The notes below the pieces were generated by a model. That model did no database searches. It had not been told where the DNA came from and worked only from the letters and a program-made list of their open reading frames with translations. A DNA stretch of 64,000 nucleotides from an uncultured Gammaproteobacteria bacterium (GTDB taxonomy: Bacteria > Pseudomonadota > Gammaproteobacteria > UBA9214). This document shows positions 1 through 64,000 of this stretch, piece by piece (position 1 is the first letter of the stretch; each line of letters starts with the position of its first letter). A program made the translations under genes and the position numbers. Location: contig CAVVHS010000006.1 in the NCBI GenBank assembly GCA_963748215.1, positions 704,001 to 768,000 of the forward strand, read 5' to 3'.

Positions 1-2070
1 GCCCGGGTGGCACTGGTAGCAGGTGTCTTCCAGCACCGCCAGACGCGCGGCCTGGTTGGTGATGGCGCCAGCGGCGTTCTGGATCGGTGCCGGCATCGGC
101 GGGAACAGGTTGCCGAGGCTGCCGTGGTGGCTGTGCATCACGTTGGAGTTGCTCGAATGCGCCACCTGGTTACGTCCGTTGGCAGCGGTGCCGGGGGCTC
201 CAGCCACCGGGCCGACCTGCGCCAGGTCCAGCGCCGGGGTGTAGTGACACACCTGGCAGACCGCCGGCTTGCCCTGCACCAGTGCCAGGTTGATCAGGCA
301 GCTGGCGTCGCCGTTTCCGCCATTGGCGGTGACGTCGCACGGCGTTGCAGCGCCCGAAGTATCAACGTAATTGGCACCATGCTTGAGGTCATGCAACCGC
401 AGGATGTTGATGTCCGCGGCATACTCGACGCTAACATCGGTCGGCAGGGTCGGATCCGGGTCATCCAGGCTCGTTGCCACCGGCAGACCGGCGGCCATGA
501 GCGTGCCGGTCGGCTGACTGGTGCGGCTGTTCGGCACGTCGGCCGGATCGGAGTGGCAGTTGGTGCAGCTCGCCTCGCCCGAGATCGGCAGCACGGTATC
601 CACCGTGGCGACGGTGGTGTTGCCCTGCTTGGCCTCGACCCGCACCAGCGGATAGGCGTTCTCGCGACCGTAGTCGTCGTAGGCCGCGAACGGAATGCCC
701 GCACCTTCGTACCAGTTCACGCCCGCGGCGACATAGCCAAACGGGAAGTCGATGAAGAACGGCTTGTCGCCATAGTGCTCGTTGACCGCTGTCGGAGAGT
801 TGATGAAGTACGGGTTGGCCAGACCGGGCATCGCATGCTGCACGGCGGTGAGGCTTTCGTCACCGCTGTTGACCACACCGTCGGCACCGATGTAGAGCTC
901 TTCCACGTTCGGCACCGGCAGGCCCACGTCCAGCGTGACCGGGAACCCTCCGTTTGCCAGCGGCGTAATGCCCAGTCCACCGGGGTAGAACGCGTCGTAC
1001 GCGCCGCCGTTAACCGCATTCCAGAAGTTGGTCTTGTAGCTGCTGCCGTCGGCCTTCAGCCCGCGCTGGACACCCGGAATACCCAGTATCGGGTCATTCG
1101 GATTGGAGGTCGCGGAGTACTCAAGGCCAATACCCGCCGGGTTCAGGGTCGGGGTGCTGCCCCGCTGGATCACCTGACCCAGCAGCACCTGGAACGGCGG
1201 CAGGATGCTGGAGATACGTGTATCCAGGTCGCCGCAATGCATGCCGAGATCGTTGATGGCCAGCACGCGGTAGGCGCCATTCAGCAACGTGTTCACCTCG
1301 GGCACCGTTTGTTCCGGGCAGCCGTCCTGGCTGGTGGAGTTGATGGAGAGGCTATTGGTAACCGGAATACACTGTACCTGCTGCTGTACGCCGGTGCCGG
1401 TCAGGGGCACGTTGACGGTGGTGATGCCGCTGCCGCTGATGGCCAGGTTACCGGTGTCTGCACCGGCTGCGGCTGGGGTGTAGGTAGCCGCGACGGTAGC
1501 CGTAGCGCCGACCGCGACATTGATGGTGGCGGGTGACGTGAGGGCGAACTCGCTGGTGCCGGTGCGGGCCACGCTGAGCGCGCAGGCGGCGGTGCCGGTG
1601 TTTGTCACGGTGGTGCTGCGAGTCACGGTGCTACCCACATTGACACTGCCGAAGGCCAGCGACGTCGGGTTTACCGTGATATTGCAGACCGGCTGCTGCG
1701 CGTCCTGAACGCTGGCCGTCGTGGAGTCGCTGGCCGATGCACCGTCGTTGTCGGTCACGGTCAGGGTTACGGTGTAGTTACCCGCCGCCGCGTAGGTGTG
1801 GTTCGGATTGGCCGCACTGCTGCTGCCGCCGTCTCCGAAATTCCAGGCATAGGTGCTGACAGTCCCGTCCGGATCGCTGGAGCCAGCGCTGGAGAAGCCG
1901 ATTGCTACACCGGTCGTAGCGCTGTAGGGTCCGTTGGCACTGGCCACCGGCGAGAGATTGTTGTCGCCGGTACTGTCACTTCCGCAGGCGGTGAGGCCCA
2001 GTAACATGAATGCGATTGCGAAGCAGGAGAGATACCGGGATAGCCGGGTGGACGTTGTGTTCTTTGACAT
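1..2070 (-). CDS. Lipoprotein multiheme cytochrome c with PKD and Ig-like domains (3' end runs off window)
   Basis: Missing from the ORF track because there is no stop in the window. Manual translation from ATG at 2070 gives MSKNTTSTRLSRYLSCFAIAFMLLGLTAC (lipobox), a PKD motif (SSDPDGTVSTYAWNFGDG), an Ig-like segment, AINDLGMHCGDLDTRISSILPPF, and heme motifs CTNCH, CQVCH and CYQCH. Confidence 0.85.
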   Translation of the reverse strand, partial: MSKNTTSTRLSRYLSCFAIAFMLLGLTACGSDSTGDNNLSPVASANGPYSATTGVAIGFSSAGSSDPDGTVSTYAWNFGDGGSSSAANPNHTYAAAGNYTVTLTVTDNDGASASDSTTASVQDAQQPVCNITVNPTSLAFGSVNVGSTVTRSTTVTNTGTAACALSVARTGTSEFALTSPATINVAVGATATVAATYTPAAAGADTGNLAISGSGITTVNVPLTGTGVQQQVQCIPVTNSLSINSTSQDGCPEQTVPEVNTLLNGAYRVLAINDLGMHCGDLDTRISSILPPFQVLLGQVIQRGSTPTLNPAGIGLEYSATSNPNDPILGIPGVQRGLKADGSSYKTNFWNAVNGGAYDAFYPGGLGITPLANGGFPVTLDVGLPVPNVEELYIGADGVVNSGDESLTAVQHAMPGLANPYFINSPTAVNEHYGDKPFFIDFPFGYVAAGVNWYEGAGIPFAAYDDYGRENAYPLVRVEAKQGNTTVATVDTVLPISGEASCTNCHSDPADVPNSRTSQPTGTLMAAGLPVATSLDDPDPTLPTDVSVEYAADINILRLHDLKHGANYVDTSGAATPCDVTANGGNGDASCLINLALVQGKPAVCQVCHYTPALDLAQVGPVAGAPGTAANGRNQVAHSSNSNVMHSHHGSLGNLFPPMPAPIQNAAGAITNQAARLAVLEDTCYQCHPG

Positions 2071-2465
2071 AGCTTGTGATTCACTCTTGTTGTTATGAAT
2101 TGTTATTGATTAAATACTTACAGAGCATGTGGGTTTGTTTGCCACTGTTCCATAGCAGCAGAATAACCCGCTTTTCACGTAAATCCAGCTATGCAGGCCT
2201 GATTAGAGCGATTTAAACTCGTTTTCTCCCTGTTTCTTACTAATGCATGACTTTATTACTGTGTTTTTCGCTAAGGATCTAAAGAACACAGACGGCTGAT
2301 AAACGCTTCTCTCGCACCGTGAACAGGTTGGGGAGCGGAAATTTATTCAGTCAAAAATATGAATATTCGGATGAACATCGTTTACCTTCATACCGGTTCG
2401 TCACTTAAAGACGAGAGATTTGCTGATTCCCCGGTTGGGACTCAATATAAAGCTGAGTGAGTGTT

Positions 2466-3947
2466 TTAATTTACAGGCCCGGATGTATCGGTCGCGGCAT
2501 TGTCGACAACCTGCAACAGCTCGATGAGATAGATACTCGGCTCGAAACCGCGCAAGCCGCGTTTCCTTACACCGCCAGTGCTCGCGACGTTCGACGGTAC
2601 ATACAGCTCGAATTCTGCCCCTTCCCGCATTTCGAGCAGCGCTTCCTGCCAACCGGGCATAACCTGCTTCATGCTGAACGTCTTTGGCGCTCCGCGCGAA
2701 TATGTTTCAGTTGTTACCGCGCCATCAGGCCTGATTCCCACATAGGAAACCACGACCTGGTCAGCGAGCGTTGGCGACCTGCCGCTGCCAAACTTGACAA
2801 CCCGGTACTGGACGCCATTAGGCAGCGTGGTGACATCCCCGTTGGCCGCATTGTCCTCGAAGAATTCCCTTGCATCCTGCCGTGTATATTGCCGTTCACC
2901 CGCACTGAAAATAGTACGGGCACGACCGGACGTATTTCCGGATAACACCCGGTCAGGCTCGGGCTCGCCGCTAACGGCAGTGTCGAAGGCTGCTGGTTGC
3001 GCAGTTTCAACTGCAACATTTGCCGGTGTTGCATCCGCCACGGTGCTGCTGTCAACATCGGGCGGTTGCAGCTCTTCTTCCAGTGGCAGGTTGTCCATCG
3101 TAGTCTCTCCACTCAAGCCTCCGTTAACAGCGGCCATCAAGTTCTTGATATCCCTGCTCATGTCAGAGAGCATGGCGGCATTCTTCTGTCCATGCCAGAG
3201 CTGGACTCCCCCTACGGCGGCGCCGAGCAACAAGGCAAAGACCGCAGCCGTTATCGTCCAGTTCAGGCGATAATTCTGCTTGTGAACCCGACTCTGCATA
3301 ACCTGGAAATTCTTGAGCACATGCTGGCGTTCATTTTCCAGCTTGATGCCCAGTATCCTGACCTGGTTATCCATGGATTCAAGGCGGTTGCCGGTATCCG
3401 AGAGTGAAACATCAAACTGCCGCAGCTGCTCGACCGACTGGACCTGCAGGTCTCTGATCTGGGTATCTGTCTTGAGCAGCCGGGATGACGTTTCGCTCAG
3501 CGCGTCTTCAAGTGCTTTGACCTGATCACGAGCCTGAACGCGCTCGGTTTCGATTTCCGCAAGTCGCTTTCCCAGATCGAGGATGATGGCGCTGTCTGCC
3601 TCCCTGGCGGTCGCCAGCCGGCTGTTGCTCGATTCGAGCTCGGCCAGCTTTCGGACATCCTCGCCCCGGACACTCTCCAGGTTGTGAAGTACCTGCTCCA
3701 GGTCAGCGATCTGGCGATTTTCTTCATTGCAGACACGTTCAAGGTCCGTGCGAAACCGCTGCACCTGCTCGGTGAGAGCGCGGTTTTGACTGCTGAGGGT
3801 GGATACCTCGTGTTCGAGAACGTCCGAACCGGTCGTCTGTCGGCCACGGCCTGTTGATGGCTGTTTCAGCCTTGAGAGTAGACTTTCCCAGTACTGTCTG
3901 AGTGTGCGCACTGCAATCAACCTCTTATTATTAGCATCCGCAGCCAT
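2466..3947 (-). CDS. FKBP-type peptidyl-prolyl isomerase with long N-terminal coiled coil and one TM helix
   Basis: The C-terminus TLPNGVQYRVVKFGSGRSPT...VMPGWQEALLEMREGAEFELYVPS is FkpA/Mip-like. It is preceded by a heptad-rich region and the TM segment WTITAAVFALLLGAAVGGVQLW. Confidence 0.85.
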   Translation of the reverse strand: MAADANNKRLIAVRTLRQYWESLLSRLKQPSTGRGRQTTGSDVLEHEVSTLSSQNRALTEQVQRFRTDLERVCNEENRQIADLEQVLHNLESVRGEDVRKLAELESSNSRLATAREADSAIILDLGKRLAEIETERVQARDQVKALEDALSETSSRLLKTDTQIRDLQVQSVEQLRQFDVSLSDTGNRLESMDNQVRILGIKLENERQHVLKNFQVMQSRVHKQNYRLNWTITAAVFALLLGAAVGGVQLWHGQKNAAMLSDMSRDIKNLMAAVNGGLSGETTMDNLPLEEELQPPDVDSSTVADATPANVAVETAQPAAFDTAVSGEPEPDRVLSGNTSGRARTIFSAGERQYTRQDAREFFEDNAANGDVTTLPNGVQYRVVKFGSGRSPTLADQVVVSYVGIRPDGAVTTETYSRGAPKTFSMKQVMPGWQEALLEMREGAEFELYVPSNVASTGGVRKRGLRGFEPSIYLIELLQVVDNAATDTSGPVN

Positions 3948-4256
3948 ACCGTCCGCTCGCAGGCCCCGTAATATTATTTATATTGTTTACAGCTTATTAA
4001 AACACACAATTAAGTATTTTTATCAGTATTGACACCAACAGACTCCGGGGCTGGCCGAGTGGTGCTTGACGCAGCCCTCATGCCTGAATAATGTTCATTT
4101 ATTATCTATGTTAATCACATTATTAATTGATATATAACAAATATCAACTCACTTTCCCCGGGTTGTATGCCTCGGACGTTGCGTGAAGCCGTATGGCAAT
4201 AGCGTAGCAGCCGGTTCGCACCCCGGGTGTTGTGGCGGACACAGGGCATGTTTGAT

Positions 4257-4532
4257 TGTAGGGTGCGCTGTGCGCACCATTGACGGTGCGTGCAACGCAC
4301 ACCCTACATTAAATCCTATTTAATCACGACGGTTGCCCGCGGTCGTCATCCTTTGTTCACGGATAGCACCGCAGCACGCCTGCTGGTGCGCGAATGGTTG
4401 AATGAATTCGACCCTACAGGGCTGATTCAATGGCGATGAAACACCGTTGGTCGAATGAATTCGACCCTACAAGGGCCGAATTCATTCGACCAGCAACCTT
4501 GCCATCAGAAGCAACGCGACTCGTCTAAATGT
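4257..4532. mobile_element. REP cluster with RAYT (REP-associated tyrosine transposase) remnant
   Basis: Inverted REP pair GTAGGGTGCGC...GCACACCCTAC and palindromes GGTCGAATGAATTCGACC. Region 4311-4397 translates to KSYLITTVARGRHPLFTDSTAARLLVREW, resembling a RAYT N-terminus. Confidence 0.6.
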
Positions 4533-4565
4533 AGGCTGCAGATCCGACAGGCGGCAGCTAATGCG

Positions 4566-5039
4566 TCAGGGCTTGCGCCCCTTCATGACCGGGTAGTTGG
4601 CCATAAGCCAGCCACCGAAGCCGCGCTCGATGTGAAAGACATTTTCGAAACCGTTATCGAGCAGAGTCTGCTCGGCCAGCCGTGTGCGCCGGCCGACAAT
4701 ACAGTAGATGACCACGCCATTCGGGTTATGCAGCTCGTCCAGGTGCTGATCCAGCGTGTCTTGCGGGATGTTGATGGCGCCGGGGATATGCCCCTTTCGA
4801 TACTCCTGCACGTCCCGTACGTCCACGACCAGGTAGGCCTCCGGCGTATCCTGCCGGGCTTTCAGATCCAGCGCGGTAATGGCCGGTGTCTGAAAATCGG
4901 CCCCCGGTGCGAGGGCCGGCAACAGGTAAAGGGAGAGCAGTACGGCACACCGCACCCTCCCCTTGCGCCAGGCTGCGAACAGACCCTCGGGTGCACATCG
5001 AGACGTCAGCCGCCCGAGCTGTGTTGCAGTCCGGACCAT
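4566..5039 (-). CDS. Secreted single-domain rhodanese-like protein
   Basis: Motifs VVDVRDVQEYRKGHIPGAINIP, VIYCIVGRR and HIERGFGGW; hydrophobic signal-like segment. Start codon uncertain. Confidence 0.85.
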   Translation of the reverse strand: MVRTATQLGRLTSRCAPEGLFAAWRKGRVRCAVLLSLYLLPALAPGADFQTPAITALDLKARQDTPEAYLVVDVRDVQEYRKGHIPGAINIPQDTLDQHLDELHNPNGVVIYCIVGRRTRLAEQTLLDNGFENVFHIERGFGGWLMANYPVMKGRKP

Positions 5040-5089
5040 TCAGGATCGTGGCACTCGTTGATCGCCCATACCCGCCGGCACGTTTGCCG

Positions 5090-6703
5090 CTACTCGCCGC
5101 CGATGGTGGGCGCCTTGCCGCCGCGCAGCTTTTCGATTTCTTCGTAGACCTTTTCCGGCGACTGGGTACCCGTCTCGGACTTGATCTTGTACCAGTCGAT
5201 CTCCTTCTGCATGTGGTAAGAGAGCCTGTCGCTGTAGACCTCGACCGGAATATCTTTCTCTCGCAAGCCCACCACGTACTCGTTCAGCCGCTCCTTGATC
5301 ATGCGTCGCCTGGTCATGCGCCGCGTGCGATCCTCATCGGGGTCAGCATAGATTGCATCTTCCATGTCCTGCACCTGCACCAGATGCCACCCGTTCGGAG
5401 TTTCAACCGGTCCGCCCAGCTCGCCGGGGGCCAGTGAAAAGGCCAGTTTGTCCAGCTCGGGGAAGCCCGTGCCTTCCGTCACCCAGCCGATCTCGCCCAG
5501 CGTCTTGCCAGACGCAGGGATAATGGAATGGTCCTGCGCTGCCTGATACATGGTAATCGTTCCGCTCTCGATCATTTGCTTGATCGCCTCGGCGTCCTCC
5601 CTGGTCTTTAGCACCACGATCTGCAGCTTGCGGCGCGACGGAATCATGATGGAGTCGCGATGCTCGGCATAGTAATCGCGGACTTCCTGATCGCTAGGTG
5701 CGAACGCCTCGACCAGCTTGCCCCTGTGCAGATTGATCAGGTGTACCTTTTTGTACTCGTTGAAGGCATTGAGGTAGGCCGGGTCCTGCTCCAGGCCTGT
5801 GGCCCGTGCCTTGCTGGTCATAATCCGGTAGTCGATCAGTTCGTCAAGCGTGCTGATGCGCCGCTCCACCGACGCTGAACTGCCGCCCGCACTTAAAGGT
5901 ACCTTGACCTGCCCCCAGCGGAGCGGCTGGCCATCGATCTCCGCTACTACCTCGGCATCATCGCGTACCACATCATCTTCGGGATCCAGCTCCGTAACAT
6001 TGATGACGACCGGCACACCGTCCCGCAGCCGGGAGCGCATGTCGGTACCGCCCAGCCCGAGCTTCTGGTCACGCAGCTTGGACGCGATGGCCAGCCGGGT
6101 CTCATCGGTGAACTCGGTGCCCGCGGCAATGTTGTCCTTGAAATATGCCTCGACCTCCGCGTCCGTGACTTCGATCTGCTCCGACTTGTTACGCCGCTGG
6201 TAGACCAGGGCCAGCATGCCGTCTGAGAAGGTCTCGAGATCCCGCTGATACCCGGGATCCTTGTCCACGCCTTTTTGTATTGCATCCAGGTACAGCAGGT
6301 TGGCGCTGATGACCCGATCCAGCAGCGTCAGGCGCACCTGGTCGCGCTCCGGCGAACCCAGCTCCGGTATCGAGAGGCCCACGATGGCCGAGCTGTTGAT
6401 CATGGTGTTGAGCTGATTGAACGAGATGGGCTGGTCGCCAACCCTGGCAATGACGTCATCCTTGTACACCGGTGGCGCCGCTTCAGCCTGCTTCGGTTCC
6501 CCGGCCTGATTCAATGCTTCGGCCTGTTTCGGTTCCCCGGCCTGCTTCGGCACCTCAGCCTGCTTCGTATCCGCGGTGTTCGGTGCTTCGACCTGCCCCG
6601 GTTCCTGGACCGGTTGCAAGGCCTCGGCCTGTACCGGCGGAAACGCGGCAATACCGAGTAAAAAAGGCAATGTGGCAATGGCTACCGATAGAATGCTTTT
6701 CAT
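5090..6703 (-). CDS. PpiC/parvulin-type PPIase, SurA/PrsA-like periplasmic foldase
   Basis: Signal peptide, short QA(E/G)xPK repeats, two SurA-like VIARV/VVAEI segments and a rotamase domain (GEIGWV...FPELDKLAFSLAPGELGGPVETPNGWHLV). Confidence 0.85.
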   Translation of the reverse strand: MKSILSVAIATLPFLLGIAAFPPVQAEALQPVQEPGQVEAPNTADTKQAEVPKQAGEPKQAEALNQAGEPKQAEAAPPVYKDDVIARVGDQPISFNQLNTMINSSAIVGLSIPELGSPERDQVRLTLLDRVISANLLYLDAIQKGVDKDPGYQRDLETFSDGMLALVYQRRNKSEQIEVTDAEVEAYFKDNIAAGTEFTDETRLAIASKLRDQKLGLGGTDMRSRLRDGVPVVINVTELDPEDDVVRDDAEVVAEIDGQPLRWGQVKVPLSAGGSSASVERRISTLDELIDYRIMTSKARATGLEQDPAYLNAFNEYKKVHLINLHRGKLVEAFAPSDQEVRDYYAEHRDSIMIPSRRKLQIVVLKTREDAEAIKQMIESGTITMYQAAQDHSIIPASGKTLGEIGWVTEGTGFPELDKLAFSLAPGELGGPVETPNGWHLVQVQDMEDAIYADPDEDRTRRMTRRRMIKERLNEYVVGLREKDIPVEVYSDRLSYHMQKEIDWYKIKSETGTQSPEKVYEEIEKLRGGKAPTIGGE

Positions 6704-6810
6704 AATGACTCCCTGTTGATGTAGCTACCTGGCCAGATGTTCTGGCCTGCGCTCATTGTTATTCGCACCAGGTTTGACAGCCTGAACTCCAAAAATTCAC
6801 CCCTGAAGGT

Positions 6811-6843
6811 AAAAAAAATGGAGGGGAAGCAACCTTCCCCTCC
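6811..6843 (-). terminator. Rho-independent terminator after the large multiheme cytochrome
   Basis: Minus strand reads GGAGGGGAAGGTTGCTTCCCCTCC followed by ATTTTTTTT. Confidence 0.75.
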
Positions 6844-6896
6844 ACACTGGTTCATGAATCCCCGCTCAGTCCTTCATGAGCGGGCACGATCCTCGC

Positions 6897-9800
6897 TTAC
6901 CAGCCGCAGGTGGTGCCTGTCCTGGCAATCGATACCTCTTCCCACACTGCCTCGGAAACACGCCCCTCGATGAGATGCCGCTTCCACTCTCTACCACGGT
7001 TGGTATTACCGCAGCTCACGTTGCCTTCGTTGCCGTGGCACGCGCGACAGACGGTTGTGGTACCACCGGTGTAGGGGTTGACCGGGTCGGGTACACCCGA
7101 CACGACACCCGCATTGGCCTCGGCATCGTCCATTGCCAGACGCGACACGCGGTTGATCATGGCGTGGATCTGCCACTCTTCATTGTTGGCCGAGATGGCG
7201 CCTGACAAGTTGCCATGGCAGTTCAGACAGACACTGGCACGCGGATCGGCCTCATCCGTGTAGGTGTGGGCCCAGGACACGGCGGCATCAAAGTCATTGA
7301 TCACCGGTACCGCGGGTCCACCATCGACCGGATCCGTGTAGCTCAGACCATCGACCCAGACTGGCACCTGGTCAGCGTTCACATGGGTGTGGCAGGTGGC
7401 ACATTTCAGCGGCCCATGCGAGCCGTCCTGGTTCAGGCCGGCTGCCTGCGCGTACGACGTGTTATCGATGGTCGGGGTCACGGGATAGAGGCCGTGAATC
7501 GACTCATGACAACCCTGGCAGGTGATGTCCTGGTGGCCACGCGAGTAGCGCATCAGGCTGGCCTTGCGCGGATAGTTGAACGGCGGGAACGCATTCACAT
7601 TGCCGCTCTGCTCCGTGTAAGGCGCCTTGTGGCAATCCGCACAGTGTGGCTCACCCGCGCTCAGCCAGTGATCCCGCCCGTCAGACGCCGTGGTGGCCGT
7701 CGAGGTCGAGAACGGAATGGTGAACGCCAGCGAGTTAACCAGCGTTGCCTGGGCCGCCGTTACGCAATCCGGCGTGGTGCAGAAGTCCATGATGTTGGCG
7801 GTGAAGTCGCCATCTGCATCGAAGTTGCCGCAGATGTTGAACACCGGTCCGCCCTCGGCTGAGCAGTCCACCGGACCGACCTGGCCGGGGGTCGAGCAGG
7901 CCTGTCCCGCCGACGGGATCGCCACCTCGATGGTCGCTACATTACCGTCGAAGGTTGGATCAAGCGGCGCCCCGGTGGCAACCGACACCACGTAGTTGCA
8001 GAGCCCTGGATCGCTCTTCCAGATGAAGTGGGTATCATCGGCCGGACGGGTACCCGCACCACTCAACGGCAGGTCGGGATCGATGGCCGGATCCTTGGGG
8101 TCGACCCAGGACTCGAGCTGCGCCAGGGTGGTACCGAGCTGAGTCGCCAGATCGGCCATGTCCACTGCCGCGCGCGGATTCTCACCCGGTGCACAGTCGT
8201 TGTGGACCAGGCTAATGCAGTTCTCGGCCTTCCACATCTGCTGACCGGCCTGGCTGTGACAGTTGGTGCACCAGATACCGCGCATGTCTTCCGTGCCACC
8301 CGGCTCCTGGGACTGGTTACGGAACACGAAATCGGACAGGTACTGACCCACCGCAGTGAGGTGCTCTGGCGTCTCGGCACCGTCGACATCCTTCATCGGG
8401 TTGGAGTGCACGTCACGACCCACGAAGCAACCACCCTGTGCCAACCGGTTGTCGCCGCTGGCCTGGAAGTTGTTGCCGTCCAGGTCGATCGGATAGCCGT
8501 CCATGACACCGTCGGAACGGTGTGCCGGGTGACAACCCTGACAGCCACCATCACGCCCGGTCGCGTCGTTGAAGACGATGTCACCGCCCTCGCTCTGGCT
8601 GCGATGGTTGTGGTGGAGAGCCTGTGAGAGCGCCGGAATCAGGCCGCCCTCGGCACAGCTGGCTGCCCCACCGCAGTTGGTCGACTTGACCACCGCGATC
8701 ACGTTATCAGCATGGCACTTCTGGCAGATGACGCTGTCGTGCCCGATGCGGGTGTTCTGCGGCAGGTCGCACACTTCATCCCCGATACCGGCACAATCCG
8801 CATGGCTGGCACAGGCCGGACCGGTCGGCGCCTTGTTCACCAGGCAGTTGGCCGGCGAGTTGAAGAAAGGCTCGCTCAGACCACCCAGCTCGGTCACCGG
8901 ATTAAACGGCGATCCGGCCGGAATCGCTGCTGCTGCCGGGTAATTGGCCAGGAACTGGGTGCCATGTTGTGTATCGTGGGTCCCCAGGATACTGATGGCT
9001 GCACCCTTCAGGCGCGCATACCAGTCAGAATCACCTCCTGCCACATCCAGGTCGTAGTAGGCCGCCCAGAAATCGTACTCGAGATTGACCAGCACCTCGT
9101 TCGCCGGGATCACGTTCGGGCTGTTGACATTGACATTGCCGAAGGCATCCGTGGGCGGTGCCGAGTGGCAGCGCTCGCAGTTCGGGATGTCGATGGGCGC
9201 ATCACCGAAGCCCTGCACCGGGTGACCCGAGCCATCGAGTACCACGTTCCCCGCGGTGCAGTTACCCGCAGCGTCGCAGACAGCATCGTGCAACTGCGCC
9301 GACATCTGCACATACGGGCGGATGGAGTCTTCGTCCACCAGACCCGGGTCGGCGAAGAAGCCCAGCGTATCCTCGAATGGCGTCAGCGGCAGGCCCAGGG
9401 CCTCCCAGATACGCGGCGAGGTCAGCATGATGGGCAGGTTCTCCACCAGCTTCATCTGGGTGAATACCACCGTACCGGTGTCCTCGGAGAAGGTCATGAA
9501 GGCGTTGTCGTTGAAGACACCGCCCGAGACCGGTCCCATCGGATGACCGCCCGGGCCGTAATTGGTCGGGTAGTCGACATCCAGGCCGAGGCGCAGCTTG
9601 GCGGATTCCAGGCTGGTGCCGGTGGGATTGCTCCCCTCCGTATCGGCGTAAATGTACAGGTGGTTCCACACGGCATTCTGGTAGTTATCCACCGGTACGC
9701 CGAAGGTATTGCCGATATCGCCGTAGTCACCATTGCCCTGCACCACGTTAATGGCTGCACAGGTCAAGGGGTCAAGCGGGTCGGTACACTCAGAGTTACC

Positions 9801-12722
9801 CAGCACAAAGCTCCCATCCGGGTTGCGTGCGGCGGCATCGGCGCGCGTGTTCCACGACAGCAGGGTGTTGCCCTCGACATCGCTGATCAGCGATGTGGTT
9901 TTCAGGTGCGGCGGCAATGTAGCCTGCAGGGCCGGATTACCGATCTGCGGTTTGCCCTGCCCGTCGTTACGCGACTGGGAGTCGTGCCAGTACTTCACCA
10001 CGTACTTCTTGAAGTTGTTGCCCGTGGCATCGACCGCCGGATCACGCACCACCGTCTCACGACCCAGCACGTCGAGGTTGCCGCCATTGTTGGGATCACC
10101 CTCCAGCATGCGTGGGAAGGCATCGACAAAATCAATATCGCGGTACTGATTGTTCGGTGAGCATGGCCCGCTGAAGCAGGGGTTTTGCGCACCATTCAAC
10201 TCCTCCTTTGGATTGCCGATCGCCGGCTTGGCGATCTGCGACACGATGGAGTTGTAGGCCGGCAGCACGCAGCAGTAGGCGAACTCGAAGCCCGTGCAGT
10301 GCATGCCGAGCTCGTAGTTCATCATGAACTTGAAGTCGGTCTGCTTGGGCAGCACGCGCACATTCACCGTGGCGACCGTGGACAGGTTGGTGCCGTCCGA
10401 GGCCTGGTAGGTAAAGGTGTCGTCCAGGTAGGCCGCACCACCCAGTGGTGCGCCGGCCGGCGGCGTGTAGGTGAACGAACCATCCGCGTTCAGGGTTACG
10501 CTACCCTGGGTACCTGTAGTATTAAGACTGACTGCCGTCAGCGGATCAGACTGCTCGTCGAAGTCGTTATACAACACGCCCGACAGGCGTGTAGCCGGCA
10601 CCGTCAGGGCCTGGTTGCGGACCGTGGTGTAGGAATCACCGCGTGCCGTGGGCGCCTGCTGCGCTGCCACGCAGCCTCCGGGCAGATCGACACAGGAAGG
10701 TCCCGGAGCCTGACCAATTTGTGCCTTGGTAAAGGTGAAATCGGTGGGATCCACGATACCGTTGCCGTTTATGTCCCGATCCGGATTGACCGTCCCTACT
10801 GCGGCCTTGATGGATGTGAAATCAGTCGGATCCACGATGCCGTTGTTGTTAAAGTCCGCATCGCAGACATTACCGTACCCGTCAGCGTTGGTGTCGCGCT
10901 GATCGGCGTTGACCTTCTCGATGCAGTTGTCCTGGTTATCCGGGACGCCATCCTGGTCGAAATCACCGGCTACCACCGGCTGAACCGTGATGGTGACGGT
11001 CGCCACATTGCTGTTGTCGGTGCCATCGTTCGCCACGTAGGTGAAGCTGGCATTACCACTGAAGCCCGCGGCCGGTGTGTAGGTGAACGAACCATTGGCA
11101 GCCAGGTTCAATGTGCCACTGGTCGGGCCTGACTGCAGCAGGGCGGTCAGGGTGTCGCCATCGGCGTCGGTGTCATTGCCCAGGACGCCCGGGGCAGGCA
11201 CGATCAGCTGGGTCTGGAACGCGGTACTGTAGCTGTCATTATTGGCTACCGGGGGCGCGTTAGCCGGTGAACCGACCGTGATGGTGACGGTCGCCGTGTT
11301 GCCGTTGACGGTGCCATCATTCGCCGCGTAGGTGAAGCTGGCATTACCACTGAAGCCCGCGGCCGGTGTGTAGGTGAACGAACCATCGGCAGCCAGGTTC
11401 AAGGTACCGCTGGTCGGGCCTGACTGCAGGATGGCCGTCAGCGGATCGCCGTTGTCGTCGGTGTCATTGCCCAGGACGCCCGGGGCAGGCACGGTCAGCG
11501 GGGTCTGGAAGGCCGTGCTGTAGCTGTCGTTATTGGCGACCGGGGGCACGTTGGGCGGATTGCCGACCGTGATGGTGACGGTTGCCGTATTGCCGTTGAC
11601 GGTGCCATCGTTCGCCGCATAGGTGAAGCTGGCAGTACCGGTGAAACCCGCGGCCGGCGTATAGGTGAACGAGCCGTTGGAATTCAGATTCAGGGTGCCG
11701 CTGGTCACGGCAGACTGCAGGACAGCAGTCAGCGGATCACCGTTGGCGTCCGTGTCATTGCCCAGCACACCCGGGGCGGGAACGGTCAGCGGTGTCTGGA
11801 AGGCCGTGCTGTAGCTGTCGTTATTCGCTACCGGGGGCACGTTGGGCGGATTGCCGACCGTGATGGTGACGGTCGCCGTATTGCCGTTGACGGTGCCATC
11901 GTTGGCCGCGTAGGTAAAGGTCGCATTGCCACTGAAACCGGCGGCCGGTGTATAGGTGAACGAGCCAGAAGCACTCAGATTCAATGTGCCACTGGTCGGG
12001 CCAGACTGCAGCACGGCGGTCAACGTATCACCATTGGCGTCCGTGTCATTGCCCAGAACGCCCGGGGCAGGAACGATCAACTGGGTCTGGAAGGCTGTGC
12101 TGTAGGAGTCAGGATTGGCGACCGGTGGCGTATTGGGAGCCGCCGGGTCCACCGCGCCTGAGCCGGGATAGGTGTTGGTGCCTGACGAGACGCAGTTGTT
12201 GCGGCCCCAGACGGGCACCGCGCCCAAGGTCCAGCCTGGCTGGGTGTTGGCATTGATCTCCTGCAGGTTGGTGAAGCCCCCCGCATCGCCATCGGAGTTC
12301 ACCGCTTCAACGGCAGCAATTCGCGCCGCGATTCCACCCGTGGCGCCGTTGCACGCAGCCAGGGCGAAGCCGTAGGGGTTGATGTTCTGGGTGCTCGACC
12401 CGTGGCACAGCTGGCAACTGGCATTGTTGTCCGATGCCGAGCCGGGATAGATGCCCTGCCAGGTACTTAAATAGCCACTGGTGGCATGCGCGGCCGACGC
12501 GGCCAGCAGCAGGCCCAGCAACAGCAGCGACGGGAGCACGAACCCACATGCTCCGGGAGTTGCTGCTGGTTGTATTGTGATTCGTGATTCCGCGCGCACG
12601 TGCGCCGGCGACAGAGAAGAATGTTGGGAAGGCCTGGCAATCAGTGTGCCGATCCTGCGGAGTGTGCTCCAGATGCGACAGCGGAGCGTTCCATCAAGCC
12701 TGTTCGTTGCGGTTGTTTTCAT
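6897..12722 (-). CDS. Giant secreted decaheme cytochrome c with Ig-like (Big_9/cadherin-like) repeats and an internal TSP3-dockerin-like module
   Basis: Ten CxxCH motifs: CQLCH, CERCH, CQKCH, CQGCH, CTNCH, CADCH, CQGCH, CATCH, CLNCH, CRACH. Also an NYELGMHC...VLPAYN motif and five PPVANxDSY-type repeats. Start moved to ATG 12722 because it has an RBS (GGAGGAG) and a sigma-54 promoter lies inside the longer ORF. Confidence 0.88.
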   Translation of the reverse strand: MKTTATNRLDGTLRCRIWSTLRRIGTLIARPSQHSSLSPAHVRAESRITIQPAATPGACGFVLPSLLLLGLLLAASAAHATSGYLSTWQGIYPGSASDNNASCQLCHGSSTQNINPYGFALAACNGATGGIAARIAAVEAVNSDGDAGGFTNLQEINANTQPGWTLGAVPVWGRNNCVSSGTNTYPGSGAVDPAAPNTPPVANPDSYSTAFQTQLIVPAPGVLGNDTDANGDTLTAVLQSGPTSGTLNLSASGSFTYTPAAGFSGNATFTYAANDGTVNGNTATVTITVGNPPNVPPVANNDSYSTAFQTPLTVPAPGVLGNDTDANGDPLTAVLQSAVTSGTLNLNSNGSFTYTPAAGFTGTASFTYAANDGTVNGNTATVTITVGNPPNVPPVANNDSYSTAFQTPLTVPAPGVLGNDTDDNGDPLTAILQSGPTSGTLNLAADGSFTYTPAAGFSGNASFTYAANDGTVNGNTATVTITVGSPANAPPVANNDSYSTAFQTQLIVPAPGVLGNDTDADGDTLTALLQSGPTSGTLNLAANGSFTYTPAAGFSGNASFTYVANDGTDNSNVATVTITVQPVVAGDFDQDGVPDNQDNCIEKVNADQRDTNADGYGNVCDADFNNNGIVDPTDFTSIKAAVGTVNPDRDINGNGIVDPTDFTFTKAQIGQAPGPSCVDLPGGCVAAQQAPTARGDSYTTVRNQALTVPATRLSGVLYNDFDEQSDPLTAVSLNTTGTQGSVTLNADGSFTYTPPAGAPLGGAAYLDDTFTYQASDGTNLSTVATVNVRVLPKQTDFKFMMNYELGMHCTGFEFAYCCVLPAYNSIVSQIAKPAIGNPKEELNGAQNPCFSGPCSPNNQYRDIDFVDAFPRMLEGDPNNGGNLDVLGRETVVRDPAVDATGNNFKKYVVKYWHDSQSRNDGQGKPQIGNPALQATLPPHLKTTSLISDVEGNTLLSWNTRADAAARNPDGSFVLGNSECTDPLDPLTCAAINVVQGNGDYGDIGNTFGVPVDNYQNAVWNHLYIYADTEGSNPTGTSLESAKLRLGLDVDYPTNYGPGGHPMGPVSGGVFNDNAFMTFSEDTGTVVFTQMKLVENLPIMLTSPRIWEALGLPLTPFEDTLGFFADPGLVDEDSIRPYVQMSAQLHDAVCDAAGNCTAGNVVLDGSGHPVQGFGDAPIDIPNCERCHSAPPTDAFGNVNVNSPNVIPANEVLVNLEYDFWAAYYDLDVAGGDSDWYARLKGAAISILGTHDTQHGTQFLANYPAAAAIPAGSPFNPVTELGGLSEPFFNSPANCLVNKAPTGPACASHADCAGIGDEVCDLPQNTRIGHDSVICQKCHADNVIAVVKSTNCGGAASCAEGGLIPALSQALHHNHRSQSEGGDIVFNDATGRDGGCQGCHPAHRSDGVMDGYPIDLDGNNFQASGDNRLAQGGCFVGRDVHSNPMKDVDGAETPEHLTAVGQYLSDFVFRNQSQEPGGTEDMRGIWCTNCHSQAGQQMWKAENCISLVHNDCAPGENPRAAVDMADLATQLGTTLAQLESWVDPKDPAIDPDLPLSGAGTRPADDTHFIWKSDPGLCNYVVSVATGAPLDPTFDGNVATIEVAIPSAGQACSTPGQVGPVDCSAEGGPVFNICGNFDADGDFTANIMDFCTTPDCVTAAQATLVNSLAFTIPFSTSTATTASDGRDHWLSAGEPHCADCHKAPYTEQSGNVNAFPPFNYPRKASLMRYSRGHQDITCQGCHESIHGLYPVTPTIDNTSYAQAAGLNQDGSHGPLKCATCHTHVNADQVPVWVDGLSYTDPVDGGPAVPVINDFDAAVSWAHTYTDEADPRASVCLNCHGNLSGAISANNEEWQIHAMINRVSRLAMDDAEANAGVVSGVPDPVNPYTGGTTTVCRACHGNEGNVSCGNTNRGREWKRHLIEGRVSEAVWEEVSIARTGTTCGW
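10980..12135 (-). repeat. Four tandem ~97-aa Ig-like (Big_9) coding repeats
   Basis: PPVANxDSYSTAFQTxLxVPAPGVLGNDTDxxGDxLTAxLQS...GSFTYTPAAGF...TVTITV occurs four times with near-identical DNA. Confidence 0.85.
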
Positions 12723-12922
12723 TGTCTCTCCTCCATTCACCGGGTGGGCCCGGCATTCGTATAGTGGCGATTGTTGGTATAACCAAACTAAATTTATTGT
12801 TGCAGACCTCTCACCCCCTGGGCGTTCAGTGCACGGGTCTGCTTCTGCTTCAGCGTAGTACAGGATACTGGGTTGACCTGCACGTCGCTGCACAAACTCA
12901 ATCAATTCCTGAACTTTTCTAA

Positions 12923-12938
12923 TGCAATATCCTGGCCA
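12923..12938 (-). promoter_or_regulatory. Sigma-54 (-24/-12) promoter of the decaheme cytochrome
   Basis: Minus strand TGGCCAGGATATTGCA fits GG-N10-GC. Four TGTCAG repeats at ~13003-13060 are candidate activator sites. Confidence 0.65.
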
Positions 12939-13405
12939 ACTCACCACCCTCACTAACTGCTTGAATATATATCGATTACACTCGCATGGTGCGCGCCACA
13001 CCTGTCAGGCCTGCCATAAATGTCAGGCCTGCCTGTCAGACTGAATGCCAATTGTGTCAGTGCGCGGGCGGCATTGAACATTCCTTCTGCGTGCACCACG
13101 CCCCGGTACGACCGGCACAGGCCTGTGCCGGTACCGATGCCCCACCCTGCAGTGCCGTTTCGTTGCGCGTGTGGCGCATGAATCGACGATCCCGAGGTGG
13201 CCGGCATCAGCTGTGCGCACTCCGGCGTGCGTACCCGGAGGGCTCTGCACGTTGAAGTTTGCGCTCATCGCACGGCATGCTTGACCGGCGCAGGATATCC
13301 GGGCGACACGCGGCCGCGCTGCCTTCAAGACAGGCGAATGGCGCGGGCTTCTCGTCAGGTGCGAGCGCCGACAAGCGCTTGCTTGGAGACATCCGGTTCC
13401 CGCCG

Positions 13406-14608
13406 TTACTTCGAACCCGGGATGCTGAGCCAGTCCGTCACCGCCATCAGCCCGTCCTGCCCCGCCTTCGGCAGCTGCGCGATATAACAGCCCTTGGACA
13501 CAAAGCGCTGGTCGGGTGCCAGCGTGATGCAGGGATACACGAAGTGTAGTCCGCACTATCCACCTCATGCTAAAAGCGTTTCTGGAAGCCGTCACGATTG
13601 AAATAACCGCGAATGCTGCCGGGCGCGCGCCCGGCGAGCTTCAGGACAAAATAACTGTTGGCCTGAATGCGCGCCGCTTCGGGCGCAAGGATGCGCTTGA
13701 TACGCAACCAGCCGGTGGACGGGCCAGCAACCTCGGCAGCTGGTCCGGCAGTTCCTGCGGATGCACAAAAAATACCCGCTCGCGCAGCGCGTCCGTCAGT
13801 TCGGAATACTCGCTGTCGTACAGTATGGTCGATACATAGAAAGGTGTCGGGAGATTGCCGGCATCGAGCCGTGCCCAGAACGTTGCGAGATCGGATTGAC
13901 GCAGCCACAGGACGACAACCGCGTTACGCTTTGCCTGCAATGTTGCCAGTAATGTCTCGAACGAACCTTCAGGTCCGAGGGGAACATCGTTTATCTGCGT
14001 GCCCTGCATTGCCAGCATGCGCCGCAGTGCAGCGGCCGCTCCTTCCGCGTCGCCGTCGCGGTATACCTGCAGCACGGGACCGGAGAGCAGGCCATCATCG
14101 GATAAATGCTGCGCGACGGCCTCGTACTGCAGGGTCATGCCACCGTCCAGGTAAACGGTGTAGAAATCCTGTTCGATGTGTACCGGAAGCGTGGTGTTCG
14201 GGAACAGGCAGGGAATCTCGATGTGTTCGCAGAATGTGTGCATGGGCTGCCAGCTCCCTGAGCAGACGGGTCGCGTCCCCGTGCATGTCCACCAGCGACC
14301 GGTCGAATAACTCGTAATGGTGCCCGGAACGGCTGTAGCCCTTATGCTCCAGCATATGCCGGTGATGCGCATGCGGATCTGCCTCGCCCTCACGGGGTTC
14401 GTTAACAGGATCGTCAATTACGGGTTCGTCCGGAACAGCGGGCTGCATGACAGGCTGGCGCATGCCGTGGTCATGCGGGCTCAAGGCAGATTCGGCAGCC
14501 TGTAACGGCGATGGGCTAATCGAAAGCGCAAGCAACATCGCCACACCCAGCAGCCCGACCCCGGCCCTGCCTGACGTGGCATTTTTTCTTGTTATTCGGG
14601 AAAGTCAT
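13406..14608 (-). pseudogene. Degenerate deletion-fusion of a His-rich SCO-family gene 5' end with the 3' part of a periplasmic ligand-binding-type gene
   Basis: Signal peptide and DPHAHHRHM...SLVDMHGDATRL (SCO-like start) join abruptly to HTFCEHIEIPCLFP... and, after further frameshifts, ...YPCITLAPDQRFVSKGCYIAQLP...SIPGSK*. At least four frame disruptions. Confidence 0.55.
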
Positions 14609-14668
14609 TAGCCTGGTTCCGGCTGGAGAAAATAATCATGGCGGGCAGTACGCTTGCGTAACAGCGTC

Positions 14669-14800
14669 GATTGATCGGGTAACATATCAATTCAGACGAG
14701 ACGCATTCCTTCTGATGGCAAGGTTGTTGGCCGAATGAATTCGGCCAGCGGTGTTTCATCGTCATTGAATCAGACCTGCAGGGTCGAATTCATTCGGCCA
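14669..14800. repeat. REP/REPIN-like element
   Basis: The unit GATTGATCGGGTAACATATCAATTCAGACGAGACGCATTCCTTCTGATGGCAAGGTTGTTGGCCGAATGAATTCGGCC recurs at ~49463 and ~49878, and inverted at ~4475-4530. Confidence 0.75.
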
Positions 14801-14801
14801 T

Positions 14802-17800
14802 TCACGAACTGACGCGCCGGTAACGGCGATACAAACCGCCTGCCGCTACCAATAGAGACAGGGGAAACACCGGGTCGAGTGACGTTGTGGCGGTTGCAAC
14901 CAGCGTACAGCCGCCACCCCCACCCCCGGAACCCGCCGGCTGCACCGCCGCGACTGCCACGGCAATACCCACCGGGTCGGCAATCGTGCCAATGGCAGGG
15001 TCGGTATCGAACACCCCGTCATTGTCGGTCAGTGTCAGAGTGAAACTGCGCTGATTCAAGTCGATCAGGGCGTTGTTCACGGTACGCCAGGTGCCACTGA
15101 CATCCAGCTTGCGGATAACCGTGTTGGCGGGCAGCGCCGCACCCGGCGGCAGCTGCACGGTAACGGTGGCCGTATCCTGACCCACCGGAAGCACGACGCG
15201 GTAGCTGTACAGACCCAGCGGATAATCGTACGCCGTATCACCGGTGGGTAAATCCGATTCGACAAACAGCGGCAGTCCCGTGGCGGGGTTTGCTTCTATC
15301 ACAAGCGTTGCACCCGTGATTTCCGACACCTGAACCACCTCGTTCGCGTACTCGTTCACTCCCATCGCCTGGGCAACCCCGGCCGTGACAAAAAAGCTCA
15401 GCATTGCGGCGTCTGTCGCTGCCGTACCGGGCTCAAGCGCATCGATGATCCCGTCGCCATCCGTATCGGTGGGGTTGGCCGGGTCACCGAGTTCCAGCGC
15501 ATCGGTGATACCGTCGCCGTCGGTATCACCGCTCACCACGTTGGGATCCAGCGCGTTGGCAAGAGCCTGTGCATCGCTGATGCCATCACCATTGCTGTCG
15601 CTGTCGTCATCGTTGATGGTCACCGTGGCCGTGCTCACCGCACCCAGGCTGGCGCCGCCGGTAACATTCGACAGACTCAGCGTGAAGCTCTCGCTGGACT
15701 CCGGCACGCTGTCATTCAGGATCGGCACGCTGAACGACTGACTGCTTACCCCGTTGGCAAAGTCCAGTGTCCCGGTGCTGGTCGTGTAGTCGCTGCCGGC
15801 CAGCGCCGTGCCGTTGCCGGTTGCATAGCCAACGCTGACTGCACCCGCGCTGCCGCCCGTGCGCGTCACCGTCACCAGCACGCTCGCACCGTTCTCCGCC
15901 ACACTGTAAGTACCGGTACTGAACTGCACACTCCCCACCGGTAACGGGTCGTCATCGTTGATGGTCACCGTGGCCGTGGTCACGGCACCCAGGCTGGCGC
16001 CGCCGGTAACATTCGACAGACCGAGCGTGAAGCTCTCGCTCGGCTCCGGCACGCTGTCATTCAGGATCGGTACGCTGAACGTCTGGCTGGCGGTCACGCC
16101 GTCGGCAAAGGTCAGCGTCCCGGACCGCGTACTGTAATCACTGCCGGCCAGCGCCGTGCCGTTGCCGGTTGCATAGCCAACGCTGACTGCACCCGCGCTG
16201 CCGCCCGTGCGCGTCACCGTCACCAGCACGCTCGCACCGTTCTCCGCCACACTGTAAGTACCGGTACTGAACTGCACACTCCCCGCCGGCAGCGGGTCGT
16301 CATCGTTGATGGTCACCGTGGCCGTGCTCACGGCACCCAGGCTGGCGCCAGCGGTGGCATTCGACAAACTCAGCGTAAAGCTCTCGCTGGACTCCGGCAC
16401 GCTGTTATTCAGGATCGGTACGCTGAACGACTGGCTGATCACGCCATCGGTGAAAAGCAGCCGCCCGCCCACCGCGCCATAGTCACTGCCCGCGGTGGCC
16501 GTGCCGTCGCTACTTGCATAGTCGACGGTGATGGCACCCGTGCTGCCGCCGGTGCGGAGCACCGTCACCAGCAGAATCGCGCCATTCTCCGCCACGCTGT
16601 AACCGGCGGCGCTGAACTGCACACTGCCCGGCCCCGGTACAGCATCCCCGACACGGACGGGATAAAAGTCATGCAGCGTCTGACTGCGGCCTGTCAGCGT
16701 ATTCTGGCTGGTCACCGCCAGGCGCAGCGTGTAGCTACCCGGCGCGACACTGGTGCTGTCCCAATCGCCGAGCAGCATATTCTCCGCACCGCCCGTGCCG
16801 CTGAGGCCGGTCGGCTGCCAGCTGCCCTGCCGGTCACAGACCAGGAAATCCTCGCCCGGACAGACGTCGATGCGATAGCCGGTCGATACCCGGGCCGGAT
16901 CCCGGCCGTTCACGGTGCTGCCCGACAGCGCCACCACCCCGCTCAGGGTGTCCGTGGCATTGACCGGATTGAGCCGTACCGCCACCGGCGAGTACAGCGG
17001 ATCGCCATACAGAATGCCGCTGTTGTTGGCGGCGGCGAACCATACCGCATCCCCCAGCGGCAGGCCGCGCGTGAAATACACCAGCGGCGCCATGCCGCTC
17101 AGGCAGAACGCACAGCCAGCCGACTGGTGATGGCTCACGCTGCCCCAGAAGGCCACGCCGCCCAGCCGGTCCAGAAACGTCGCCGCATGATCGCCGGCTG
17201 CCACCTGGCGGTGACCCTCGCTGAAGGAGCCGTTGAGCGCCAGCTCCGCGCCCGCGCCCACCTGCTGCACGCTGACCGCGTCGATACCCAGCGCCCCGGC
17301 AAACACCCCGGTGGTTTCGATGCGGAACTTGATGCCGTCGTAACTGGCGGCGGCATGCAGCGCCGGGTCGAGCGGGAACGCAACCTCGACCGGTGTCCAG
17401 CCGGTATTGCCCGGGGCCAGCGTGGCGAGCTCGCGGGTGCCGTAGTCGACCTGGGCGCCGCCCGCCTCGCGCACGAAGAAGCGCACCTGCAGGGTGACGG
17501 GTGTGGCGAGATCGGCCGCCTGGTAGTGCAGGGCGATCCGGTAGGTCTGGGGGTTGCCGGTGTCCAGGGTCTGCGCGGCCAGCGGGAGACGCTGGGCCAG
17601 CACTACCCGGCGCTGGTCGGCACAGGGCAGGCCTGGCGGCGCCGAGAAGTCACTGGCCGGGAAACAGCGCGGCGCGGCCACCTGGTCGGTGTTGCGGAAC
17701 CACAGGCTGAAGCTGTCATCGAAGCCGGTGTCAGTACGCACCTCGGGCAAGGCCAGCTGGTTGACATCACCGTGACCGCCATCGTTCCAGCTGCTGTTGC

Positions 17801-19019
17801 CGGTGCTCTGGAACCAGCCCGTCGGCCACACCGCCAGGTACGACACCGGCCAGGACTGGTGGTTGTAGCCCATGAACCCGTCGGCCATGCCGACACAGTC
17901 CGTGTTGAGTTCCCCGAACACATCCGTGGATGCCGCCTGGCAGGCCGCGGGATCGGCCGCATCGCGGCACTCGGTGACCGTGCACTGGTCGTTCTTGCGC
18001 CAGTTGAGCAGGGCATCGAAACTGTGAACCGCCGCCTGCCCGTCCAGCCAGCCCTGATACAGCAGCGCATTCACCGCCTGCGGCTGGCGGCTCGCGGCAT
18101 TGCCCGGGGCCGGGTAGCTGGCGCTGGTGACCGGGTCGCTGTCCTCGTTGAGTTGCACCGTGCAGTGCGCCGGCGTCTTGCCTTCCGGCAACAGCCCGGA
18201 AAAATTCAGGTAGTCGACACACTCCGGACGGGCCTCGTCAAACAGCCCGAGCTGATAGGGCCAGCCGGTGATCCCGGTGGGTGGGTAAATCAGTCGCCCG
18301 GTACTGTTATCCACCCAGCGATTGAAGCGCGTGGAGCCGAACAGGCGGCCGGACAGGCCGCCGCGTTCCGCCGCCAGGGTCCGGTCCAGCAGCGCCCGGG
18401 CGGAGCCCAGCGTGAGCCCGTCGAGTCGCCCGATGATCAGTTCCCGGTCGGTGGCCGGCAATACGGTGCGCATGCCGCGGCCATCGCCAAACGCCACCTC
18501 GCGCTCGTTAAACGTGAGCCGCGTGTCCTCGGTAAAGTAATTGAGCAGCCAGTACTTGAGGTAGTTGTCCACCGAGGTCGGCGCGGTCGCATCGAACAGG
18601 GTGGAGCCGTCTACCACCATCCGGGTCGGCACCCCGCGCGTGGTGACCAGGTAGCGGATCCTGCTGTGAGCGCGCAACTGCTCCACGGCCGCCGGGCAAT
18701 AATACGGCGGCTCGCCATCCACACACACCGCCGGTGTCAGGGTCGGGTCGTCCAGCGTGTTGCGCTGCATGAAGTCGATGAGCTGATCGCGCAGGCGGCG
18801 AAAGTCGTCCCAGCCGATGAAGTAACCGGCAGGCACGCGCACATGCACGATGTTGGCGGGATCGATGTCACGCTGCTGGGCGTAATAGGTCCCCAGCTGG
18901 GGCGAATCCACCGAGTTGTCGTTGACAATGATCAGTACGTCATCGCGTGCTGCCTCGACCATCGACACCGTACACAACAACAGGCACGCAAGAGCTACTA
19001 GATGCATTCTGGTGATCAT
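14802..19019 (-). CDS. TIGR03790-like surface protein with three Calx-beta domains, a probable choice-of-anchor U domain and a JDVT-CTERM/GlyGly-CTERM sorting signal
   Basis: N-terminus DVLIIVNDNSVDSPQLGTYYAQQRDI...LVTTRGVP...GRLDG...LYGDPLY; three VQFSxxxYSVAENG...VTINDDD repeats; C-terminus GSGGGGGGCTL...LDPVFPLSLLVAAGGLYRRYRR. Confidence 0.8.
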   Translation of the reverse strand: MITRMHLVALACLLLCTVSMVEAARDDVLIIVNDNSVDSPQLGTYYAQQRDIDPANIVHVRVPAGYFIGWDDFRRLRDQLIDFMQRNTLDDPTLTPAVCVDGEPPYYCPAAVEQLRAHSRIRYLVTTRGVPTRMVVDGSTLFDATAPTSVDNYLKYWLLNYFTEDTRLTFNEREVAFGDGRGMRTVLPATDRELIIGRLDGLTLGSARALLDRTLAAERGGLSGRLFGSTRFNRWVDNSTGRLIYPPTGITGWPYQLGLFDEARPECVDYLNFSGLLPEGKTPAHCTVQLNEDSDPVTSASYPAPGNAASRQPQAVNALLYQGWLDGQAAVHSFDALLNWRKNDQCTVTECRDAADPAACQAASTDVFGELNTDCVGMADGFMGYNHQSWPVSYLAVWPTGWFQSTGNSSWNDGGHGDVNQLALPEVRTDTGFDDSFSLWFRNTDQVAAPRCFPASDFSAPPGLPCADQRRVVLAQRLPLAAQTLDTGNPQTYRIALHYQAADLATPVTLQVRFFVREAGGAQVDYGTRELATLAPGNTGWTPVEVAFPLDPALHAAASYDGIKFRIETTGVFAGALGIDAVSVQQVGAGAELALNGSFSEGHRQVAAGDHAATFLDRLGGVAFWGSVSHHQSAGCAFCLSGMAPLVYFTRGLPLGDAVWFAAANNSGILYGDPLYSPVAVRLNPVNATDTLSGVVALSGSTVNGRDPARVSTGYRIDVCPGEDFLVCDRQGSWQPTGLSGTGGAENMLLGDWDSTSVAPGSYTLRLAVTSQNTLTGRSQTLHDFYPVRVGDAVPGPGSVQFSAAGYSVAENGAILLVTVLRTGGSTGAITVDYASSDGTATAGSDYGAVGGRLLFTDGVISQSFSVPILNNSVPESSESFTLSLSNATAGASLGAVSTATVTINDDDPLPAGSVQFSTGTYSVAENGASVLVTVTRTGGSAGAVSVGYATGNGTALAGSDYSTRSGTLTFADGVTASQTFSVPILNDSVPEPSESFTLGLSNVTGGASLGAVTTATVTINDDDPLPVGSVQFSTGTYSVAENGASVLVTVTRTGGSAGAVSVGYATGNGTALAGSDYTTSTGTLDFANGVSSQSFSVPILNDSVPESSESFTLSLSNVTGGASLGAVSTATVTINDDDSDSNGDGISDAQALANALDPNVVSGDTDGDGITDALELGDPANPTDTDGDGIIDALEPGTAATDAAMLSFFVTAGVAQAMGVNEYANEVVQVSEITGATLVIEANPATGLPLFVESDLPTGDTAYDYPLGLYSYRVVLPVGQDTATVTVQLPPGAALPANTVIRKLDVSGTWRTVNNALIDLNQRSFTLTLTDNDGVFDTDPAIGTIADPVGIAVAVAAVQPAGSGGGGGGCTLVATATTSLDPVFPLSLLVAAGGLYRRYRRVSS

Positions 19020-19499
19020 GTCTTCTCCGTCAGGAGAAAGTTACCGTCACAGGTACTTTCTCCTGAAAATGTTGTTCTTGTTTCGATGCATGCCCCGGAT
19101 CTGACTCCATGACTGATTTCATTGTCGAGATATTGACTGACCACGTTTCATGCATACGCAGAATGTCGCAGCATCGATGACCTTGATTACTTTAGCGTGC
19201 ATGCGATATTGACAACTATTGGTATGTTTGCCCCAAGTTATTGACATGTCAAGGGGAATGCCGGACAGGTGTCACCAGGCGAGTTGTCATTCACAACAAT
19301 CACACGTCATCGTGCAGGACCATGCGCATTGCCTGAGTAGTCAGGACGACGACGATTGCATGGAAGCGCAACATGATATCCGTCCATCCTGTTTCTGTAT
19401 GGCCAGCGGCCGCGGTTAGTACACACCCAACGTGTCAACTATCACCTTAGCGTTCAATGGTACAGAACACTTGATGACAAAAACCGGAACTGGGCAGGC

Positions 19500-19535
19500 A
19501 AAAAAAACCCACCCTGAACATATGTGCAGGGTGGG
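19500..19535 (-). terminator. Rho-independent terminator downstream of the cohesin-like PEP-CTERM gene
   Basis: Minus strand CCCACCCTG-loop-CAGGGTGGG followed by T8. Confidence 0.7.
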
Positions 19536-19692
19536 CATTGGTTTGCTGATTTTTGTTAGGCTTGGCTGCGGCACGCTTGGTGTATGTATTATGCAGCTTG
19601 TCAGGAAGCCAGCCTGTTCCTCGTTCAGCTATCCCTTTTCGGAGTGAGAAACTCCTTCTGTTGTTATACGGGAACTGTTAGCGAACCCGTTT

Positions 19693-20253
19693 TCAGGCAG
19701 CCTTGCGGCGGGCAACACCGACAAGACCCAGCAGGCCGGAACCAAACAGCCATACGGCAGCCGGTACCGGTACCGGGGTTACCTGGACCTGACCGGTGAC
19801 GTAGTCGACGGGAACATTGGCGCCGGCGACAGACCATCCGCCGAAGATATCTGCGAAGGTGATGTCCGTGGCGGATCCATCAGCACCGATGACATTGAAG
19901 CTGATATCAACAATATTGAAGTCCGATCCGAAGAAACCCACGCTGCGTCCAAGGAACACGAAATCCACTGTACCGGCTGCGGCGTTGAGGTCGCTAATAC
20001 TGACCGTATCCCAGTTCGGATCACTCACCACACTACCGGTGTACTGCAGCACGGTTGGGTCCCAGTTAAACGTGAAGGCGGCACCATCCACTGTATCCGT
20101 AAACAGCGTCCCCACAAGGTTCAGAGTCACTGACGGGGCCCCGCCGGTTAAAATCGGGTTGGGTTGTGTCAGCTGCACTGTATTGGCTGCGGCCTGCCCT
20201 GCTACCCCTAACATCACCAGTGAAGTCATGATTATCAAAAGCTTTTTATACAT
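19693..20253 (-). CDS. Cohesin-like domain protein with PEP-CTERM (VPLPA-CTERM) anchor
   Basis: Signal peptide, then a ~135-aa all-beta domain with a cohesin-like pattern (DGAAFTFNWDPTVLQY...AAGTVDF...IVDISFNVIGADGSATDITF...TGQVQV). C-terminus is VPVPAAVWLFGSGLLGLVGVARRK. Confidence 0.75.
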   Translation of the reverse strand: MYKKLLIIMTSLVMLGVAGQAAANTVQLTQPNPILTGGAPSVTLNLVGTLFTDTVDGAAFTFNWDPTVLQYTGSVVSDPNWDTVSISDLNAAAGTVDFVFLGRSVGFFGSDFNIVDISFNVIGADGSATDITFADIFGGWSVAGANVPVDYVTGQVQVTPVPVPAAVWLFGSGLLGLVGVARRKAA

Positions 20254-20397
20254 TGTCGTAGTCCTCTCCGTAAATTAAACACAATTATATTTTTTCCAGA
20301 TCTATTCTGGTTTGTTCCCCTACCGGCTGAATTGATACAAGCATCGCACCCAACCGCTTCCTGCTAATCGCAAGCTGCACTTGCTGCGGAATATGCA

Positions 20398-20413
20398 CGC
20401 ACATTGCATGCCA
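20398..20413 (-). promoter_or_regulatory. Sigma-54 promoter of the cohesin-PEP-CTERM gene
   Basis: Minus strand TGGCATGCAATGTGCG fits GG-N10-GC. Upstream TGTAAGCTCTGCCGACG and TGTTAAAAATTCCGACG look like paired enhancer boxes. Confidence 0.55.
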
Positions 20414-21024
20414 ACACACAATTCACGATAATTATCAGACACATATGCTACTTGATCCGGAAAGCCATCTGGAATCAATACACTGACTGTAAGCTCTGCC
20501 GACGACGCGTGAACCAGGCATGCCGCCGCGAAAAAATTACAACATACTGTTTACATGAGATATTTACTTAAAGATCGGCCGCAGACACCCGAGCGGCTTT
20601 GTGTTAAAAATTCCGACGCCCGGCACGGGCTGGCTTCACCTCGCCCGCTGCCCGTGCATGGCTGAGTCCTGCTCATGACCGGGTAAACACCGGACATGTG
20701 ACCGGAAACACGCTGACTTGCCGGATAAGGCGGTGGTGCAGGATTCGACCCGCAACTGGCTGTGATTTGTCAGTAGGTTCTTCATCCGGGACTGATCTAG
20801 GAAGCTGGTCGCTCCCGGCATGGCCCAGGCCAGTCTCTCGACCCGGGCGATGCCCGTAATAGTGGCTCACCTTCTCCCTGTACATCGCGTGTAGGGGTAC
20901 ACGAGAACCAGCCAGTGCCGGGACAGGTACCGCCCATTGACATGATGTTTCGTGCCGAAGGGGTAATAGTTTTCTGGTTTCAGCTCTTTAGGTCGGGTAT
21001 TCGCCGCCCGGTGAGTCATGCGGG

Positions 21025-23775
21025 CTAGGGCAGCACGCCGGCAGGCCCGGGCGGCTGGCCCAGCAGGGCCTTGGTCAGGGTGAAATCGCTTGGATCGATG
21101 ATGCTGTTACCGTTCAGATCCTGATCCGGATGCCCTGACAGCCCGATGACGCTCTTCAGTTTCGTGAAATCGCTCGGATCAACGATCCCGTTCTGGTTGA
21201 AATCCGCATCACAGATGTTGCCAAATCCATCCCCGTCAGTATCCCGCTGGCTGTTCCCGCCGGCATCCGGCAGGATGGGACCATTCGCCACCAGGGTGCA
21301 GTTGTCACAGGCATCGCCGGCCCCGTCCCCGTCGGCATCCGCCTGGCGCGGATTCGTCGTGGCGGCACAATTGTCGCAGCCATCCGGAATGCCATCGCCG
21401 TCGGAATCCGCCCCACCGGTGGGACAACCCAGCAGGTTGTTGTAGGCCGCGACGACATCGATCAGGCCGTAGCCGTAATCGTTATCCGGCCCAGGATCGC
21501 CGAGGTCCCGGGCGGTATTGATCAGCACCGCCTCCAGGTGGGGTACGGTGGTGTCCGGGAAGGCGCTCAGTAGCAGGGCCATGGCACCGGAGACATGGGG
21601 TGCGGCGAACGAGGTACCGGAAACCGGCGGAAACACAACGGTGGGATTGCCGCCACTGGACAGATCGGTGGTTATGAGCTGATCACCCGGGGCCACGACC
21701 TCGGCGAAGACCGTGCTGTCGCACGTCGACGGCCCGCGACTGCTGTAAGACGCGACCGTGAGACCTTGATCCACGGCCCCGACGGCATAGCCTTCGGGAT
21801 TGTTGCCGGGGCTGATATCCGACTGCGGCCCCAGGGCACCGCGGTTTCCCGCCGCGAACACCACGGCAATGCCGGCCGCCTTGAGGATCTGGATATCGGT
21901 CTGAAACACGGTCTCACACAAGCCCGGCTGCAGTTCGAAGCCCCAGGAATTGTTCACCACATCGGGGGCGTCATCGGTGGCGGGATTACCGTCGGGATCG
22001 AGGACCCACTGGAAGGCCAGGGTGAAATCACTGAGACTGGCGTTACCGAAGTCGTCCCAGACTTTGGCGGCAATCCATTTCGCGCCCGGGGCCATACCAA
22101 TGGCTTTCAGCTCCTGATTGGCATCGCCACCCACCATCAGGCCCATGGTACGCGTGCCGTGGCCGGCGGCGTCAAAGGGTGTGAGGTACTGGCCATGCAC
22201 ATCGAACCAGCTGTTGCTGCCACCGCGCCAGCGCGGTGCCAGGTCCGGGTGATTCACATCGACCCCGGTGTCAATGCTGGCCACGACAGTGCCCTGACCG
22301 ATGTGGCCCATGGCCCACAGGTCGGGGGCGCCGGTGGCGGTGATATTCCACGTTGGAATGCTGGCAGGCGCCTCGTTGTCCAAAATCGTGCCCAGGCCAG
22401 TGGCGTCCACAAGGATGCCATTGACTGGATTGCTCAGGGTGACATTGAAAAGCTCATCGCCCTCGATCAACGCATCTTCCAGAACGGATACGGGAATCGT
22501 CCCGCTGGCCGCACTCGGCGCGAGCACCAGCTGCCCCGTCGCCGCCGTGTAGTCGGCGCCGGCACTGGCGGTTGCGTCGCTCGTGGCAAAATCCACCGTG
22601 ACTTCCGGCCCGGTGAGACCCGCACGGGTCACGGTAAACACCGCAGTGCCGGCCGCCTCGTCGACCGTCACGTCGTCGATGCCGAGGCGTGGCGTATCGT
22701 TATCGGTAATGGTAGCCGTGCCGACGGCATCGAGCAGTGTACCGATACTCAGGTTGCCGAGCGTGACGTCGAAGGTCTCGTCGCCCTCGATATCCACATC
22801 GTCCACGATGGGTACCTCGACCGTCCGGCTGGTCTCGCCCAGTGCGAAGCTCAGCTGACCCGTGACTGCGGTGTAGTCGTTTCCGGCAGCGGCGGTCCCG
22901 TCGCTGGTGGCAAAGTCCACCGTGACTGCCGTGGTGAGGCCAACCAGACGGCTGACGGTGAACAGCGCAGTGCCTGCCCCCTCGTCCACCGTCACGTCGT
23001 CGATGCTGAGGCGGGGTGTATCGTTATCGATAATGGTGCCGGTGGCGGTGAGCGTGCCGGACGGCGTGGTGATCGTGGCACCGACCGCATTGCTCAGGGT
23101 GAGAAAAAAGGTTTCGTCGCTTTCAATGTCGAGATCTTCCAGGATGGATACCGGGATCGTGCGGCTGGTCTGGCCCGGAAAAAAAGTCAGGTTGAAGTTG
23201 AGCGCGACATAATCTGCGCCTGCCGTGGCAGTATCATTTACCGTGGTGTAGTCCACCGTCACGGTGACGGCGCTGGCCTCCGACAGGGTCACCGTGAACA
23301 CGGCGCTGCCGCCTTCATTGACGCTGACGTCACCGATGGTCAGTTCGGGCACGGCGGCCGCCATCACGGGCAGCGGCACAGGTTCATCCAGTTTTATACT
23401 TTCGACGGCGGGAAAGTGACTCAGTGTACTGATGACTGACGCCGGCAACGTGGCCGCCACACCATTGATCAGCCACAGGCGCTTGATGTTCGAGATACCA
23501 CGGGCAGCGAAAAAGGTCTCCAGCCCGCGCTGGCCGAGGTTGGCTTGCTGTTTAAGTGCGGCAACGATCCTGCGGCGGCGCAGGCTGGCATCCCGATCCC
23601 TGAAGCGACTCAAATCGGCGCGGTCGGACAGGACGATGATGACAGGAAACCGGTCGGTCCCGGCCGCGCCAGCCAGCGCCGTCTGCAGCTTGGGATCCAG
23701 GGTCGCAGACCGGGCAGCGGTGCTGCAGAAGCAGAAACTGCCCGCGAGCAGGCAAACCAGCAGGGGCATGTTCAT
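21025..23775 (-). CDS. Secreted S8 subtilase with three Calx-beta domains and a C-terminal TSP3-dockerin-like module
   Basis: Catalytic motifs SIDTGVD, GHGTRTMG and SGTSFAAPHV; an I9-like propeptide; tail DFNQNGIVDPSDF...DLNGNSIIDPSDF...PGPAGVLP. Start set at MNMPLLVCLL (signal peptide). Confidence 0.88.
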   Translation of the reverse strand: MNMPLLVCLLAGSFCFCSTAARSATLDPKLQTALAGAAGTDRFPVIIVLSDRADLSRFRDRDASLRRRRIVAALKQQANLGQRGLETFFAARGISNIKRLWLINGVAATLPASVISTLSHFPAVESIKLDEPVPLPVMAAAVPELTIGDVSVNEGGSAVFTVTLSEASAVTVTVDYTTVNDTATAGADYVALNFNLTFFPGQTSRTIPVSILEDLDIESDETFFLTLSNAVGATITTPSGTLTATGTIIDNDTPRLSIDDVTVDEGAGTALFTVSRLVGLTTAVTVDFATSDGTAAAGNDYTAVTGQLSFALGETSRTVEVPIVDDVDIEGDETFDVTLGNLSIGTLLDAVGTATITDNDTPRLGIDDVTVDEAAGTAVFTVTRAGLTGPEVTVDFATSDATASAGADYTAATGQLVLAPSAASGTIPVSVLEDALIEGDELFNVTLSNPVNGILVDATGLGTILDNEAPASIPTWNITATGAPDLWAMGHIGQGTVVASIDTGVDVNHPDLAPRWRGGSNSWFDVHGQYLTPFDAAGHGTRTMGLMVGGDANQELKAIGMAPGAKWIAAKVWDDFGNASLSDFTLAFQWVLDPDGNPATDDAPDVVNNSWGFELQPGLCETVFQTDIQILKAAGIAVVFAAGNRGALGPQSDISPGNNPEGYAVGAVDQGLTVASYSSRGPSTCDSTVFAEVVAPGDQLITTDLSSGGNPTVVFPPVSGTSFAAPHVSGAMALLLSAFPDTTVPHLEAVLINTARDLGDPGPDNDYGYGLIDVVAAYNNLLGCPTGGADSDGDGIPDGCDNCAATTNPRQADADGDGAGDACDNCTLVANGPILPDAGGNSQRDTDGDGFGNICDADFNQNGIVDPSDFTKLKSVIGLSGHPDQDLNGNSIIDPSDFTLTKALLGQPPGPAGVLP

Positions 23776-24056
23776 TCTTGTTATCAGTCCGAGCATAGGT
23801 ACACTCAAGCAGCAGCCGGTGCTATTGTCAATTCGACTCTGGCTTACCGTGAGATGCTCGACCCTGAATTCCCCGATCACCAGTGTGACTTTATCCCCGC
23901 GCTGCACGCGCCGATCGGGATGGGAGAACCTCATGCCAGAGGCAAATCGCCCCCGCCTCGTCCAGGCCCGGAGTCATGCTGCTGACTCTGCCCGGATGCT
24001 CCTGGAACCCCTTTGACTATCCCGCCAGGCCAGTGAATGTATCCTGCATGCTCAAA

Positions 24057-24072
24057 GGCAGAATGCGTTCCA
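24057..24072 (-). promoter_or_regulatory. Possible sigma-54 promoter for the subtilase
   Basis: Minus strand TGGAACGCATTCTGCC fits GG-N10-GC but is an imperfect consensus match. Confidence 0.35.
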
Positions 24073-24388
24073 CGCGCATCAAAAAAACACTGCAATGTCT
24101 GAACCTGGCCAATATATGTGTGCATTCACTCAGCAAGTTAGACAACAGGCGGGACTGAAGCGGCAACAGCCGGCATCCGGCAGCCGGGCTTGATCTTCTT
24201 TCACTATTAAGATTAACTTGTTACAACAAAATACTGATAAAACGCCTGGAAGCGGCCGGTCACTATAAAGTCATTCAGCCGCCCACAGATTTTTCTTGGC
24301 CCGCATCTTAACCATCAACAGCAGGCATACTGTGGAGCATCCACAGGCACGGAGTCCCGGGACGCTAGTCTTCATTAAGAGGTGCAAA

Positions 24389-26110
24389 ATGGCAGTGGCA
24401 ACAAACGAGCTCCTCAGCGCGAACGACCGGGATCTTGGCGAACGACTGGTCGCGTCTGGCAAACTCACCCGCGGTGATCTCGAACGCACCGTCCAGATCC
24501 AGCGCGGGACACGGGAACGGCTGGATTCATTGCTGGTCCGTTCGGGCCTGGTATCCGAACAGGACGCTGCGCAGGCGCTCGCCGAGCAGCTGTCACGGCC
24601 GCTGACAGGGCCCGCCGACTATCCGGATTTCCCACTGCTCGAAGAGCAGCTCTCGGTGAAGTTTCTCAAGCACCACAAGATCGTGCCCCTGTCCTGTGAC
24701 GACGAGCAGCTGGTGGTCGCCATGGCCGATGCGCGCGACAGCTACGCAGTCAATGCGCTGGAACTGGTCAGCGCGCGGCAGGTCGTGCCGTGGGTGGGCC
24801 TGCCCTCGGAGATCGATACCGCACTGGAACATCTCTACGGCGCCGGCAAGACCCAGATGGCGCGCATTGTTGACGACCTCGCCGAGGCCAGTGAAGAGAC
24901 CACCACGCAGGAGCAGATCGCCCAGCTCCGGGACCTGGCCAGCGAGGGACCCGTTATCCGCCTGGTAAATCTGCTGGTCGAACATGCCGTGGAAGCCCGG
25001 GCATCGGACATACATGTCGAACCCTTCGAACACAAGTTGCGCGTTCGCTACCGTCTGGATGGCATGCTGCAGGAAGTCGAGGCGCCCCCGGCGCGCCTGT
25101 CTGCGGCGGTCATCTCCCGCATCAAGATCATGGCAAAACTGGACATCGCGGAACGCCGTTTGCCGCAGGATGGACGCATTCGGCTGCGGGTACGCGGCAG
25201 CAGTGTGGATCTGCGTGTATCGACGCTGCCAACCATGCACGGCGAAAGCGTGGTAATGCGGCTGCTGTACAAGGACAATGCAACACACGACTTCAGGAGC
25301 CTTGGTTTCGATGACGAGATCCTCGAGATCTTCCTGAAGACCGTGCGCATGCCGAACGGCATCGTGCTGGTAACCGGCCCGACCGGCAGCGGCAAGACGA
25401 CCACCCTGTACGCGGCGCTGACCTTGCTCAACGATCCCGCCCGCAAAATCATTACCGTCGAGGACCCGATCGAGTACGAGCTGACGGGCATCAACCAGAT
25501 CCAGGTGAAATCACAGATCGGCCTGACCTTCGCCAACACCCTGCGTTCCATCGTGCGCCAGGACCCGGACGTGATCATGATCGGCGAAATGCGTGATCTC
25601 GAAACAGCGGAGATAGCCGTCCAGTCGGCCCTGACCGGTCATCTGGTGCTGTCCACATTGCACACCAACGACGCGGCAGGCAGCGTCACCCGCATGCTGG
25701 ACATGGGCCTGAAGGAGTACCTGGTGACGTCCGTACTCAACGGTGTGCTTGCCCAGCGCCTGGTGCGCAGGCTCTGTCAGCAGTGCCGCCGGGCCTACCA
25801 GCCGTTACCGGAACTGATCGAGCAGACCCGGCTGGACCGGCTGGCGGCGGGGAAACCGATCGAACTCTACGAAGCCGTCGGCTGCGAGCACTGCCGCGGC
25901 ACCGGGTACCAGGGCCGCACCACGATCATGGAAATGCTGGTGATGTCCGACCAGATCCGCAGCATGATACTGCAGCATGCCGATGCACGTGATATCGCCA
26001 GGGCCGCCATTGCGGCAGGTATGCGCACGATGTACGAGGACGGTCTGCGCAAGGTGCTTGCCGGCGAGACCACCCTGGGCGAGGTGTTGCGGGTTACCCA
26101 GGAGACCTAG
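24389..26110 (+). CDS. gspE: Type II secretion ATPase GspE
   Basis: ASDIHVEP, LDIAERRLPQDGRI, Walker A GPTGSGKTT, RQDPDVIMIGEMRD and a tetra-Cys motif. RBS precedes ATG 24389. Confidence 0.95.
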   Translation: MAVATNELLSANDRDLGERLVASGKLTRGDLERTVQIQRGTRERLDSLLVRSGLVSEQDAAQALAEQLSRPLTGPADYPDFPLLEEQLSVKFLKHHKIVPLSCDDEQLVVAMADARDSYAVNALELVSARQVVPWVGLPSEIDTALEHLYGAGKTQMARIVDDLAEASEETTTQEQIAQLRDLASEGPVIRLVNLLVEHAVEARASDIHVEPFEHKLRVRYRLDGMLQEVEAPPARLSAAVISRIKIMAKLDIAERRLPQDGRIRLRVRGSSVDLRVSTLPTMHGESVVMRLLYKDNATHDFRSLGFDDEILEIFLKTVRMPNGIVLVTGPTGSGKTTTLYAALTLLNDPARKIITVEDPIEYELTGINQIQVKSQIGLTFANTLRSIVRQDPDVIMIGEMRDLETAEIAVQSALTGHLVLSTLHTNDAAGSVTRMLDMGLKEYLVTSVLNGVLAQRLVRRLCQQCRRAYQPLPELIEQTRLDRLAAGKPIELYEAVGCEHCRGTGYQGRTTIMEMLVMSDQIRSMILQHADARDIARAAIAAGMRTMYEDGLRKVLAGETTLGEVLRVTQET

Positions 26111-26236
26111 CCCGCCGTTCTCGCCGGGTGATTAAAAGTGACTTCAGGGAATCAAAGCGTGAAAGGAATACAATTACGCCAACCAGGCGCATGTCAACGG
26201 ACACAGCCCGTCCCAAAGAGACGTCCGGGCTAGTCC

Positions 26237-27466
26237 ATGCCACGGTTTCGCTACAAGGCGGTGGGCGAGGACGGCCAGCTGATCCAGGGTGAGCTGCAGG
26301 CACCCAGCCACGAGGCGGTTATCGACTGGCTCCAGGACCACGGACACACTCCGATTCGGGCGGTCGAGAGCGGTGCGGCCAAGGACACCCTCCCAAGCAG
26401 CGCCGCGCCGCGCCTGCCGCGCCCGCTGCAAAAACGTCGCAAGGTGGACATAGGCCATTTCACCCGCGACCTGAGCACCTTGCTGGCTGCAGGTCTACAG
26501 CTGGAAAGAGCACTGCAGATACTTGCTGAAATGGCAGAGGACACGAACACCGCCGGGCTGTTGTCACGCCTGCTCGATGAAATCCGTGAAGGTGCATCCC
26601 TGGCAGCCGCCATGGAGGCGCAACAGGGCGTATTCAGCAAGTTCTATCTCAACATGGTTCGGGCCGGTGAGGCCGGTGGTGCAGTAGAAACGGTGCTGGG
26701 CCGGCTCGCGGTGTTTATGGAGCAGTACGATGAGCTCAAGTCCAGCATCAAGTCCGCACTCATCTATCCCAGCATCCTGATCACCATCACCGTGGCCTCG
26801 GTAATCATACTCGTCGTCTTTGTGGTCCCGCAGTTCGCCGCGCTGTTCGAGGACATGGGACAGGAATTACCCCTGCCGACCCGGATCGTCATCGGGTTCG
26901 GGGAAGCCTTTCAGAAATACGGCCTGGTAGCTGCCCTGCTGGTGAGCGTGTTGATCTACCTGCTGCGGCGCCAGCTCGCGAAGCCGCAGTTCAGATACCG
27001 CTGGGACAAGTGGCTGCTGGGCCTGCCGCTACTGGGCGAGCTGATCACCAAGATCGAAGTCACGGTGTTTGCACGCACGCTGGGCACGTTACTGGCGAGC
27101 GGTGTACCGATGCTGACGGCGCTCGGCATCGTGAAGGAGACACACACCAATCGGCTACTGCGCCAGGCTGTGGAATCGATCGCGGACAACGTGGAGCAAG
27201 GTCAGGGTCTGGCCGGGCCGATGCTGGAAACCGGCCGCTTTCCCCGCCTCGCCTCGCATCTGGTCCAGGTCGGGGAGGAAACCGGCCAGCTGGAGCAGAC
27301 CCTGAATCGTCTCGCGGATATCTACGACCGCGAGGTGACCATCTCCATCCAGCGCATGCTGGCGCTGGTGGAGCCGGTCCTGATTATCGGGCTAGGAATT
27401 GTCGTCGGGGGTATTATCATGTCGATTCTCGTCGCTGTACTGAGCGTGAATGACCTGGCCTTCTGA
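26237..27466 (+). CDS. gspF: Type II secretion inner-membrane platform GspF
   Basis: MVRAGEAGG, ALIYP, VGEETGQLE, LVEPVLII; three TM segments. Confidence 0.95.
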   Translation: MPRFRYKAVGEDGQLIQGELQAPSHEAVIDWLQDHGHTPIRAVESGAAKDTLPSSAAPRLPRPLQKRRKVDIGHFTRDLSTLLAAGLQLERALQILAEMAEDTNTAGLLSRLLDEIREGASLAAAMEAQQGVFSKFYLNMVRAGEAGGAVETVLGRLAVFMEQYDELKSSIKSALIYPSILITITVASVIILVVFVVPQFAALFEDMGQELPLPTRIVIGFGEAFQKYGLVAALLVSVLIYLLRRQLAKPQFRYRWDKWLLGLPLLGELITKIEVTVFARTLGTLLASGVPMLTALGIVKETHTNRLLRQAVESIADNVEQGQGLAGPMLETGRFPRLASHLVQVGEETGQLEQTLNRLADIYDREVTISIQRMLALVEPVLIIGLGIVVGGIIMSILVAVLSVNDLAF

Positions 27467-27548
27467 CCCTGCCTGCAGCGCCGTGCCGCACACGGGCCCG
27501 ATAACACAACGTTGCAAAGCTCGAACCATAAACAACTCCGGAAACTCT

Positions 27549-27989
27549 ATGAAAGCCCAACACAACAGACATACCCGACCCGACACCCGCGGCTTTACCC
27601 TGATCGAACTGCTGGTCGTACTGGTGATACTCAGCATGCTGGCCGGTCTGGTCGGGCCGCGCATCATGAAATATGTCGGTGAATCCAAGACCAAGACAGC
27701 CCGCCTGCAGATCCAGGAACTCGGTGCGGCCATCGATCTCTACCACCTGGACGTCGGGCGTTATCCGAGCAGTGAACAGGGGCTGAATGCCCTGCTCGAG
27801 AAACCGGCGGATGCCGAGCACTGGAACGGGCCCTACCTCAAGAAGAACAAGACACCGCAGGATCCCTGGGGCTTTGACTATCACTTCGAATCGCCGGGCA
27901 CGAATGGTCCTGTTGACCTGTACTCACTCGGCGCCGACAACGCGCAGGGTGGCACGGGCGAGAACCAGGACATCAACAGCTGGGAGTAA
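27549..27989 (+). CDS. gspG: Major pseudopilin GspG
   Basis: G|FTLIELLVV prepilin site; YPSSEQGLNAL...WNGPYL...DPWG...SLGAD. Confidence 0.95.
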   Translation: MKAQHNRHTRPDTRGFTLIELLVVLVILSMLAGLVGPRIMKYVGESKTKTARLQIQELGAAIDLYHLDVGRYPSSEQGLNALLEKPADAEHWNGPYLKKNKTPQDPWGFDYHFESPGTNGPVDLYSLGADNAQGGTGENQDINSWE

Positions 27990-27995
27990 GGGTGC

Positions 27996-28499
27996 ATGAA
28001 TGCTCGCCGCATGCGCAAACACCCGGGTGCCGGACGGCAGGCGACCCGCGGCGCAGCGCCCCAGCCGCAGTCCGGTTTCACGCTGATTGAACTGCTGGTC
28101 GTCATACTCATCGCAACGCTGCTCATTGCCACGGTCCCGCCGCTGTTCACGGGCAGCATCTCCGGCGCAGAATCACGTGCCGCAGCGCGCCAGCTTGCCA
28201 CCGCTTTGCGAGCCGTGCGTGGCCAGGCCATCGCGCAGCATCAGGAGACCGCCCTTCTGCTCGACCTCGACCAGCGGCGCTACCGAATCTCCGCAGCAGA
28301 GCGCGAGTTCCAGCTGGACAAGGACCTCGCCCTTACCCTCACCATTGCCCGCGGACAGGTCCTGGAACAGAACCTGGGCAGTATCCGTTTCTTCCCGGAC
28401 GGGAGTTCGAGTGGCGGGCGCATCAAACTGGCCAGTGACAGGCACGCGTATGTGATCGATGTCGACTGGCTCACGGGCAAGATCGAGCTGCATGACTGA
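27996..28499 (+). CDS. gspH: Minor pseudopilin GspH
   Basis: G|FTLIELLVV; IRFFPDGSSSGGRI...VDWLTGKI. Confidence 0.9.
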   Translation: MNARRMRKHPGAGRQATRGAAPQPQSGFTLIELLVVILIATLLIATVPPLFTGSISGAESRAAARQLATALRAVRGQAIAQHQETALLLDLDQRRYRISAAEREFQLDKDLALTLTIARGQVLEQNLGSIRFFPDGSSSGGRIKLASDRHAYVIDVDWLTGKIELHD

Positions 28500-28899
28500 A
28501 ATCAGGCACTCTCCTCGCAGAGACAGGGGGTTCTCGCTGCTGGAGGTACTGGTGGCCTTTGCCATTCTCGCCATTTCCCTGGGAACGCTGTTTGCCCTGT
28601 TTTCCACCGGATTCAGAAACGTTGACGTGGCCCGGGATTACAACCGCGCCGTGATCATGGCCGAATCGAAGCTTGCGGAAATTGACGCGACGCAAACGCT
28701 GACAGCGGGTGTATACGAAGGTGAATTCGACCCGCGCTATCGCTGGAGTGCGGAAGTAAGCGAATATCTGGCAGACGACGCGGCAACCCGGCCGGCGTTG
28801 CAACTGCGCATCTACCGGGTGACGGTGACGGTGTCCTGGGGCGAGTCGCCGCGCCCCCGATCGGTGGTCCTGACCACCCTGAGGACTACGAGTGGCTAG
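28492..28899 (+). CDS. gspI: Minor pseudopilin GspI
   Basis: G|FSLLEVLVAFAILA; operon position. Confidence 0.9.
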   Translation: MTEIRHSPRRDRGFSLLEVLVAFAILAISLGTLFALFSTGFRNVDVARDYNRAVIMAESKLAEIDATQTLTAGVYEGEFDPRYRWSAEVSEYLADDAATRPALQLRIYRVTVTVSWGESPRPRSVVLTTLRTTSG

Positions 28900-29599
28900 C
28901 CCGTGTTGCGCTCGCGGACCAGCGACCGACAACAACGCCCTGCGGACGGGTCGTCGCCACCGCATGACCTCCCCGGCTGTTTCCGCAGCCCGGGGTTTTA
29001 CGCTGCTGGAGCTGATCATTGCCATCACCCTGTCCGGCCTGATCATGGTGCTCGCATTCAGTGCGATGCGACTGGCCATCAGCAGCTGGCGCACCGTGGA
29101 GTCCGTCGATGCCAGCCTGGAAGAACTCCAGGTGGTGCAGGGATTTCTACGCCGCCAGCTCGAGCAGGCCAGGAGCATGACCCGCACCAACCAGTCGGAG
29201 CAGAACACCACGCTGAAAGGCAATGCACGCGCCCTGAATTTCATCGCCCCGATGCCGGGCAGCCGGCTCGGTGTCTGGGGCCTGTACCGGTTCACTCTGG
29301 CCTTCGTCCCGGTGGATTCCGGTACGAATCTGCAAATCACGTACTGGCTGGCCTTGCCGCCGGCGGATCCGGACCGGATTGCCGGTGAGGCACAGACCCG
29401 AATCCTGCTCAGGGACCTCGAATCCGGTGCCTTTTCCTACTATGGCACGCCGACGGCCAAGGAGCCGGCGACATGGCACGATGAATGGGCCAGCGATGCG
29501 TCATTGCCCCAGCTGGTCAGGGTGCGGCTGCTCAGCCGGGACAAGGCAAACTACTGGCCGGACCTCATCATACCCGTCCATGCGCGGGGTAATGGCTGA
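28892..29599 (+). CDS. gspJ: Minor pseudopilin GspJ
   Basis: G|FTLLELIIA; C-terminal LPQLVRV...WPDLII. The true start may be 28964. Confidence 0.9.
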   Translation: MASPCCARGPATDNNALRTGRRHRMTSPAVSAARGFTLLELIIAITLSGLIMVLAFSAMRLAISSWRTVESVDASLEELQVVQGFLRRQLEQARSMTRTNQSEQNTTLKGNARALNFIAPMPGSRLGVWGLYRFTLAFVPVDSGTNLQITYWLALPPADPDRIAGEAQTRILLRDLESGAFSYYGTPTAKEPATWHDEWASDASLPQLVRVRLLSRDKANYWPDLIIPVHARGNG

Positions 29600-30570
29600 T
29601 GCGACTGTCCCGTGAAAGCGACCCGGCACCGGGTGTCCGGTTGCCTGTGCACCAACACGCACACCGCGCCCGGCACACCCTGACCGCGCGCAGCCGCATA
29701 CCCGGGCAACGGGGCATCGCACTGCTGATCGTACTGTGGATTGTGGCGCTGCTTGCGATCATAGCCGGCAGCAGCGCGGTCAGCGTAAGAACGCAGACCG
29801 CGATCGTGGACAACCTGGTTGTTTCGGCCCGCGCCCGTGCCGCGGCGCAGGCCGGGCTGCACTATGCCGCCTTCCAGCTGCTCAAGCAGAACGCCGCAGA
29901 GCGCTGGCGCACTGACGGCACCGTGTACGAGCTGGGCTATGGCGATGCCCGCCTGCGCATCACCGCGGTCGAAGAAGCTGGAAAAGTCAGCCTCAACGCC
30001 GCACCCGGCGATATGATCGGCAGGCTGTTGCGTACGGCCGGCATCGATGACGACCGCGCTGCGGCACTGGTCGATGCCATTCTGGACTGGCGTGATCCCG
30101 ATGACCTGCGGCGCATCAACGGCGCCGAACAGGATGACTACCGGGCTGCCGGCCGCAGTTACCTGCCGAGAAACAGTCCGTTTCAAAGCAACGATGAAGT
30201 GGCGCTGGTGCTGGGCATGCAACCCGACGACTTTGCCAGGATACAAGGCGCGGTGACTGCCTATTCGGGATCTGCCAGTGTTGATCCGGCCGTGGCGGTA
30301 CCGCTGGTCCGGCTTGCCCTGAACGGGGGCATACCAGGTGATACCGAGTCCGCTCAATCTGCCCTGGCCAGCACTGCGCTTGGAACCCTGCGACCCACTG
30401 CCCCGGGTTCCCTGCTCAGTGTCCATGTCGAGGCCGGGATGCCCGGTGGTGTGCGGGAGCGGTTAACGGCAGTGATCAAACTCAGGCCGGCACAACAGGG
30501 AGCGGCGTTTGCGGTGTTCGCCTGGCAGGAGCAGGCCGGGGCGATGCTCCCCGGGCGAAACGCTGATTAA
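29599..30570 (+). CDS. gspK: Minor pseudopilin GspK
   Basis: G|IALLIVLW; EAGKVSLN; AILDWRDPD; EVALVLGM. Confidence 0.9.
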   Translation: MRLSRESDPAPGVRLPVHQHAHRARHTLTARSRIPGQRGIALLIVLWIVALLAIIAGSSAVSVRTQTAIVDNLVVSARARAAAQAGLHYAAFQLLKQNAAERWRTDGTVYELGYGDARLRITAVEEAGKVSLNAAPGDMIGRLLRTAGIDDDRAAALVDAILDWRDPDDLRRINGAEQDDYRAAGRSYLPRNSPFQSNDEVALVLGMQPDDFARIQGAVTAYSGSASVDPAVAVPLVRLALNGGIPGDTESAQSALASTALGTLRPTAPGSLLSVHVEAGMPGGVRERLTAVIKLRPAQQGAAFAVFAWQEQAGAMLPGRNAD

Positions 30571-30615
30571 TACCTCTGCCTTCAAGCCTGCACACGGGAT
30601 ATATTGCAACCCTGC

Positions 30616-31161
30616 TCAGGGTCGCAAGCCCGGCAGAAGTCCGGCAGGCATGCCGTTGTTAGTACGGATCTCCTTGTCCGGTTCGAGGGCAAGCTCCAGT
30701 CGCTCCTCGCCGCGTGTGAAGGTGGCGCCCGCGCTCTGAACACGCTCGACCGTCCAGCCCTGGTGTGACATACCCTCTGCAAGCTGCAGCAGCTGGTTGT
30801 TGCCGAGATCGCGGACCACGACGATCCGCGACTCGGGGGTGATGACCACCCCTTCCAGTTGCAGACGGACAGGAGGGCCCTTCGCCACGGGCTTTTCCGA
30901 TGTCGCCGGCTCTGCGGGCGGCTGACGCCCCTCGCTGAACAACGGGCGCTCGAGGATCTCGTCGAACATCCCGATGGGGGGAGCCTTGTAGGTCATTCGG
31001 GTGAGCGGAACAGCATTGTCTGATCCCGGGCGCGACTCCGCCGGGTCGCTGATTCGGGTCTGTGTCGCGAAATACCATTCGGCCGCGACCAGGACAGCCA
31101 TCAAGGCGCAGGCCAGCAGCAGGAACGGCGTCAGTCTGTTACCAAAAGGGAGACGCTTCAT
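30616..31161 (-). CDS. gspN: T2SS clamp protein, XpsN/GspC-like
   Basis: N-terminal TM, ERPLFSEGRQP and an HR-like domain (LQLEGVVIT...GWTVERV); follows gspM. Confidence 0.65.
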   Translation of the reverse strand: MKRLPFGNRLTPFLLLACALMAVLVAAEWYFATQTRISDPAESRPGSDNAVPLTRMTYKAPPIGMFDEILERPLFSEGRQPPAEPATSEKPVAKGPPVRLQLEGVVITPESRIVVVRDLGNNQLLQLAEGMSHQGWTVERVQSAGATFTRGEERLELALEPDKEIRTNNGMPAGLLPGLRP

Positions 31162-31736
31162 GATTGATGCGGCATGTAGCCGACCAGTTCGAAATCCATG
31201 TCAAGGCTCTGCCGGGTATTGACCTTACGCTGCTGGTAACGACTGCCGAGCGCGCGCACCGACACCGAGTCCAGAAACAGAAACAGTTTATCGGTCTCGA
31301 TGCTGTAGAATACCGCCACGGCGCTCTCCAGTGTGCCGCGCATACGCACTCTCAGGGCGACGCGGGTAAATCCCTGCTCCTGCACCGGCGGTACGATCTG
31401 TGTGCTCAGGATCTCGGCCTGATTCGCCGTAACGATACGCTTCACGACCTGCTGCAGCTCGGCAGCAGCCAGCGATTCGTTGTCACTGGTCAGATAGCGC
31501 ACATCGGACACCTGCCAGCTTTTCAGCTGTTCGTAGCGCGGCTGCAGGCTCGCGCCGGCTGCAGCAACCTGCCTGAGTTGCTGCCACCGGCCCTGCAGGG
31601 CGTCGATGTTGTCCTGATAGTGGCGGTTCGCCAGCCAGAGCGGCAGCACCGTCACGCTCATGACCAGCCCGACCAGCAGGATCAGGATTGCCACAGCCGC
31701 CGCACGACGCTGCCCGTCACTCAAGGTTTCGATCAT
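31158..31736 (-). CDS. gspM: T2SS protein GspM (XpsM type)
   Basis: N-terminal TM, AAAELQQVVK...IETDKLFLFLDSVSV...FELVGY; overlaps gspL. Confidence 0.85.
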   Translation of the reverse strand: MIETLSDGQRRAAAVAILILLVGLVMSVTVLPLWLANRHYQDNIDALQGRWQQLRQVAAAGASLQPRYEQLKSWQVSDVRYLTSDNESLAAAELQQVVKRIVTANQAEILSTQIVPPVQEQGFTRVALRVRMRGTLESAVAVFYSIETDKLFLFLDSVSVRALGSRYQQRKVNTRQSLDMDFELVGYMPHQS

Positions 31737-32830
31737 GGCACCGCTCCCTCCACCACATCTGCAGACAGGTGGAAACGCTCTGCATTCGAGCGCGCGACCT
31801 GGGTAATCGGCGAGCGAAAACGTGCGTTTTGCAGGAGGGGCGAGGATTCGATGAGCGGGATAAGTGCCGCCACAGCTGTGGATTCTCCCTGCAGCTGGAC
31901 TTCCGAACCCTTGATCTCCAGCCGGTTGACCCAGGTGTCATCGGGCAGAATTCGCGTGACTTCATTCAAAATCTGCAGCGTCAGCAGCCTTGACTGCTTC
32001 ATTTCTGCCAGAAAGCGGGCCCCCGCCTGCAGCTGTTCAACCTCCTCCTGCAGCCGGCGCACCTCCGCAGCCTGTGCGACGGCTACCTGCACTTCGGGTT
32101 CGAGTGCCGTGATCAGCTGCCGCTTGTGCCACAGGGGCAATGACACGGCAGCAATCAACAAGAGCACCGTCAGCAATGCCAGCGCAGCATTGACGCGCCG
32201 CGCCATGACCGGCCTGGCTTGCCGGTACTGCTCCGGCAGCAGATTAACCGCCAGGAACTGCTGCCCCGAATCATCGCGCGTCGTGATCACATCAGGATGA
32301 AATCCGAACCTGTCGAGGGTCGCAAGCAGTTCATCCAGGACCCGGCGCGGTGCAAGCACCAGTTCGAGCGACAGGGTCGCCTTTCGAGAGTCCCGCGTGA
32401 CCAGTAAGTAATCGTAGTAGACCTGCTCGGCACGAAACGGGGTCTGACGGCTCATTTCGAAGGCAAGTACCTCGCGCAGGTTTTCTTCTGCCGCCAGCGG
32501 CAGGGTGAGCGCCTTGGTCAATACCTTGTCCTGCGGCAGACTCAGCACAATTTCACTCACACCCTCCGGTCGATTCTGTGATGCCTCATCCCCGTGCGCC
32601 AGGTCATAACGCTCGACTTCGTGCATGGCCTCTGCGCTGCCCCTGCTCACTACCAGCTCGGACTCATCCAGTTCCAGCAGCAGGCGCTGAACACGGGGCA
32701 GCACGGCGTGGCGAATGCCGGCGGGCAGCATGGTAGCGAGTTCGGCGCGCCACCAGTCCCAGAATGTACTGAAACCTCTCCCCAGGGGAGAGCTCAGCCA
32801 TGTGCGAAGATCCTGTTTTATGCTTTGCAT
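31733..32830 (-). CDS. gspL: T2SS protein GspL (PilN-domain, XpsL type)
   Basis: FWDWWRAEL, LPLAAEENLREVLAFEMSRQTPF, VNLLP, EVTRILPDDTWV. Confidence 0.88.
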   Translation of the reverse strand: MQSIKQDLRTWLSSPLGRGFSTFWDWWRAELATMLPAGIRHAVLPRVQRLLLELDESELVVSRGSAEAMHEVERYDLAHGDEASQNRPEGVSEIVLSLPQDKVLTKALTLPLAAEENLREVLAFEMSRQTPFRAEQVYYDYLLVTRDSRKATLSLELVLAPRRVLDELLATLDRFGFHPDVITTRDDSGQQFLAVNLLPEQYRQARPVMARRVNAALALLTVLLLIAAVSLPLWHKRQLITALEPEVQVAVAQAAEVRRLQEEVEQLQAGARFLAEMKQSRLLTLQILNEVTRILPDDTWVNRLEIKGSEVQLQGESTAVAALIPLIESSPLLQNARFRSPITQVARSNAERFHLSADVVEGAVP

Positions 32831-33584
32831 TTATCTGTTCATTACCGCGACTGACATGGAACACAGGTGCGGCACGTCCTGCCTGTCAAGACGGTTGCCG
32901 GCAAACCTGTAACAGTTCCGGGCACCCTGACGCTACGCTGCGGGATGTTCAATGACTGCTCCGCGCTTGCATGCGTGTCGGTCAGGCAAGGCCTGCCCTG
33001 AAAAGGCCTGCGGGCGCCCGCGTACCGGCTTGGAGTTCATTCGGAAATGGCTTCCTGCCGGTGGCATGCAAACCAGACCCTCTGTTCCATGATTTGTTCG
33101 AATTATTCTACTTAATTAATTCTTTAATATGTGCTTTTTTTCAACAGTCGCTGGTAAAGACCGCATCGACCTGCCTGAAGACAGACACCCGCGCAGGCCG
33201 ATACGGTTACCTTGCAACCCGGGTACCGGTCTGCCAGGTCGGCGCCGAACCGCGTTGCGCGGGAAATTAAGGGCAGCGCGTGACCCGGTCGATAACACAT
33301 TAACAAAAACCGTAATCCGGGCTACACTAGCGTCTTTAAGTCAGTAGATGAAATTCAACATTTAAGATTTTGATGCAAATACTGAAAGGTAGCCAGCGGC
33401 AAGCAGGTATCAGTGCAGGCATCGCAACGTGTCGGTGCGCTGTTTGACGTTCTGCCGTGCTGCCGGGCTTTGCGCGCCCGTTCGATCTGGCCACCATCCA
33501 CTCGCCGCATCGATATACACATGCCGTGATTCAGTCTGAACCCGGACAATATCCGACAGCCGTGACAGGGGGGACTCGTCAGGG

Positions 33585-35831
33585 ATGAATGAGAGCACAA
33601 CAATGTACAATAATCTGCTACACGCCATCGCTGCGGCTGGCTGTATCCTGCTGTTGGCCTCCTGCGCCACCACCCTGCCAGGCGCGACAGACACCCTGCC
33701 GTCCAGCGCACCCGTTACCCTGACTCAACCTGTCGAACCGCTTACCCGGCAGACCACAGACATACCGGAGCCTGCTGAGCCGGCAGACAGCACCGCGACT
33801 TACACGGACAGCGCCACGGCTGACAAACCTCCGGCCCAGCCCAGCATCACCCTCGGCACCGGCGTCTTCGTGGGACCCGCCGCCGCGGAACAGGCCAGCG
33901 TGTCACCCGATGCGGGCGATGTGACCCTGAACTTCGAAGAGGCAAGCCTGCGCGAATTCATCGGCGTGGTGTTTGAAAAGATTCTCCGTAAAAACTACCT
34001 CATCGATCCCCAGGTGAAGGGCACAGTCACCTTACATACCACGTACCCGGTCACCCAGGCTGATGTCCTGCCGATCGTCGAAGCGGTGTTGCAGATCAAC
34101 GGGGCCGCGCTGGTGCACGACCAGGGCATATTCAAAATTGTACCGCTGGCGGGCGCGGAAGCACAGGCGGCCTCCCCGCTGGTAGGCAAAACTACGGCAG
34201 CTGTCAGCAAGGGCTATGCCGTGCAGATCGTACCGCTGGTCCATGTCGCGGCCGCCGAAATGGAAAAGGTACTCAAGCCTTTTATCCCGCAGGGAAGCTC
34301 CATGCGTATCGATCCGGCACGCAACCTGCTGATCCTGTCCGGCCCGCAGTACCGGCTCGACCAGATCCTCGAGACAGTCAGGATTTTCGATGTCGACTGG
34401 CTCAAGGGCATGTCTTTTGGCCTGTTTACGCTGCAGTACGCCGATGCCGCCGTACTGGTCGGAGAACTGGAGAAGGTGATCGGGAGCCAGGGGCAGGCCC
34501 CCCTGTCAGGGATAGTACGGCTGACCCCCATCGACCGGCTGAATGCCATCCTGGTGGTCGCCCATAAGCCACAGCACATGGGCAAGATTCAGAAACTGAT
34601 CGAGCAGTTTGACTGGGGCCGTGAAGGCGGCGCGGGACGGCGGCTGTTTGTCTACCATTTGAAATACGGCAAAGCCGAGAATATCGCCGGGGTACTGCAA
34701 CAACTCTACACCGATACCACCACGACCACAGAACCGGACAGCGCAACCGGAATCGCTCAGCTGCCGCCCGGCCAGGGCGTCAACGCCTTCCAGCAGGCGG
34801 TGACACTCTCCTCGCCTCCGCCTCCGGTCGGCGCACCCGGGGCCGGTGGTGACTACACCGCGAGCGCCGAGCAGACGGACAGTCCAGCACCGACGACAAG
34901 CGATGCCGGGGCGTCAAGCGAGGCCACGGGCTCGGTGAACATCATTGCCGATCAGGATAACAACGCGATACTTGTCCTGGCAGGTCCGCAGGATTACCGG
35001 GCTATCGAGTCGGTAATCCGGCAACTGGATGTGCGGCCACGCCAGGTACTGATCGAGGCCACCATTGCCGAAGTGACCTTGTCACACGGACTCGACTATG
35101 GCGTGCGCTGGTTTCTGCAAAACAACAATCTCACGGTAGGTTTCAACGCCCCGCCGCCGACCGAGGCGGGAGGTGACGGCCTGACCCTGGCGATATTCAG
35201 CAACAGCGGAGATACCAAGCTGTTCGTTGATACCCTGGCTACCCGCACTGCGGTCAAGTTCCTGTCGGCGCCCCAGGTCATGGTACTGGACAACCAGACA
35301 GCGAGTATCCGCGTGGGTGACCAGATCCCGGTCACCACGCGGACCTCACAGAGCACCATCGTCGGCGGTGATACCGCGCCCCTGGTCTCGGAGGTACAGT
35401 TCCGCGACACGGGCACCCTGCTCACCGTCAAACCGCGCATCAATGCCGGCGGTCAGGTCACGCTGGAGATCAGCCAGGAAGTCAGCCTGCCGGGATCCGA
35501 GCCAGCCATCGGCGGCGGGGGCAATGTGGCTATCTCGCAGCGCACCATCGACAGCAGTGTGGTCATCCAGAGCGGGCAAACCGTCGTGCTGGGTGGGCTC
35601 ATCCTGGAGACGTCCAATAACGGTGTATCCGGGATTCCACTGCTGATGGACATCCCCTGGCTCGGTAAGCTGTTCAGCACCACGAGCGAGGACACCTTCC
35701 GCACCGAGCTGATCGTGATGATTACCCCGCGGGTCGTCGAGGACCAGAGCGCCGCGCAAGCGGTGACCGAGGAACTGCGCATGAAACTGGTCAGGCCCAG
35801 CGCATACGAGCGCGAAGTCAAGGGACTGTAA
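33585..35831 (+). CDS. gspD: T2SS secretin GspD (lipoprotein, XpsD type)
   Basis: Lipobox LLASC; VTLNFEEA; QLDVRPRQVLIEATIAEV; GIPLLMDIPWLGKLF...RTELIVMITPRV. Confidence 0.95.
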   Translation: MNESTTMYNNLLHAIAAAGCILLLASCATTLPGATDTLPSSAPVTLTQPVEPLTRQTTDIPEPAEPADSTATYTDSATADKPPAQPSITLGTGVFVGPAAAEQASVSPDAGDVTLNFEEASLREFIGVVFEKILRKNYLIDPQVKGTVTLHTTYPVTQADVLPIVEAVLQINGAALVHDQGIFKIVPLAGAEAQAASPLVGKTTAAVSKGYAVQIVPLVHVAAAEMEKVLKPFIPQGSSMRIDPARNLLILSGPQYRLDQILETVRIFDVDWLKGMSFGLFTLQYADAAVLVGELEKVIGSQGQAPLSGIVRLTPIDRLNAILVVAHKPQHMGKIQKLIEQFDWGREGGAGRRLFVYHLKYGKAENIAGVLQQLYTDTTTTTEPDSATGIAQLPPGQGVNAFQQAVTLSSPPPPVGAPGAGGDYTASAEQTDSPAPTTSDAGASSEATGSVNIIADQDNNAILVLAGPQDYRAIESVIRQLDVRPRQVLIEATIAEVTLSHGLDYGVRWFLQNNNLTVGFNAPPPTEAGGDGLTLAIFSNSGDTKLFVDTLATRTAVKFLSAPQVMVLDNQTASIRVGDQIPVTTRTSQSTIVGGDTAPLVSEVQFRDTGTLLTVKPRINAGGQVTLEISQEVSLPGSEPAIGGGGNVAISQRTIDSSVVIQSGQTVVLGGLILETSNNGVSGIPLLMDIPWLGKLFSTTSEDTFRTELIVMITPRVVEDQSAAQAVTEELRMKLVRPSAYEREVKGL

Positions 35832-36317
35832 AAACCGCCGGCTTGTACTGCGTTTGCACTGTTCCTGGCGCGTGAAACGCCTCCTGCGCCCTGACAATCC
35901 CCGGTGCGCGAATCATACCTTCACGCTGACAATTCCCATTCCCGGTGCGTGGAACGCACCCGACCCCTGGATTCCACTGGCCGGCACGGCCGGCATTACG
36001 GTCCGTGCATCCGCTAGCCCGGAATCGGGCAGTTCAAGACTCTGGGTAAAATTCAAGCAATAGCCTGGTTATGAATCAGTAGCAAGCGCCTGAATAAAAA
36101 CAGATTTTTGACAGAATTGACGGAATATTTTACAGGCATTTCTTAATATTTTTTCTACAAATATCTTGTATCTTATTGGTAGTTATCAATAATAGAAATT
36201 ATTCCGCCAGCTGCATCCGCCAGTACTGTTAATTTTCTGGACAGTTAAACCCCTGCCCGCCACACCCGCGATGCGAGATCGATCCCATTATCCTGTTTAT
36301 ACTGATAAAAATAATGA

Positions 36318-36333
36318 TGGCACATAACTTGCA
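36318..36333 (+). promoter_or_regulatory. Sigma-54 promoter
   Basis: TGGCACATAACTTGCA is a perfect -24/-12 consensus in an AT-rich region. Confidence 0.8.
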
Positions 36334-36364
36334 GTGCAACTGAGTAAAGTAAAAACGTGCTGCC

Positions 36365-36478
36365 AGGTTGCTCGGCCAGAAGCTTAGATAAGGTTCGACC
36401 CCGCACAGCAGCCCGCTAATAATAAATGTGACGTCAATAATTGATAGAAGACGTCGCCGATACAGGGGATTAACAATG
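36365..36478 (+). promoter_or_regulatory. Conserved structured 5' leader, copy 1
   Basis: Similar to 51523-51626; stem GTGACGTC/GACGTCGC, then RBS AGGGGATT and an ATG. Confidence 0.5.
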
Positions 36479-36851
36479 AGTCAAGCAGCCCTTGACAAGT
36501 GTTGCATGCAAAGGCTGACAGGATCGTTTGACCAACCTTCTGTCGCAGGCTATCTCTTTTCACGAGCTACATGCCGCAATACACACGGCAGCACCATTAC
36601 CACCGCCGTTCGTCATGCAAACGCCCACGACACAGGCTCCTGGCCTGGCCACACGTGTCCAGCCCTCAGACCCGACCGTCAGGCTACTTCTATGAAAATT
36701 TCCTGCCAGCGACAAACTGCCACACTGTCAGAAATGTCTGTCATAAATGGCAGGCAGGAACAAAAAACAGAGCAAAATAATTAAAAGCCAATCTTTTTCT
36801 AACTACTTTTTTATATGAGTTTTACTAACTTAATACCTGATGACTCCGACT

Positions 36852-36867
36852 TGGCACTGTTATTGCC
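36852..36867 (+). promoter_or_regulatory. Sigma-54 promoter upstream of the peroxidase operon
   Basis: TGGCACTGTTATTGCC. Confidence 0.75.
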
Positions 36868-37075
36868 TGAGGGGACTTACAAAGCTGCCATTGATGAGAC
36901 TTTGTCACGCACATGAGACGTTATGGCAACGATACGGAAGAACGAATAGCAAGCCACGCTGGTCGTGCAGCAAGCGCGTCAGCGAGCAGCATGCCGGCAC
37001 CAGGGAACAACCCGTTGCCGGCTTGAATAATTAGCTAGAAACATAAAATGAAAAATCATCAAAGGGGACAGATTC

Positions 37076-39949
37076 ATGAAACACACGAAACCCATCGGAT
37101 TACAGCTCGGGTCAGTTACCACGGCGATCTCTTCACTCTTCCGTGACAGGCGCAGTGACGCCTCGACTCAATACGCCATAGCCAGCGGCTGTGCTTCGAG
37201 AAATTCGACAGGCCGCAAGAAAGGCTGTCGTCGCGTGTCAATCGTCGATTCGACCAGAGGCAGGTATCCGCGACTGGCCGCGCTTGCGCGGGTTTTTGTC
37301 GCCGCTTGCTTGTCATGCGCCACAGGCAGCGCATTCGCGGTGATCATCTCCCTTAAAAATGTCGTTGTCCCGATACCACTCGATATCGGCAACTATATGA
37401 ACAACCAGTTCGCGATGGAGCAGCTGGGCAAGGCCCTGTTCTGGGACATGCAGGTCGGCAGCGACGGTGTGCAGGCCTGCGCCACCTGTCATTTCCATGC
37501 CGGTGCGGACAACCGCACCAGAAACCAGCTCAGTCCGGGCATTCTCGCCGGAGATGACCAGTTCGGGAACAACAATGCCGGTATGACTGCACCGGCTCCG
37601 GGTTCAATGCGCGTTGACCAGGAACTGACGCCCGCCCATTTCCCGCTGCACCGCGTGACGAATCAGCATGTGACCGGCGACCCGGCATTTAACCCGTCCA
37701 ACACGGTCAGGGACACCAACGACGTCGTGTCGTCCCAGGGCGTGATGCTGCACGATTTCGTGGATATCGTCCCCGGCAATCCGGTGGATGTCGGCACGCT
37801 CATCCCGGACCCGGCATTCACCACTGCCGGTGGCACCCAGGTTCGTCGTGTGGAGCCGCGCAATACGCCCACGGTGATCAATGCCGTGTTTAATTTCGAC
37901 AATTTCTGGGACGGGCGCGCCAATAATATCTTCAACGGTAACAACCCGTTTGGCGCGGCCGATCCGCGCCAGCACGTAATTGTTAATGCTGCTGGAGTCC
38001 TGTCAACTGAGGAGCTGCGGCTGCGTCAGTCCTCCCTGGCCTCACAGGCCGTGGGACCGCCGCTGAGCGATTTCGAAATGTCCTTTCGCGGCCGCACCTG
38101 GCCCAAGATCGGCAAAAAGATGCTCAGTCTGAGACCGCTTGCCCAGCAGGCCGTTGCAGCAGATGACAGCAAGCTGGGATTCCTGTCACAGGGCGCACCC
38201 GGCGGAACCGGCCTTAACACGACCTATGCCGCCATGATCCAGGCCGCCTTCCCGCCGCAGTACTGGAACAACACCACGGTGAAGGTCACCTTCGATGCCA
38301 ACGGCGTACCCAGTTTCCTGCCGGGGCCGGCTGATCCGCTCAATACCGGTGAGTACTCCCAGATGGAAGCCAACTTCGCCTTCTTCTTCGGTGTGGCGGT
38401 ACAGATGTACGAGGCGACCCTGGTGGCCGACGACTCAAAGTTTGACCGGTTCATGGATGGCAGTGGCGCCCTGACCAACGAGGAAACCCTCGGCATGAAT
38501 GTCTTTAATGCTCAAGGCGGCTGCATCCTCTGCCATGACGGCGGCACATTGAGTGATATCGATGTGACCTTCATCCAGGGCATAGACCCGGTTACCGATA
38601 TCCCGATCCCGTTCAACCAGAACCCGATGGGCGCGAACGAGTTCATGCAGATCTCGACCGGCTTCGGCCTGTATGACGCCGGCTTCCACAACACCGGCGT
38701 GCGCCCGCAGGGCAATCCGGATCCACTGGCGATCGACTTTCTGGCGGTCAATGAAGATGTAGGCCGTGGCGCCACGACCGGCCTGGGCGGCGGTATGACA
38801 GAAGTCTCCCTGTCCAAGGGAATCATCGGACTGCAGAACGAGTTCCCGGGTACGCCGCTGCCGCAAATGCCCAACCTGGATCCCCTGCCTGCGTCCATGG
38901 CGGGCTTTGTGCCGCCGCTGCCGGATGGCTTCCTGCCCTTCGACACCACGCCATTTGCTGCCAGGGTGACCAATTTCGGCGCCTTCAAGACACCCGCCAT
39001 ACGCAACATCGCACTCACCGGGCCCTACATGCACAACGGTGGCCTGTCGACCCTGCGTCAGTTAGTGGACTTCTATGTACGTGGCGGTGATTTTGCCATC
39101 ACCAACAACATGAATTTCGATTCCGAGGGTATTACCGTCCTCCCGCTGTTGCGTGACACGGGTGCGATACCCGGGCTGCCGACCCCTGAGCAACTACGGG
39201 ACGGCCTGGTGCAGTTCATGGTGGCACTGACCGATCAGCGTGTGGCTCAGGAAGCGGCCCCGTTTGATCACCCCGAGCTGTTCGTGCCCGTCACCGGTAC
39301 CGCCCCGGTCTCTCCCGGCACCCGCGATCTGCTGCTGGCCGATGTGAACGGTCCGGGGAATTTCAAGCAAGTGCGTGCCGTGGGTTCCGGCGGCCGTGGC
39401 GCGGTGGGCCTGCCGCCGCTGGGTACCTTCCTGGGTCTGAACCCGCGGAGCGCTGCCCTCGTTCCGGATGCGGATCTGGATTTGATCGCGGACGCCACAG
39501 ACAACTGCCCCGCGGTTGCCAATCCCCTCCAGGAAGACGGGGACGGCGACGGCGCCGGCGATGCCTGTGACGTCTGCCCGATCGATCCCGATAACGACAT
39601 TGACGCAGACGGTGTCTGCGGTGACATCGACAACTGCCCGCTGATCGTCAATGCGGGACAGGAAAATGATGACGCCGACACATTCGGTAATGCCTGCGAC
39701 AACTGCTCGGCAGTCACCAACGCCGACCAGCGTGATACCAACGGCGATGGTTTCGGCAACGTCTGCGATGCGGACTTCAACAACAACGGCATCGTAGACC
39801 CGACTGACTTCACCGCAGCGAAATCGCTGATTGGTCAAGTATCACCAGATCATGATCTGAATGGCAACGGTATCGTGGATCCAACCGATTTCACCTTTAC
39901 CAAGGCAAATATCGGGCAGGCTCCGGGACCCTCGGGGCTCAACCCGTAG
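37076..39949 (+). CDS. Secreted di-heme cytochrome c peroxidase/MauG-family protein with TSP3 repeats and dockerin-like tail
   Basis: LGKALFWD...ACATCH, RNTPTVINA...FWDGRA, CILCH, FKTPAIRNIALTGPYMHNG; tail DFNNNGIVDPTDF...DLNGNGIVDPTDF...PGPSGLNP. Confidence 0.9.
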   Translation: MKHTKPIGLQLGSVTTAISSLFRDRRSDASTQYAIASGCASRNSTGRKKGCRRVSIVDSTRGRYPRLAALARVFVAACLSCATGSAFAVIISLKNVVVPIPLDIGNYMNNQFAMEQLGKALFWDMQVGSDGVQACATCHFHAGADNRTRNQLSPGILAGDDQFGNNNAGMTAPAPGSMRVDQELTPAHFPLHRVTNQHVTGDPAFNPSNTVRDTNDVVSSQGVMLHDFVDIVPGNPVDVGTLIPDPAFTTAGGTQVRRVEPRNTPTVINAVFNFDNFWDGRANNIFNGNNPFGAADPRQHVIVNAAGVLSTEELRLRQSSLASQAVGPPLSDFEMSFRGRTWPKIGKKMLSLRPLAQQAVAADDSKLGFLSQGAPGGTGLNTTYAAMIQAAFPPQYWNNTTVKVTFDANGVPSFLPGPADPLNTGEYSQMEANFAFFFGVAVQMYEATLVADDSKFDRFMDGSGALTNEETLGMNVFNAQGGCILCHDGGTLSDIDVTFIQGIDPVTDIPIPFNQNPMGANEFMQISTGFGLYDAGFHNTGVRPQGNPDPLAIDFLAVNEDVGRGATTGLGGGMTEVSLSKGIIGLQNEFPGTPLPQMPNLDPLPASMAGFVPPLPDGFLPFDTTPFAARVTNFGAFKTPAIRNIALTGPYMHNGGLSTLRQLVDFYVRGGDFAITNNMNFDSEGITVLPLLRDTGAIPGLPTPEQLRDGLVQFMVALTDQRVAQEAAPFDHPELFVPVTGTAPVSPGTRDLLLADVNGPGNFKQVRAVGSGGRGAVGLPPLGTFLGLNPRSAALVPDADLDLIADATDNCPAVANPLQEDGDGDGAGDACDVCPIDPDNDIDADGVCGDIDNCPLIVNAGQENDDADTFGNACDNCSAVTNADQRDTNGDGFGNVCDADFNNNGIVDPTDFTAAKSLIGQVSPDHDLNGNGIVDPTDFTFTKANIGQAPGPSGLNP

Positions 39950-40099
39950 TTTATGGGCAGGCACGCTGACAGGTGAGGAAGAGTGACATGAATAACAGCA
40001 TGACGAACACCATTTCCGGGAGCGGAACATGAGCGCTAACGTTGATAAAACCCGGAGAAGAAATTCCCAACAGGACACAATGAACGCGGGGATACCTAC

Positions 40100-41512
40100 A
40101 TGAAACACCTGAACAGCTTCAGATTACGAATCCTGTCAGCGGCCATGTTGATCTGTCTGACACCGATCGGGCAGGCCGCCTGTCCTGACGACGGTGCAAG
40201 ACCGATGAACATCGGGCCACACAACCCGCAGACCACGTTCCCGCTCTGGGTGCAGGACTCGGAGGGACTGGGGTTGGAAATCTGCCCGGGTACCGATCAG
40301 CTCAACTGTATCTCGGTGCCACCGTTTACACCTGCGAACACCCCGGGATTGACCCAGGCCCAGTACGACCTCTCGGCGCAGATCGGCTCCGGTGAAGAGG
40401 CCTTCTTTGCCTCGGCAGAGGCAAGCATCGATCTCCCCGGTGGGCTGGCCCTCCTCGTGTCTGCTGTCGAGGCGGCCTTCCTGCCCGATTTCCAGGACGG
40501 CAACCAGTTCGCCTTTACCCGGCTGCGTATCCGCATCGATATCCCAGAGGATGGCACCTACGTGGTGACGCATCCCTGGGGCCAGATCAGCTATGACATT
40601 GTCGGTGCCGCCAACAACAGGGATATCAACGATTCCTTTGATATCCCGTTCCTGGCCGACCAGGTGGGCTACCAGGGTCGCCTCGGCCCCATCCTGACCT
40701 GGGACACCTTCCCGGACGACCTGCTGCTTGACCAGTACGGTCCGCCCTTCACGTTTGACCCGCCGTTCGGTGGTAGCGGGCCGGATGGCATCCCCGACTA
40801 CATCGGCACGCTGAACTTCCTGAACCCGCTCACCGGCGGGCCCGAGCACCAGGTCAAAGGCAGCCCGTGTGGCACCAACTTTTTCCGTATCGACGGACCG
40901 AATATCGGCGGACCCGGCATCAATTCCGTCCAGACCGACCTGTTCACCGTCACCGGCAAGGTGTTCAATGGCGCGGTGCTGCCAACACCCCTGGCCGTCG
41001 ACCAGGCGACCTACAGCCGCGCCACGGTTGGAACTGTGAATGTCGGACGTGTGAATGTCTTTGCCACTGCACCTACGATCGCGGATGTCAGCTTCACCGG
41101 TGGGCCAAACATACCGGCCGGAGTACAGGTCATGGCCAATGACGGCAGCAACCGCCATTTTGGCACGGTAGCGCTCACACCGGACGGTGACACAGTGCCG
41201 TCCAGTGTTGATGTGACCGCCGACAATAACGCAAACCCCGTCAACACGCCGACCGTCACCAACGTACCACTGGTCGACCTGGTCACGGTCACCCGCGCGG
41301 AATACGACTTTGCGACCGGTGTCCTGACCATCGAGGCGCACTCGAGTGACCTGGTCGCATCACCGACGCTGTCCGCGCTGGGCCAGAACCTGATCAACGG
41401 GGTGCTGACCACGACCCTGAATCCGGGCGTTGCACCGCCGACGGTCACCGTGACATCCCTCGCGGGTGGTTCTGCCACGCTTCCCGTCACCATCATTCAC
41501 GCCGCGCCCTGA
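40100..41512 (+). CDS. Secreted hypothetical protein, family B copy 1 (no dockerin)
   Basis: Signal peptide; shares EAAFL..DG.QF.FTRLRIR, INDSFD, GP.LTWDT and GSP.GTNFFRI with the next gene. Confidence 0.8.
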   Translation: MKHLNSFRLRILSAAMLICLTPIGQAACPDDGARPMNIGPHNPQTTFPLWVQDSEGLGLEICPGTDQLNCISVPPFTPANTPGLTQAQYDLSAQIGSGEEAFFASAEASIDLPGGLALLVSAVEAAFLPDFQDGNQFAFTRLRIRIDIPEDGTYVVTHPWGQISYDIVGAANNRDINDSFDIPFLADQVGYQGRLGPILTWDTFPDDLLLDQYGPPFTFDPPFGGSGPDGIPDYIGTLNFLNPLTGGPEHQVKGSPCGTNFFRIDGPNIGGPGINSVQTDLFTVTGKVFNGAVLPTPLAVDQATYSRATVGTVNVGRVNVFATAPTIADVSFTGGPNIPAGVQVMANDGSNRHFGTVALTPDGDTVPSSVDVTADNNANPVNTPTVTNVPLVDLVTVTRAEYDFATGVLTIEAHSSDLVASPTLSALGQNLINGVLTTTLNPGVAPPTVTVTSLAGGSATLPVTIIHAAP

Positions 41513-41532
41513 GACAGGCTGGAGACATTACA

Positions 41533-43398
41533 ATGAGTTACAGAACACACATTACTCTGGTCGCAGCCCTGCTGGGTCTGGTCATGGGGTCAACGGCGCA
41601 GGCGGTCTGTTCCGTGGCCGGCAATACCGCCACGCCTTTCATTGCCGGCCCGCCGAACCCCAATAACGGCTTTGCGGAATACGTGCGGGACACCGGCCCT
41701 AACAATCTTGCCCTGGAGCTGTGCCTCAGTCCGAGCCAGCCCACGCTCGATCCGATAACCGGGGCCATAATCTCGCCGGTCGGCGCCGCACCGTTCTGCT
41801 TCTTCGACCCGCCCGATCCGGCCAGTGCCTTCTCGACCCAGATCGGCTTCGGCTTCGAGGGCTTCTGGTGGCTGACCCAACCCGATACCTCGAACTTTCC
41901 CCCCGCACAAGACCCGATCGCCCTCGGCGGCGACGGCACCGGAGTTGATGCTGTCCTGGTGCTGGGCGCCGAGGCGGCCTTCCTGGGCGAGATCGTCGAT
42001 GGCGAGCAGTTCCCGTTCACCCGCCTGCGCATCCGGGTGAATGTAAACACGCCAGGTGTCTACCGCATCACCGAACCCTACGGTATACATGTCTATGAGG
42101 TTAATGCCGTGGGTCCCGGCAACGAGATCAACGACAGCTTCGATGTCGAGTTTACCCAGGGCACGATCGATGCCGCCGGCACTGTAACCGAGGCGACCAA
42201 CGATACCAATTGTGTTGGCCCCTGGCTGACCTGGGACACCTACCCGGGCGACCCGGCACTCGACATTTTCGGCCCGGGCGGTGTTCCCGGTACGGATGGC
42301 ATCGCGGACTTCATCGGTGACGGTGCCACCTCGCATGCGATCACCGGCAGTCCCACCGGCACCAACTTCTTCCGCATCGAGGCCTTCACGAACCTGGCAC
42401 AGACCATTCCGCTGAACACCCTCGACCCGGGTGACGCGGACGGCAACGGCAGTACCAGCAGTGTCGAGACCAACCTGTTTACCGTGGTCGGCAAGGTCTA
42501 CGACGGCCGCCTGGCCACACCCATGATTGCGGAACGCACCACCTATTCACGCGATGCCGCGGGAACCATCAGGCAGGTGGATGTCTTCACCGCCGGGTCC
42601 GGCACGGCACTGGTCAGCTTCACCGGCGGACCCAATGTGGGCGGACCCTTCGGACCCCTGGTGGGTAACCTGGGCGACTTCTTCGGCAGCGAGCTGCTGA
42701 ATCCGAACGCGGCGGTGATACCGCCGGTGCTGGACATCGACGCAACGGATGTTGCAACGGACCCCACCCACCTGGTGCGGCCACTGGTGGACCTGGTGAG
42801 CATCACCCGTGCGGATTTCAACATCAGTCTCGGAACCCTGACCGTGGAGGCAAGCTCGAGCGATACCCTGGTTCCGCCCACGCTGAGGCTCGTCAACCTG
42901 GATCAGACCCTGAGCGCCGGCAGTGTTGCGGTGACGCAGTCAGCAACCGGCGCACCGCTGGCGCCGCCCGGCACGGTCACCGTGACCTCGACGGCGGGCG
43001 GATCCGCCACCCGGCTGGTTGAGGTCATTTCCGACGACCAGGACGGTGACGGTGTGCTGGATGCTGTGGACAACTGCCCTGTCACCTTCAACCCGGGACA
43101 GGAGGATAGCGACGTCGGCGGGCCAGATGGTGTCGGCGATGTGTGCGACAACTGCACACTGGTTGCCAACGCCGACCAGCGTGATACCAACGGCGATGGT
43201 TTCGGCAATGTCTGCGATGCGGACTTTAACAACAATGGCATCGTGGACCCGACCGATTTCACATCCATCAAGGCTGCAATAGGCACGGTCAATCCGGATC
43301 GAGACCTGAATGGCAACGGTATCGTGGATCCAACCGATTTCACCTTTACCAAGGCCCATATCGGGCAGGCTCCGGGTCCCTCGGGACTCAACCCGTAG
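41533..43398 (+). CDS. Secreted hypothetical protein, family B copy 2, with TSP3-dockerin-like tail
   Basis: Signal peptide, paralog motifs as above, and the C-terminal duplicated EF-hand module. Confidence 0.85.
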   Translation: MSYRTHITLVAALLGLVMGSTAQAVCSVAGNTATPFIAGPPNPNNGFAEYVRDTGPNNLALELCLSPSQPTLDPITGAIISPVGAAPFCFFDPPDPASAFSTQIGFGFEGFWWLTQPDTSNFPPAQDPIALGGDGTGVDAVLVLGAEAAFLGEIVDGEQFPFTRLRIRVNVNTPGVYRITEPYGIHVYEVNAVGPGNEINDSFDVEFTQGTIDAAGTVTEATNDTNCVGPWLTWDTYPGDPALDIFGPGGVPGTDGIADFIGDGATSHAITGSPTGTNFFRIEAFTNLAQTIPLNTLDPGDADGNGSTSSVETNLFTVVGKVYDGRLATPMIAERTTYSRDAAGTIRQVDVFTAGSGTALVSFTGGPNVGGPFGPLVGNLGDFFGSELLNPNAAVIPPVLDIDATDVATDPTHLVRPLVDLVSITRADFNISLGTLTVEASSSDTLVPPTLRLVNLDQTLSAGSVAVTQSATGAPLAPPGTVTVTSTAGGSATRLVEVISDDQDGDGVLDAVDNCPVTFNPGQEDSDVGGPDGVGDVCDNCTLVANADQRDTNGDGFGNVCDADFNNNGIVDPTDFTSIKAAIGTVNPDRDLNGNGIVDPTDFTFTKAHIGQAPGPSGLNP

Positions 43399-43415
43399 CC
43401 GCGGTCAGACAGCAA

Positions 43416-43447
43416 CTGGTGCAGGTCGGTGGATCAAGCCGCACCAG
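43416..43447 (+). repeat. Conserved intergenic hairpin after a dockerin gene (also 46713-46746, 56538-56578, 58962-58995)
   Basis: GGTGCAGGTY...RCCTGCACC stems start 17-24 nt after the stop codons and lack a U-tract. Confidence 0.7.
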
Positions 43448-43538
43448 CGTTGGGGGACAGATGGAGCGTTTTGGCAAAGATGACGCAACTGGATATTGAT
43501 TGACTAATTGAAGTATGGGAACAGCGGAGGCACAAAAA

Positions 43539-46500
43539 ATGAAGACATACAAGGTATACGAATATGACGGTTTCAGTGTCACAAATCGTGGTACGGGACC
43601 AGTCAAACACAAACGCTGGCCGTCTGCCCTAATGACGGCGATCAGCACCCTGGCCATCGCTGGCATACTGAGCTTGACCGGCACGAATATGGCCGCTGCC
43701 GCGGTCGACGTGCCGTCGAGCCTGCCGGGCAGCCCGCTGACTGGTTTAGCTGGTCAGACAGGGCCGATATTGTCCTTCGCCCAGAAGATGCTGCGTTTCG
43801 AGGAGTTCGGCGTGCATCCGTTGCCGGCACCCGGCACAACAGCACAAAAGAACTTTCCGTTGCCGGTGGCCACCGCCACACAGCCCGACCCTTGTCGCTC
43901 CAGGCCAGATGCCCTGAACATGGATGCCTTCCTTGATGCGCCGATATGGCCTGATCCGACTGCGCAGGCCAACCTCAGTGAGAATCCGTGGCACACGCTG
44001 ATTGCCCCCTGTGTGGGACTCGATCCAGTGACGTTCACCGGTGTCATGGAAGGGCGTCCGCCGGGCATTAGCTTCGCCCACCAGCGCTGGGACGAGTTCA
44101 AGCCCGTGATATATTTCGAAACCGCCCAAGGCGGGGCGCGGCCAGGTACCGGCAGACTTGATGACGAGCAGAGCCACAACTACTCGGTAGGTGAGTTTGC
44201 GCCGGGGGGGCTGTACCACGACACCACGGGCGGTGGCACGAACGGCACGACCGCCGGTATCGATATCAGATTCCACCCGAACATGCCGATCCAGGAGCCG
44301 CTGACCCTGTGGACCTTCGGTGACGGTACTCTGCCGCCGAAGCTGTTGCGGACCCGTTACGCCCAGCCTATCCTGATGCGCCACTATAACGCGCTGCCGA
44401 TCGATGCCACTGCCAACAACAACTTCGGTGAGCACACCATCACCACCCACGAGCACAACGGCCACAACCCGGGCGAGGTCGACGGCTTTGCCGGCGCCTA
44501 TTTCTTCCCCGGCCAGTTCTACGACTACCGCTGGCCGATGACGCTGGCCGGCTATGACAGCATCAATACCGATGCGTCGGATCCGCGTGCCGCCACCCCG
44601 TGCTCGCCGGGCGAGGTGCTGATGATTTCCAATCCCATCACCCACGTGCCCGAGCCCAAGACCTGCGATCCCACCACCCTCACCGTCAGAATCCCGGGTG
44701 ACTGGCGCGAGACCATGAGCACCCACTGGTTCCACGATCACATGATCGACCGCACCTCGGAGAACGTCTACAAGGGCAACGCGGCAATGATGAACTATTA
44801 CAGTGGTATCGACCGCGGCAAGGAAGGCTTCCTGTGCGATTACGATGACACCCCCGCCCAGGACAACATCAACCTGTGCTTCCCCAGCGGCACCGCGCTG
44901 GACTGGGGTAACCGCGACTATGACATCCAGCTGCTGGTTGCCGCCAAGGCCTGGGCCCCGGTGACCGGTCAGCTGGACATGGCGGGTGGCCTGAATGAGG
45001 ACGGCTTTCTGGGCGACCGGATGACGGTTAACTGGCTGTACGAACCGTACCTGGATGTACGTGCCCGCAAATACCGCTTCCGCATCCTCAACGGCGCCGT
45101 GGCGCGCTTCTTCAAGATCGCCCTCGTGGAGCAGGTGGCCGGAAACGGCGGTGAGTTCCCCGGCCCGGCCGGTTCGAACGTGTCCTATAACCAGGTTTCG
45201 TTCCACATGATCGCCAACGACGGCAACATCCTGGAGCACGCGGTGCCGTTCCCCAATGCGTCCTCGCCTGAGGGCTTGCCGATCCAGTCCATTGCCGAGC
45301 GCTTTGACATCATCGTCGACTTCAGCCAGTTCGCAGTGGGTACCAGGCTGTACCTGGTCAACACCCTGGCGCTTCGATGACGGCCGGGGTCCCAAGGAGG
45401 TCGTCCCGCTGGCTGACATCCTCAGTGGAGCCTATGCGCCCGTGCTTGATCCCCTCCCCTGTATCGACAGCTGCTGGTCGCATGACCCGGTCGTAAAACG
45501 CTTCATGGAGTTCCGGGTGCAGGCGCCTGTCGGTCCCGATCTGAGCATGAATCCGGCCGACTACGAGGTGGGTGGGAAAACGATGATCCCGCTGGTGCAG
45601 TTCACCCAGGCAGAGCTCGACTCGGCCATCCACCGCACCTTCCATTTCGGTCGTGGCGGCTTCCCCGGTCTCGCGGCAACCGACGGTCGTCCCACACCAT
45701 GGGGTATTGTCACCGACGATGAAATCGCGGCCACCACGCCCGATGGCTGTGTCGCTGACCCCGGTGAGATCCTGTGCACGCGCAATGCGGACATCAACCG
45801 TGTCTCGGCCGCCCCGGAGACCATCGGGGGTGGCGTGGAGATCTGGCATATCACCGGTGGCGGTGGCTGGGGTCATCCGGTGCATGTCCACTTCGAGGAG
45901 GGCCAGTACCTGGCGCGTGATGGTGCGCTTCCGCCCCCGTGGGAGGTGGGTGCGCGCAAGGACATGTACCGTATTTCGGGTCTGAATGACCCGAGCAGTA
46001 GCCAGACGATCGATGTCGTGATCCGCTTCCGCGAGTTCGCCGGTACCTTTGTGGAGCACTGTCACAACACCACGCACGAGGACAAGGCCATGCTGTTGCG
46101 CTGGGACAACGAACTGCCGGGGCAGACGGTGCGTATCCCGACACCGCTTCCGACCTGGGAAGGCGTCGGCTACATCAGCGCGACCAATCCGGACCCGCAT
46201 ACCGGGGAAACCGCGGTTCTCGAGCTGGCGACCATCAAGACCGGCAATGTTGCGGTGGCGACGCTCTCCGACCTGGATGGCGACCTGGTCCTCGATACGG
46301 TAGACAACTGTGTGCTGGCTGCCAACCCGGGTCAGGCGGATGGCGATGGTGATGGCGTGGGCGATGCCTGCGACAACTGCACCCTTGTCGCCAACGCCAA
46401 CCAGCGGGATACCGACGCGGATGGTTTCGGCAATGTCTGCGATGGCGACTTCAACAACAACGGTCGCCTCGGGAACGGGATCGTGGACCCGACGGATTTC

Positions 46501-46689
46501 ACCCTGCTGAAATCACGCATTGGTGTACCGCCGATCCAGAGTCCTTTGCCTCCAGTCGGTAGCGGGATACTTCAACCCGTCGCGCCGAGTCAGGACCTGA
46601 ACGGTAATGGCATTGTGGATCCGACTGATTTCACCCTGCTGAAATCGCTCATTGGTTCACAACCGGGCCCCTCGGCGTTAGTCCCGTAG
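43539..46689 (+). CDS. mcoA: Multicopper oxidase, McoA/MofA-like candidate Mn(II) oxidase, with TSP3-dockerin-like tail; single frameshift at ~45372
   Basis: Cu motifs THEHNGH and WFHDH lie in ORF 43515-45380; HPVHVH and HCHNTTHEDKAM lie in ORF 45256-46689. Removing one base in CTGGCGCTTCGATGAC joins them as NTLAFDDGRGPK. RBS GGAGG precedes ATG 43539. Confidence 0.75.
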
Positions 46690-46954
46690 GCAAGGGACGT
46701 GCGCAGACCGGCGCTGGTGCAGGTCGATGGCTTGACCTGCACCAGCACGACGGGGCGAAATCATGGGCTGTCAGTGGTAATGGTGCCACTGACAGCACGA
46801 GTGGCACCTGCAAAGAACCGCAGGGGGATGATTGCTCACAGGACCCATACGTCAATGGCAAACCACTCGACATAAATCACAAGATCGTCTTGATATAATG
46901 AATCCCGAGGGTCTGAACTGATCTGTTACCGGTAAGTTTAATATGAGGCTGCTT

Positions 46955-48052
46955 ATGAGTTGTATCCGTTTCACCGCAAACCCTGGGGGCGCTATCGCCG
47001 CCGCTCTCCTGCTCTTTTCCACCCTTTCACTGTTGGCTGCCAATCCAGCCGGCGCGGCGCCGCAGCAGCAGTTTCCCAATGTCCCCCTGACAAACCAGGA
47101 CGGCGAGACGCTGCACTTCTACGATGACGTTATCAAGGGCAAGGTGGTGTCCATTAATTTCATGTTCACGAGTTGTGGAGACTCCTGCCCGCTGGAGACA
47201 GCCAAGCTGCGCAAGGTTCAGCAGCAGCTCGGCGAGCATGCCGGGAAAGACGTCTACATGTATTCCATTACCGTCGACCCCGACCGCGACACGCCGGCGG
47301 CACTCAAGGCGTACATGCAAAAATTCAACATCGGCCCCGGCTGGCAGTTCCTGACGGGAAAGAAGGCAGACATCGATCAGATACGTAAAAGGCTGGGCAT
47401 GTACAGTGAAGAAGCGGATGAGCTCAGCGATCACGCAATCAACTTCGTGCTGGGCAATGAGGCGACCGGACAGTGGTTGAGGCGTACCCCCTTTGATCTG
47501 CCCGAAACACTGGTTTCCGTACTGCTTGGCCGCCTGCAACAGTACCGGCTGGCTTCGTCAGCGGCTGCAGCAAGACCGAGCTATGCGCTGAGCCGCCCCA
47601 TGCCGGCTGCACGCCCGGGTGAGGATCTGTTCAATACGCGCTGCACGGCCTGCCATACCATCGGCCAGGGCGATAAACTGGGCCCGGATCTGCTGGGTGT
47701 TGTCAGTAAACGGGACCGTCAATGGCTGATCCGCTGGCTGCAGGAACCCGATGTGATGCTGAAGGAAAAAGATCCCCTGGCAACAGCGCTCTACAACCAG
47801 TATGGCAAGGTGCCGATGCCGAATGTGAAGCTGACTGACAAGAATGCGCTTGATCTGATCGAGTACATGCAGGCGGAGACCCTGCGTGTGAACGCACTAT
47901 CCGAGGATACGCCCGCGCAAGCAGACAGCCTGGAAAGCATCGACACGACAGAACCGGCAGTCCGCACAGACGGGAGTCCGCCTCCGGGCAACGAGATACC
48001 GCAGGAACAGGCGCGGGCGGATTCCGCACCGGTAAAGGAGATTAGCAATTAA
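46955..48052 (+). CDS. SCO1/SenC copper chaperone fused to cytochrome c, copy 1
   Basis: FTSCGDSCP (CxxxC), SITVDPDRD, conserved His in SDHA, then CTACH...GPDL...MPN. Confidence 0.9.
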   Translation: MSCIRFTANPGGAIAAALLLFSTLSLLAANPAGAAPQQQFPNVPLTNQDGETLHFYDDVIKGKVVSINFMFTSCGDSCPLETAKLRKVQQQLGEHAGKDVYMYSITVDPDRDTPAALKAYMQKFNIGPGWQFLTGKKADIDQIRKRLGMYSEEADELSDHAINFVLGNEATGQWLRRTPFDLPETLVSVLLGRLQQYRLASSAAAARPSYALSRPMPAARPGEDLFNTRCTACHTIGQGDKLGPDLLGVVSKRDRQWLIRWLQEPDVMLKEKDPLATALYNQYGKVPMPNVKLTDKNALDLIEYMQAETLRVNALSEDTPAQADSLESIDTTEPAVRTDGSPPPGNEIPQEQARADSAPVKEISN

Positions 48053-48082
48053 AGAGGCTCACTATAGCGGGAGGATAATAAT

Positions 48083-48817
48083 ATGAAAAACCGCTCAAAC
48101 AACGCGAGATTAACCACGTCCGTTTTCGCCATGCTTTGCCTGTTACTGCCCGGCGCGGCCCGGGCAATCAGCGTCGGCCAGATCGATAACTTCGAAGACG
48201 GCACGCTTCAGGGCTGGCGGATGGGCATAACCACGGTCACGAAAAGCCATATGGCAAACATCGCCACTGGCGGGCCCGCCGGGACCGGCGACAGCTTCCT
48301 TCAGGTTATCGCGGACGGAACGGCCGTTCAGGGTGGAAGGATGACCTTCTTCAACAAGACCCAGTGGACGGGTAATTACACCGCAGCGGGGATCACTGCC
48401 ATCACCATGGACCTGAAGAATATCAGCTCCAGTGAAGCCCTGAATCTGCGACTGGCGATCGATGGCGGTACCTATACCACCAGCATTGATTTTATCGGGG
48501 GCAAATTTTCCACCGCGGCCAGCATCAGCCTGGACAGCGGCAGTGACTGGACGCGGGTCGTGTTCTCATTGCTGCCCGGCGATCTGATCCCCGTCTGTAG
48601 CCCTGGTCCTATCTGCAGCCTGGGCAACGATGTCCAGGCCACACTGGCCAACGTGCGGGAATTGCGGCTACTGAACAGTACAAACCCCGACTGGAACGGG
48701 CTCCCGGTTGCCGGAAAACTGGGTATCGACAACATCCAGGCGGTACCGCTACCGCCGGCTCTTGCACTGTTCGGTTCGGGACTCGTTGTACTCCTGACAG
48801 GACGGCGCAAACAATAA
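48083..48817 (+). CDS. PEP-CTERM (VPLPA-type) surface protein, family C copy 1
   Basis: Signal peptide; C-terminus VPLPPALALFGSGLVVLLTGRRK. Confidence 0.85.
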   Translation: MKNRSNNARLTTSVFAMLCLLLPGAARAISVGQIDNFEDGTLQGWRMGITTVTKSHMANIATGGPAGTGDSFLQVIADGTAVQGGRMTFFNKTQWTGNYTAAGITAITMDLKNISSSEALNLRLAIDGGTYTTSIDFIGGKFSTAASISLDSGSDWTRVVFSLLPGDLIPVCSPGPICSLGNDVQATLANVRELRLLNSTNPDWNGLPVAGKLGIDNIQAVPLPPALALFGSGLVVLLTGRRKQ

Positions 48818-48835
48818 TATTCAGACATAATAGCA

Positions 48836-48860
48836 GCCAGCTGATCAGCTGGTCTTTTTT
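48836..48860 (+). terminator. Probable Rho-independent terminator
   Basis: GCCAGCTGATCAGCTGGT hairpin followed by CTTTTTT. Confidence 0.6.
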
Positions 48861-48890
48861 ATGAGTATCAGCAACAGGGATCCGAGCACA

Positions 48891-49409
48891 ATGAAATATC
48901 ATGTCGTAGTATTTGTTTCACTCATTGCGTTACCGTCTATTTTCACCAGTTGCTTTGGTCACGAGAATCCGGGTGCACCCGAGAGCTGTAAATGCTTCCG
49001 CGGAGATTAAGCAGCCGACTGAAGCAAAGACTGCAACTGATAGCCAGGAGGTTCAGCAGCCGACGCAGCCAGGAGACAATGCTAGCCCGGAGGTTCAGCA
49101 GCCGAGCACAGCCAAGGCAGCAAATGATAATCCAAAGCTTGAGAAGCCGGCTGAAACCGAGGCAATGGAAGCTGCCATAGCGTACCTGAACCATGATGGA
49201 CAAATGACTATAAAAAAGTCAGAGTTTATCGCATGGGGTACGTATAGTGAAAAAATGGTCGTACTGGCCAGATGAAATTGCGTTTGACCTATAAAACCAA
49301 GGGATCTGATAAGACAAGGCAGAATGAATATGCTGTGAAGATCTCCAAAGACAGCGACGGTAAATGGATAGCCACACAGTATTGGGCGTGGAGAACCGAC
49401 TTCAAATAA
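48891..49409 (+). pseudogene. Frameshifted small exported/lipoprotein gene with Q/P repeats
   Basis: MKYHVVVFVSLIALPSIFTSC shifts into EIKQPTE..EVQQPTQ..EVQQPST repeats, then shifts again into MKLRLTYK...QYWAWRTDFK*. GC content is lower than the flanks. Confidence 0.45.
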
Positions 49410-49459
49410 CGACACGTGGCTGATTTTTTGCGACAGCAACATATTTAATGGGACTTCCC

Positions 49460-50360
49460 CTGATTGATCGGGTAACACATCAATTTAGACGAGACGCATT
49501 CCTTCTGATGGCAAGGTTGTTGGCCGAATGAATTCGGCCAACAACGGCAATCTACCCACTCGATTTGGGGAAGAGCCGATTAATTAACTCATCGTCATCC
49601 CGGCGCATGCCGGGATCCAGATTTTTCAATAACCTGGATGCCGGCCTTCACCGGCATGACGAATTAATCAGAGATTCCCTTGTTTTTTCCGTGTTCTTCC
49701 GTGGCCATTTATCTTTTCACGCTTCACGTCTCACGTCTCACCCGTCGTTGCCCAGGTTGCGCAGGCGATCGATACACAGGTGTAGGGTGCATTCCGTGCA
49801 CCATCGCCGGTGCGTAAAACGCACCCTACGTCACGTTATGAATTCTTGGGAACCTCTGATTAATTGGATCTTCCCCTGATTGAGTGGGTAACACATCAAT
49901 TTAGACGAGACGCATTGCTTCTGATGGCAAGGCTGTTGGCCGAATGAATCCGGACCTGCTCAATCAGACCTAGGGTCGAATTCATTCGACCAGTGGTAGT
50001 TCATCCGAGCAGACGCGCTGCACTGATCACCGAAAACAAAGGATGACGACCGGGGGTAACCGTGGTGATGCAACGGAGATCGACCCGCATGATTTGGGGA
50101 AGAGCCTAAAATATAGACAACAACCTGTTTTATATCCCCTCTTCCCGCCCTTCTCCCGGAGAGACAAGGAATGCTTTGTTTCCGGATAGCATTATGGAAG
50201 CGCTGATTAATTCAATGCTCGTCATTCCGGCGCAGAGCCTGCCCCTGCGAAGGCAGGGGCCGGAATCCAGGAACGGCCTGAATTGTAACACCTGGATTCC
50301 GGGTCTCCCCCCGGATCAAGTCCGGGGTTCGCCCGGAATGACGGGTTAATCAGAGCTACA
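49460..50360. mobile_element. Mosaic of REP/REPIN elements, a RAYT remnant and MITE-like palindromic elements
   Basis: Two copies of the 14669 unit; a GTAGGGTGC..GCACCCTAC pair; a minus-strand fragment CITTVTPGRHPLFSVISAARLL; GTCATYCCGG...CCGGMATGAC palindromes bounded by CYGATTAA/TTAATCAG inverted ends. Confidence 0.7.
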
Positions 50361-50454
50361 TTAATATGCTACTGAATATCATTTGCATGCACACTGATCC
50401 GCCGCCTGACGGCGGAGAGCTTACAGATCCCCTATACGGGGACTCTGGAACACC

Positions 50455-51147
50455 ATGAGATTCATCGTACCCGCTGGCGCACTCACGTCTTCCCTCGCCC
50501 TGCTCCAGTCCGGCGCGGCCCGGGCGAACAGCGCAGGTCAGATCGACAGCTTCGGAAACGACACAGTACAGGGCTGGAATATAGGCTTAACCACACTCAC
50601 AACCCGCCATATGACAAACATCGCCGATGGCGGACCGGCGGGACGGCGACAACTTCCTGCAGGTGGTCGTAGACGGAACGAGTGTTCAGGGCGGAAGGCT
50701 GACCTTCTTCAACCGGTTGCAGTGGACGGGTGATTACACCACGGCGGGTGTCACCGCAATCGACTTGGAACTGAAAAATTTGGGCGTCTGTTAAACCTGG
50801 ATCTGCAGCTGGCGAACAATGTCGACACTATCGGTGGTGTGTTTGCCACTTCGGCCAGCATCAGCCTGGACACTGGCAGTGGCTGGACACGGGTCGTGTT
50901 CTCATTGCTGCCCGGTGATCGGATCCCTGCCAGTGGCGACATTGGCGGTAACACCGATGACATCGATGTCCAGGCAGCTCTTGCCAACGTGCTGGAATTG
51001 CGGCTACTGAACAGCGTAACCCGCGGCTGGAACGGGCTCCCGGTTAACGGCACCCTGGGTATCGGCAATATCCGGGCGGTACCGCTGCCGTCATCCCGGG
51101 CACTGTTGGGCTCGGGACTGCCTGCACTGTGCACCATGCCGCGCTGA
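50455..51147 (+). pseudogene. Degenerate PEP-CTERM family C paralog
   Basis: GQIDSFGNDTVQGW, GGRLTFFNRLQWTGDY and ...VPLPSSRALLGSGL fall in different frames, collinear with 48083 and 60215. Confidence 0.8.
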
Positions 51148-51479
51148 CAAGCGCGGCATGGCGGCTTCCCACCAGGCTCAAGGGGCCGTGGTACCCGGTA
51201 AAATCTGTATAAATTTCTGGTCAGTGACAGGTCACTAACTCATTGATATGTCGATATTTTGACTCAAATTCGTCGTAATTTCTTACGTTTATTACAGGCC
51301 ACATTAACACCGCGAATTTTTTAACATATTGTATACGTTATTAATTTTAATTTTTGATGGTGAGATCCACGCATCGACATGTCCAAAAACATTACAACAC
51401 AGCATCAATATCCAGCCTAAACAAAAATCTATTTAACATATTTCAATCAACTAATTGAATATTATGTGAATAATATAAT

Positions 51480-51495
51480 TGGCACGACAATTGCC
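51480..51495 (+). promoter_or_regulatory. Sigma-54 promoter
   Basis: TGGCACGACAATTGCC follows an AT-rich tract. Confidence 0.8.
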
Positions 51496-51522
51496 TTGAT
51501 TACTACATAAAGGTGCTATCTA

Positions 51523-51626
51523 AGGTGCCCGGTCAGACGGCTCAGACAAGATTCGGTCCGGCACACTAATAATTAAGCGACGCCCACTAAGTTGATAGCA
51601 GAGCGTCGCATAAGGGGATTACCATG
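51523..51626 (+). promoter_or_regulatory. Conserved structured 5' leader, copy 2
   Basis: Similar to 36365-36478; stem GCGACGC/GCGTCGC, then RBS AGGGGATT and ATG 51624. Confidence 0.5.
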
Positions 51627-52323
51627 GGGGTAACACCTGCATCAGGTGTAACGTGCCCGCAGTTGATACGCCAGTCGATCGAGCCTTCAGTTTGCGAGCT
51701 ACCTGCTATCACACACTTCGGGCCACTAAACGCCCGGCAATCCTGTCACATCCCCGCTGTAATACCAATACGGAAGTCCAGATCCACGCCGCTGCCCAAT
51801 ACAGCGCCTGGTTTCATGCTTGGTGACAAACTCACACGCCCCCCTGTTCCATGAATGGCCGCGTACTGCAGAGGACAGCCACCGGCCTCATCGGGCCTCA
51901 ACCCGGCCCCGTAACGACAGGCAGTTTAAAACCCCGGGCGCAGGACAGGGAGGACCTGCAGGCAAGGGAAGACAGAAGCAGGATGTGTAGTTGGAAAGGC
52001 GCAGCGTAAGGGTTTAGGGGAGGCTGCGAAACAAACAGGGCACAGGCTGTCGCAACAGCGCTGGACTCAATAACAACACCGGGATTTAAATCCCGATTGA
52101 ATAATAACAGGGGAGATAACAATGAAACGTTCCAGATCCGGGCTGTTACCCAGTACCTTGCAGTACCTTGCCGTGTGGCCTGACTCCACTGGCCAGGTTC
52201 CCACTCGCCATACACGACACAGGGCAGTGCAACAGAACGGTTGCGTATAAATCCGGACACGACCCCGTCCCGGCACCCATCGGACTAATGCACATCGGTA
52301 GTACACATTAAGAGGATAACGGT

Positions 52324-54246
52324 ATGAAGAACATATATAAGATACTTGGCCTGACTGCCTTGTGCATGGGAGCGACAGCACCAGCAAACGCAGCCGTACT
52401 GACCAACGTCGGCGGCGAGGTCGAACGCATCATCGTCGACAATCCCACCGATCGCTGGTCACGCGGCACTATCGTGGTCAGCGGACGCAACATCATCATC
52501 CCGGCCAACATGGTCATCGACCTGCCGGCCAACCGCCTGACGCTGCAGGAACTGTTTGTCAATGCGCCTTCGGCCTGCGCCGCCGACGTCAACCCCGCCG
52601 ACGGCATCCCGGACGAGACCGGACTGGCCAAGGGCGACCGCTGTAACAAAAGCGGCACCGGCGCCGCGGTTACCATGCTGGGTAACAAGACCAATGCGGG
52701 CGACCTGATTGCCGGCGATGTCTTCCTGGAGAAAGCGGCGGAAATCGTGTCCGGTGTCGTGAACTTCGTCAACTACGACGAAGGTTATTTCCGCGTCAAC
52801 GGCATAGACGGCGACGACACCACTGGCGCCATGATCCGCGTCAATGATCCGGAAGGACGGCATACGCACCAGGTCGGTGCGGGCTGTGCCGGCAGCGGAC
52901 CGAACTGCAGCGCCGATACCCGCTACGGGGTGGACCCGGACAACTACACCTTCACCGCCAGCACCGGTTACCCGATGTGTATCCCCAGCACAGTGCCACG
53001 CGGTCCCTTCGACTTCGATGTGAACCGTAATGGCACCATTGAACCCGGTCTACCTGAAACTGGCATCACAGCCGTCGCCGCAGCCGGTGGCACGGGCGAT
53101 GCCCTGTGCCCTCAGACCAATCGGCCCGGGACTTTTGTACCTGGTGACTCACGGCTGTTTGCCCCCGTCAAGATCGGTGATCACCTGACGGCGGAAGGTA
53201 ACTTCGAGACCATCGGCGGCGTGACCTTCCTGTCGGCGCACACCGTGGGCATCAGTGTGGGCCTGTCCACCACCGCCGATCCCTTCCAGCCTGACTATAT
53301 GGTCTTCGATGAAGTCGGTTGGGATATTCCCGGCTTCCAGAACCAGCGCGTGCGCGACCTGCTGATTGCCTTCGGCAGCCTGGGAACGAGCCACATCGAT
53401 ATCTTTGGCCTGTACTACGACCCGGCGAACAACGCGGTCGAGGAACTGGTATTCGCTACCACCTTCGGCTGTGACGTGGCGGCCGGTGCAGGTACCTGCA
53501 CCGCCCAGGGCCTGGTGGGCAATCCCAACGTGTTCAAGATTGTGCATGACGTGGACTTCATCAATGGCGTACCGATTCAGGCCAGACGCTCCCCCTGTCA
53601 GCACCTGAATGCGGCCTATGCCAACGGCGGTATACCTATATTTAATCCCGATGGCACCACCACCTTTATCACCGCAGACCCCAAGGGCCGCTGCACGGGC
53701 GCCATCACCCTGGCGGATGAGTTTGAAGTCCTGAGCCCGCCATCGCGTGACCTCATCGGGCGCAGCCGTCACAAGCATGAGCTGCACCCCAGCGTTGTCA
53801 CGCTGGACTTCCACGGCACACCCTCGCAGAACGGCGAATACCTGAACCCGGTCGGGCTCGGTCATCCGGAGTTTGTCGAGATCAACCTGAACGCGCTGGA
53901 CACGGCCTACATCTTTGCCGGCGCACCCTGGAACCTGGACCGTCGTCTGGGACCGGGTGGCGGCTGCGACGGTGAGCCGAGCTGTGAAACGGCTATAGCA
54001 ATCGGCGATGCCAGCATGGTCCTGAATCCGTTCCCGTTCTCCGATCTGGATCCGGGTACCCAGGCGGGCCCACCAGGACTTGGTGGGGTACCGATCGTGA
54101 CGCCGCTGCATAACACGCAACGCGGACGCACCCTGTCGTACTGGCCACTGGCTGGCGAGGAATTGCCCTGGCCGCCGACCGATCCGGTCGCCCAGGGCAT
54201 CGTGCCCACCGACCATGTCACTAATCTTCTGTGCACAGCACCGTAG
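52324..54246 (+). CDS. Secreted Cys-containing hypothetical protein, family A copy 1 (no dockerin)
   Basis: RBS GAGGA, signal peptide, GGEVERIIVDNP.DRWSRG core shared with the next two genes. Confidence 0.85.
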   Translation: MKNIYKILGLTALCMGATAPANAAVLTNVGGEVERIIVDNPTDRWSRGTIVVSGRNIIIPANMVIDLPANRLTLQELFVNAPSACAADVNPADGIPDETGLAKGDRCNKSGTGAAVTMLGNKTNAGDLIAGDVFLEKAAEIVSGVVNFVNYDEGYFRVNGIDGDDTTGAMIRVNDPEGRHTHQVGAGCAGSGPNCSADTRYGVDPDNYTFTASTGYPMCIPSTVPRGPFDFDVNRNGTIEPGLPETGITAVAAAGGTGDALCPQTNRPGTFVPGDSRLFAPVKIGDHLTAEGNFETIGGVTFLSAHTVGISVGLSTTADPFQPDYMVFDEVGWDIPGFQNQRVRDLLIAFGSLGTSHIDIFGLYYDPANNAVEELVFATTFGCDVAAGAGTCTAQGLVGNPNVFKIVHDVDFINGVPIQARRSPCQHLNAAYANGGIPIFNPDGTTTFITADPKGRCTGAITLADEFEVLSPPSRDLIGRSRHKHELHPSVVTLDFHGTPSQNGEYLNPVGLGHPEFVEINLNALDTAYIFAGAPWNLDRRLGPGGGCDGEPSCETAIAIGDASMVLNPFPFSDLDPGTQAGPPGLGGVPIVTPLHNTQRGRTLSYWPLAGEELPWPPTDPVAQGIVPTDHVTNLLCTAP

Positions 54247-54257
54247 TGGAGAAAATC

Positions 54258-56519
54258 ATGAAAACTATAGACAAGATAAAAGCCAATACGTGTGTATCCG
54301 GATTACCGGAGTTACCCGTGTTCAGGAAGACAGCGGTTGGTGCTGCGATACTCGGTGCACTGATCATGATGACGCACAGTTCCATAGCATCAGCAGCGGT
54401 GAGTATCCCTATCGGTGGTGAAGTCGAACGCATCATCGTCGATAATCCCACCGACCGCTGGTCGCGTGGCACCATGGTGGTGGGTGGCGCCAATGTCATC
54501 ATTCCGGCCAATATGGTCATCGACCTGCCGGCCAATCGGCTGACGCTGCAGGAATTATTCGTCAATGCCCCTTCGGCCTGCGCCGCCATCGACGCCAATG
54601 GCGACAGCATTCCGGATCAGACCGGTCTGGCCAAGGCCGACAGCTGCAACGGCAGCTTTACCGGGGCCACGGTGACGATGCTCGCCAATCGCACCAATAA
54701 CGGTGACCTCGTCGCGGGTGAGATAATGCTCGAGAAGGCCACCGAGCTCGTCAGTGGCATCGTGACCTTCATCAATTACAATGATGGCTACTTCCGCGTC
54801 GACGGCATCCCGGGTGATGACACCACGGGTGCGATGGTACGTGTCAACGACCCGGAAGGGCGTTTTACGCACCAGGCTGGCGCGGGCTGTGCGGGCAGCG
54901 GACCGAACTGCAGCGCCGATACGCGCTACGGAGTGGATCCGGACAACTACACCTTCACCGCCAGCACCGGCTACCCGATGTGTATCCCCAGCACAGTGCC
55001 ACGCGGTCCCTTCGACTTTGACATCAATCGCGATGGTGACACGGCCGACGCCGGTGAAACCGGTATCGTGGCAGTGGCCACAGGTACGGGTACGGGCGAT
55101 GCCCTGTGTCCCACGGGCAACCGGGGCGTCGATCCGGTTGGCGATTCGAGACTGTTCGCTCCGATCCAGCTGAACGATCATGTCAATGCAGATGGCAACT
55201 TCGAAACCATCGACGGCGTGACCTTCCTGTCGGCGCACACCGTGGGTGTCAGCGTGGGTCTGACCACGGATGACACGGCCTTCCAGCCGGACTACATGAT
55301 CTTTGATGAAGTGGGTTGGGACATACCGGGTTTCCAGAACCAGCGCGTCCGCGACCTGCTGATCGCCTTCGGCACACTGGGAACAACCCAGATCGATGTC
55401 TTTGGTCTCTATTACGACCCGGCGAACAACGCCGTCGAGGAACTGGTGTTTGCCACCACCTTCGGTTGTGAAGTGGCGGCCGGTGCGGGTACCTGCACCA
55501 ACCAGGGCATTGTCGGCAACACCGCGGTGTACAAGATCGTGCACGATGTGGACTTCATCAATGGCGTACCGATTGGTGCGCGTCAGTCTCCCTGCGCGCA
55601 TCTGAATGCGGCCTATACCAACGGCGGTATCCCGGATGTCAACGGCACCTTCGTAACCGTTGATCCCAAGGGTCGCTGTACGGGCGCCATTACCCTGGCG
55701 GATGAGTTTGAAGTCCTGAGCCCGCCATCGCGTGACCTCATCGGACGCAGCCGCCACAAGCATGCGCTGGATCCGAGCGTGGTCACGCTGGACTTCCACG
55801 CACAGCCCTCGCAGAACGGTGAATATCTGAACCCGGTCGGGCTCGGTCATCCGGAGTTTGTCGAGATCAACCTGAACGCGCTGCAGACACCGTACATCTT
55901 CTCAGGCGCGCCCTGGAACCTGGACCGTCGTCTGGGACCGGGTGGCGGCTGCGACGGTGAGACGAGCTGTGAAACGGCTATCGCAATCGGCGATGCCAGC
56001 ATGGTCCTGAATCCGTTCCCGTTCTCCGATCTGGATCCGGGCACCCAGGCAGGTCCTGCAGGAATTGGCGGGGTACCGATTGTAACGCCGCTGCATAACA
56101 CGCAACGCGGACGGACCCTGTCGTACTGGCCATTGGCTGGCGAGGAATTGCCCTGGCCACCTACCGACCCGGCCGCGCAGGGCATTACACCGACCCAGCA
56201 TGCCGGCCTGATCTGCACGCTGCTCAGCGGCATCGATACGGACAGTGATACCGTGGACGATGCCATCGACAACTGCACACTGGTTGCCAACGCCGACCAG
56301 CGTGATACCAACGGCGATGGTTTCGGCAATGTCTGCGATGCGGACTTTAACAACAATGGCATCGTGGACCCGACCGATTTCACATCCATCAAGGCTGCAA
56401 TAGGCACGGTCAACCCGGATCGTGACCTGAATGGCAACGGTATTGTGGATCCAACCGATTTCACCTTTACCAAGGCCCATATCGGGCAGGCTCCGGGTCC
56501 CTCGGGACTCAACCCGTAG
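54258..56519 (+). CDS. Family A copy 2 with TSP3-dockerin-like tail
   Basis: RBS GGAG before ATG 54258; paralogous core; duplicated EF-hand tail ending PGPSGLNP. Confidence 0.85.
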   Translation: MKTIDKIKANTCVSGLPELPVFRKTAVGAAILGALIMMTHSSIASAAVSIPIGGEVERIIVDNPTDRWSRGTMVVGGANVIIPANMVIDLPANRLTLQELFVNAPSACAAIDANGDSIPDQTGLAKADSCNGSFTGATVTMLANRTNNGDLVAGEIMLEKATELVSGIVTFINYNDGYFRVDGIPGDDTTGAMVRVNDPEGRFTHQAGAGCAGSGPNCSADTRYGVDPDNYTFTASTGYPMCIPSTVPRGPFDFDINRDGDTADAGETGIVAVATGTGTGDALCPTGNRGVDPVGDSRLFAPIQLNDHVNADGNFETIDGVTFLSAHTVGVSVGLTTDDTAFQPDYMIFDEVGWDIPGFQNQRVRDLLIAFGTLGTTQIDVFGLYYDPANNAVEELVFATTFGCEVAAGAGTCTNQGIVGNTAVYKIVHDVDFINGVPIGARQSPCAHLNAAYTNGGIPDVNGTFVTVDPKGRCTGAITLADEFEVLSPPSRDLIGRSRHKHALDPSVVTLDFHAQPSQNGEYLNPVGLGHPEFVEINLNALQTPYIFSGAPWNLDRRLGPGGGCDGETSCETAIAIGDASMVLNPFPFSDLDPGTQAGPAGIGGVPIVTPLHNTQRGRTLSYWPLAGEELPWPPTDPAAQGITPTQHAGLICTLLSGIDTDSDTVDDAIDNCTLVANADQRDTNGDGFGNVCDADFNNNGIVDPTDFTSIKAAIGTVNPDRDLNGNGIVDPTDFTFTKAHIGQAPGPSGLNP

Positions 56520-56778
56520 CCGCGGTCAGACAGCACAGGTGCAGGTCGATGGTGGAGATTGATCCATCGACCTGCACCATCCGATGGGGAACAACACCCG
56601 GCGATCCAGAAACAGCCTGACCGGGAGAGACAAGACCCAAAACACACTTTTTTGTGCCTGATAGCCACTCTCTTTCGTCATCTCATTGCCTTATGTGACT
56701 CCACCGCAGCCCGGTGAGAAATACGCGCTGGTATTCCATCGACGTCAACCCCGAACGCGACACACCGTTGGCGCTGCC

Positions 56779-58945
56779 ATGCTCAGCATACTGATGCTAG
56801 CGGCCTACAGTGGCTAGACATAGGCTGCGATGCAGAACAACCTCGGCGGTGAAGTCGAACGCATTATTGTCGACAACCCGCTCGATCGCTGGTCGCGCGG
56901 CACCATCGTGGTATCCGGCCAGAACATCATCGTTCCACGTAACTTTGTGATTGATCTGCCTGCCAACCGCCAGACCATTCAGGAACTGTTCACCAACAGG
57001 CCGTCGGCCTGCCCGCCCGGCGAGACCGGGCTGGCCAAGGCCGACAGCTGCAACCACAGCTTTACCGGCGCCACAGCGACTATCCTGGCCAACAAGACCA
57101 ATAATGGTGATGTCATCGCCGGTGAAATCATGCTCGAAAAGGCCACTGAGCTGGTCAGCGGTATTGTGTCGTTCATCAATTACGATGACGGCTACTTCCG
57201 TGTCGACGGCATCGTCGGCGATGACACAACTGGCGCAATGGTGCGCGTGAATGACCCGGAAGGGCGTTTCACCCACCAGCAGGGCGCGGGCTGTCTCGGC
57301 AGCGGGCCGAACTGCAGTGCCGACGTGCGCTACGGCGTGGACCCGGATAACTATACATTCACGGCTGCCACCGGCTACCCGATGTGTATCCCGAGCACGG
57401 TGGCGCGCGGTCCGTTTGACTTCGACACCAACCGCAACGGCGTGATTGATGCTGGAGAATCTGGCCTCACGGCACAGGCCGCAGCAAACGGCACGGGCGA
57501 TATACTGTGTCCACAGACCAACCGCGGCGTCGACCCTGTCGGCGATTCGCGGCTGTTCGCGCCGATCCAGGTGGGTGACCACGTCAACGCCGAGGGTAAC
57601 TTCGAATCCATCGACGGCGTGACCTTCCTGTCGTCGCATACCGTGGGCGTCAGCGTGGGTCTGACCACGGATGACACCGCCTTCCAGCCCGACTACATGA
57701 TCTTCGACGAAGTCGGCTGGGACGTGCCGGGTTTCCAGAACCAGCGCGTGCGCGACCTGTTCATCTCATTCGGCACCCTGGGCACAACCAGCATTGACAT
57801 CTTCGGGCTTTATTACGACCCGGCGAACAACGCCGTCGAAGAACTGGTCATCGCGACCACAGCCGGTTGTGAAATAGCGGCCGGTGCGGGAACCTGTAGC
57901 AACGTGGCCCTGGTCGGCAACACTGCGGTGTTCAAGATCGTGCACGACGTGGACTTTCTCGCCGGCACGGATCCCAGACGTTCTCCCTGTGCGCATCTGC
58001 AGGCGGCCTACGCCAACGGCGGTATTCCACAGGCCGACCACTCAATCGATCTCGCGGATCCCAAGGGCCGTTGCCGACACCATTTGCCGGGACCGGTGTC
58101 ACGGCCCAGGAGTTCGAAGTGCTGAGCCCGCCGACGCGCGACATCATCGGCCGCAGCCGGCACAAGCATGCACTCGATCCGAGCGTGGTCACACTGGATT
58201 TCCACGCTACACCTGCGCAGAACGGTGAGTACCTGAACCCTACCGGCATCGGTCACCCGGAATTCGTCGAGATTAACCTGGCAGCGTTGCAGACGCCGTT
58301 AATTTTACCGGCGAACCGTGGAACATGGACCGGCGACTGGGACCGGGTGGCGGTTGTGACGGTGAGCCGGAATGCGAGACCGATATTTCTGTCGCTACCG
58401 GGATTCCCATAGGCGATCCGAGCATGAACCTGGACCCGTTCCCGTTCTCCGACCTGGATCCGGGAACCCAGAACAATGCGGCTGCCGCTCCTACTCCGGT
58501 AGTATCGCGGCTGGGTCATACCACGCAGCGTGGACGCACCCTGTCTCACTGGCCGCTCTTAGGTCAGGAAATGGCCTGGCCACCGGCCGATCCAGCGGCG
58601 CAGGGCATTACAGCGACCCAGCACGTCAACCTCCAGTGTGCACTGCTCAGCGGCATCGATTCGGACGGGGATACCATCGACGATGCCATCGACAACTGCA
58701 CCCTGGTTGCCAATCCGAACCAGCGTGATACCAACGGCGATGGGTTCGGCAACATGTGCGATGCGGATTTCAACAACAACGGTTTGGTTGATCCGAGTGA
58801 CTTCTCGTTAATCAAGTCGTTGTTTGGCTCCACCACATCACCGGACCAGGATCTGAACGGCAACGGCATCGTGGATCCAAGCGATTTCTCCAAAGAGAAA
58901 TCACTCTTTGCAACCCAACCGGGCCCCTCGGCACTAGCCCCGTAG
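56779..58945 (+). pseudogene. Family A copy 3 with dockerin-like tail, disrupted
   Basis: In-frame TAG stops at 56815 and 56821 in the signal peptide, plus frameshifts at ~58074 and ~58303. The pieces are collinear with copy 2. Confidence 0.8.
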
Positions 58946-59092
58946 GGGGATGCCGGACAGTGCTGGTGCAGGTTGCGTCATCAACCTGCACCAGCGATGG
59001 GGAGGCAGGTGAAATCCTGATAAAGGAAAGTCAGTACCGGGCAGCACCAGGGATGGAAGCTGCAGTAGAAACATAACGTAAAGAGGTTGCTT

Positions 59093-60187
59093 ATGCGTGG
59101 TATCCGTTTCATCGCAGGCTTCCGGGGTACCACCGCCGCCGGTCTCCTGCTCTTCACCACACTGTCACTGCTGGCTGCCAGTCCCGCCAGCGCGGCGAAG
59201 CGCGGTGCAGAGTACTTCACCAATACCCCCCTTATCAATCAGGATGGCGAGACGCTGCGCTTCTACGATGACGTCATCAAGGGCAAGGTCGTGTCCATCA
59301 ATTTCATGTTCACCAGCTGTGGCGACTCCTGCCCGCTGGAGACAGCCAAGCTGCGCAAGGTCCAGGAGCTGCTCGGTGAGCACGCCGGCAAAGACGTCTA
59401 CATGTATTCCATCACCGTCGATCCGGAACGCGACAACGCGGCGGCACTCAAGGCCTACATGCAGAAATTCAACGTTGGCCCTGGCTGGCAGTTCCTGACG
59501 GGAAAGAAAGCAGACATCGATCTGATCCGCAAGAAGCTCGGCATGTACACTGAAGGCGAGGATGAACTCAGCGATCACAAAGTCAACTTCGTCGTGGGCA
59601 ATGAGGCGACCGGCCAGTGGTTACGGCGCACGCCGTTTGATTTACCCGAGACACTGAGTTCGGTACTGCTTGGCCGCCTGCAACCGCACCGCCTGGCGTC
59701 GTCAGCGGCCGCAGCGCTACCGAGTTACGCCCGGAGCCATGCCATGCCAGCTGCCCGCCCGGGCGAGGATCTGTTCAATACGCGTTGCACGGCCTGTCAC
59801 ACCATCGGCCAGGGCGACAAACTGGGTCCGGACCTGCTGGGGGTCTTCGCTAAACGGGACCGTCAATGGCTGATCCGCTGGCTGCGGGAACCCGACGTGA
59901 TGCTCAAGGAAAAAGACCCCCTGGCAACAGCACTCTACACCCGGTACAACAATGTACCGATGCCGAACGTGAAGCTGGCCGAAAGGCAGGTGCTGAACCT
60001 GATCGCGTACCTGCAGGCGGAGACCGGGCGCGTGCACGCACTAAACGGGGGTACGCCCGCGCAGACAGACAACCTGGAAAGCATCGTAACGACAGAACCG
60101 GCGGCCGATACAGGCGGGACAACACCCGCGAACAACCCCGCTGCGCAGGCGCGGGCAGGTGCCGCACCGGGCACCGCGGTAGATTAA
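59093..60187 (+). CDS. SCO1/SenC-cytochrome c fusion, copy 2
   Basis: FTSCGDSCP, SDHK, CTACH; highly similar to 46955-48052. Confidence 0.9.
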   Translation: MRGIRFIAGFRGTTAAGLLLFTTLSLLAASPASAAKRGAEYFTNTPLINQDGETLRFYDDVIKGKVVSINFMFTSCGDSCPLETAKLRKVQELLGEHAGKDVYMYSITVDPERDNAAALKAYMQKFNVGPGWQFLTGKKADIDLIRKKLGMYTEGEDELSDHKVNFVVGNEATGQWLRRTPFDLPETLSSVLLGRLQPHRLASSAAAALPSYARSHAMPAARPGEDLFNTRCTACHTIGQGDKLGPDLLGVFAKRDRQWLIRWLREPDVMLKEKDPLATALYTRYNNVPMPNVKLAERQVLNLIAYLQAETGRVHALNGGTPAQTDNLESIVTTEPAADTGGTTPANNPAAQARAGAAPGTAVD

Positions 60188-60214
60188 TCAAGTAAGTAAT
60201 TAAGGTTAAGAATA

Positions 60215-60982
60215 ATGAACTGCACAAACACCATGCGAGCCCGTGTACCCGCTATCGCAATGCTCATTTCCCTGCTCCTGCTGAAATCCGGCGCCGCCGG
60301 AGCAATCAGCGTTGGCCAGATCGATACTTTTGAGGACGGCACGCTGCAGGGCTGGCAGATGGGCGTATCCACGGTCACGACGAGCCATATGACAAACATC
60401 GCTGCAGGCGGACCCGCCGGGGCCGGCGACAATTTCCTGCAGGTGGTCGCAGACGGAGCAAATGTTCAGGGCGGAAGGCTGACCTTCTTCAACCGGCTGC
60501 AGTGGACGGGTGATTACACCGCGGCGGGAGTCACCGCGATCGCCATGGACCTGAAAAATATCAGCTCCAGCGAAGTACTGAATCTGCGGCTGGCGATCAA
60601 TGGCGGTACTATCGGCGGGGTGTTTGCCACCGCTGCCAGCCTGAGCCTGGACAGCGGCAGTGGCTGGGCACGGGTCGTGTTTTCAATGCGGCCCGGCGAT
60701 CTTGTCCCCGTCAGTGGCGGCATTGGCGGTAACACCGATGGCATCGATGTCCAGGCAGCGCTGGCCAATGTGCTGGAACTGCGGCTGTTGAACAGCGCAA
60801 CCCCCGATTGGAACGGGCTGCCGGTCACCGCCACCCTCGGTATAGACAACATCCAGGTGGTACCCCTACCACCGGCTTTTGTACTGTTCGGTTCGGGACT
60901 CCTTGCGCTGTGGACGCAGCGGCGCAGACAAGTGCGGCGCACCGACTTCCGCCTGGATCAAAGGGGCTGCATTACCCGGTAA
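60215..60982 (+). CDS. PEP-CTERM surface protein, family C, second intact copy
   Basis: ISVGQIDTFEDGTLQGW...; VPLPPAFVLFGSGLLALWTQRRR. Confidence 0.85.
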   Translation: MNCTNTMRARVPAIAMLISLLLLKSGAAGAISVGQIDTFEDGTLQGWQMGVSTVTTSHMTNIAAGGPAGAGDNFLQVVADGANVQGGRLTFFNRLQWTGDYTAAGVTAIAMDLKNISSSEVLNLRLAINGGTIGGVFATAASLSLDSGSGWARVVFSMRPGDLVPVSGGIGGNTDGIDVQAALANVLELRLLNSATPDWNGLPVTATLGIDNIQVVPLPPAFVLFGSGLLALWTQRRRQVRRTDFRLDQRGCITR

Positions 60983-61213
60983 AATCCACATAGATTTCCT
61001 GTAAAATTGTCGTAATTTCTTACGCTTTACGCGTTTACGCCGCGCTTTTACCAATCCATTGTAATTATTGATAATTACCAAGGAATGGCTTCGATCGCTG
61101 TTCTTTCCGGTGTCCGTATTCCTTACGGTCGGACCGCGCCCGTGACTCGCCTACACCATCGTCAATATCCCATGCTACTGATTCTTATGCTTTCTTAAGC
61201 ATTCTTAAGTTTC

Positions 61214-61229
61214 TGGCTCAATACTTGCC
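61214..61229 (+). promoter_or_regulatory. Sigma-54 promoter upstream of the MnxG-like gene
   Basis: TGGCTCAATACTTGCC fits GG-N10-GC. Confidence 0.65.
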
Positions 61230-61570
61230 TAAAATCTAGCAAGTCGCTACCAAACTGCCGGTCATCAAGCACCCGCAGCTGGAGCAGTCAACATCACAAC
61301 GACCCAGACGACGGGCAGAAATTGAGTAACGTCGCAAACCTAGGGGGAGATGACGATGCGAAACGCTGCATCGAGGAAGCAGTATTACTGCCTTCGCAAC
61401 GGCACCCTGTTAGGACTGGCTCGTCCAGCCGACCGGCTGACCCGATTACCGACCGGCACACGCAACGATTTTTTCACTTCGATAGCGCTTCACGGTTGCA
61501 CGCTGACCCGGATTCCATACCCAAACCCCCGATTCACACGACACCTCGAGTTATGCGAGGAGGACAACCC

Positions 61571-64000
61571 ATGCACACTCCACACACGCTGAATGAAAGC
61601 CCCCTGCAGCGGACTGTCGCACGCCTGTGCGTTCTGGTCACCGGTCTGCTGACACTTGGCCTGGCCTCAACCGTCCAGGCGGCCGTCACCTGTGAGCGTG
61701 ACATCACGGCCAACATCGTGGCACTCGACCAACCCATCCTGTTCAACCGTCTGGGCGCCTCCAACGTCAACGCGGCGATCTTCGCACTGGAACGCGACGT
61801 GGTGGATGCCGCAGGCGTGCCGCTCAGCATCGGCGGTGCCGCAATCCCGGGACTGGTGCAGTTGCGCACCGACAAGCGGCCCCGCCCGCTGGTGCTGCGG
61901 GTGCGCCGTGGCGACTGCCTGACGGTCAACCTGACCAATCTGCTGTCGCCGGTGGCCAACCCGATCAAGCCGGTGGTCGAAGGCGGCGACCCATTGCCGA
62001 ACAATGACCAGTTCAATGTGCCCATCGATGAACAGGTGTTCGACCGCCACGTGAGTTTCCACGTCTCCGGCATGCAGCTGGTCGATTCCATCGCCGACGA
62101 CGGGTCCTATGTCGGTCAGAACCCGTCGAGCATCGCCGCCCAGGGCGGCACGGCATCCTACCGGCTCTACGCCGAGCGCGAAGGCGCCTTCCACGTGACC
62201 AGCCTTGGCTCTGTCGTGGGCTCCGATGGCAACGAGGGCAACACCTCCAATCTGCTGTTCGGCCAGGTGAGCGTCGAGCCGACCGGCGCGAACATCTACC
62301 GCAGCCAGGTGACCGAAGAGGAGATGCGTCTGGTCTCCATGGACCTGGTCTCCACCTCGCCCACCTGCGGCGCGCGCAACCTCAACGCGGCCAGCCAGCC
62401 GATCATCGACTACGAGGCGCGCTACCCGACCGTGAACTGCGATGGCATCAACAACAGCGGGGCCGACCTGGGCGCGGCCGTGTGGATCGCCGAGGGCAAG
62501 GCGGGATTGCCCGTGCTGAATATGATCGACAACGACCAGATCGTGCAGTCCGAGATACATGCCATGATCGTCGGCCCGAACGCCGACGGCAGCTTCCCGC
62601 CCAGCACCTATCCGCTGGAGAGCGTGGGCAAGCGCAACCCCACCCTGCCGAACCGCCTGACGCCGTTCCGTGAATTCGCCTCGGTGTTTCACGACGAGAG
62701 TGCGGCCGCCCAGGCGTTCCCGGGTTTCTTTGTCGACGACCCGGTCTTCAATGTCGTGCTGGCCGGCGTCAAGGATGCCTTCATGATCAACTACGGCTCG
62801 GGCGGCATCGGCAGCGAAATCATCGCCAACCGCCTGCGGGTCGGACCCATGCACGACTGCCTCACCTGCGCCTTCGAGGAGTTTTTCCTGACCTCGTTCA
62901 CGGTAGGCGATCCGGCCCAGCTGGTCGATGTGTCCGCCAATATCGGTCTCGAGGCCCTGCGACCCGGACAGACGCCGGCGGCAGGCACCACCGGGCCGAA
63001 GGCGACCTTCGTGCCCTATCCCGAGGATCCGGCCAACATTCACCACAGCTACACGGGTGACTTCGTCAAGATCCGCAACACCCACCATGGCAAGGAACAG
63101 CACGTCTTCCACCTTCACAACCACCAGTGGCTGTACAATCCCAACGACGACAACTCGAACTACCTGGATGCCCAGGGCATCGGACCGGGTGTCGGCTACA
63201 CCTATGAAATCAACTACGGCGGTTCGGGTAATCGCCCCAAGAGTGCCGGCGATGCAATTTTCCACTGCCACTTCTACCCGCACTTTGCCCAGGGCATGTG
63301 GTACCACTGGCGCAACCATGACGTGCTCGAGACCGGCACCCTGCTCGAAGCCAGCGGCAGCCCGACCACCTTCCATGCCACGCCCTGGGCGCTGGGCAAC
63401 GGCACGCCGATGCTGGCATCCGTCGCCGGGCTGACCGAGGCCGCACCGGGTGCACGCGTGCGCGCCCTGCCCGATGCCGAGGTAGTGGTCGGTGCGCCGA
63501 TCCCGGCCATCGTACCGCTGCCCGGCAAGGCCATGCCGCCCCTGCCCGGCGAAGTCCAGCTGGTGCCCAACCCGCTCACCACGACGGCTTCGATTTTCAA
63601 TCCGACCCCGCCTGCTGCCGATCTCGATCCGGTCGCGCCTGGCATACAGGTGCCGGTCGGCAGCCTGGCCAGCGTCGTGGACCGCCTGACTAATCCCGGT
63701 TACCCGTTCTGGATTGCCGGCATCGAGGATACCGTGGGCCAGCGCCCGCCGACCCCGCCGCTCGACATGGCCTCGGCTGCCCAGGTGGCGGCGCTGAACG
63801 ATGCGGCCTGCCAGGCCGACCCGAACTGCCTGTGGCAGAACCTGGATCCCGCCCAGGCCGATGGCTGGGACGGCGGCCTGCCACGTGCGGCCCTGCAGGG
63901 CTATGCGGCCGGTGGCGACACCGAGCTCAATATCGTCTCGCGCCTCGACTTCACCAAGACCGTGGGTGAGGCGAAGGCGGTGTTCTTCCCCGAGGAGGGC
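61571..64000 (+). CDS. mnxG: Large MnxG-type multicopper (manganese) oxidase, 5' part
   Basis: Missing from the ORF track because there is no stop in the window. RBS GAGGAGG precedes the ATG. Translation gives a signal peptide, CERDITANIVALDQPILFNRLG...DKRPRPLVLRVRRGDCLTVNLTNLL, and in-frame Cu motifs EQHVFHLHNHQW and FHCHFYPHFAQGM, which resemble Pseudomonas-type MnxG as I recall it. Confidence 0.85.
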   Translation, partial: MHTPHTLNESPLQRTVARLCVLVTGLLTLGLASTVQAAVTCERDITANIVALDQPILFNRLGASNVNAAIFALERDVVDAAGVPLSIGGAAIPGLVQLRTDKRPRPLVLRVRRGDCLTVNLTNLLSPVANPIKPVVEGGDPLPNNDQFNVPIDEQVFDRHVSFHVSGMQLVDSIADDGSYVGQNPSSIAAQGGTASYRLYAEREGAFHVTSLGSVVGSDGNEGNTSNLLFGQVSVEPTGANIYRSQVTEEEMRLVSMDLVSTSPTCGARNLNAASQPIIDYEARYPTVNCDGINNSGADLGAAVWIAEGKAGLPVLNMIDNDQIVQSEIHAMIVGPNADGSFPPSTYPLESVGKRNPTLPNRLTPFREFASVFHDESAAAQAFPGFFVDDPVFNVVLAGVKDAFMINYGSGGIGSEIIANRLRVGPMHDCLTCAFEEFFLTSFTVGDPAQLVDVSANIGLEALRPGQTPAAGTTGPKATFVPYPEDPANIHHSYTGDFVKIRNTHHGKEQHVFHLHNHQWLYNPNDDNSNYLDAQGIGPGVGYTYEINYGGSGNRPKSAGDAIFHCHFYPHFAQGMWYHWRNHDVLETGTLLEASGSPTTFHATPWALGNGTPMLASVAGLTEAAPGARVRALPDAEVVVGAPIPAIVPLPGKAMPPLPGEVQLVPNPLTTTASIFNPTPPAADLDPVAPGIQVPVGSLASVVDRLTNPGYPFWIAGIEDTVGQRPPTPPLDMASAAQVAALNDAACQADPNCLWQNLDPAQADGWDGGLPRAALQGYAAGGDTELNIVSRLDFTKTVGEAKAVFFPEEG

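Follow-up and report, generated by a model that had tools for sequence, protein, structure and literature searches.

The 64-kb stretch of gammaproteobacterial DNA analysed here (the window) carries genes for redox enzymes, a protease and a type II secretion system (T2SS), and seven of its genes share one tail module (Table 1). The full T2SS (24296..35831) lies within the locus, and all seven tagged genes flank it; its position at the centre had already been proposed in a sequence-only reading of this DNA, and gspE–K, a C-like gene, gspM, an L-like gene and gspD were identified.

Table 1. Features of the locus, with positions in the window
Feature	Position	Strand	Module-bearing ORF (motif scan)	Basis
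Coiled-coil FKBP-type and PPIC-type peptidyl-prolyl isomerases	2466..6703	-		Pfam, NCBIfam
2034-aa protein: five Big_9/cadherin-like repeats, TSP3 and dockerin, ~1260-aa part with 10 CxxCH	6897-13001	-	6897-13001 (aa 701-755, internal)	motif, Pfam
Internal dockerin module of the preceding protein	10683..10901	-		Pfam, motif scan, HMM
TIGR03790-family, Calx-beta, choice-of-anchor U protein ending in JDVT-CTERM	14802..19019	-		Pfam, NCBIfam
Anchor: signal peptide, single cohesin (aa ~24-158), VPLPA/PEP-CTERM signal (aa ~160-186)	19693..20253	-		Pfam, NCBIfam, AF2
Three Calx-beta, S8 subtilase, TSP3, C-terminal dockerin (module 21028-21249)	21025..23934	-	21025-23934	Pfam, motif, HMM
T2SS gspE, F, G, H, I, J, K	24296-30570	+		Pfam, NCBIfam
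T2SS C-like gene, gspM, L-like gene	30616-32830	-		Pfam, NCBIfam
T2SS gspD	33585-35831	+		Pfam, NCBIfam
Di-heme CCP/MauG/MbnH-like peroxidase (2 CxxCH), TSP3, dockerin (module 39728-39946)	37076..39949	+	37076-39949	Pfam, NCBIfam, HMM
Family B paralogues, function not assigned	40100..43398	+		Pfam, HMM
B1, without tail	40100-41512	+		
B2, TSP3 and dockerin (module 43177-43395)	41533-43398	+	41533-43398	
Multicopper oxidase with dockerin tail (module 46402-46686)	43515..46689	+	45256-46689	Cu-oxidase_2; weak CueO/PhsA matches
SCO1/SenC-cytochrome c fusion and PEP-CTERM protein of unfamiliar fold	46943..48817	+		Pfam, NCBIfam
Family A paralogues, function not assigned	52324..58945	+		
A1, without tail	52324-54246	+		
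A2, dockerin (module 56298-56516)	54231-56519	+	54231-56519	
A3, frameshifted, dockerin (module 58721-58942)	56830-58125 and 58325-58945	+	58325-58945	
MnxG-type manganese-oxidising multicopper oxidase, N-terminal part	61322..64000	+		NCBIfam NF041487

Directly upstream of the cohesin gene, in the same orientation and separated by a 771-bp gap, lies the subtilase gene. The decahaem cytochrome (6897-13001) matches MtrC/MtrF-like proteins weakly, and positions 1-2070 encode a second, PKD-multihaem protein. In families A and B the tail-less members, A1 and B1, have signal peptides and share operons with tagged paralogues. Near relatives of family A are likewise of two kinds, tail-less (~640-670 aa) and tailed (~745-810 aa), and far relatives have FN3 or Big_9/cadherin tails in place of the dockerin. 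No CAZymes were found among the cargo with Pfam and NCBIfam.

Two of the seven tagged genes, the multicopper oxidase and A3, bear the tail that had been ascribed to them but are not single reading frames. The oxidase reads as two overlapping ORFs (43515-45380 and 45256-46689) with a frameshift near 45365-45378, a change of frame visible in the sequence itself, and its module has 22 inserted residues between the repeats. A3 is broken by at least two frameshifts. Both genes may be pseudogenes or contain assembly errors, which was counted against the tether proposed below.

The tail module and its cohesin

A motif scan of the window (QRD[TS] followed by two DP[TS]DF) found the module on exactly seven of 35 candidate ORFs, as expected from the claim that seven genes of six families share it. 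The module is about 70 residues long, C-terminal in six ORFs and internal in the cytochrome protein. An HMM built from the seven re-finds the same seven among all six-frame ORFs of the window (E 3e-35 to 1.5e-42), a search that is circular for its own seven ORFs and informative only on the absence of an eighth copy; none was found. Pfam TSP_3 and Dockerin_1 match all seven modules. Dockerin_1 exceeds its gathering score (22.9) in three of them (24.5 in B2, then 23.4 and 23.0), and the remaining four, at 17.6-22.0, were counted against the tether proposed below.

Both repeats of the module read as a canonical 12-residue Ca loop (D1, N3, N5, G6, D9, D12) followed by a helix. A profile of 36 modules matches dockerins of Clostridium thermocellum and others in the PDB (E 1e-10 to 1e-3), the best being 8x39 at 1e-10 and 2y3n_B at 2e-8, and also matches COMP and thrombospondin at 4e-31 through the TSP3 repeats. 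Foldseek ranks 1-31 for the AF2 model (pLDDT 77.8) are all dockerin entries, with a TM of 0.75 and an rmsd of 1.4 A to 2y3n_B. By sequence profile and predicted fold, the module is a set of thrombospondin-type-3 repeats followed by a two-repeat dockerin, and the earlier naming of the tails as dockerins stands.

At the DNA level the tails of B2 and A2 share 97% identity across 283 nt, a stretch that starts exactly at the DNC codons and ends ~25 nt beyond the stop, although the gene bodies are unrelated. Judged from sequence, the module behaves as a portable tag, found on seven genes of six unrelated families. It is present in 4618 representative clusters on highly varied proteins. No Cu-oxidase or cytochrome domain was found on any of the 74 relatives covered, out of its 150 best elsewhere (25 families listed of 32), and the tag is therefore general rather than specific to redox enzymes.

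The presumed partner is the 186-aa protein encoded at 19693-20253. Its Pfam Cohesin score of 23.7 bits (E 5.9e-5) is 0.4 bit under the 24.1 cut-off, which was likewise counted against the tether. For the AF2 model (pLDDT 90.4), cohesin entries account for 36 of the 37 listed Foldseek matches in the PDB (target-based TM of at most 0.78; 2xdh, the Archaeoglobus fulgidus cohesin, at rank 24), the single exception, at rank 47, being a CLIPPER adhesin domain. Cohesins also make up 22 of 22 PDB matches of the protein's profile (best 3e-6), with identity to solved cohesins of only 9-19%. On profile and modelled fold the protein is a true cohesin. Its sorting signal is the VPLPA variant of PEP-CTERM, with NCBIfam VPLPA-CTERM at 26.8 (cut-off 25.35) and Pfam PEP-CTERM at 18.6 (under its cut-off of 20.7). 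The earlier reading, which had staked itself on a cohesin fold, is borne out here: Foldseek and the profile give a single cohesin domain, and NCBIfam the exosortase-type anchor.

The window holds no second cohesin gene, so that one cohesin gene stands against seven dockerin genes, and no exosortase gene was found within its 64 kb. Among longer relatives of the anchor there is no clear case of a multi-cohesin scaffoldin. With a single cohesin on each anchor and no scaffoldin found, the arrangement resembles a monovalent surface tether more than a cellulosome, and the earlier term "cellulosome-like" was an overstatement.

Related loci

The arrangement recurs in one contig of another uncultured gammaproteobacterial MAG, which contributes two loci, L001 and L002. 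The gene order there is gspL-K-J-I-H-G-F-E, gspD, cohesin, then subtilase-dockerin, a second cohesin, FKBP, a TIGR03790-family protein and a cytochrome with internal dockerin, at 33-74% identity overall to the window genes. In L002 the T2SS is syntenic and the cohesin gene directly follows gspD. In L001 the subtilase-then-cohesin order is kept (63% identity, 557-bp gap), the FKBP gene adjoining the cohesin is 56% identical to the window FKBP, and the dockerin of the cytochrome orthologue is internal too (50% identity over aa 675-1065). This synteny of T2SS, cohesin, tagged subtilase, cytochrome and neighbours in a second genome speaks for the sequence-only reading.

In L008 a dockerin-tailed gene lies ~240 bp after the cohesin, and in L034, from a Desulfobacula MAG, a dockerin-tailed gene is followed 21 bp on by a PEP-CTERM gene that is cohesin-like but divergent (hhalign 98.4%, 143 columns). 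In all, four separate loci (the window, L001, L008 and L034) have a cohesin gene next to a dockerin gene. The L008 orthologue of the JDVT-CTERM protein (62% identity) has a dockerin where the sorting signal would be, so that a dockerin takes the place of an established signal for surface anchoring.

The shared sorting signal was the main route by which 78 loci were collected; of these, two of the seven with a cohesin-domain match and three of the 71 without one have dockerin modules (Fisher one-sided p 0.06; not significant at 0.05). With L034 reclassified post hoc, the counts become three of eight and two of 70 (p 0.007), the reclassification being confined to loci already known to have dockerins, with L001 and L002 one contig. 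Of the seven cohesin-domain loci, three without a dockerin (L004, L005 and L026) lie on short contigs of 2-4 kb, and L003, of 12.4 kb, has none either. In L007 and L060, two of the five outside loci with dockerins, no cohesin was found within the DNA examined around the module.

Loci such as the last two would be expected if the tail were only a Ca-binding stabiliser or a matrix binder (for EPS, LPS or mineral), its closeness to a cohesin gene carrying no functional meaning, or if the dockerins had partners encoded elsewhere. TSP3 repeats are generic Ca-binding linkers, and many orphan dockerins with partners not known are described (PMC9012536 section 32; available parts of PMC5244752). Against this we weigh the adjacency in four loci, the exchange of anchor signal for dockerin in L008, and the fold match, in which both repeats retain the helix that, in solved complexes, makes up the face bound by cohesin; we regard this explanation as unlikely.

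Manganese context and the proposed tether

The locus, previously taken to span 6897-58945, extends further to a SCO1-cytochrome c gene, another PEP-CTERM protein and MnxG at the window end. The window end truncates the MnxG gene, which therefore matches NF041487 at model positions 1-733 of 1894 and, with 1035.6 bits, falls short of the 3100 cut-off. By Pfam and NCBIfam, the manganese context consists of MnxG, the second multicopper oxidase and two SCO1-cytochrome c genes, the pair of SCO1-cytochrome c and PEP-CTERM genes being repeated at 59087-60982 (repeat families D15 and D16). The fusions are probable Cu chaperones, and the prolyl isomerases (2466..6703) are possible folding helpers in a MofB-like role. 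In pseudomonads MnxG and McoA are exported by a dedicated T2SS and SCO1 genes lie in their operons (PMC13689576, in the parts available). The earlier view of the cargo as metal-redox machinery, here centred on MnxG and the second multicopper oxidase, is supported by these domain matches.

The substrate need not be manganese: a MofA/OmpB-type multicopper oxidase and a multihaem cytochrome could form a general surface module for extracellular electron transfer or for iron oxidation or reduction. The MtrC/MtrF-like matches of the decahaem cytochrome and the PKD-multihaem protein would suit such a module, as would the fact that Fe oxidisers and Geobacter have clusters of OmpB/MofA type that include PPIase, cytochrome c and SCO1 genes (PMC5566968 section 13), but the MnxG equivalog score over the gene part present argues for manganese, and we consider another substrate a minority possibility. 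This concerns the substrate only and is compatible with the tether, whose logic would be unchanged.

We lean towards a manganese (metal) oxidation locus in which the cohesin-dockerin pair is a non-covalent surface tether for secreted enzymes; the tails probably clip the seven secreted proteins onto the cohesin anchor. Going by their N-termini, the enzymes would enter the periplasm through Sec-type signal peptides. If the mofABC and mnxG/mcoA operons are a guide, they would be loaded there with Cu and haem, aided by the SCO1-cytochrome c fusions and prolyl isomerases, and, as with the dedicated T2SS of Pseudomonas putida GB-1, the T2SS of the locus would export them folded. Outside the cell, the Ca-binding dockerin tail would bind the single cohesin of the 186-aa protein. 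An exosortase encoded elsewhere would have acted on the VPLPA/PEP-CTERM signal of that protein and so brought it to the cell exterior or EPS layer. This would hold the multicopper oxidase, di-heme peroxidase, decahaem cytochrome, subtilase and families A and B at the cell surface, where Mn oxide would be deposited, one enzyme per anchor, on a tether and not in a scaffolded "some".

The tail might instead act before export, as a targeting or quality-control tag for the T2SS, with a periplasm-facing membrane cohesin, prior to exosortase cleavage, as substrate-collecting adaptor rather than tether. The single T2SS flanked by all seven tagged genes and the L002 cohesin gene directly downstream of gspD would fit, and C-terminal sorting domains on T2SS substrates are known, e.g., the GlyGly-CTERM of VesB (available parts of PMC6219818 and PMC13393428). 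However, A1 and B1 have signal peptides in the same operons without a tail, so a protein does not need the tail to be marked as a T2SS substrate, and the breadth of proteins that carry the module also counts against an export tag. Known cohesin-dockerin pairs act outside the cell, and we know of no T2SS that uses a linear tag. An export tag is accordingly quite improbable in our judgement.

Comparison with known systems

The type I clostridial cellulosome (C. thermocellum OlpA/OlpC; the C. cellulolyticum Coh-Doc complex 2vn5) has the same two folds. As in that system, a duplicated Ca-loop-helix dockerin sits at the C-terminus of enzymes from unrelated families, and, as in the single-cohesin anchors OlpA/OlpC, the cohesin is on what would be a cell-surface anchoring protein. 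The window dockerin repeats are near-symmetrical, with DP[TS]DF in both, presumably like dockerins with a dual binding mode. The differences from the clostridial system are a diderm gammaproteobacterial host, an anchor of VPLPA/PEP-CTERM type in place of SLH or sortase, export that probably runs through a T2SS, and TSP3 repeats ahead of the dockerin. The window and the longer anchor relatives yielded no clear multi-cohesin scaffoldin, and the cargo is redox enzymes, a protease and families A and B, without CAZymes.

Non-cellulosomal systems (Archaeoglobus fulgidus 2xdh; ANME archaea) also have cohesin and dockerin domains with cargo unrelated to cellulose. Attachment to the cell exterior has been proposed for such archaeal and bacterial proteins (PMC9012536 section 32), and a role in multihaem-cytochrome adhesion has been speculated upon (PMC5244752 section 16). 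The common ANME cargo named is ABC-transporter binding proteins and S-layer proteins; here, the tagged genes lie together with those for the anchor and the secretion system in a single conserved cluster centred on Mn oxidases. A PEP-CTERM cohesin anchor was not found in the literature.

Among Mn oxidation systems, P. putida GB-1 (mnxG and mcoA operons, xcm T2SS) shares the MnxG-type and second multicopper oxidases and adjoining SCO1/SenC (PMC13689576, parts available), and the mofABC/OmpB clusters of Leptothrix and Geobacter share a MofB-like prolyl isomerase and a MofC-like cytochrome c (PMC5566968 section 13). A dedicated or atypical T2SS and activity outside the cell would be further points of likeness (PMC13689576; PMC5566968 section 13 and the title of Mehta 2006 in its references). 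The available parts of these sources describe no anchoring mechanism, and "anchor" and "dockerin" have 0 occurrences in the main text of PMC13689576; here, in contrast, at least one multicopper oxidase and five other families bear dockerins, with a cohesin anchor encoded alongside. Dockerin, cupredoxin and laccase domains also occur on genes reported to match Geobacter, with no cohesin partner mentioned in the available parts (PMC6199725).

The sequence-only reading, partly supported as a whole, knew of no description of such a system, which holds only in part. The components are in print: non-cellulosomal cohesin-dockerin pairs (PMC9012536 section 32, PMC5244752) and T2SS export of Mn oxidases (PMC13689576) are known, as are the Geobacter genes with dockerin and laccase domains (PMC6199725), all as far as the available parts go. 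No paper combining such pairs with that export was found.

A further parallel, in surface retention, is VesB of Vibrio cholerae, where T2SS-exported enzymes, including a serine protease, are kept at the surface by a C-terminal module (PMC6219818, PMC13393428, parts available). The VesB tag is a transmembrane sorting signal on the cargo itself, processed by rhombosortase, whereas in the window a separate anchor protein carries the sorting signal, and to it the cargo would attach non-covalently through cohesin and dockerin.

The cohesin anchor and its sorting signal

The protein to which tagged enzymes could attach is the small cohesin anchor listed in the table. It falls short of the Pfam Cohesin cut-off by 0.4 bit (PF00963, 23.7 bits against 24.1, E 5.9e-5), and the precomputed PF00963 call is carried by 8 of 120 homologues among the matches listed. 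When a 60-sequence profile of its family is compared with PDB sequences, all 22 matches are cohesins (best 3e-6), and the alignments to 1g1k and 2vn5 are near full-length. The cohesin fold is a nine-stranded beta-sandwich (jelly-roll), and the AF2 model of the anchor (pLDDT 90.4) has 12 strands. In a Foldseek comparison of this model with the PDB, 36 of the 37 matches listed are cohesin entries, led by 4ums (E 1.8e-9). The TM by target is 0.69-0.78 against type I cohesins, and the non-cellulosomal cohesin 2xdh of A. fulgidus is also among the matches; the sole non-cohesin among those listed is the CLIPPER adhesin domain, at rank 47. The domain is thereby predicted to take the cohesin fold. The opposite outcome, which the sequence-only reading had named as fatal to its proposal, fails because both the PDB profile and the AF2/Foldseek matches are cohesins.

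The C-terminus is a VPVPAAVWLFGSGLLGLVGVARRKAA-type tail made up of the motif, a hydrophobic helix and a basic cluster, and five of its residues (P162, P164, A165, W168 and L169) are invariant across 60 homologues. The exosortase-type anchor that had been proposed from the sequence is the VPLPA-CTERM variant: TIGR03370 scores 26.8, over its cut-off of 25.35, and the Pfam PEP-CTERM model scores 18.6, under its 20.7 cut-off. No exosortase was found within the 64-kb window with Pfam and NCBIfam. The relatives of this protein number at least 3619 (clusters at 90% identity), part of them probably matching the sorting signal only.

Features of the window, with strand where recorded
Feature	Coordinates	Strand	Description
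Lipoprotein-like protein	1-2070	-	PKD / choice-of-anchor D
Module carrier (cytochrome)	6897-13001	-	2034-aa protein; module internal, aa ~701-769
Intergenic repeat	14650-14744; 49443-49537; 49859-49953		three copies of ~75-95 nt
TIGR03790-family/Calx-beta protein	14802-19019		JDVT-CTERM sorting signal
Cohesin anchor	19693-20253	-	186 aa; signal peptide, one beta-sandwich domain, VPLPA/PEP-CTERM tail
Module carrier	21025-23934	-	Calx-beta/S8 subtilase
Module carrier	37076-39949	+	di-heme CCP/MauG/MbnH-like protein
Module carrier	41533-43398	+	family B copy 2 (B2)
B2 tail	43132-43414		matches A2 tail
Module carrier	45256-46689	+	C-terminal half of multicopper oxidase
PEP-CTERM paralogue	48083-48817		directly after SCO1/SenC-cytochrome c fusion
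Low-GC stretch	48817-52324		3.5 kb, GC 0.53
Degraded PEP-CTERM paralogue	~50455-51147		third copy, over several frames
Module carrier	54231-56519	+	family A copy 2 (A2)
A2 tail	56253-56535		matches B2 tail
Module carrier	58325-58945	+	C-terminal piece of family A copy 3 (A3)
PEP-CTERM paralogue	60215-60982		directly after SCO1/SenC-cytochrome c fusion
MnxG	61322 to window end		candidate MnxG; NCBIfam NF041487, 1035.6 bits, model positions 1-733 of 1894
T2SS			gspE, F, G, H, I, J, K, weak C-like, M, L-like, D (Pfam, NCBIfam)

Dockerin tails as a mobile tag

Thirty-five long ORFs from the six-frame list were run through Pfam, and 24 of them also through NCBIfam. The motif QRD[TS] followed by two DP[TS]DF is present in exactly seven of the 35, and when every six-frame ORF of the window is searched with an HMM of these seven modules, no further copy turns up. 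Pairwise identity among the modules is 67-100%, a similarity far beyond chance, and the earlier observation that seven genes share one module is borne out. In the cytochrome, the module sits between five Big_9/cadherin-like repeats and a part of ~1260 aa with 10 CxxCH. The list of tagged genes and their coordinates was right as first drawn up from the sequence, except that the oxidase is split, A3 is broken and the functional unit does not end at 58945, continuing into a second SCO1-cytochrome c, a second PEP-CTERM protein and MnxG. A frameshift near 45365-45378 divides the dockerin-tailed multicopper oxidase into two overlapping ORFs, and A3 is interrupted by at least two (58080-58100 and 58300-58320). 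The relatives of the oxidase and the cytochrome in L001, a locus from another genome, are likewise fragmented. The frameshifts in two of the seven tagged genes could reflect decay of redundant paralogues into pseudogenes or indel errors of a long-read assembly.

Each tail consists of one or more thrombospondin-type-3 (TSP3) Ca-binding repeats followed by a dockerin. Pfam TSP_3 and Dockerin_1 match all seven modules; Dockerin_1 (PF00404) is over its gathering score in three (24.5, 23.4 and 23.0) and reaches 17.6-22.0 in the remaining four. A type I dockerin has two tandem repeats of ~22 residues, each with a 12-residue EF-hand-like Ca loop and a helix, and both loops here read D-x-N-x-N-G-x-x-D-P-[TS]-D, followed by F-[TS]-x-x-K in a short helix. 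The tail may instead be a mere Ca- or matrix-binding module, and the TSP3 part of a 36-module profile (six window copies, eight locus copies and 22 short database proteins) does match COMP and thrombospondin. The same profile matches the C. thermocellum double dockerin 8x39 (1e-10), 2y3n_B (2e-8), 2vn6_B (4e-6) and about fifteen more dockerins, with calmodulins ranking behind them at ~1e-2. The AF2 model of the module (pLDDT 77.8) has two helices, at 25-34 and 52-60, and dockerin entries fill Foldseek ranks 1-31. The best of these is 2y3n_B (TM 0.75, rmsd 1.4 A) with an E of only 0.02; the small size of the domain keeps all E values weak, at 0.02 or above. The Ca-loop repeats, the Pfam matches, the PDB profile and Foldseek agree in calling the tails dockerins, as first proposed.

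By its distribution, the tail is a mobile tag. For example, the B2 and A2 tails share 97% DNA identity over 283 nt, and this identity starts abruptly at the DNC codons and extends ~25 nt past the stop, with unrelated gene bodies upstream. Such a sharp edge between unrelated bodies indicates recent module exchange, by gene conversion or module transfer. Families A and B are paralogue families in which A1 and B1 are tail-less. Among close family A relatives (60-84% identity), tail-less proteins of ~640-670 aa are found versus tailed ones of ~745-810 aa (TSP_3/Dockerin), and farther relatives carry FN3 or Big_9/cadherin tails in place of the dockerin. A further case comes from L008, another locus that shares the sorting signal: its gene at 8718-11444 is the orthologue of the TIGR03790-family/Calx-beta gene of the window (62% identity over aa 18-788), and it ends in a dockerin where the window protein ends in a JDVT-CTERM sorting signal. 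In this natural swap of C-terminal anchoring devices, the dockerin can stand in for a known anchoring signal.

The module has relatives in 4618 representative clusters, 910 of them at E<=1e-10. Its cargo elsewhere includes Big_9, FG-GAP, S8, RHS, PD40 and purple acid phosphatase, among others (74 of the 150 best relatives); Cu-oxidase and cytochrome are absent among the 25 families shown of the 32 that Pfam gives for these 74. The dockerin tag is therefore a general one, and it is this lineage in particular that puts it on metal-redox enzymes. Families A and B and the PEP-CTERM paralogues matched no Pfam or NCBIfam family, and the Atlas neighbours of families A and B are hypothetical proteins. 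No meaningful PDB sequence relative was found for A1, B1, the PEP-CTERM protein at 48083 or the haem part of the cytochrome.

Secretion, manganese oxidation and conserved neighbourhoods

A T2SS cluster lies amid the tagged genes, as had been noticed from the sequence. E, F, G, H, K, M and the secretin D are over the cut-offs of their own Pfam or NCBIfam models and supply the core of the system. The gspI and gspJ calls come from the N_methyl prepilin motif and gene position only, the L-like gene has a PilN match over cut-off, and the C-like gene has only a weak T2SSC match (20.4, cut-off 27). No prepilin peptidase was found within the window.

From its gene content (MnxG, a second oxidase, SCO1 fusions and isomerases), the window is a putative manganese/metal oxidation locus. 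The 3100-bit cut-off of NF041487 is out of reach because the MnxG gene is cut at the window end. The SCO1-cytochrome c fusion and the PEP-CTERM protein form a two-gene cassette that is duplicated beside the oxidases, and a relative of the PEP-CTERM proteins lies just upstream of the cohesin in L008. The two PEP-CTERM proteins may provide another type of surface anchor. The window also encodes two prolyl isomerases, one FKBP-type and one PPIC-type. The lipoprotein-like protein at the window start runs out of the window; the part seen has 3 CxxCH, weak MtrC/MtrF-like matches and no dockerin. It is a candidate second outer-surface multihaem protein. Sub-threshold NCBIfam matches to MtsC, an Omp28-related selenoprotein, a sodium/calcium exchanger and mycosin were set aside, since they come from TSP3, Calx-beta or S8 domains held in common and do not indicate membership.

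This gene set matches published Mn-oxidase neighbourhoods, namely those of Pseudomonas putida GB-1 and the MofA/OmpB clusters. SCO1 genes are described in mnxG and mcoA operons, and in P. putida GB-1 a dedicated T2SS is described as exporting the Mn oxidases (PMC13689576). MofA/OmpB-type oxidases are reported with the prolyl isomerase MofB, the cytochrome c MofC and an SCO1 chaperone (PMC5566968), and Geobacter OmpB is reported to be secreted via an atypical T2SS (PMC5566968; Mehta 2006, by its title).

The intergenic repeat is 82-100% identical among its three copies. Every copy contains a GGCCGAATGAATTCGG-like palindrome, and an inverted partner lies near two of them. With its palindrome and inverted partners, the repeat may represent a small element that is mobile or regulatory; Rfam matched no family in the window, this repeat included. 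Two of the copies fall inside the low-GC stretch, which has no long intact ORF and also contains the degraded PEP-CTERM paralogue.

The arrangement recurs in one other genome, and further cohesin-dockerin neighbours lie in L008 and L034. In another uncultured gammaproteobacterial MAG, one contig (L001 and L002) carries gspL, K, J, I, H, G, F and E plus gspD, with a cohesin directly after. About 10 kb on are a small dockerin protein, oxidase fragments and a subtilase-dockerin (63% identity), and 557 bp past the latter, in L001, is a second cohesin (61% identity). Next come an FKBP (56%), a TIGR03790-family protein (74%) and a cytochrome (50%) whose dockerin is internal as well, in the corresponding place. 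In L008, a dockerin-tailed gene lies ~240 bp after the cohesin. L034 comes from a Desulfobacula MAG; there, a dockerin-tailed gene is followed at 21 bp by a PEP-CTERM gene that is cohesin-like but divergent (hhalign gives 98.4% probability across 143 columns, to which the sorting signal contributes in part).

The partners of the dockerin tails may also be encoded elsewhere. Counts were made over 78 loci. Because the sorting-signal peptide was the only search pattern, most of these loci have just the CTERM in common, and together they amount to a sampling of VPLPA-CTERM genes; they were re-screened with cohesin and dockerin HMMs (dockerin E<=1e-3). The dockerin module is present in 2 of 7 loci with a cohesin-domain match and in 3 of 71 without one (one-sided Fisher p 0.06), counting L001 and L002, which are one contig, and several cohesin loci only 2-4 kb long. 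When L034 is counted as cohesin-positive, post hoc and after its dockerin had been seen, the figures are 3 of 8 and 2 of 70 (p 0.007). These statistics are suggestive of a cohesin-dockerin association, not decisive.

Other candidate cohesins in these loci fared worse. DUF4465-PEP-CTERM proteins of L007 and L034 match the cohesin by tblastn, and hhalign on the L034 copy aligns the sorting signal only; no cohesin is encoded by the ORF that follows the L007 dockerin gene. In these Desulfobacterales, the DUF4465 proteins (L007 2954-3778, L034 898-1728) sit beside dockerin-tailed proteins and carry the same VPVPAAVWLFG-type signal, a sorting-signal variant that is therefore shared across phyla.

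A probable monovalent tether and its known counterparts

The sequence-only reading went on to propose a cellulosome-like complex. The real cohesin, the dockerins and the conserved T2SS/Mn-oxidation cluster stand, but the cellulosome-like complex is overstated. The window has one single-cohesin gene and no multi-cohesin scaffoldin. A search of longer proteins gave 80 matches, mostly of the sorting signal only, with no clear multi-cohesin relative, which is weak evidence. No glycoside hydrolase or CBM family was found on the 35 ORFs scanned, in agreement with the absence of CAZymes noticed before. One cohesin per anchor, one cohesin gene and no clear multi-cohesin relative speak for a monovalent tether rather than a scaffoldin-based complex.

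To judge from domain content and gene neighbourhood, tethering is the likely function of the cohesin-dockerin pair. The tagged enzymes would enter the periplasm by Sec; A1, A2, B1 and B2 have a visible signal peptide, as do the cohesin, the SCO1 fusions and the PEP-CTERM proteins. Cu and haem would be loaded in the periplasm, the loaded enzymes would pass through the T2SS of the locus and, outside, the cohesin of the exosortase-sorted anchor would capture them; we infer all steps beyond translation. The contact would be expected to involve both dockerin helices, at the P10-T11 and K17 positions. The tag and the cohesin may instead serve T2SS targeting, with which the cohesin directly after gspD in the L001/L002 contig would accord. 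An uncontrolled co-fold of the cohesin (aa 24-158, 60-row alignment) with the B2/A2 tail (36-row alignment) and 2 Ca scored 0.26 and 0.21, where the mark is 0.32, and speaks neither way.

With the tether as the preferred reading, a broader one can be offered with somewhat less than even confidence. The locus would belong to a widespread, undescribed form of diderm surface display, in which small, universal sockets with one cohesin and an exosortase sorting signal (>3600 clusters at 90% identity, from environmental Proteobacteria) receive TSP3-dockerin plugs (4618 clusters) on T2SS-exported enzymes. Here it would have been recruited to put together, on the EPS or the surface of the cell, an entire extracellular Mn-oxidising apparatus that comprises the MnxG-associated oxidase, the peroxidase, the decahaem cytochrome and a maturation protease.

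The retention of bacterial Mn(II) oxidases at the cell surface, the site of the oxide crust, is left unexplained in the review PMC13689576; it describes Sec export plus a dedicated T2SS, and its main text does not use the words "anchor" or "dockerin". For this retention, the locus suggests a specific mechanism that can be put to the test and that draws on two domains already well understood. The broader reading, if true, would for the first time explain in molecular terms how Mn oxidases stay where the mineral forms. The cohesin family and the dockerin subtype are both large and essentially unannotated, so a validated pair would bring annotation to thousands of environmental proteins and could serve as a source of orthogonal Ca-dependent parts for Gram-negative surface display.

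The claim that no such system has been described holds, within the open-access literature searched, for the combination and not for its ingredients, every one of which is known. Anchoring through cohesin-dockerin pairs is itself well established. Non-cellulosomal cohesins and dockerins are reported from every domain of life (Peer 2009, as given in PMC9012536 and PMC5244752), and ANME archaea are described as having many cohesin/dockerin proteins, with speculated attachment of surface proteins or multihaem cytochromes (PMC9012536, PMC5244752). Geobacter-matching genes are reported to unite dockerin, cupredoxin and laccase domains (PMC6199725), and T2SS substrates are described as retainable at the surface through C-terminal sorting domains. 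In the open-access literature searched, cohesin, dockerin and PEP-CTERM were not found together, and the one paper that contains both dockerin and MnxG names neither in its title or abstract. Among 25 of the 171 papers matched by a wider search, the titles and abstracts do not describe this combination.

The locus would extend cohesin-dockerin pairing from Gram-positive cellulose degraders to diderm Proteobacteria, its anchors from SLH or sortase to PEP-CTERM/exosortase, and its cargo from CAZymes to copper and haem redox enzymes. In architecture, as a monovalent tether, it resembles the single-cohesin anchoring proteins of clostridia.

Follow-up and report, generated by a model that had tools for sequence, protein, structure and literature searches.

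Pseudomonas putida GB-1 oxidizes Mn by means of MnxG and McoA, and the available text of a 2026 review associates this system with SCO genes, sigma-54 promoters, a special type II secretion system (T2SS) and activity at the outer surface (PMC13689576). The same text places the Mn-oxidase activity of Gram-negative oxidizers at the outer surface and describes its export, with no tether named there. In Clostridium thermocellum, OlpA and OlpC each combine one type I-like cohesin with a surface anchor of the SLH type and, according to the accessible part of one report (PMC4045903), bind dockerin-bearing enzymes singly. Cohesin-dockerin pairing without cellulose is described for an Archaeoglobus pair, for ANME archaea with their partner SRB and for the planctomycete 'planctosome', the model of which has TSP3 repeats and peptidase cargo; the available portions of these reports name no PEP-CTERM anchor, metal-oxidase cargo or T2SS (PMC6461901, PMC9012536, PMC10553843). 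No binding partner is described, in the text available, for PEP-CTERM/exosortase proteins of the type of floc-associated PepA, and in the accessible sections of two papers the arrival of PEP-CTERM proteins at the surface is for the most part inferred as well (PMC11980579, PMC9850573). Geobacter genes with fibronectin, dockerin and laccase domains are mentioned in passing in what is available of another (PMC6199725). A literature search, mainly of openly accessible articles, returned no paper on cohesin-PEP-CTERM/dockerin pairing or on dockerin-linked surface Mn oxidation in Gram-negative bacteria.

Here we describe an island in the genome of an uncultured gammaproteobacterium that resembles each of these systems in part (Table 1; the window is the whole 64,000-nucleotide stretch of DNA that was analysed). 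Like the GB-1 system (MnxG, McoA, SCO1/SenC and the Xcm T2SS, as given in the available text of PMC13689576), it has two SCO genes in the operon of its MnxG-type oxidase and another SCO gene downstream of a second oxidase; an accessory T2SS exists alongside a general one, and sites of the sigma-54 type are present. Unlike in GB-1, its oxidases terminate in dockerins, and the set further includes multiheme cytochromes, a di-heme peroxidase and cohesins. Like OlpA and OlpC, it has a protein with one type I-like cohesin and an anchor, to which dockerin-bearing enzymes would bind singly. However, the anchor here belongs to a diderm and takes the form of a VPLPA-CTERM tail for exosortase rather than SLH. 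The cargo includes Cu and heme enzymes, the dockerin is a shorter one joined to a TSP3 repeat, and a search of the genome turned up no scaffoldin. PepA has a sorting tail of the same class, whereas the body here is a cohesin. What is new is a whole Mn-oxidase-type island fitted with a dockerin tag, together with evidence for a swap of specificity. We propose, with a probability of roughly 0.7, that the island serves a one-to-one cohesin-dockerin display in a diderm sediment bacterium, loaded mainly with MnxG/McoA-type metal-oxidation enzymes.

Table 1 Features of the island in window coordinates
Feature	Position	Strand	Basis or remark
Nine-heme c-type cytochrome, PKD/Ig domains, 5' part, no dockerin	1..2070	-	9 CxxCH in full frame; runs off window
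PpiC-type peptidyl-prolyl isomerase	5090..6703	-	Follows decaheme gene here and in relatives
Decaheme cytochrome c, five Big_9 domains, internal TSP3-dockerin	6897..12722	-	10 CxxCH; Pfam; first Met 12722
TSP3-dockerin module 1, internal to decaheme cytochrome	10695-10931	-	Alignment
TIGR03790-like protein, Calx-beta domains, JDVT-CTERM tail	14802..19019	-	Recurs beside cohesin in relatives
Single cohesin, signal peptide, VPLPA-CTERM (exosortase) tail; proposed anchor	19693..20253	-	Fold, Pfam, TIGR03370; mature cohesin 19780-20184
Subtilase, three Calx-beta domains, C-terminal TSP3-dockerin	21025..23934	-	Directly upstream of cohesin gene
Subtilase module	21040-21306	-	C-terminal TSP3-dockerin
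Accessory T2SS: gspE, F, G, H, I, J, K (+); C-like, M, L (-); gspD (+)	24296..35831	mixed	Pfam
Perfect sigma-54-type -24/-12 site	36852..36866	+	Upstream of peroxidase-oxidase run; others at 36318, 51480
Di-heme peroxidase (bCcP/MauG superfamily), TSP3 repeats and dockerin	37076..39949	+
Di-heme peroxidase module	39698-39934	+
Family B copy 1, no module	40100..41512	+
Family B copy 2, with dockerin	41533..43398	+
Family B copy 2 module	43147-43383	+
McoA-like multicopper oxidase with dockerin	43515..46689	+	Four Cu-ligand motifs across the halves
McoA-like oxidase module	46372-46674	+
SCO1/SenC-cytochrome c fusion	46943..48052	+	Pfam; second copy 59087-60187
Non-cohesin PEP-CTERM protein, conserved after oxidase	48083..48817	+	Second copy 60215-60982, remnant near 50449-51198
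Family A copy 1, no module	52324..54246	+
Family A copy 2, with dockerin	54231..56519	+
Family A copy 2 module (79 residues)	56268-56504	+
Family A copy 3, with dockerin, two frameshifts	56758..58945	+
Family A copy 3 module	58691-58930	+
MnxG-type multicopper oxidase, 5' part	61553..64000	+	NF041487; continues to G000:C6:772206

A TSP3-dockerin module shared by island proteins

All seven window genes in which a sequence-only reading of this DNA had seen a common module carry it, by alignment and by profile, and ten genes do so across the genome. In particular, a module profile returned 10 full copies at a domain E of 6e-33 or better, the next-best gene standing at E 5e-4, and each cargo protein had one dockerin. 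Within the module, a single TSP3 repeat (PF02412) comes first and a 22-residue motif, present twice, comes after it. Pfam, to which that reading had looked for a check, bore it out in part: there is one TSP3 repeat per module, Dockerin_1 matched the seven at E 3e-5 to 4.5e-3 and passed its curated cut-off in three of them, and Cohesin fell just short on the proposed anchor. When a 148-row module profile was compared with PDB sequences, 22 dockerin-containing chains came out on top (best E 1e-12) with calmodulin-type EF hands below. Both repeats have D/N at loop positions 1, 3, 5, 9 and 12 in the alignment, within a duplicated Ca loop-helix with variable residues 10/11, as in type I-like dockerins in the usual numbering of the loop. 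These comparisons support the identification of the tails as dockerins. Against it, most clostridial dockerins have 5-9 residues more in the linker between the repeats. Note that the module DNA of family A copy 2 and family B copy 2 is identical at 234 of 237 bases, so gene conversion can yield uniformity of the module within the genome.

The code is not confined to redox enzymes, as had been supposed: it is also found here on the subtilase and a beta-lactamase-fold protein, and in other genomes the same tag occurs on proteases, glycoside hydrolases and adhesins. (A search of 1.8 billion representatives was dominated by TSP3-repeat proteins.) The hallmarks of cellulosome cargo, dockerin-bearing glycoside hydrolases with a cellulose-binding module, are not seen here: no catalytic GH family was found among the cargo scanned with Pfam, the C-terminal piece of the MnxG-type protein having been scanned by NCBIfam only. 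One tagged cargo protein, on contig C8, has GH115_C-like and LamG accessory domains.

A single-cohesin protein with an exosortase tail

As judged from its predicted structure, the domain encoded at 19693-20253 is a cohesin by fold, a nine-stranded beta-sandwich that superposes on solved cohesins, in agreement with its earlier description as a single cohesin with an exosortase-type anchor. The AlphaFold2 model has a pLDDT of 95 (33 when folded without an alignment), and its best Foldseek match is 4ums (E 3e-8, TM 0.76). In structural superposition the best match gave Z 15.7 and rmsd 2.2 with 127 residues aligned, and the first 20 matches were all cohesin-type (Z 15.7-11.2), with the top non-cohesin at Z 10.3. 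Z is 15.3 for 3ul4 and 15.1 for 4dh2, the OlpA/OlpC structures, and 15.2 for the Archaeoglobus cohesin 2xdh. In Pfam the cohesin match (E 6e-5, 23.7 bits) lies just under the cut-off of 24.1, and, as a further likeness to PepA-type proteins, NF033554 matches residues 52-184 weakly (E 6e-7, below cut-off). The protein has a signal peptide and a VPLPA-CTERM tail (TIGR03370) above cut-off, and the genome encodes an exosortase, as expected of a PEP-CTERM/exosortase substrate. A co-fold of cohesin, module and two Ca ions scored 0.21 against a mark of 0.32, which carries no weight on binding either way. Scans for sigma-70 sites and terminators near the gene were uninformative, and the distance from cohesins to module genes was not significantly shorter than that from seven other PEP-CTERM genes (p 0.07).

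With a tail-free cohesin profile and no filters, we found only two single-cohesin genes and one broken gene. No multi-cohesin scaffoldin was found in this genome, which is 95% complete, and a very divergent cohesin type could escape such a search. This inventory, the single dockerin on each cargo protein and the presence of the same code on non-redox cargo argue against the cellulosome-like complex originally envisaged, an 'oxidosome' in which several redox enzymes would be held in one defined assembly for electron hand-over. That ten cargo proteins share one code and lie mostly within one island would fit such an assembly, as would the cohesin-plus-dockerin or two-cohesin proteins of other genomes (L201, L206) and the cooperation of MnxG and McoA suggested for P. 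putida in the available text of PMC13689576. We nevertheless consider it quite unlikely.

Predicted metal oxidases, heme proteins and secretion genes of the island

The island extends past the window, and beyond 6897..58945, to include the MnxG-type oxidase operon, a third oxidase and a second cohesin. The MnxG-type oxidase has the same dockerin module at its C-terminus, and 3' of its gene lie genes for a beta-propeller protein, a PPIase, two SCO-type proteins and a cytochrome c-binding protein fusion; an operon with SCO1/SenC genes and an accessory T2SS is the setting expected for MnxG. Positions 1-1894 of NF041487 are covered in four pieces (1136, 223, 526 and 370 bits), the gene being frameshifted in the assembly, and the match falls under the cut-off of 3100 because it is in pieces; note that an intact relative is also under it (2183 vs 3100 bits). 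The best PDB match is Bacillus MnxG (9bxa, E 8e-38). Mn(II) is the likeliest substrate of this enzyme, at slightly better than even odds.

The McoA label comes from the sequence-only reading, and the resemblance to McoA consists of similar size and a downstream SCO gene. The McoA-like gene has a single frameshift at ~45372-45376, through which homologs align at 64-69%, and each of two short-read contigs has one gap in this region; the frameshift is probably an assembly error or indel. Family A copy 3 does carry its module, but the short-read contigs show the same two frameshifts, so this gene is probably a real pseudogene. For families A and B, the ESM Atlas returned unnamed or uninformative clusters only. 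A paralog of the decaheme cytochrome on contig C7 lacks the module. Neither the decaheme domain nor the C-terminal part of the nine-heme protein had a PDB sequence match at E 0.1, and Pfam MtrC II/IV matched the cytochrome weakly, below cut-off. (An OmcZ-type reading of the cytochrome, subtilase and PPIase genes likewise gained no PDB match.) An RNA run (X6) showed only diverged relatives across the island and was uninformative on expression here.

The T2SS cluster is present as described, and a second T2SS lies on contig C8. The island type of T2SS was found in 4 of the 14 module-bearing genomes of the family and also in three genomes that lack the module, two of which have mnxG; the module search matched nothing in one relative (G043), which has the mnxG operon and a T2SS of this type. 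From these gene contents, the island T2SS appears to track the oxidases rather than the dockerin tag, at odds with its being dedicated to docking. A scan with the sigma-54 -24/-12 consensus gave three exact matches vs 0.21 expected (0 of 100 shuffles) as predicted sites.

Cohesins and dockerins occur together and appear to vary together

PEP-CTERM tails confounded an initial search of relatives for cohesins. In a sample of 400 genomes of the same class, 17 of the 21 that have the module also gave this cohesin, as did 13 of the 379 that lack the module (Fisher p 2e-18; 2e-15 minus the three genomes that seeded both profiles); the class-wide profile retained the tail, and one of the 13 (G341) is a tail-only match. 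In 15 of the 17, module and cohesin lie at most 10 kb apart on the same contig. The corresponding counts within the family are 9/14 and 1/40. Genomes with the tails thus usually have a cohesin, mostly adjacent, as the first reading required. Of 74 loci centred on a module, 23 had a cohesin, never more than 615 bp from a module gene; in 50 there was none within the fetched flank. Cohesin matches were absent from 4 of the 21 class genomes and 5 of the 14 family genomes with the module, among them G017 (91% complete, 6 module matches), which was negative on a repeat search. Such negatives are soft, a weak neighbour in G047 (E 8e-4) having been missed by the genome search and found by a local run.

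Cohesin and dockerin identities were correlated across 29 neighbouring pairs (r 0.62) and 24 dereplicated pairs (r 0.33), with p 2e-4 or less, including permutation within coarse taxon groups. This correlation alone is no proof of contact because adjacent genes are co-inherited and kin are not independent. The island of G066 is a close copy of this one (GspD/E/F/G 92-95%, cargo cores mostly 74-90% identical). Its dockerins have D[AS]FD[IL] in 10 of 14 and are 43-46% identical to those here, and the cohesin encoded at the corresponding place can hardly be aligned with the one here (E 1.3). The more distant island of G067 (T2SS 39-69%) retains DPxD[FY] in 8 of 10 dockerins (54-69% identity) and has cohesins 55-60% identical to those here. 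In G002 there are several types of both dockerin and cohesin, including a matched set that also occurs in G007. It therefore appears that G066 has switched plug and socket together in a natural swap, and the sequences are consistent with a species-specific, co-varying recognition code, to which shared inheritance remains a partial alternative. Taken as comparative evidence, the pairing of cohesin and dockerin is well supported.

These observations bear on the idea that the tail does no more than bind Ca or minerals or target proteins to the T2SS, and that the cohesin-fold protein belongs to the matrix and has no relation to the tail beyond a shared island. McoA-like relatives do exchange the tail, which is a dockerin in 63 of 120, for Ig/cadherin, RTX-type or other tails, and some module-bearing genomes have no cohesin match. 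The close and adjacent occurrence of the two where cargo and taxa are unrelated, the joint change of both partners in G066 and the failure to find the island T2SS in 10 of 14 module-bearing genomes all argue otherwise, and we regard this idea as unlikely.

A model for surface display

From folds, domain layout, co-occurrence, adjacency and co-variation, which were obtained directly, we infer binding, location and substrate. In the one-to-one display that we favour, cargo and cohesin would leave the cytoplasm by Sec, as their signal peptides suggest, and Cu and heme would be loaded in the periplasm with the aid of the SCO, cytochrome-maturation and PPIase genes. The island T2SS may then carry the folded enzymes out, by the precedent of Pseudomonas Xcm, while exosortase would process the VPLPA-CTERM tail and leave the cohesin on the outer surface or in exopolysaccharide. 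There, the Ca-bound dockerin of each cargo protein would plug into one cohesin. The ten cargo proteins share one recognition code and would therefore be rivals for one pool of anchors, with the mix of enzymes set by how dense the anchors are, not by a scaffold.

The pair might instead bind in the periplasm or in shed matrix, with uncleaved or released cohesin holding or chaperoning the enzymes and no display on cells. The enzymes require periplasmic cofactor loading, and PEP-CTERM proteins are tied to floc matrix in the available text of PMC9850573, which calls their exit route from the periplasm probable. However, a T2SS lies within the island, cargo elsewhere consists of typical extracellular enzymes and adhesins, and related C-terminal sorting systems reach the surface via T2SS (accessible part of PMC11980579); we judge this arrangement very unlikely.

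A more elaborate version of display is improbable as a whole. In a sulfur-oxidising autotroph, Mn oxidases, di-heme peroxidase and decaheme cytochrome might stand so densely on exosortase-anchored cohesins that electrons from Mn(II) or another extracellular donor pass between tethered neighbours into the cell, as a scaffold-free surface redox array, with a swappable code that stops capture of enzymes by neighbouring species.

As far as gene content can indicate, the island offers a concrete candidate tether for surface Mn oxidases, and cohesin anchoring is a proposed function for a subset of PEP-CTERM proteins. The differing natural plug-socket codes could give orthogonal tags, with which folded, cofactor-loaded enzymes might be displayed on Gram-negative cells. 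The tag was found in ~5% of the sampled genomes of the class (21/400), including cultured Methylomonas and Aquabacterium strains; Methylomonas rivi WSC-6, M. subterranea SURF-2 and Aquabacterium lacunae KMB7 are cultured carriers. Such a spread suggests that Gram-positive cohesin anchoring has a general counterpart in diderms.

Ten copies of a dockerin module in one genome

All seven genes to which the sequence-only reading had assigned a common dockerin module carry it, and a profile search brings the genome total to ten full copies, seven of them inside the window. The module opens with one TSP3 repeat, continues with two loop-helix repeats of 22 residues each, and ends in PGPS. Single copies match Pfam Dockerin_1 weakly, with three of the seven exceeding the cut-off and the remainder falling below it; a 148-row module profile compared with the PDB ranks 22 dockerin-containing chains above calmodulin-type proteins. 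The motif DP[TS]DF can be read in 10 of 10 copies, and surrounds the specificity-setting positions of clostridial dockerins.

Features of the island and related genes (positions without a contig prefix are those of the window; C2 to C8 are contigs of the same genome)
Feature	Position	Remarks
Mn-oxidase-type gene island	about C6:699-805 kb	
Single cohesin	19693-20253	signal peptide, 135-residue domain, VPLPA-CTERM tail
Cohesin paralog	C6:804763-805371	72% identical to the 19693-20253 product
Module, end of MnxG-type oxidase	just past window	profile search
Module, N-terminus of third multicopper oxidase	outside window	profile search
Module, beta-lactamase-fold/LamG protein	C8, outside window	profile search
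Near-identical DNA, family B copy 2 and family A copy 2	43147-43430; 56268-56550	module plus about 40 bases past stop codon
Break in McoA-like gene	near 45374	
Second dockerin-like type	C2:114952-118146; C7:362768-364429; C7:420540-420959; C3:123318-123761	one copy within an RHS-repeat protein
Divergent cohesin-like PEP-CTERM gene	C6:115249-116066	broken
TIGR03790-like gene, two copies	14802-19019; C6:799424-802657	95-98% identical; each near a cohesin gene
Decaheme cytochrome paralogs	C7:41530-46974; C8:214531-218593	each followed by PPIase gene; both without module; C8 copy heavily frameshifted
447-residue protein	C6:699689-701029 (L002:15689-17029)	C-terminal Phe; no Pfam or NCBIfam match
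Short repeated elements	49296-50623	about 290 BLAST matches genome-wide; very high contig depth
Decayed PEP-CTERM gene copy	50449-51198	
Broken frames	13641-14604	resemble SCO-type gene (His-rich N-terminus) and periplasmic binding protein

The near-identity of two of the cargo genes over the module and past the stop codon is a sign of recent cassette exchange. The second, different dockerin-like type listed in the table was found without a cohesin of matching type in this genome.

Two cargo genes are interrupted. Homologs of the McoA-like gene align across its break, and two short-read contigs that span it have one gap somewhere in each; because dsrA is likewise broken in this assembly, the break is likely an assembly indel. 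The two breaks in family A copy 3 are covered gap-free by contigs of two studies (those of X5 cover the first break only), and this copy is therefore probably a real pseudogene.

A single cohesin with an exosortase-type anchor

AlphaFold2, run on the single-cohesin product with a 68-row alignment, gave a model with a pLDDT of 95, and Foldseek places this model closest to type I cohesins (E 3e-8, TM 0.76). In an independent structural scan of 48,161 chains, cohesin-type entries fill rows 1-20, with Z falling from 15.7 to 11.2, before a non-cohesin first appears at Z 10.3. The VPLPA-CTERM tail exceeds the NCBIfam cut-off, and an exosortase gene lies on contig C4. The fold matches and the tail thus bear out the earlier assignment of a cohesin-like domain with an exosortase-type anchor, and the dockerin-cohesin feature of the island is real.

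The sequence-only reading had gone further and proposed a cellulosome-like complex. A tail-free cohesin profile, run unfiltered, returned two single-cohesin genes and one broken one, and no scaffoldin in this 95% complete genome. That proposal is not borne out, and a defined multi-enzyme complex, ten module copies notwithstanding, is quite unlikely. We favour instead, at a probability of roughly 70%, a one-to-one arrangement in which exported enzymes would be displayed on exosortase-sorted single cohesins; what the analysis establishes is folds, gene and domain layout, co-occurrence and co-variation, whereas binding, location and substrate of the tagged enzymes are putative here. Such a pair is not a cellulosome, and would be like the single-cohesin anchors OlpA/OlpC in its mode of anchoring. 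Those anchors are a precedent (PMC4045903), as are cohesin-dockerin proteins of ANME and SRB (PMC9012536; PMC10553843), the planctosome hypothesis (PMC6461901) and dockerin/cohesin-like motifs in Saccharophagus (PMC2386152). Our literature search found no paper on PEP-CTERM with cohesin, and none on dockerins with manganese oxidation.

(A divergent cohesin-like PEP-CTERM family, broken in this genome, occupies another conserved gene neighbourhood, without the module, at loci L046, L047, L049 and L162.)

Module and cohesin co-occur and co-vary

Among 54 genomes of the family, 14 have the module, 10 the cohesin and 9 both. Several of these genomes had seeded the profiles; in those that had not, the cohesin is present in 4 of 8 with the module versus 0 of 39 without. 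In a same-class sample (n=400) the proportions are 17/21 versus 13/379, where one of the 13 matched through its tail alone, so that the association expected from the sequence-only reading holds. The association has a Fisher p of 2e-18, which becomes 2e-15 once three genomes used as seeds for both profiles are left out, with the caveats that the sample may hold further seeded genomes and that kin are not independent. Both genes lie less than 10 kb apart on the same contig in 15 of the 17 class genomes with both.

In GTDB contigs, at least 569 module stretches were confirmed by scanning, and the 74 loci retrieved belong to Methylomonas, Rheinheimera, Aquabacterium, Marinagarivorans, Myxococcota, Acidobacteriota and many uncultured gammaproteobacteria. 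A cohesin lies at 23 of these loci, each time within 615 bp of a module gene, and a later cohesin profile raises the count to 24. The fetched flanks of 50 loci hold no cohesin, the cohesin profile has no match in four relatives' genomes (G016, G017, G051 and G060), and the seven other PEP-CTERM genes of these loci are not significantly farther from module genes than cohesins are (p 0.07). These results would fit a tail without a cohesin partner, which, set beside the class-wide association, we consider unlikely.

Recognition residues are fairly uniform inside one genome and differ from genome to genome. Cohesin and dockerin identities are correlated over 29 neighbouring pairs (r 0.62) and over 24 dereplicated pairs (r 0.33), with p 2e-4 or less, also when permuting within coarse taxon groups; shared inheritance could be the source of this correlation. 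Discordance with island ancestry makes a stronger case for co-variation. The island of the relative G066 is close to ours (GspD/E/F/G 92-95% identical), yet its dockerins read D[AS]FD[IL] in 10 of 14 and share 43-46% identity with ours, and the cohesin at the equivalent position, frameshifted in that assembly, differs in type from ours, which it matches at E 1.3 as against 1e-31 for P0044. G066 also retains one DPSD-type module, and a cohesin 46% identical to ours on another contig. In G067, whose T2SS is more distant (39-69% identity), modules keep DPxD[FY] in 8 of 10 and cohesins are 55-60% identical to ours. Tails can be made uniform by gene conversion (two cargo genes of our genome agree at 234 of 237 bases), but this leaves the matching cohesin change unexplained.

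The tag is not confined to redox enzymes, and the T2SS is not confined to the tag

The 74 loci hold 127 distinct frames with the module, of which 124 were scanned with Pfam (three of <150 residues were dropped); the tables were classed by eye. Redox families (multiheme cytochrome, multicopper oxidase, di-heme peroxidase, GSDH) account for 22 frames, peptidases for 11, and glycoside hydrolases or lyases for 6; the remaining frames have propeller or adhesin domains, or no label. A redox-only tag is therefore not borne out. In a search with an intact homolog (68% identical), 63 of the 120 closest McoA-like relatives among the matches listed bear a dockerin, and more distant ones have Ig/cadherin or other tails instead. 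Mixed cargo, this tail exchange and the module-free decaheme paralog on C7 thus identify the tag as a swappable module with a putative retention role. That it retains proteins in the periplasm or matrix, rather than displaying them on the cell, is very unlikely.

In Methylomonas (L116, L121, L122, L124, L137) the same tag occurs on GH5, GH8, GH114, BNR-repeat and DUF1800 proteins, possibly a small carbohydrate-active display set of methanotrophs.

The island holds a full T2SS, and a second one lies on C8. A dedication of the island T2SS to docking is not borne out: GspD of the island type turns up in 7 of the 54 family genomes, of which four carry the module and three lack it. In G043, mnxG, the accessory operon and an island-type T2SS share one contig, and that genome has no module or cohesin match. 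The island T2SS looks like a putative oxidase exporter, and the docking pair like an add-on.

Gene content of the island and host

The tag-and-anchor pair here equips an Mn-oxidase-type island, which encodes nine-heme and ten-heme cytochromes, a di-heme peroxidase, three multicopper oxidases, and accessory proteins of SCO, PPIase and cytochrome type. One oxidase, whose frame is broken in this assembly, spans, in four pieces, the entire MnxG model NF041487, with Bacillus MnxG as its closest hit in the PDB; 3' of it lie genes for a beta-propeller, a PPIase, two SCO-type proteins and a cytochrome c-binding protein fusion. MnxG was found in 1 of 21 module-bearing class genomes, namely this one. 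Perfect predicted sigma-54-type sites precede cargo runs three times, versus 0.21 expected. P. putida GB-1 has a special T2SS and sigma-54 promoters, SCO genes belong to both its mnxG and its mcoA operon, and its oxidase activity sits on the cell surface (PMC13689576).

The genome encodes RuBisCO and dsrA, its named relatives include Thiogranum sp., and its five best-matching sequencing runs, from two studies, are sediment or marine metagenomes. We infer that the host is a sulfur-oxidising sediment gammaproteobacterium.

The TIGR03790-like gene also adjoins the cohesin in G019, G049, G066 and G067, and one G066 copy bears a dockerin. In G019 (L051-L053, contig C22) the same frame of T2SS, TIGR03790, cohesin, subtilase, multiheme cytochrome and PPIase carries another set, small multicopper oxidases. 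Encoded 3' of a TlpA-like gene and the nine-heme cytochrome, the 447-residue protein is possibly the outer-membrane barrel of a porin-cytochrome conduit. The broken frames resembling SCO-type and binding-protein genes reflect either assembly errors or decay. The short repeated elements, MITE- or REP-like, lie just upstream of the decayed PEP-CTERM gene copy.
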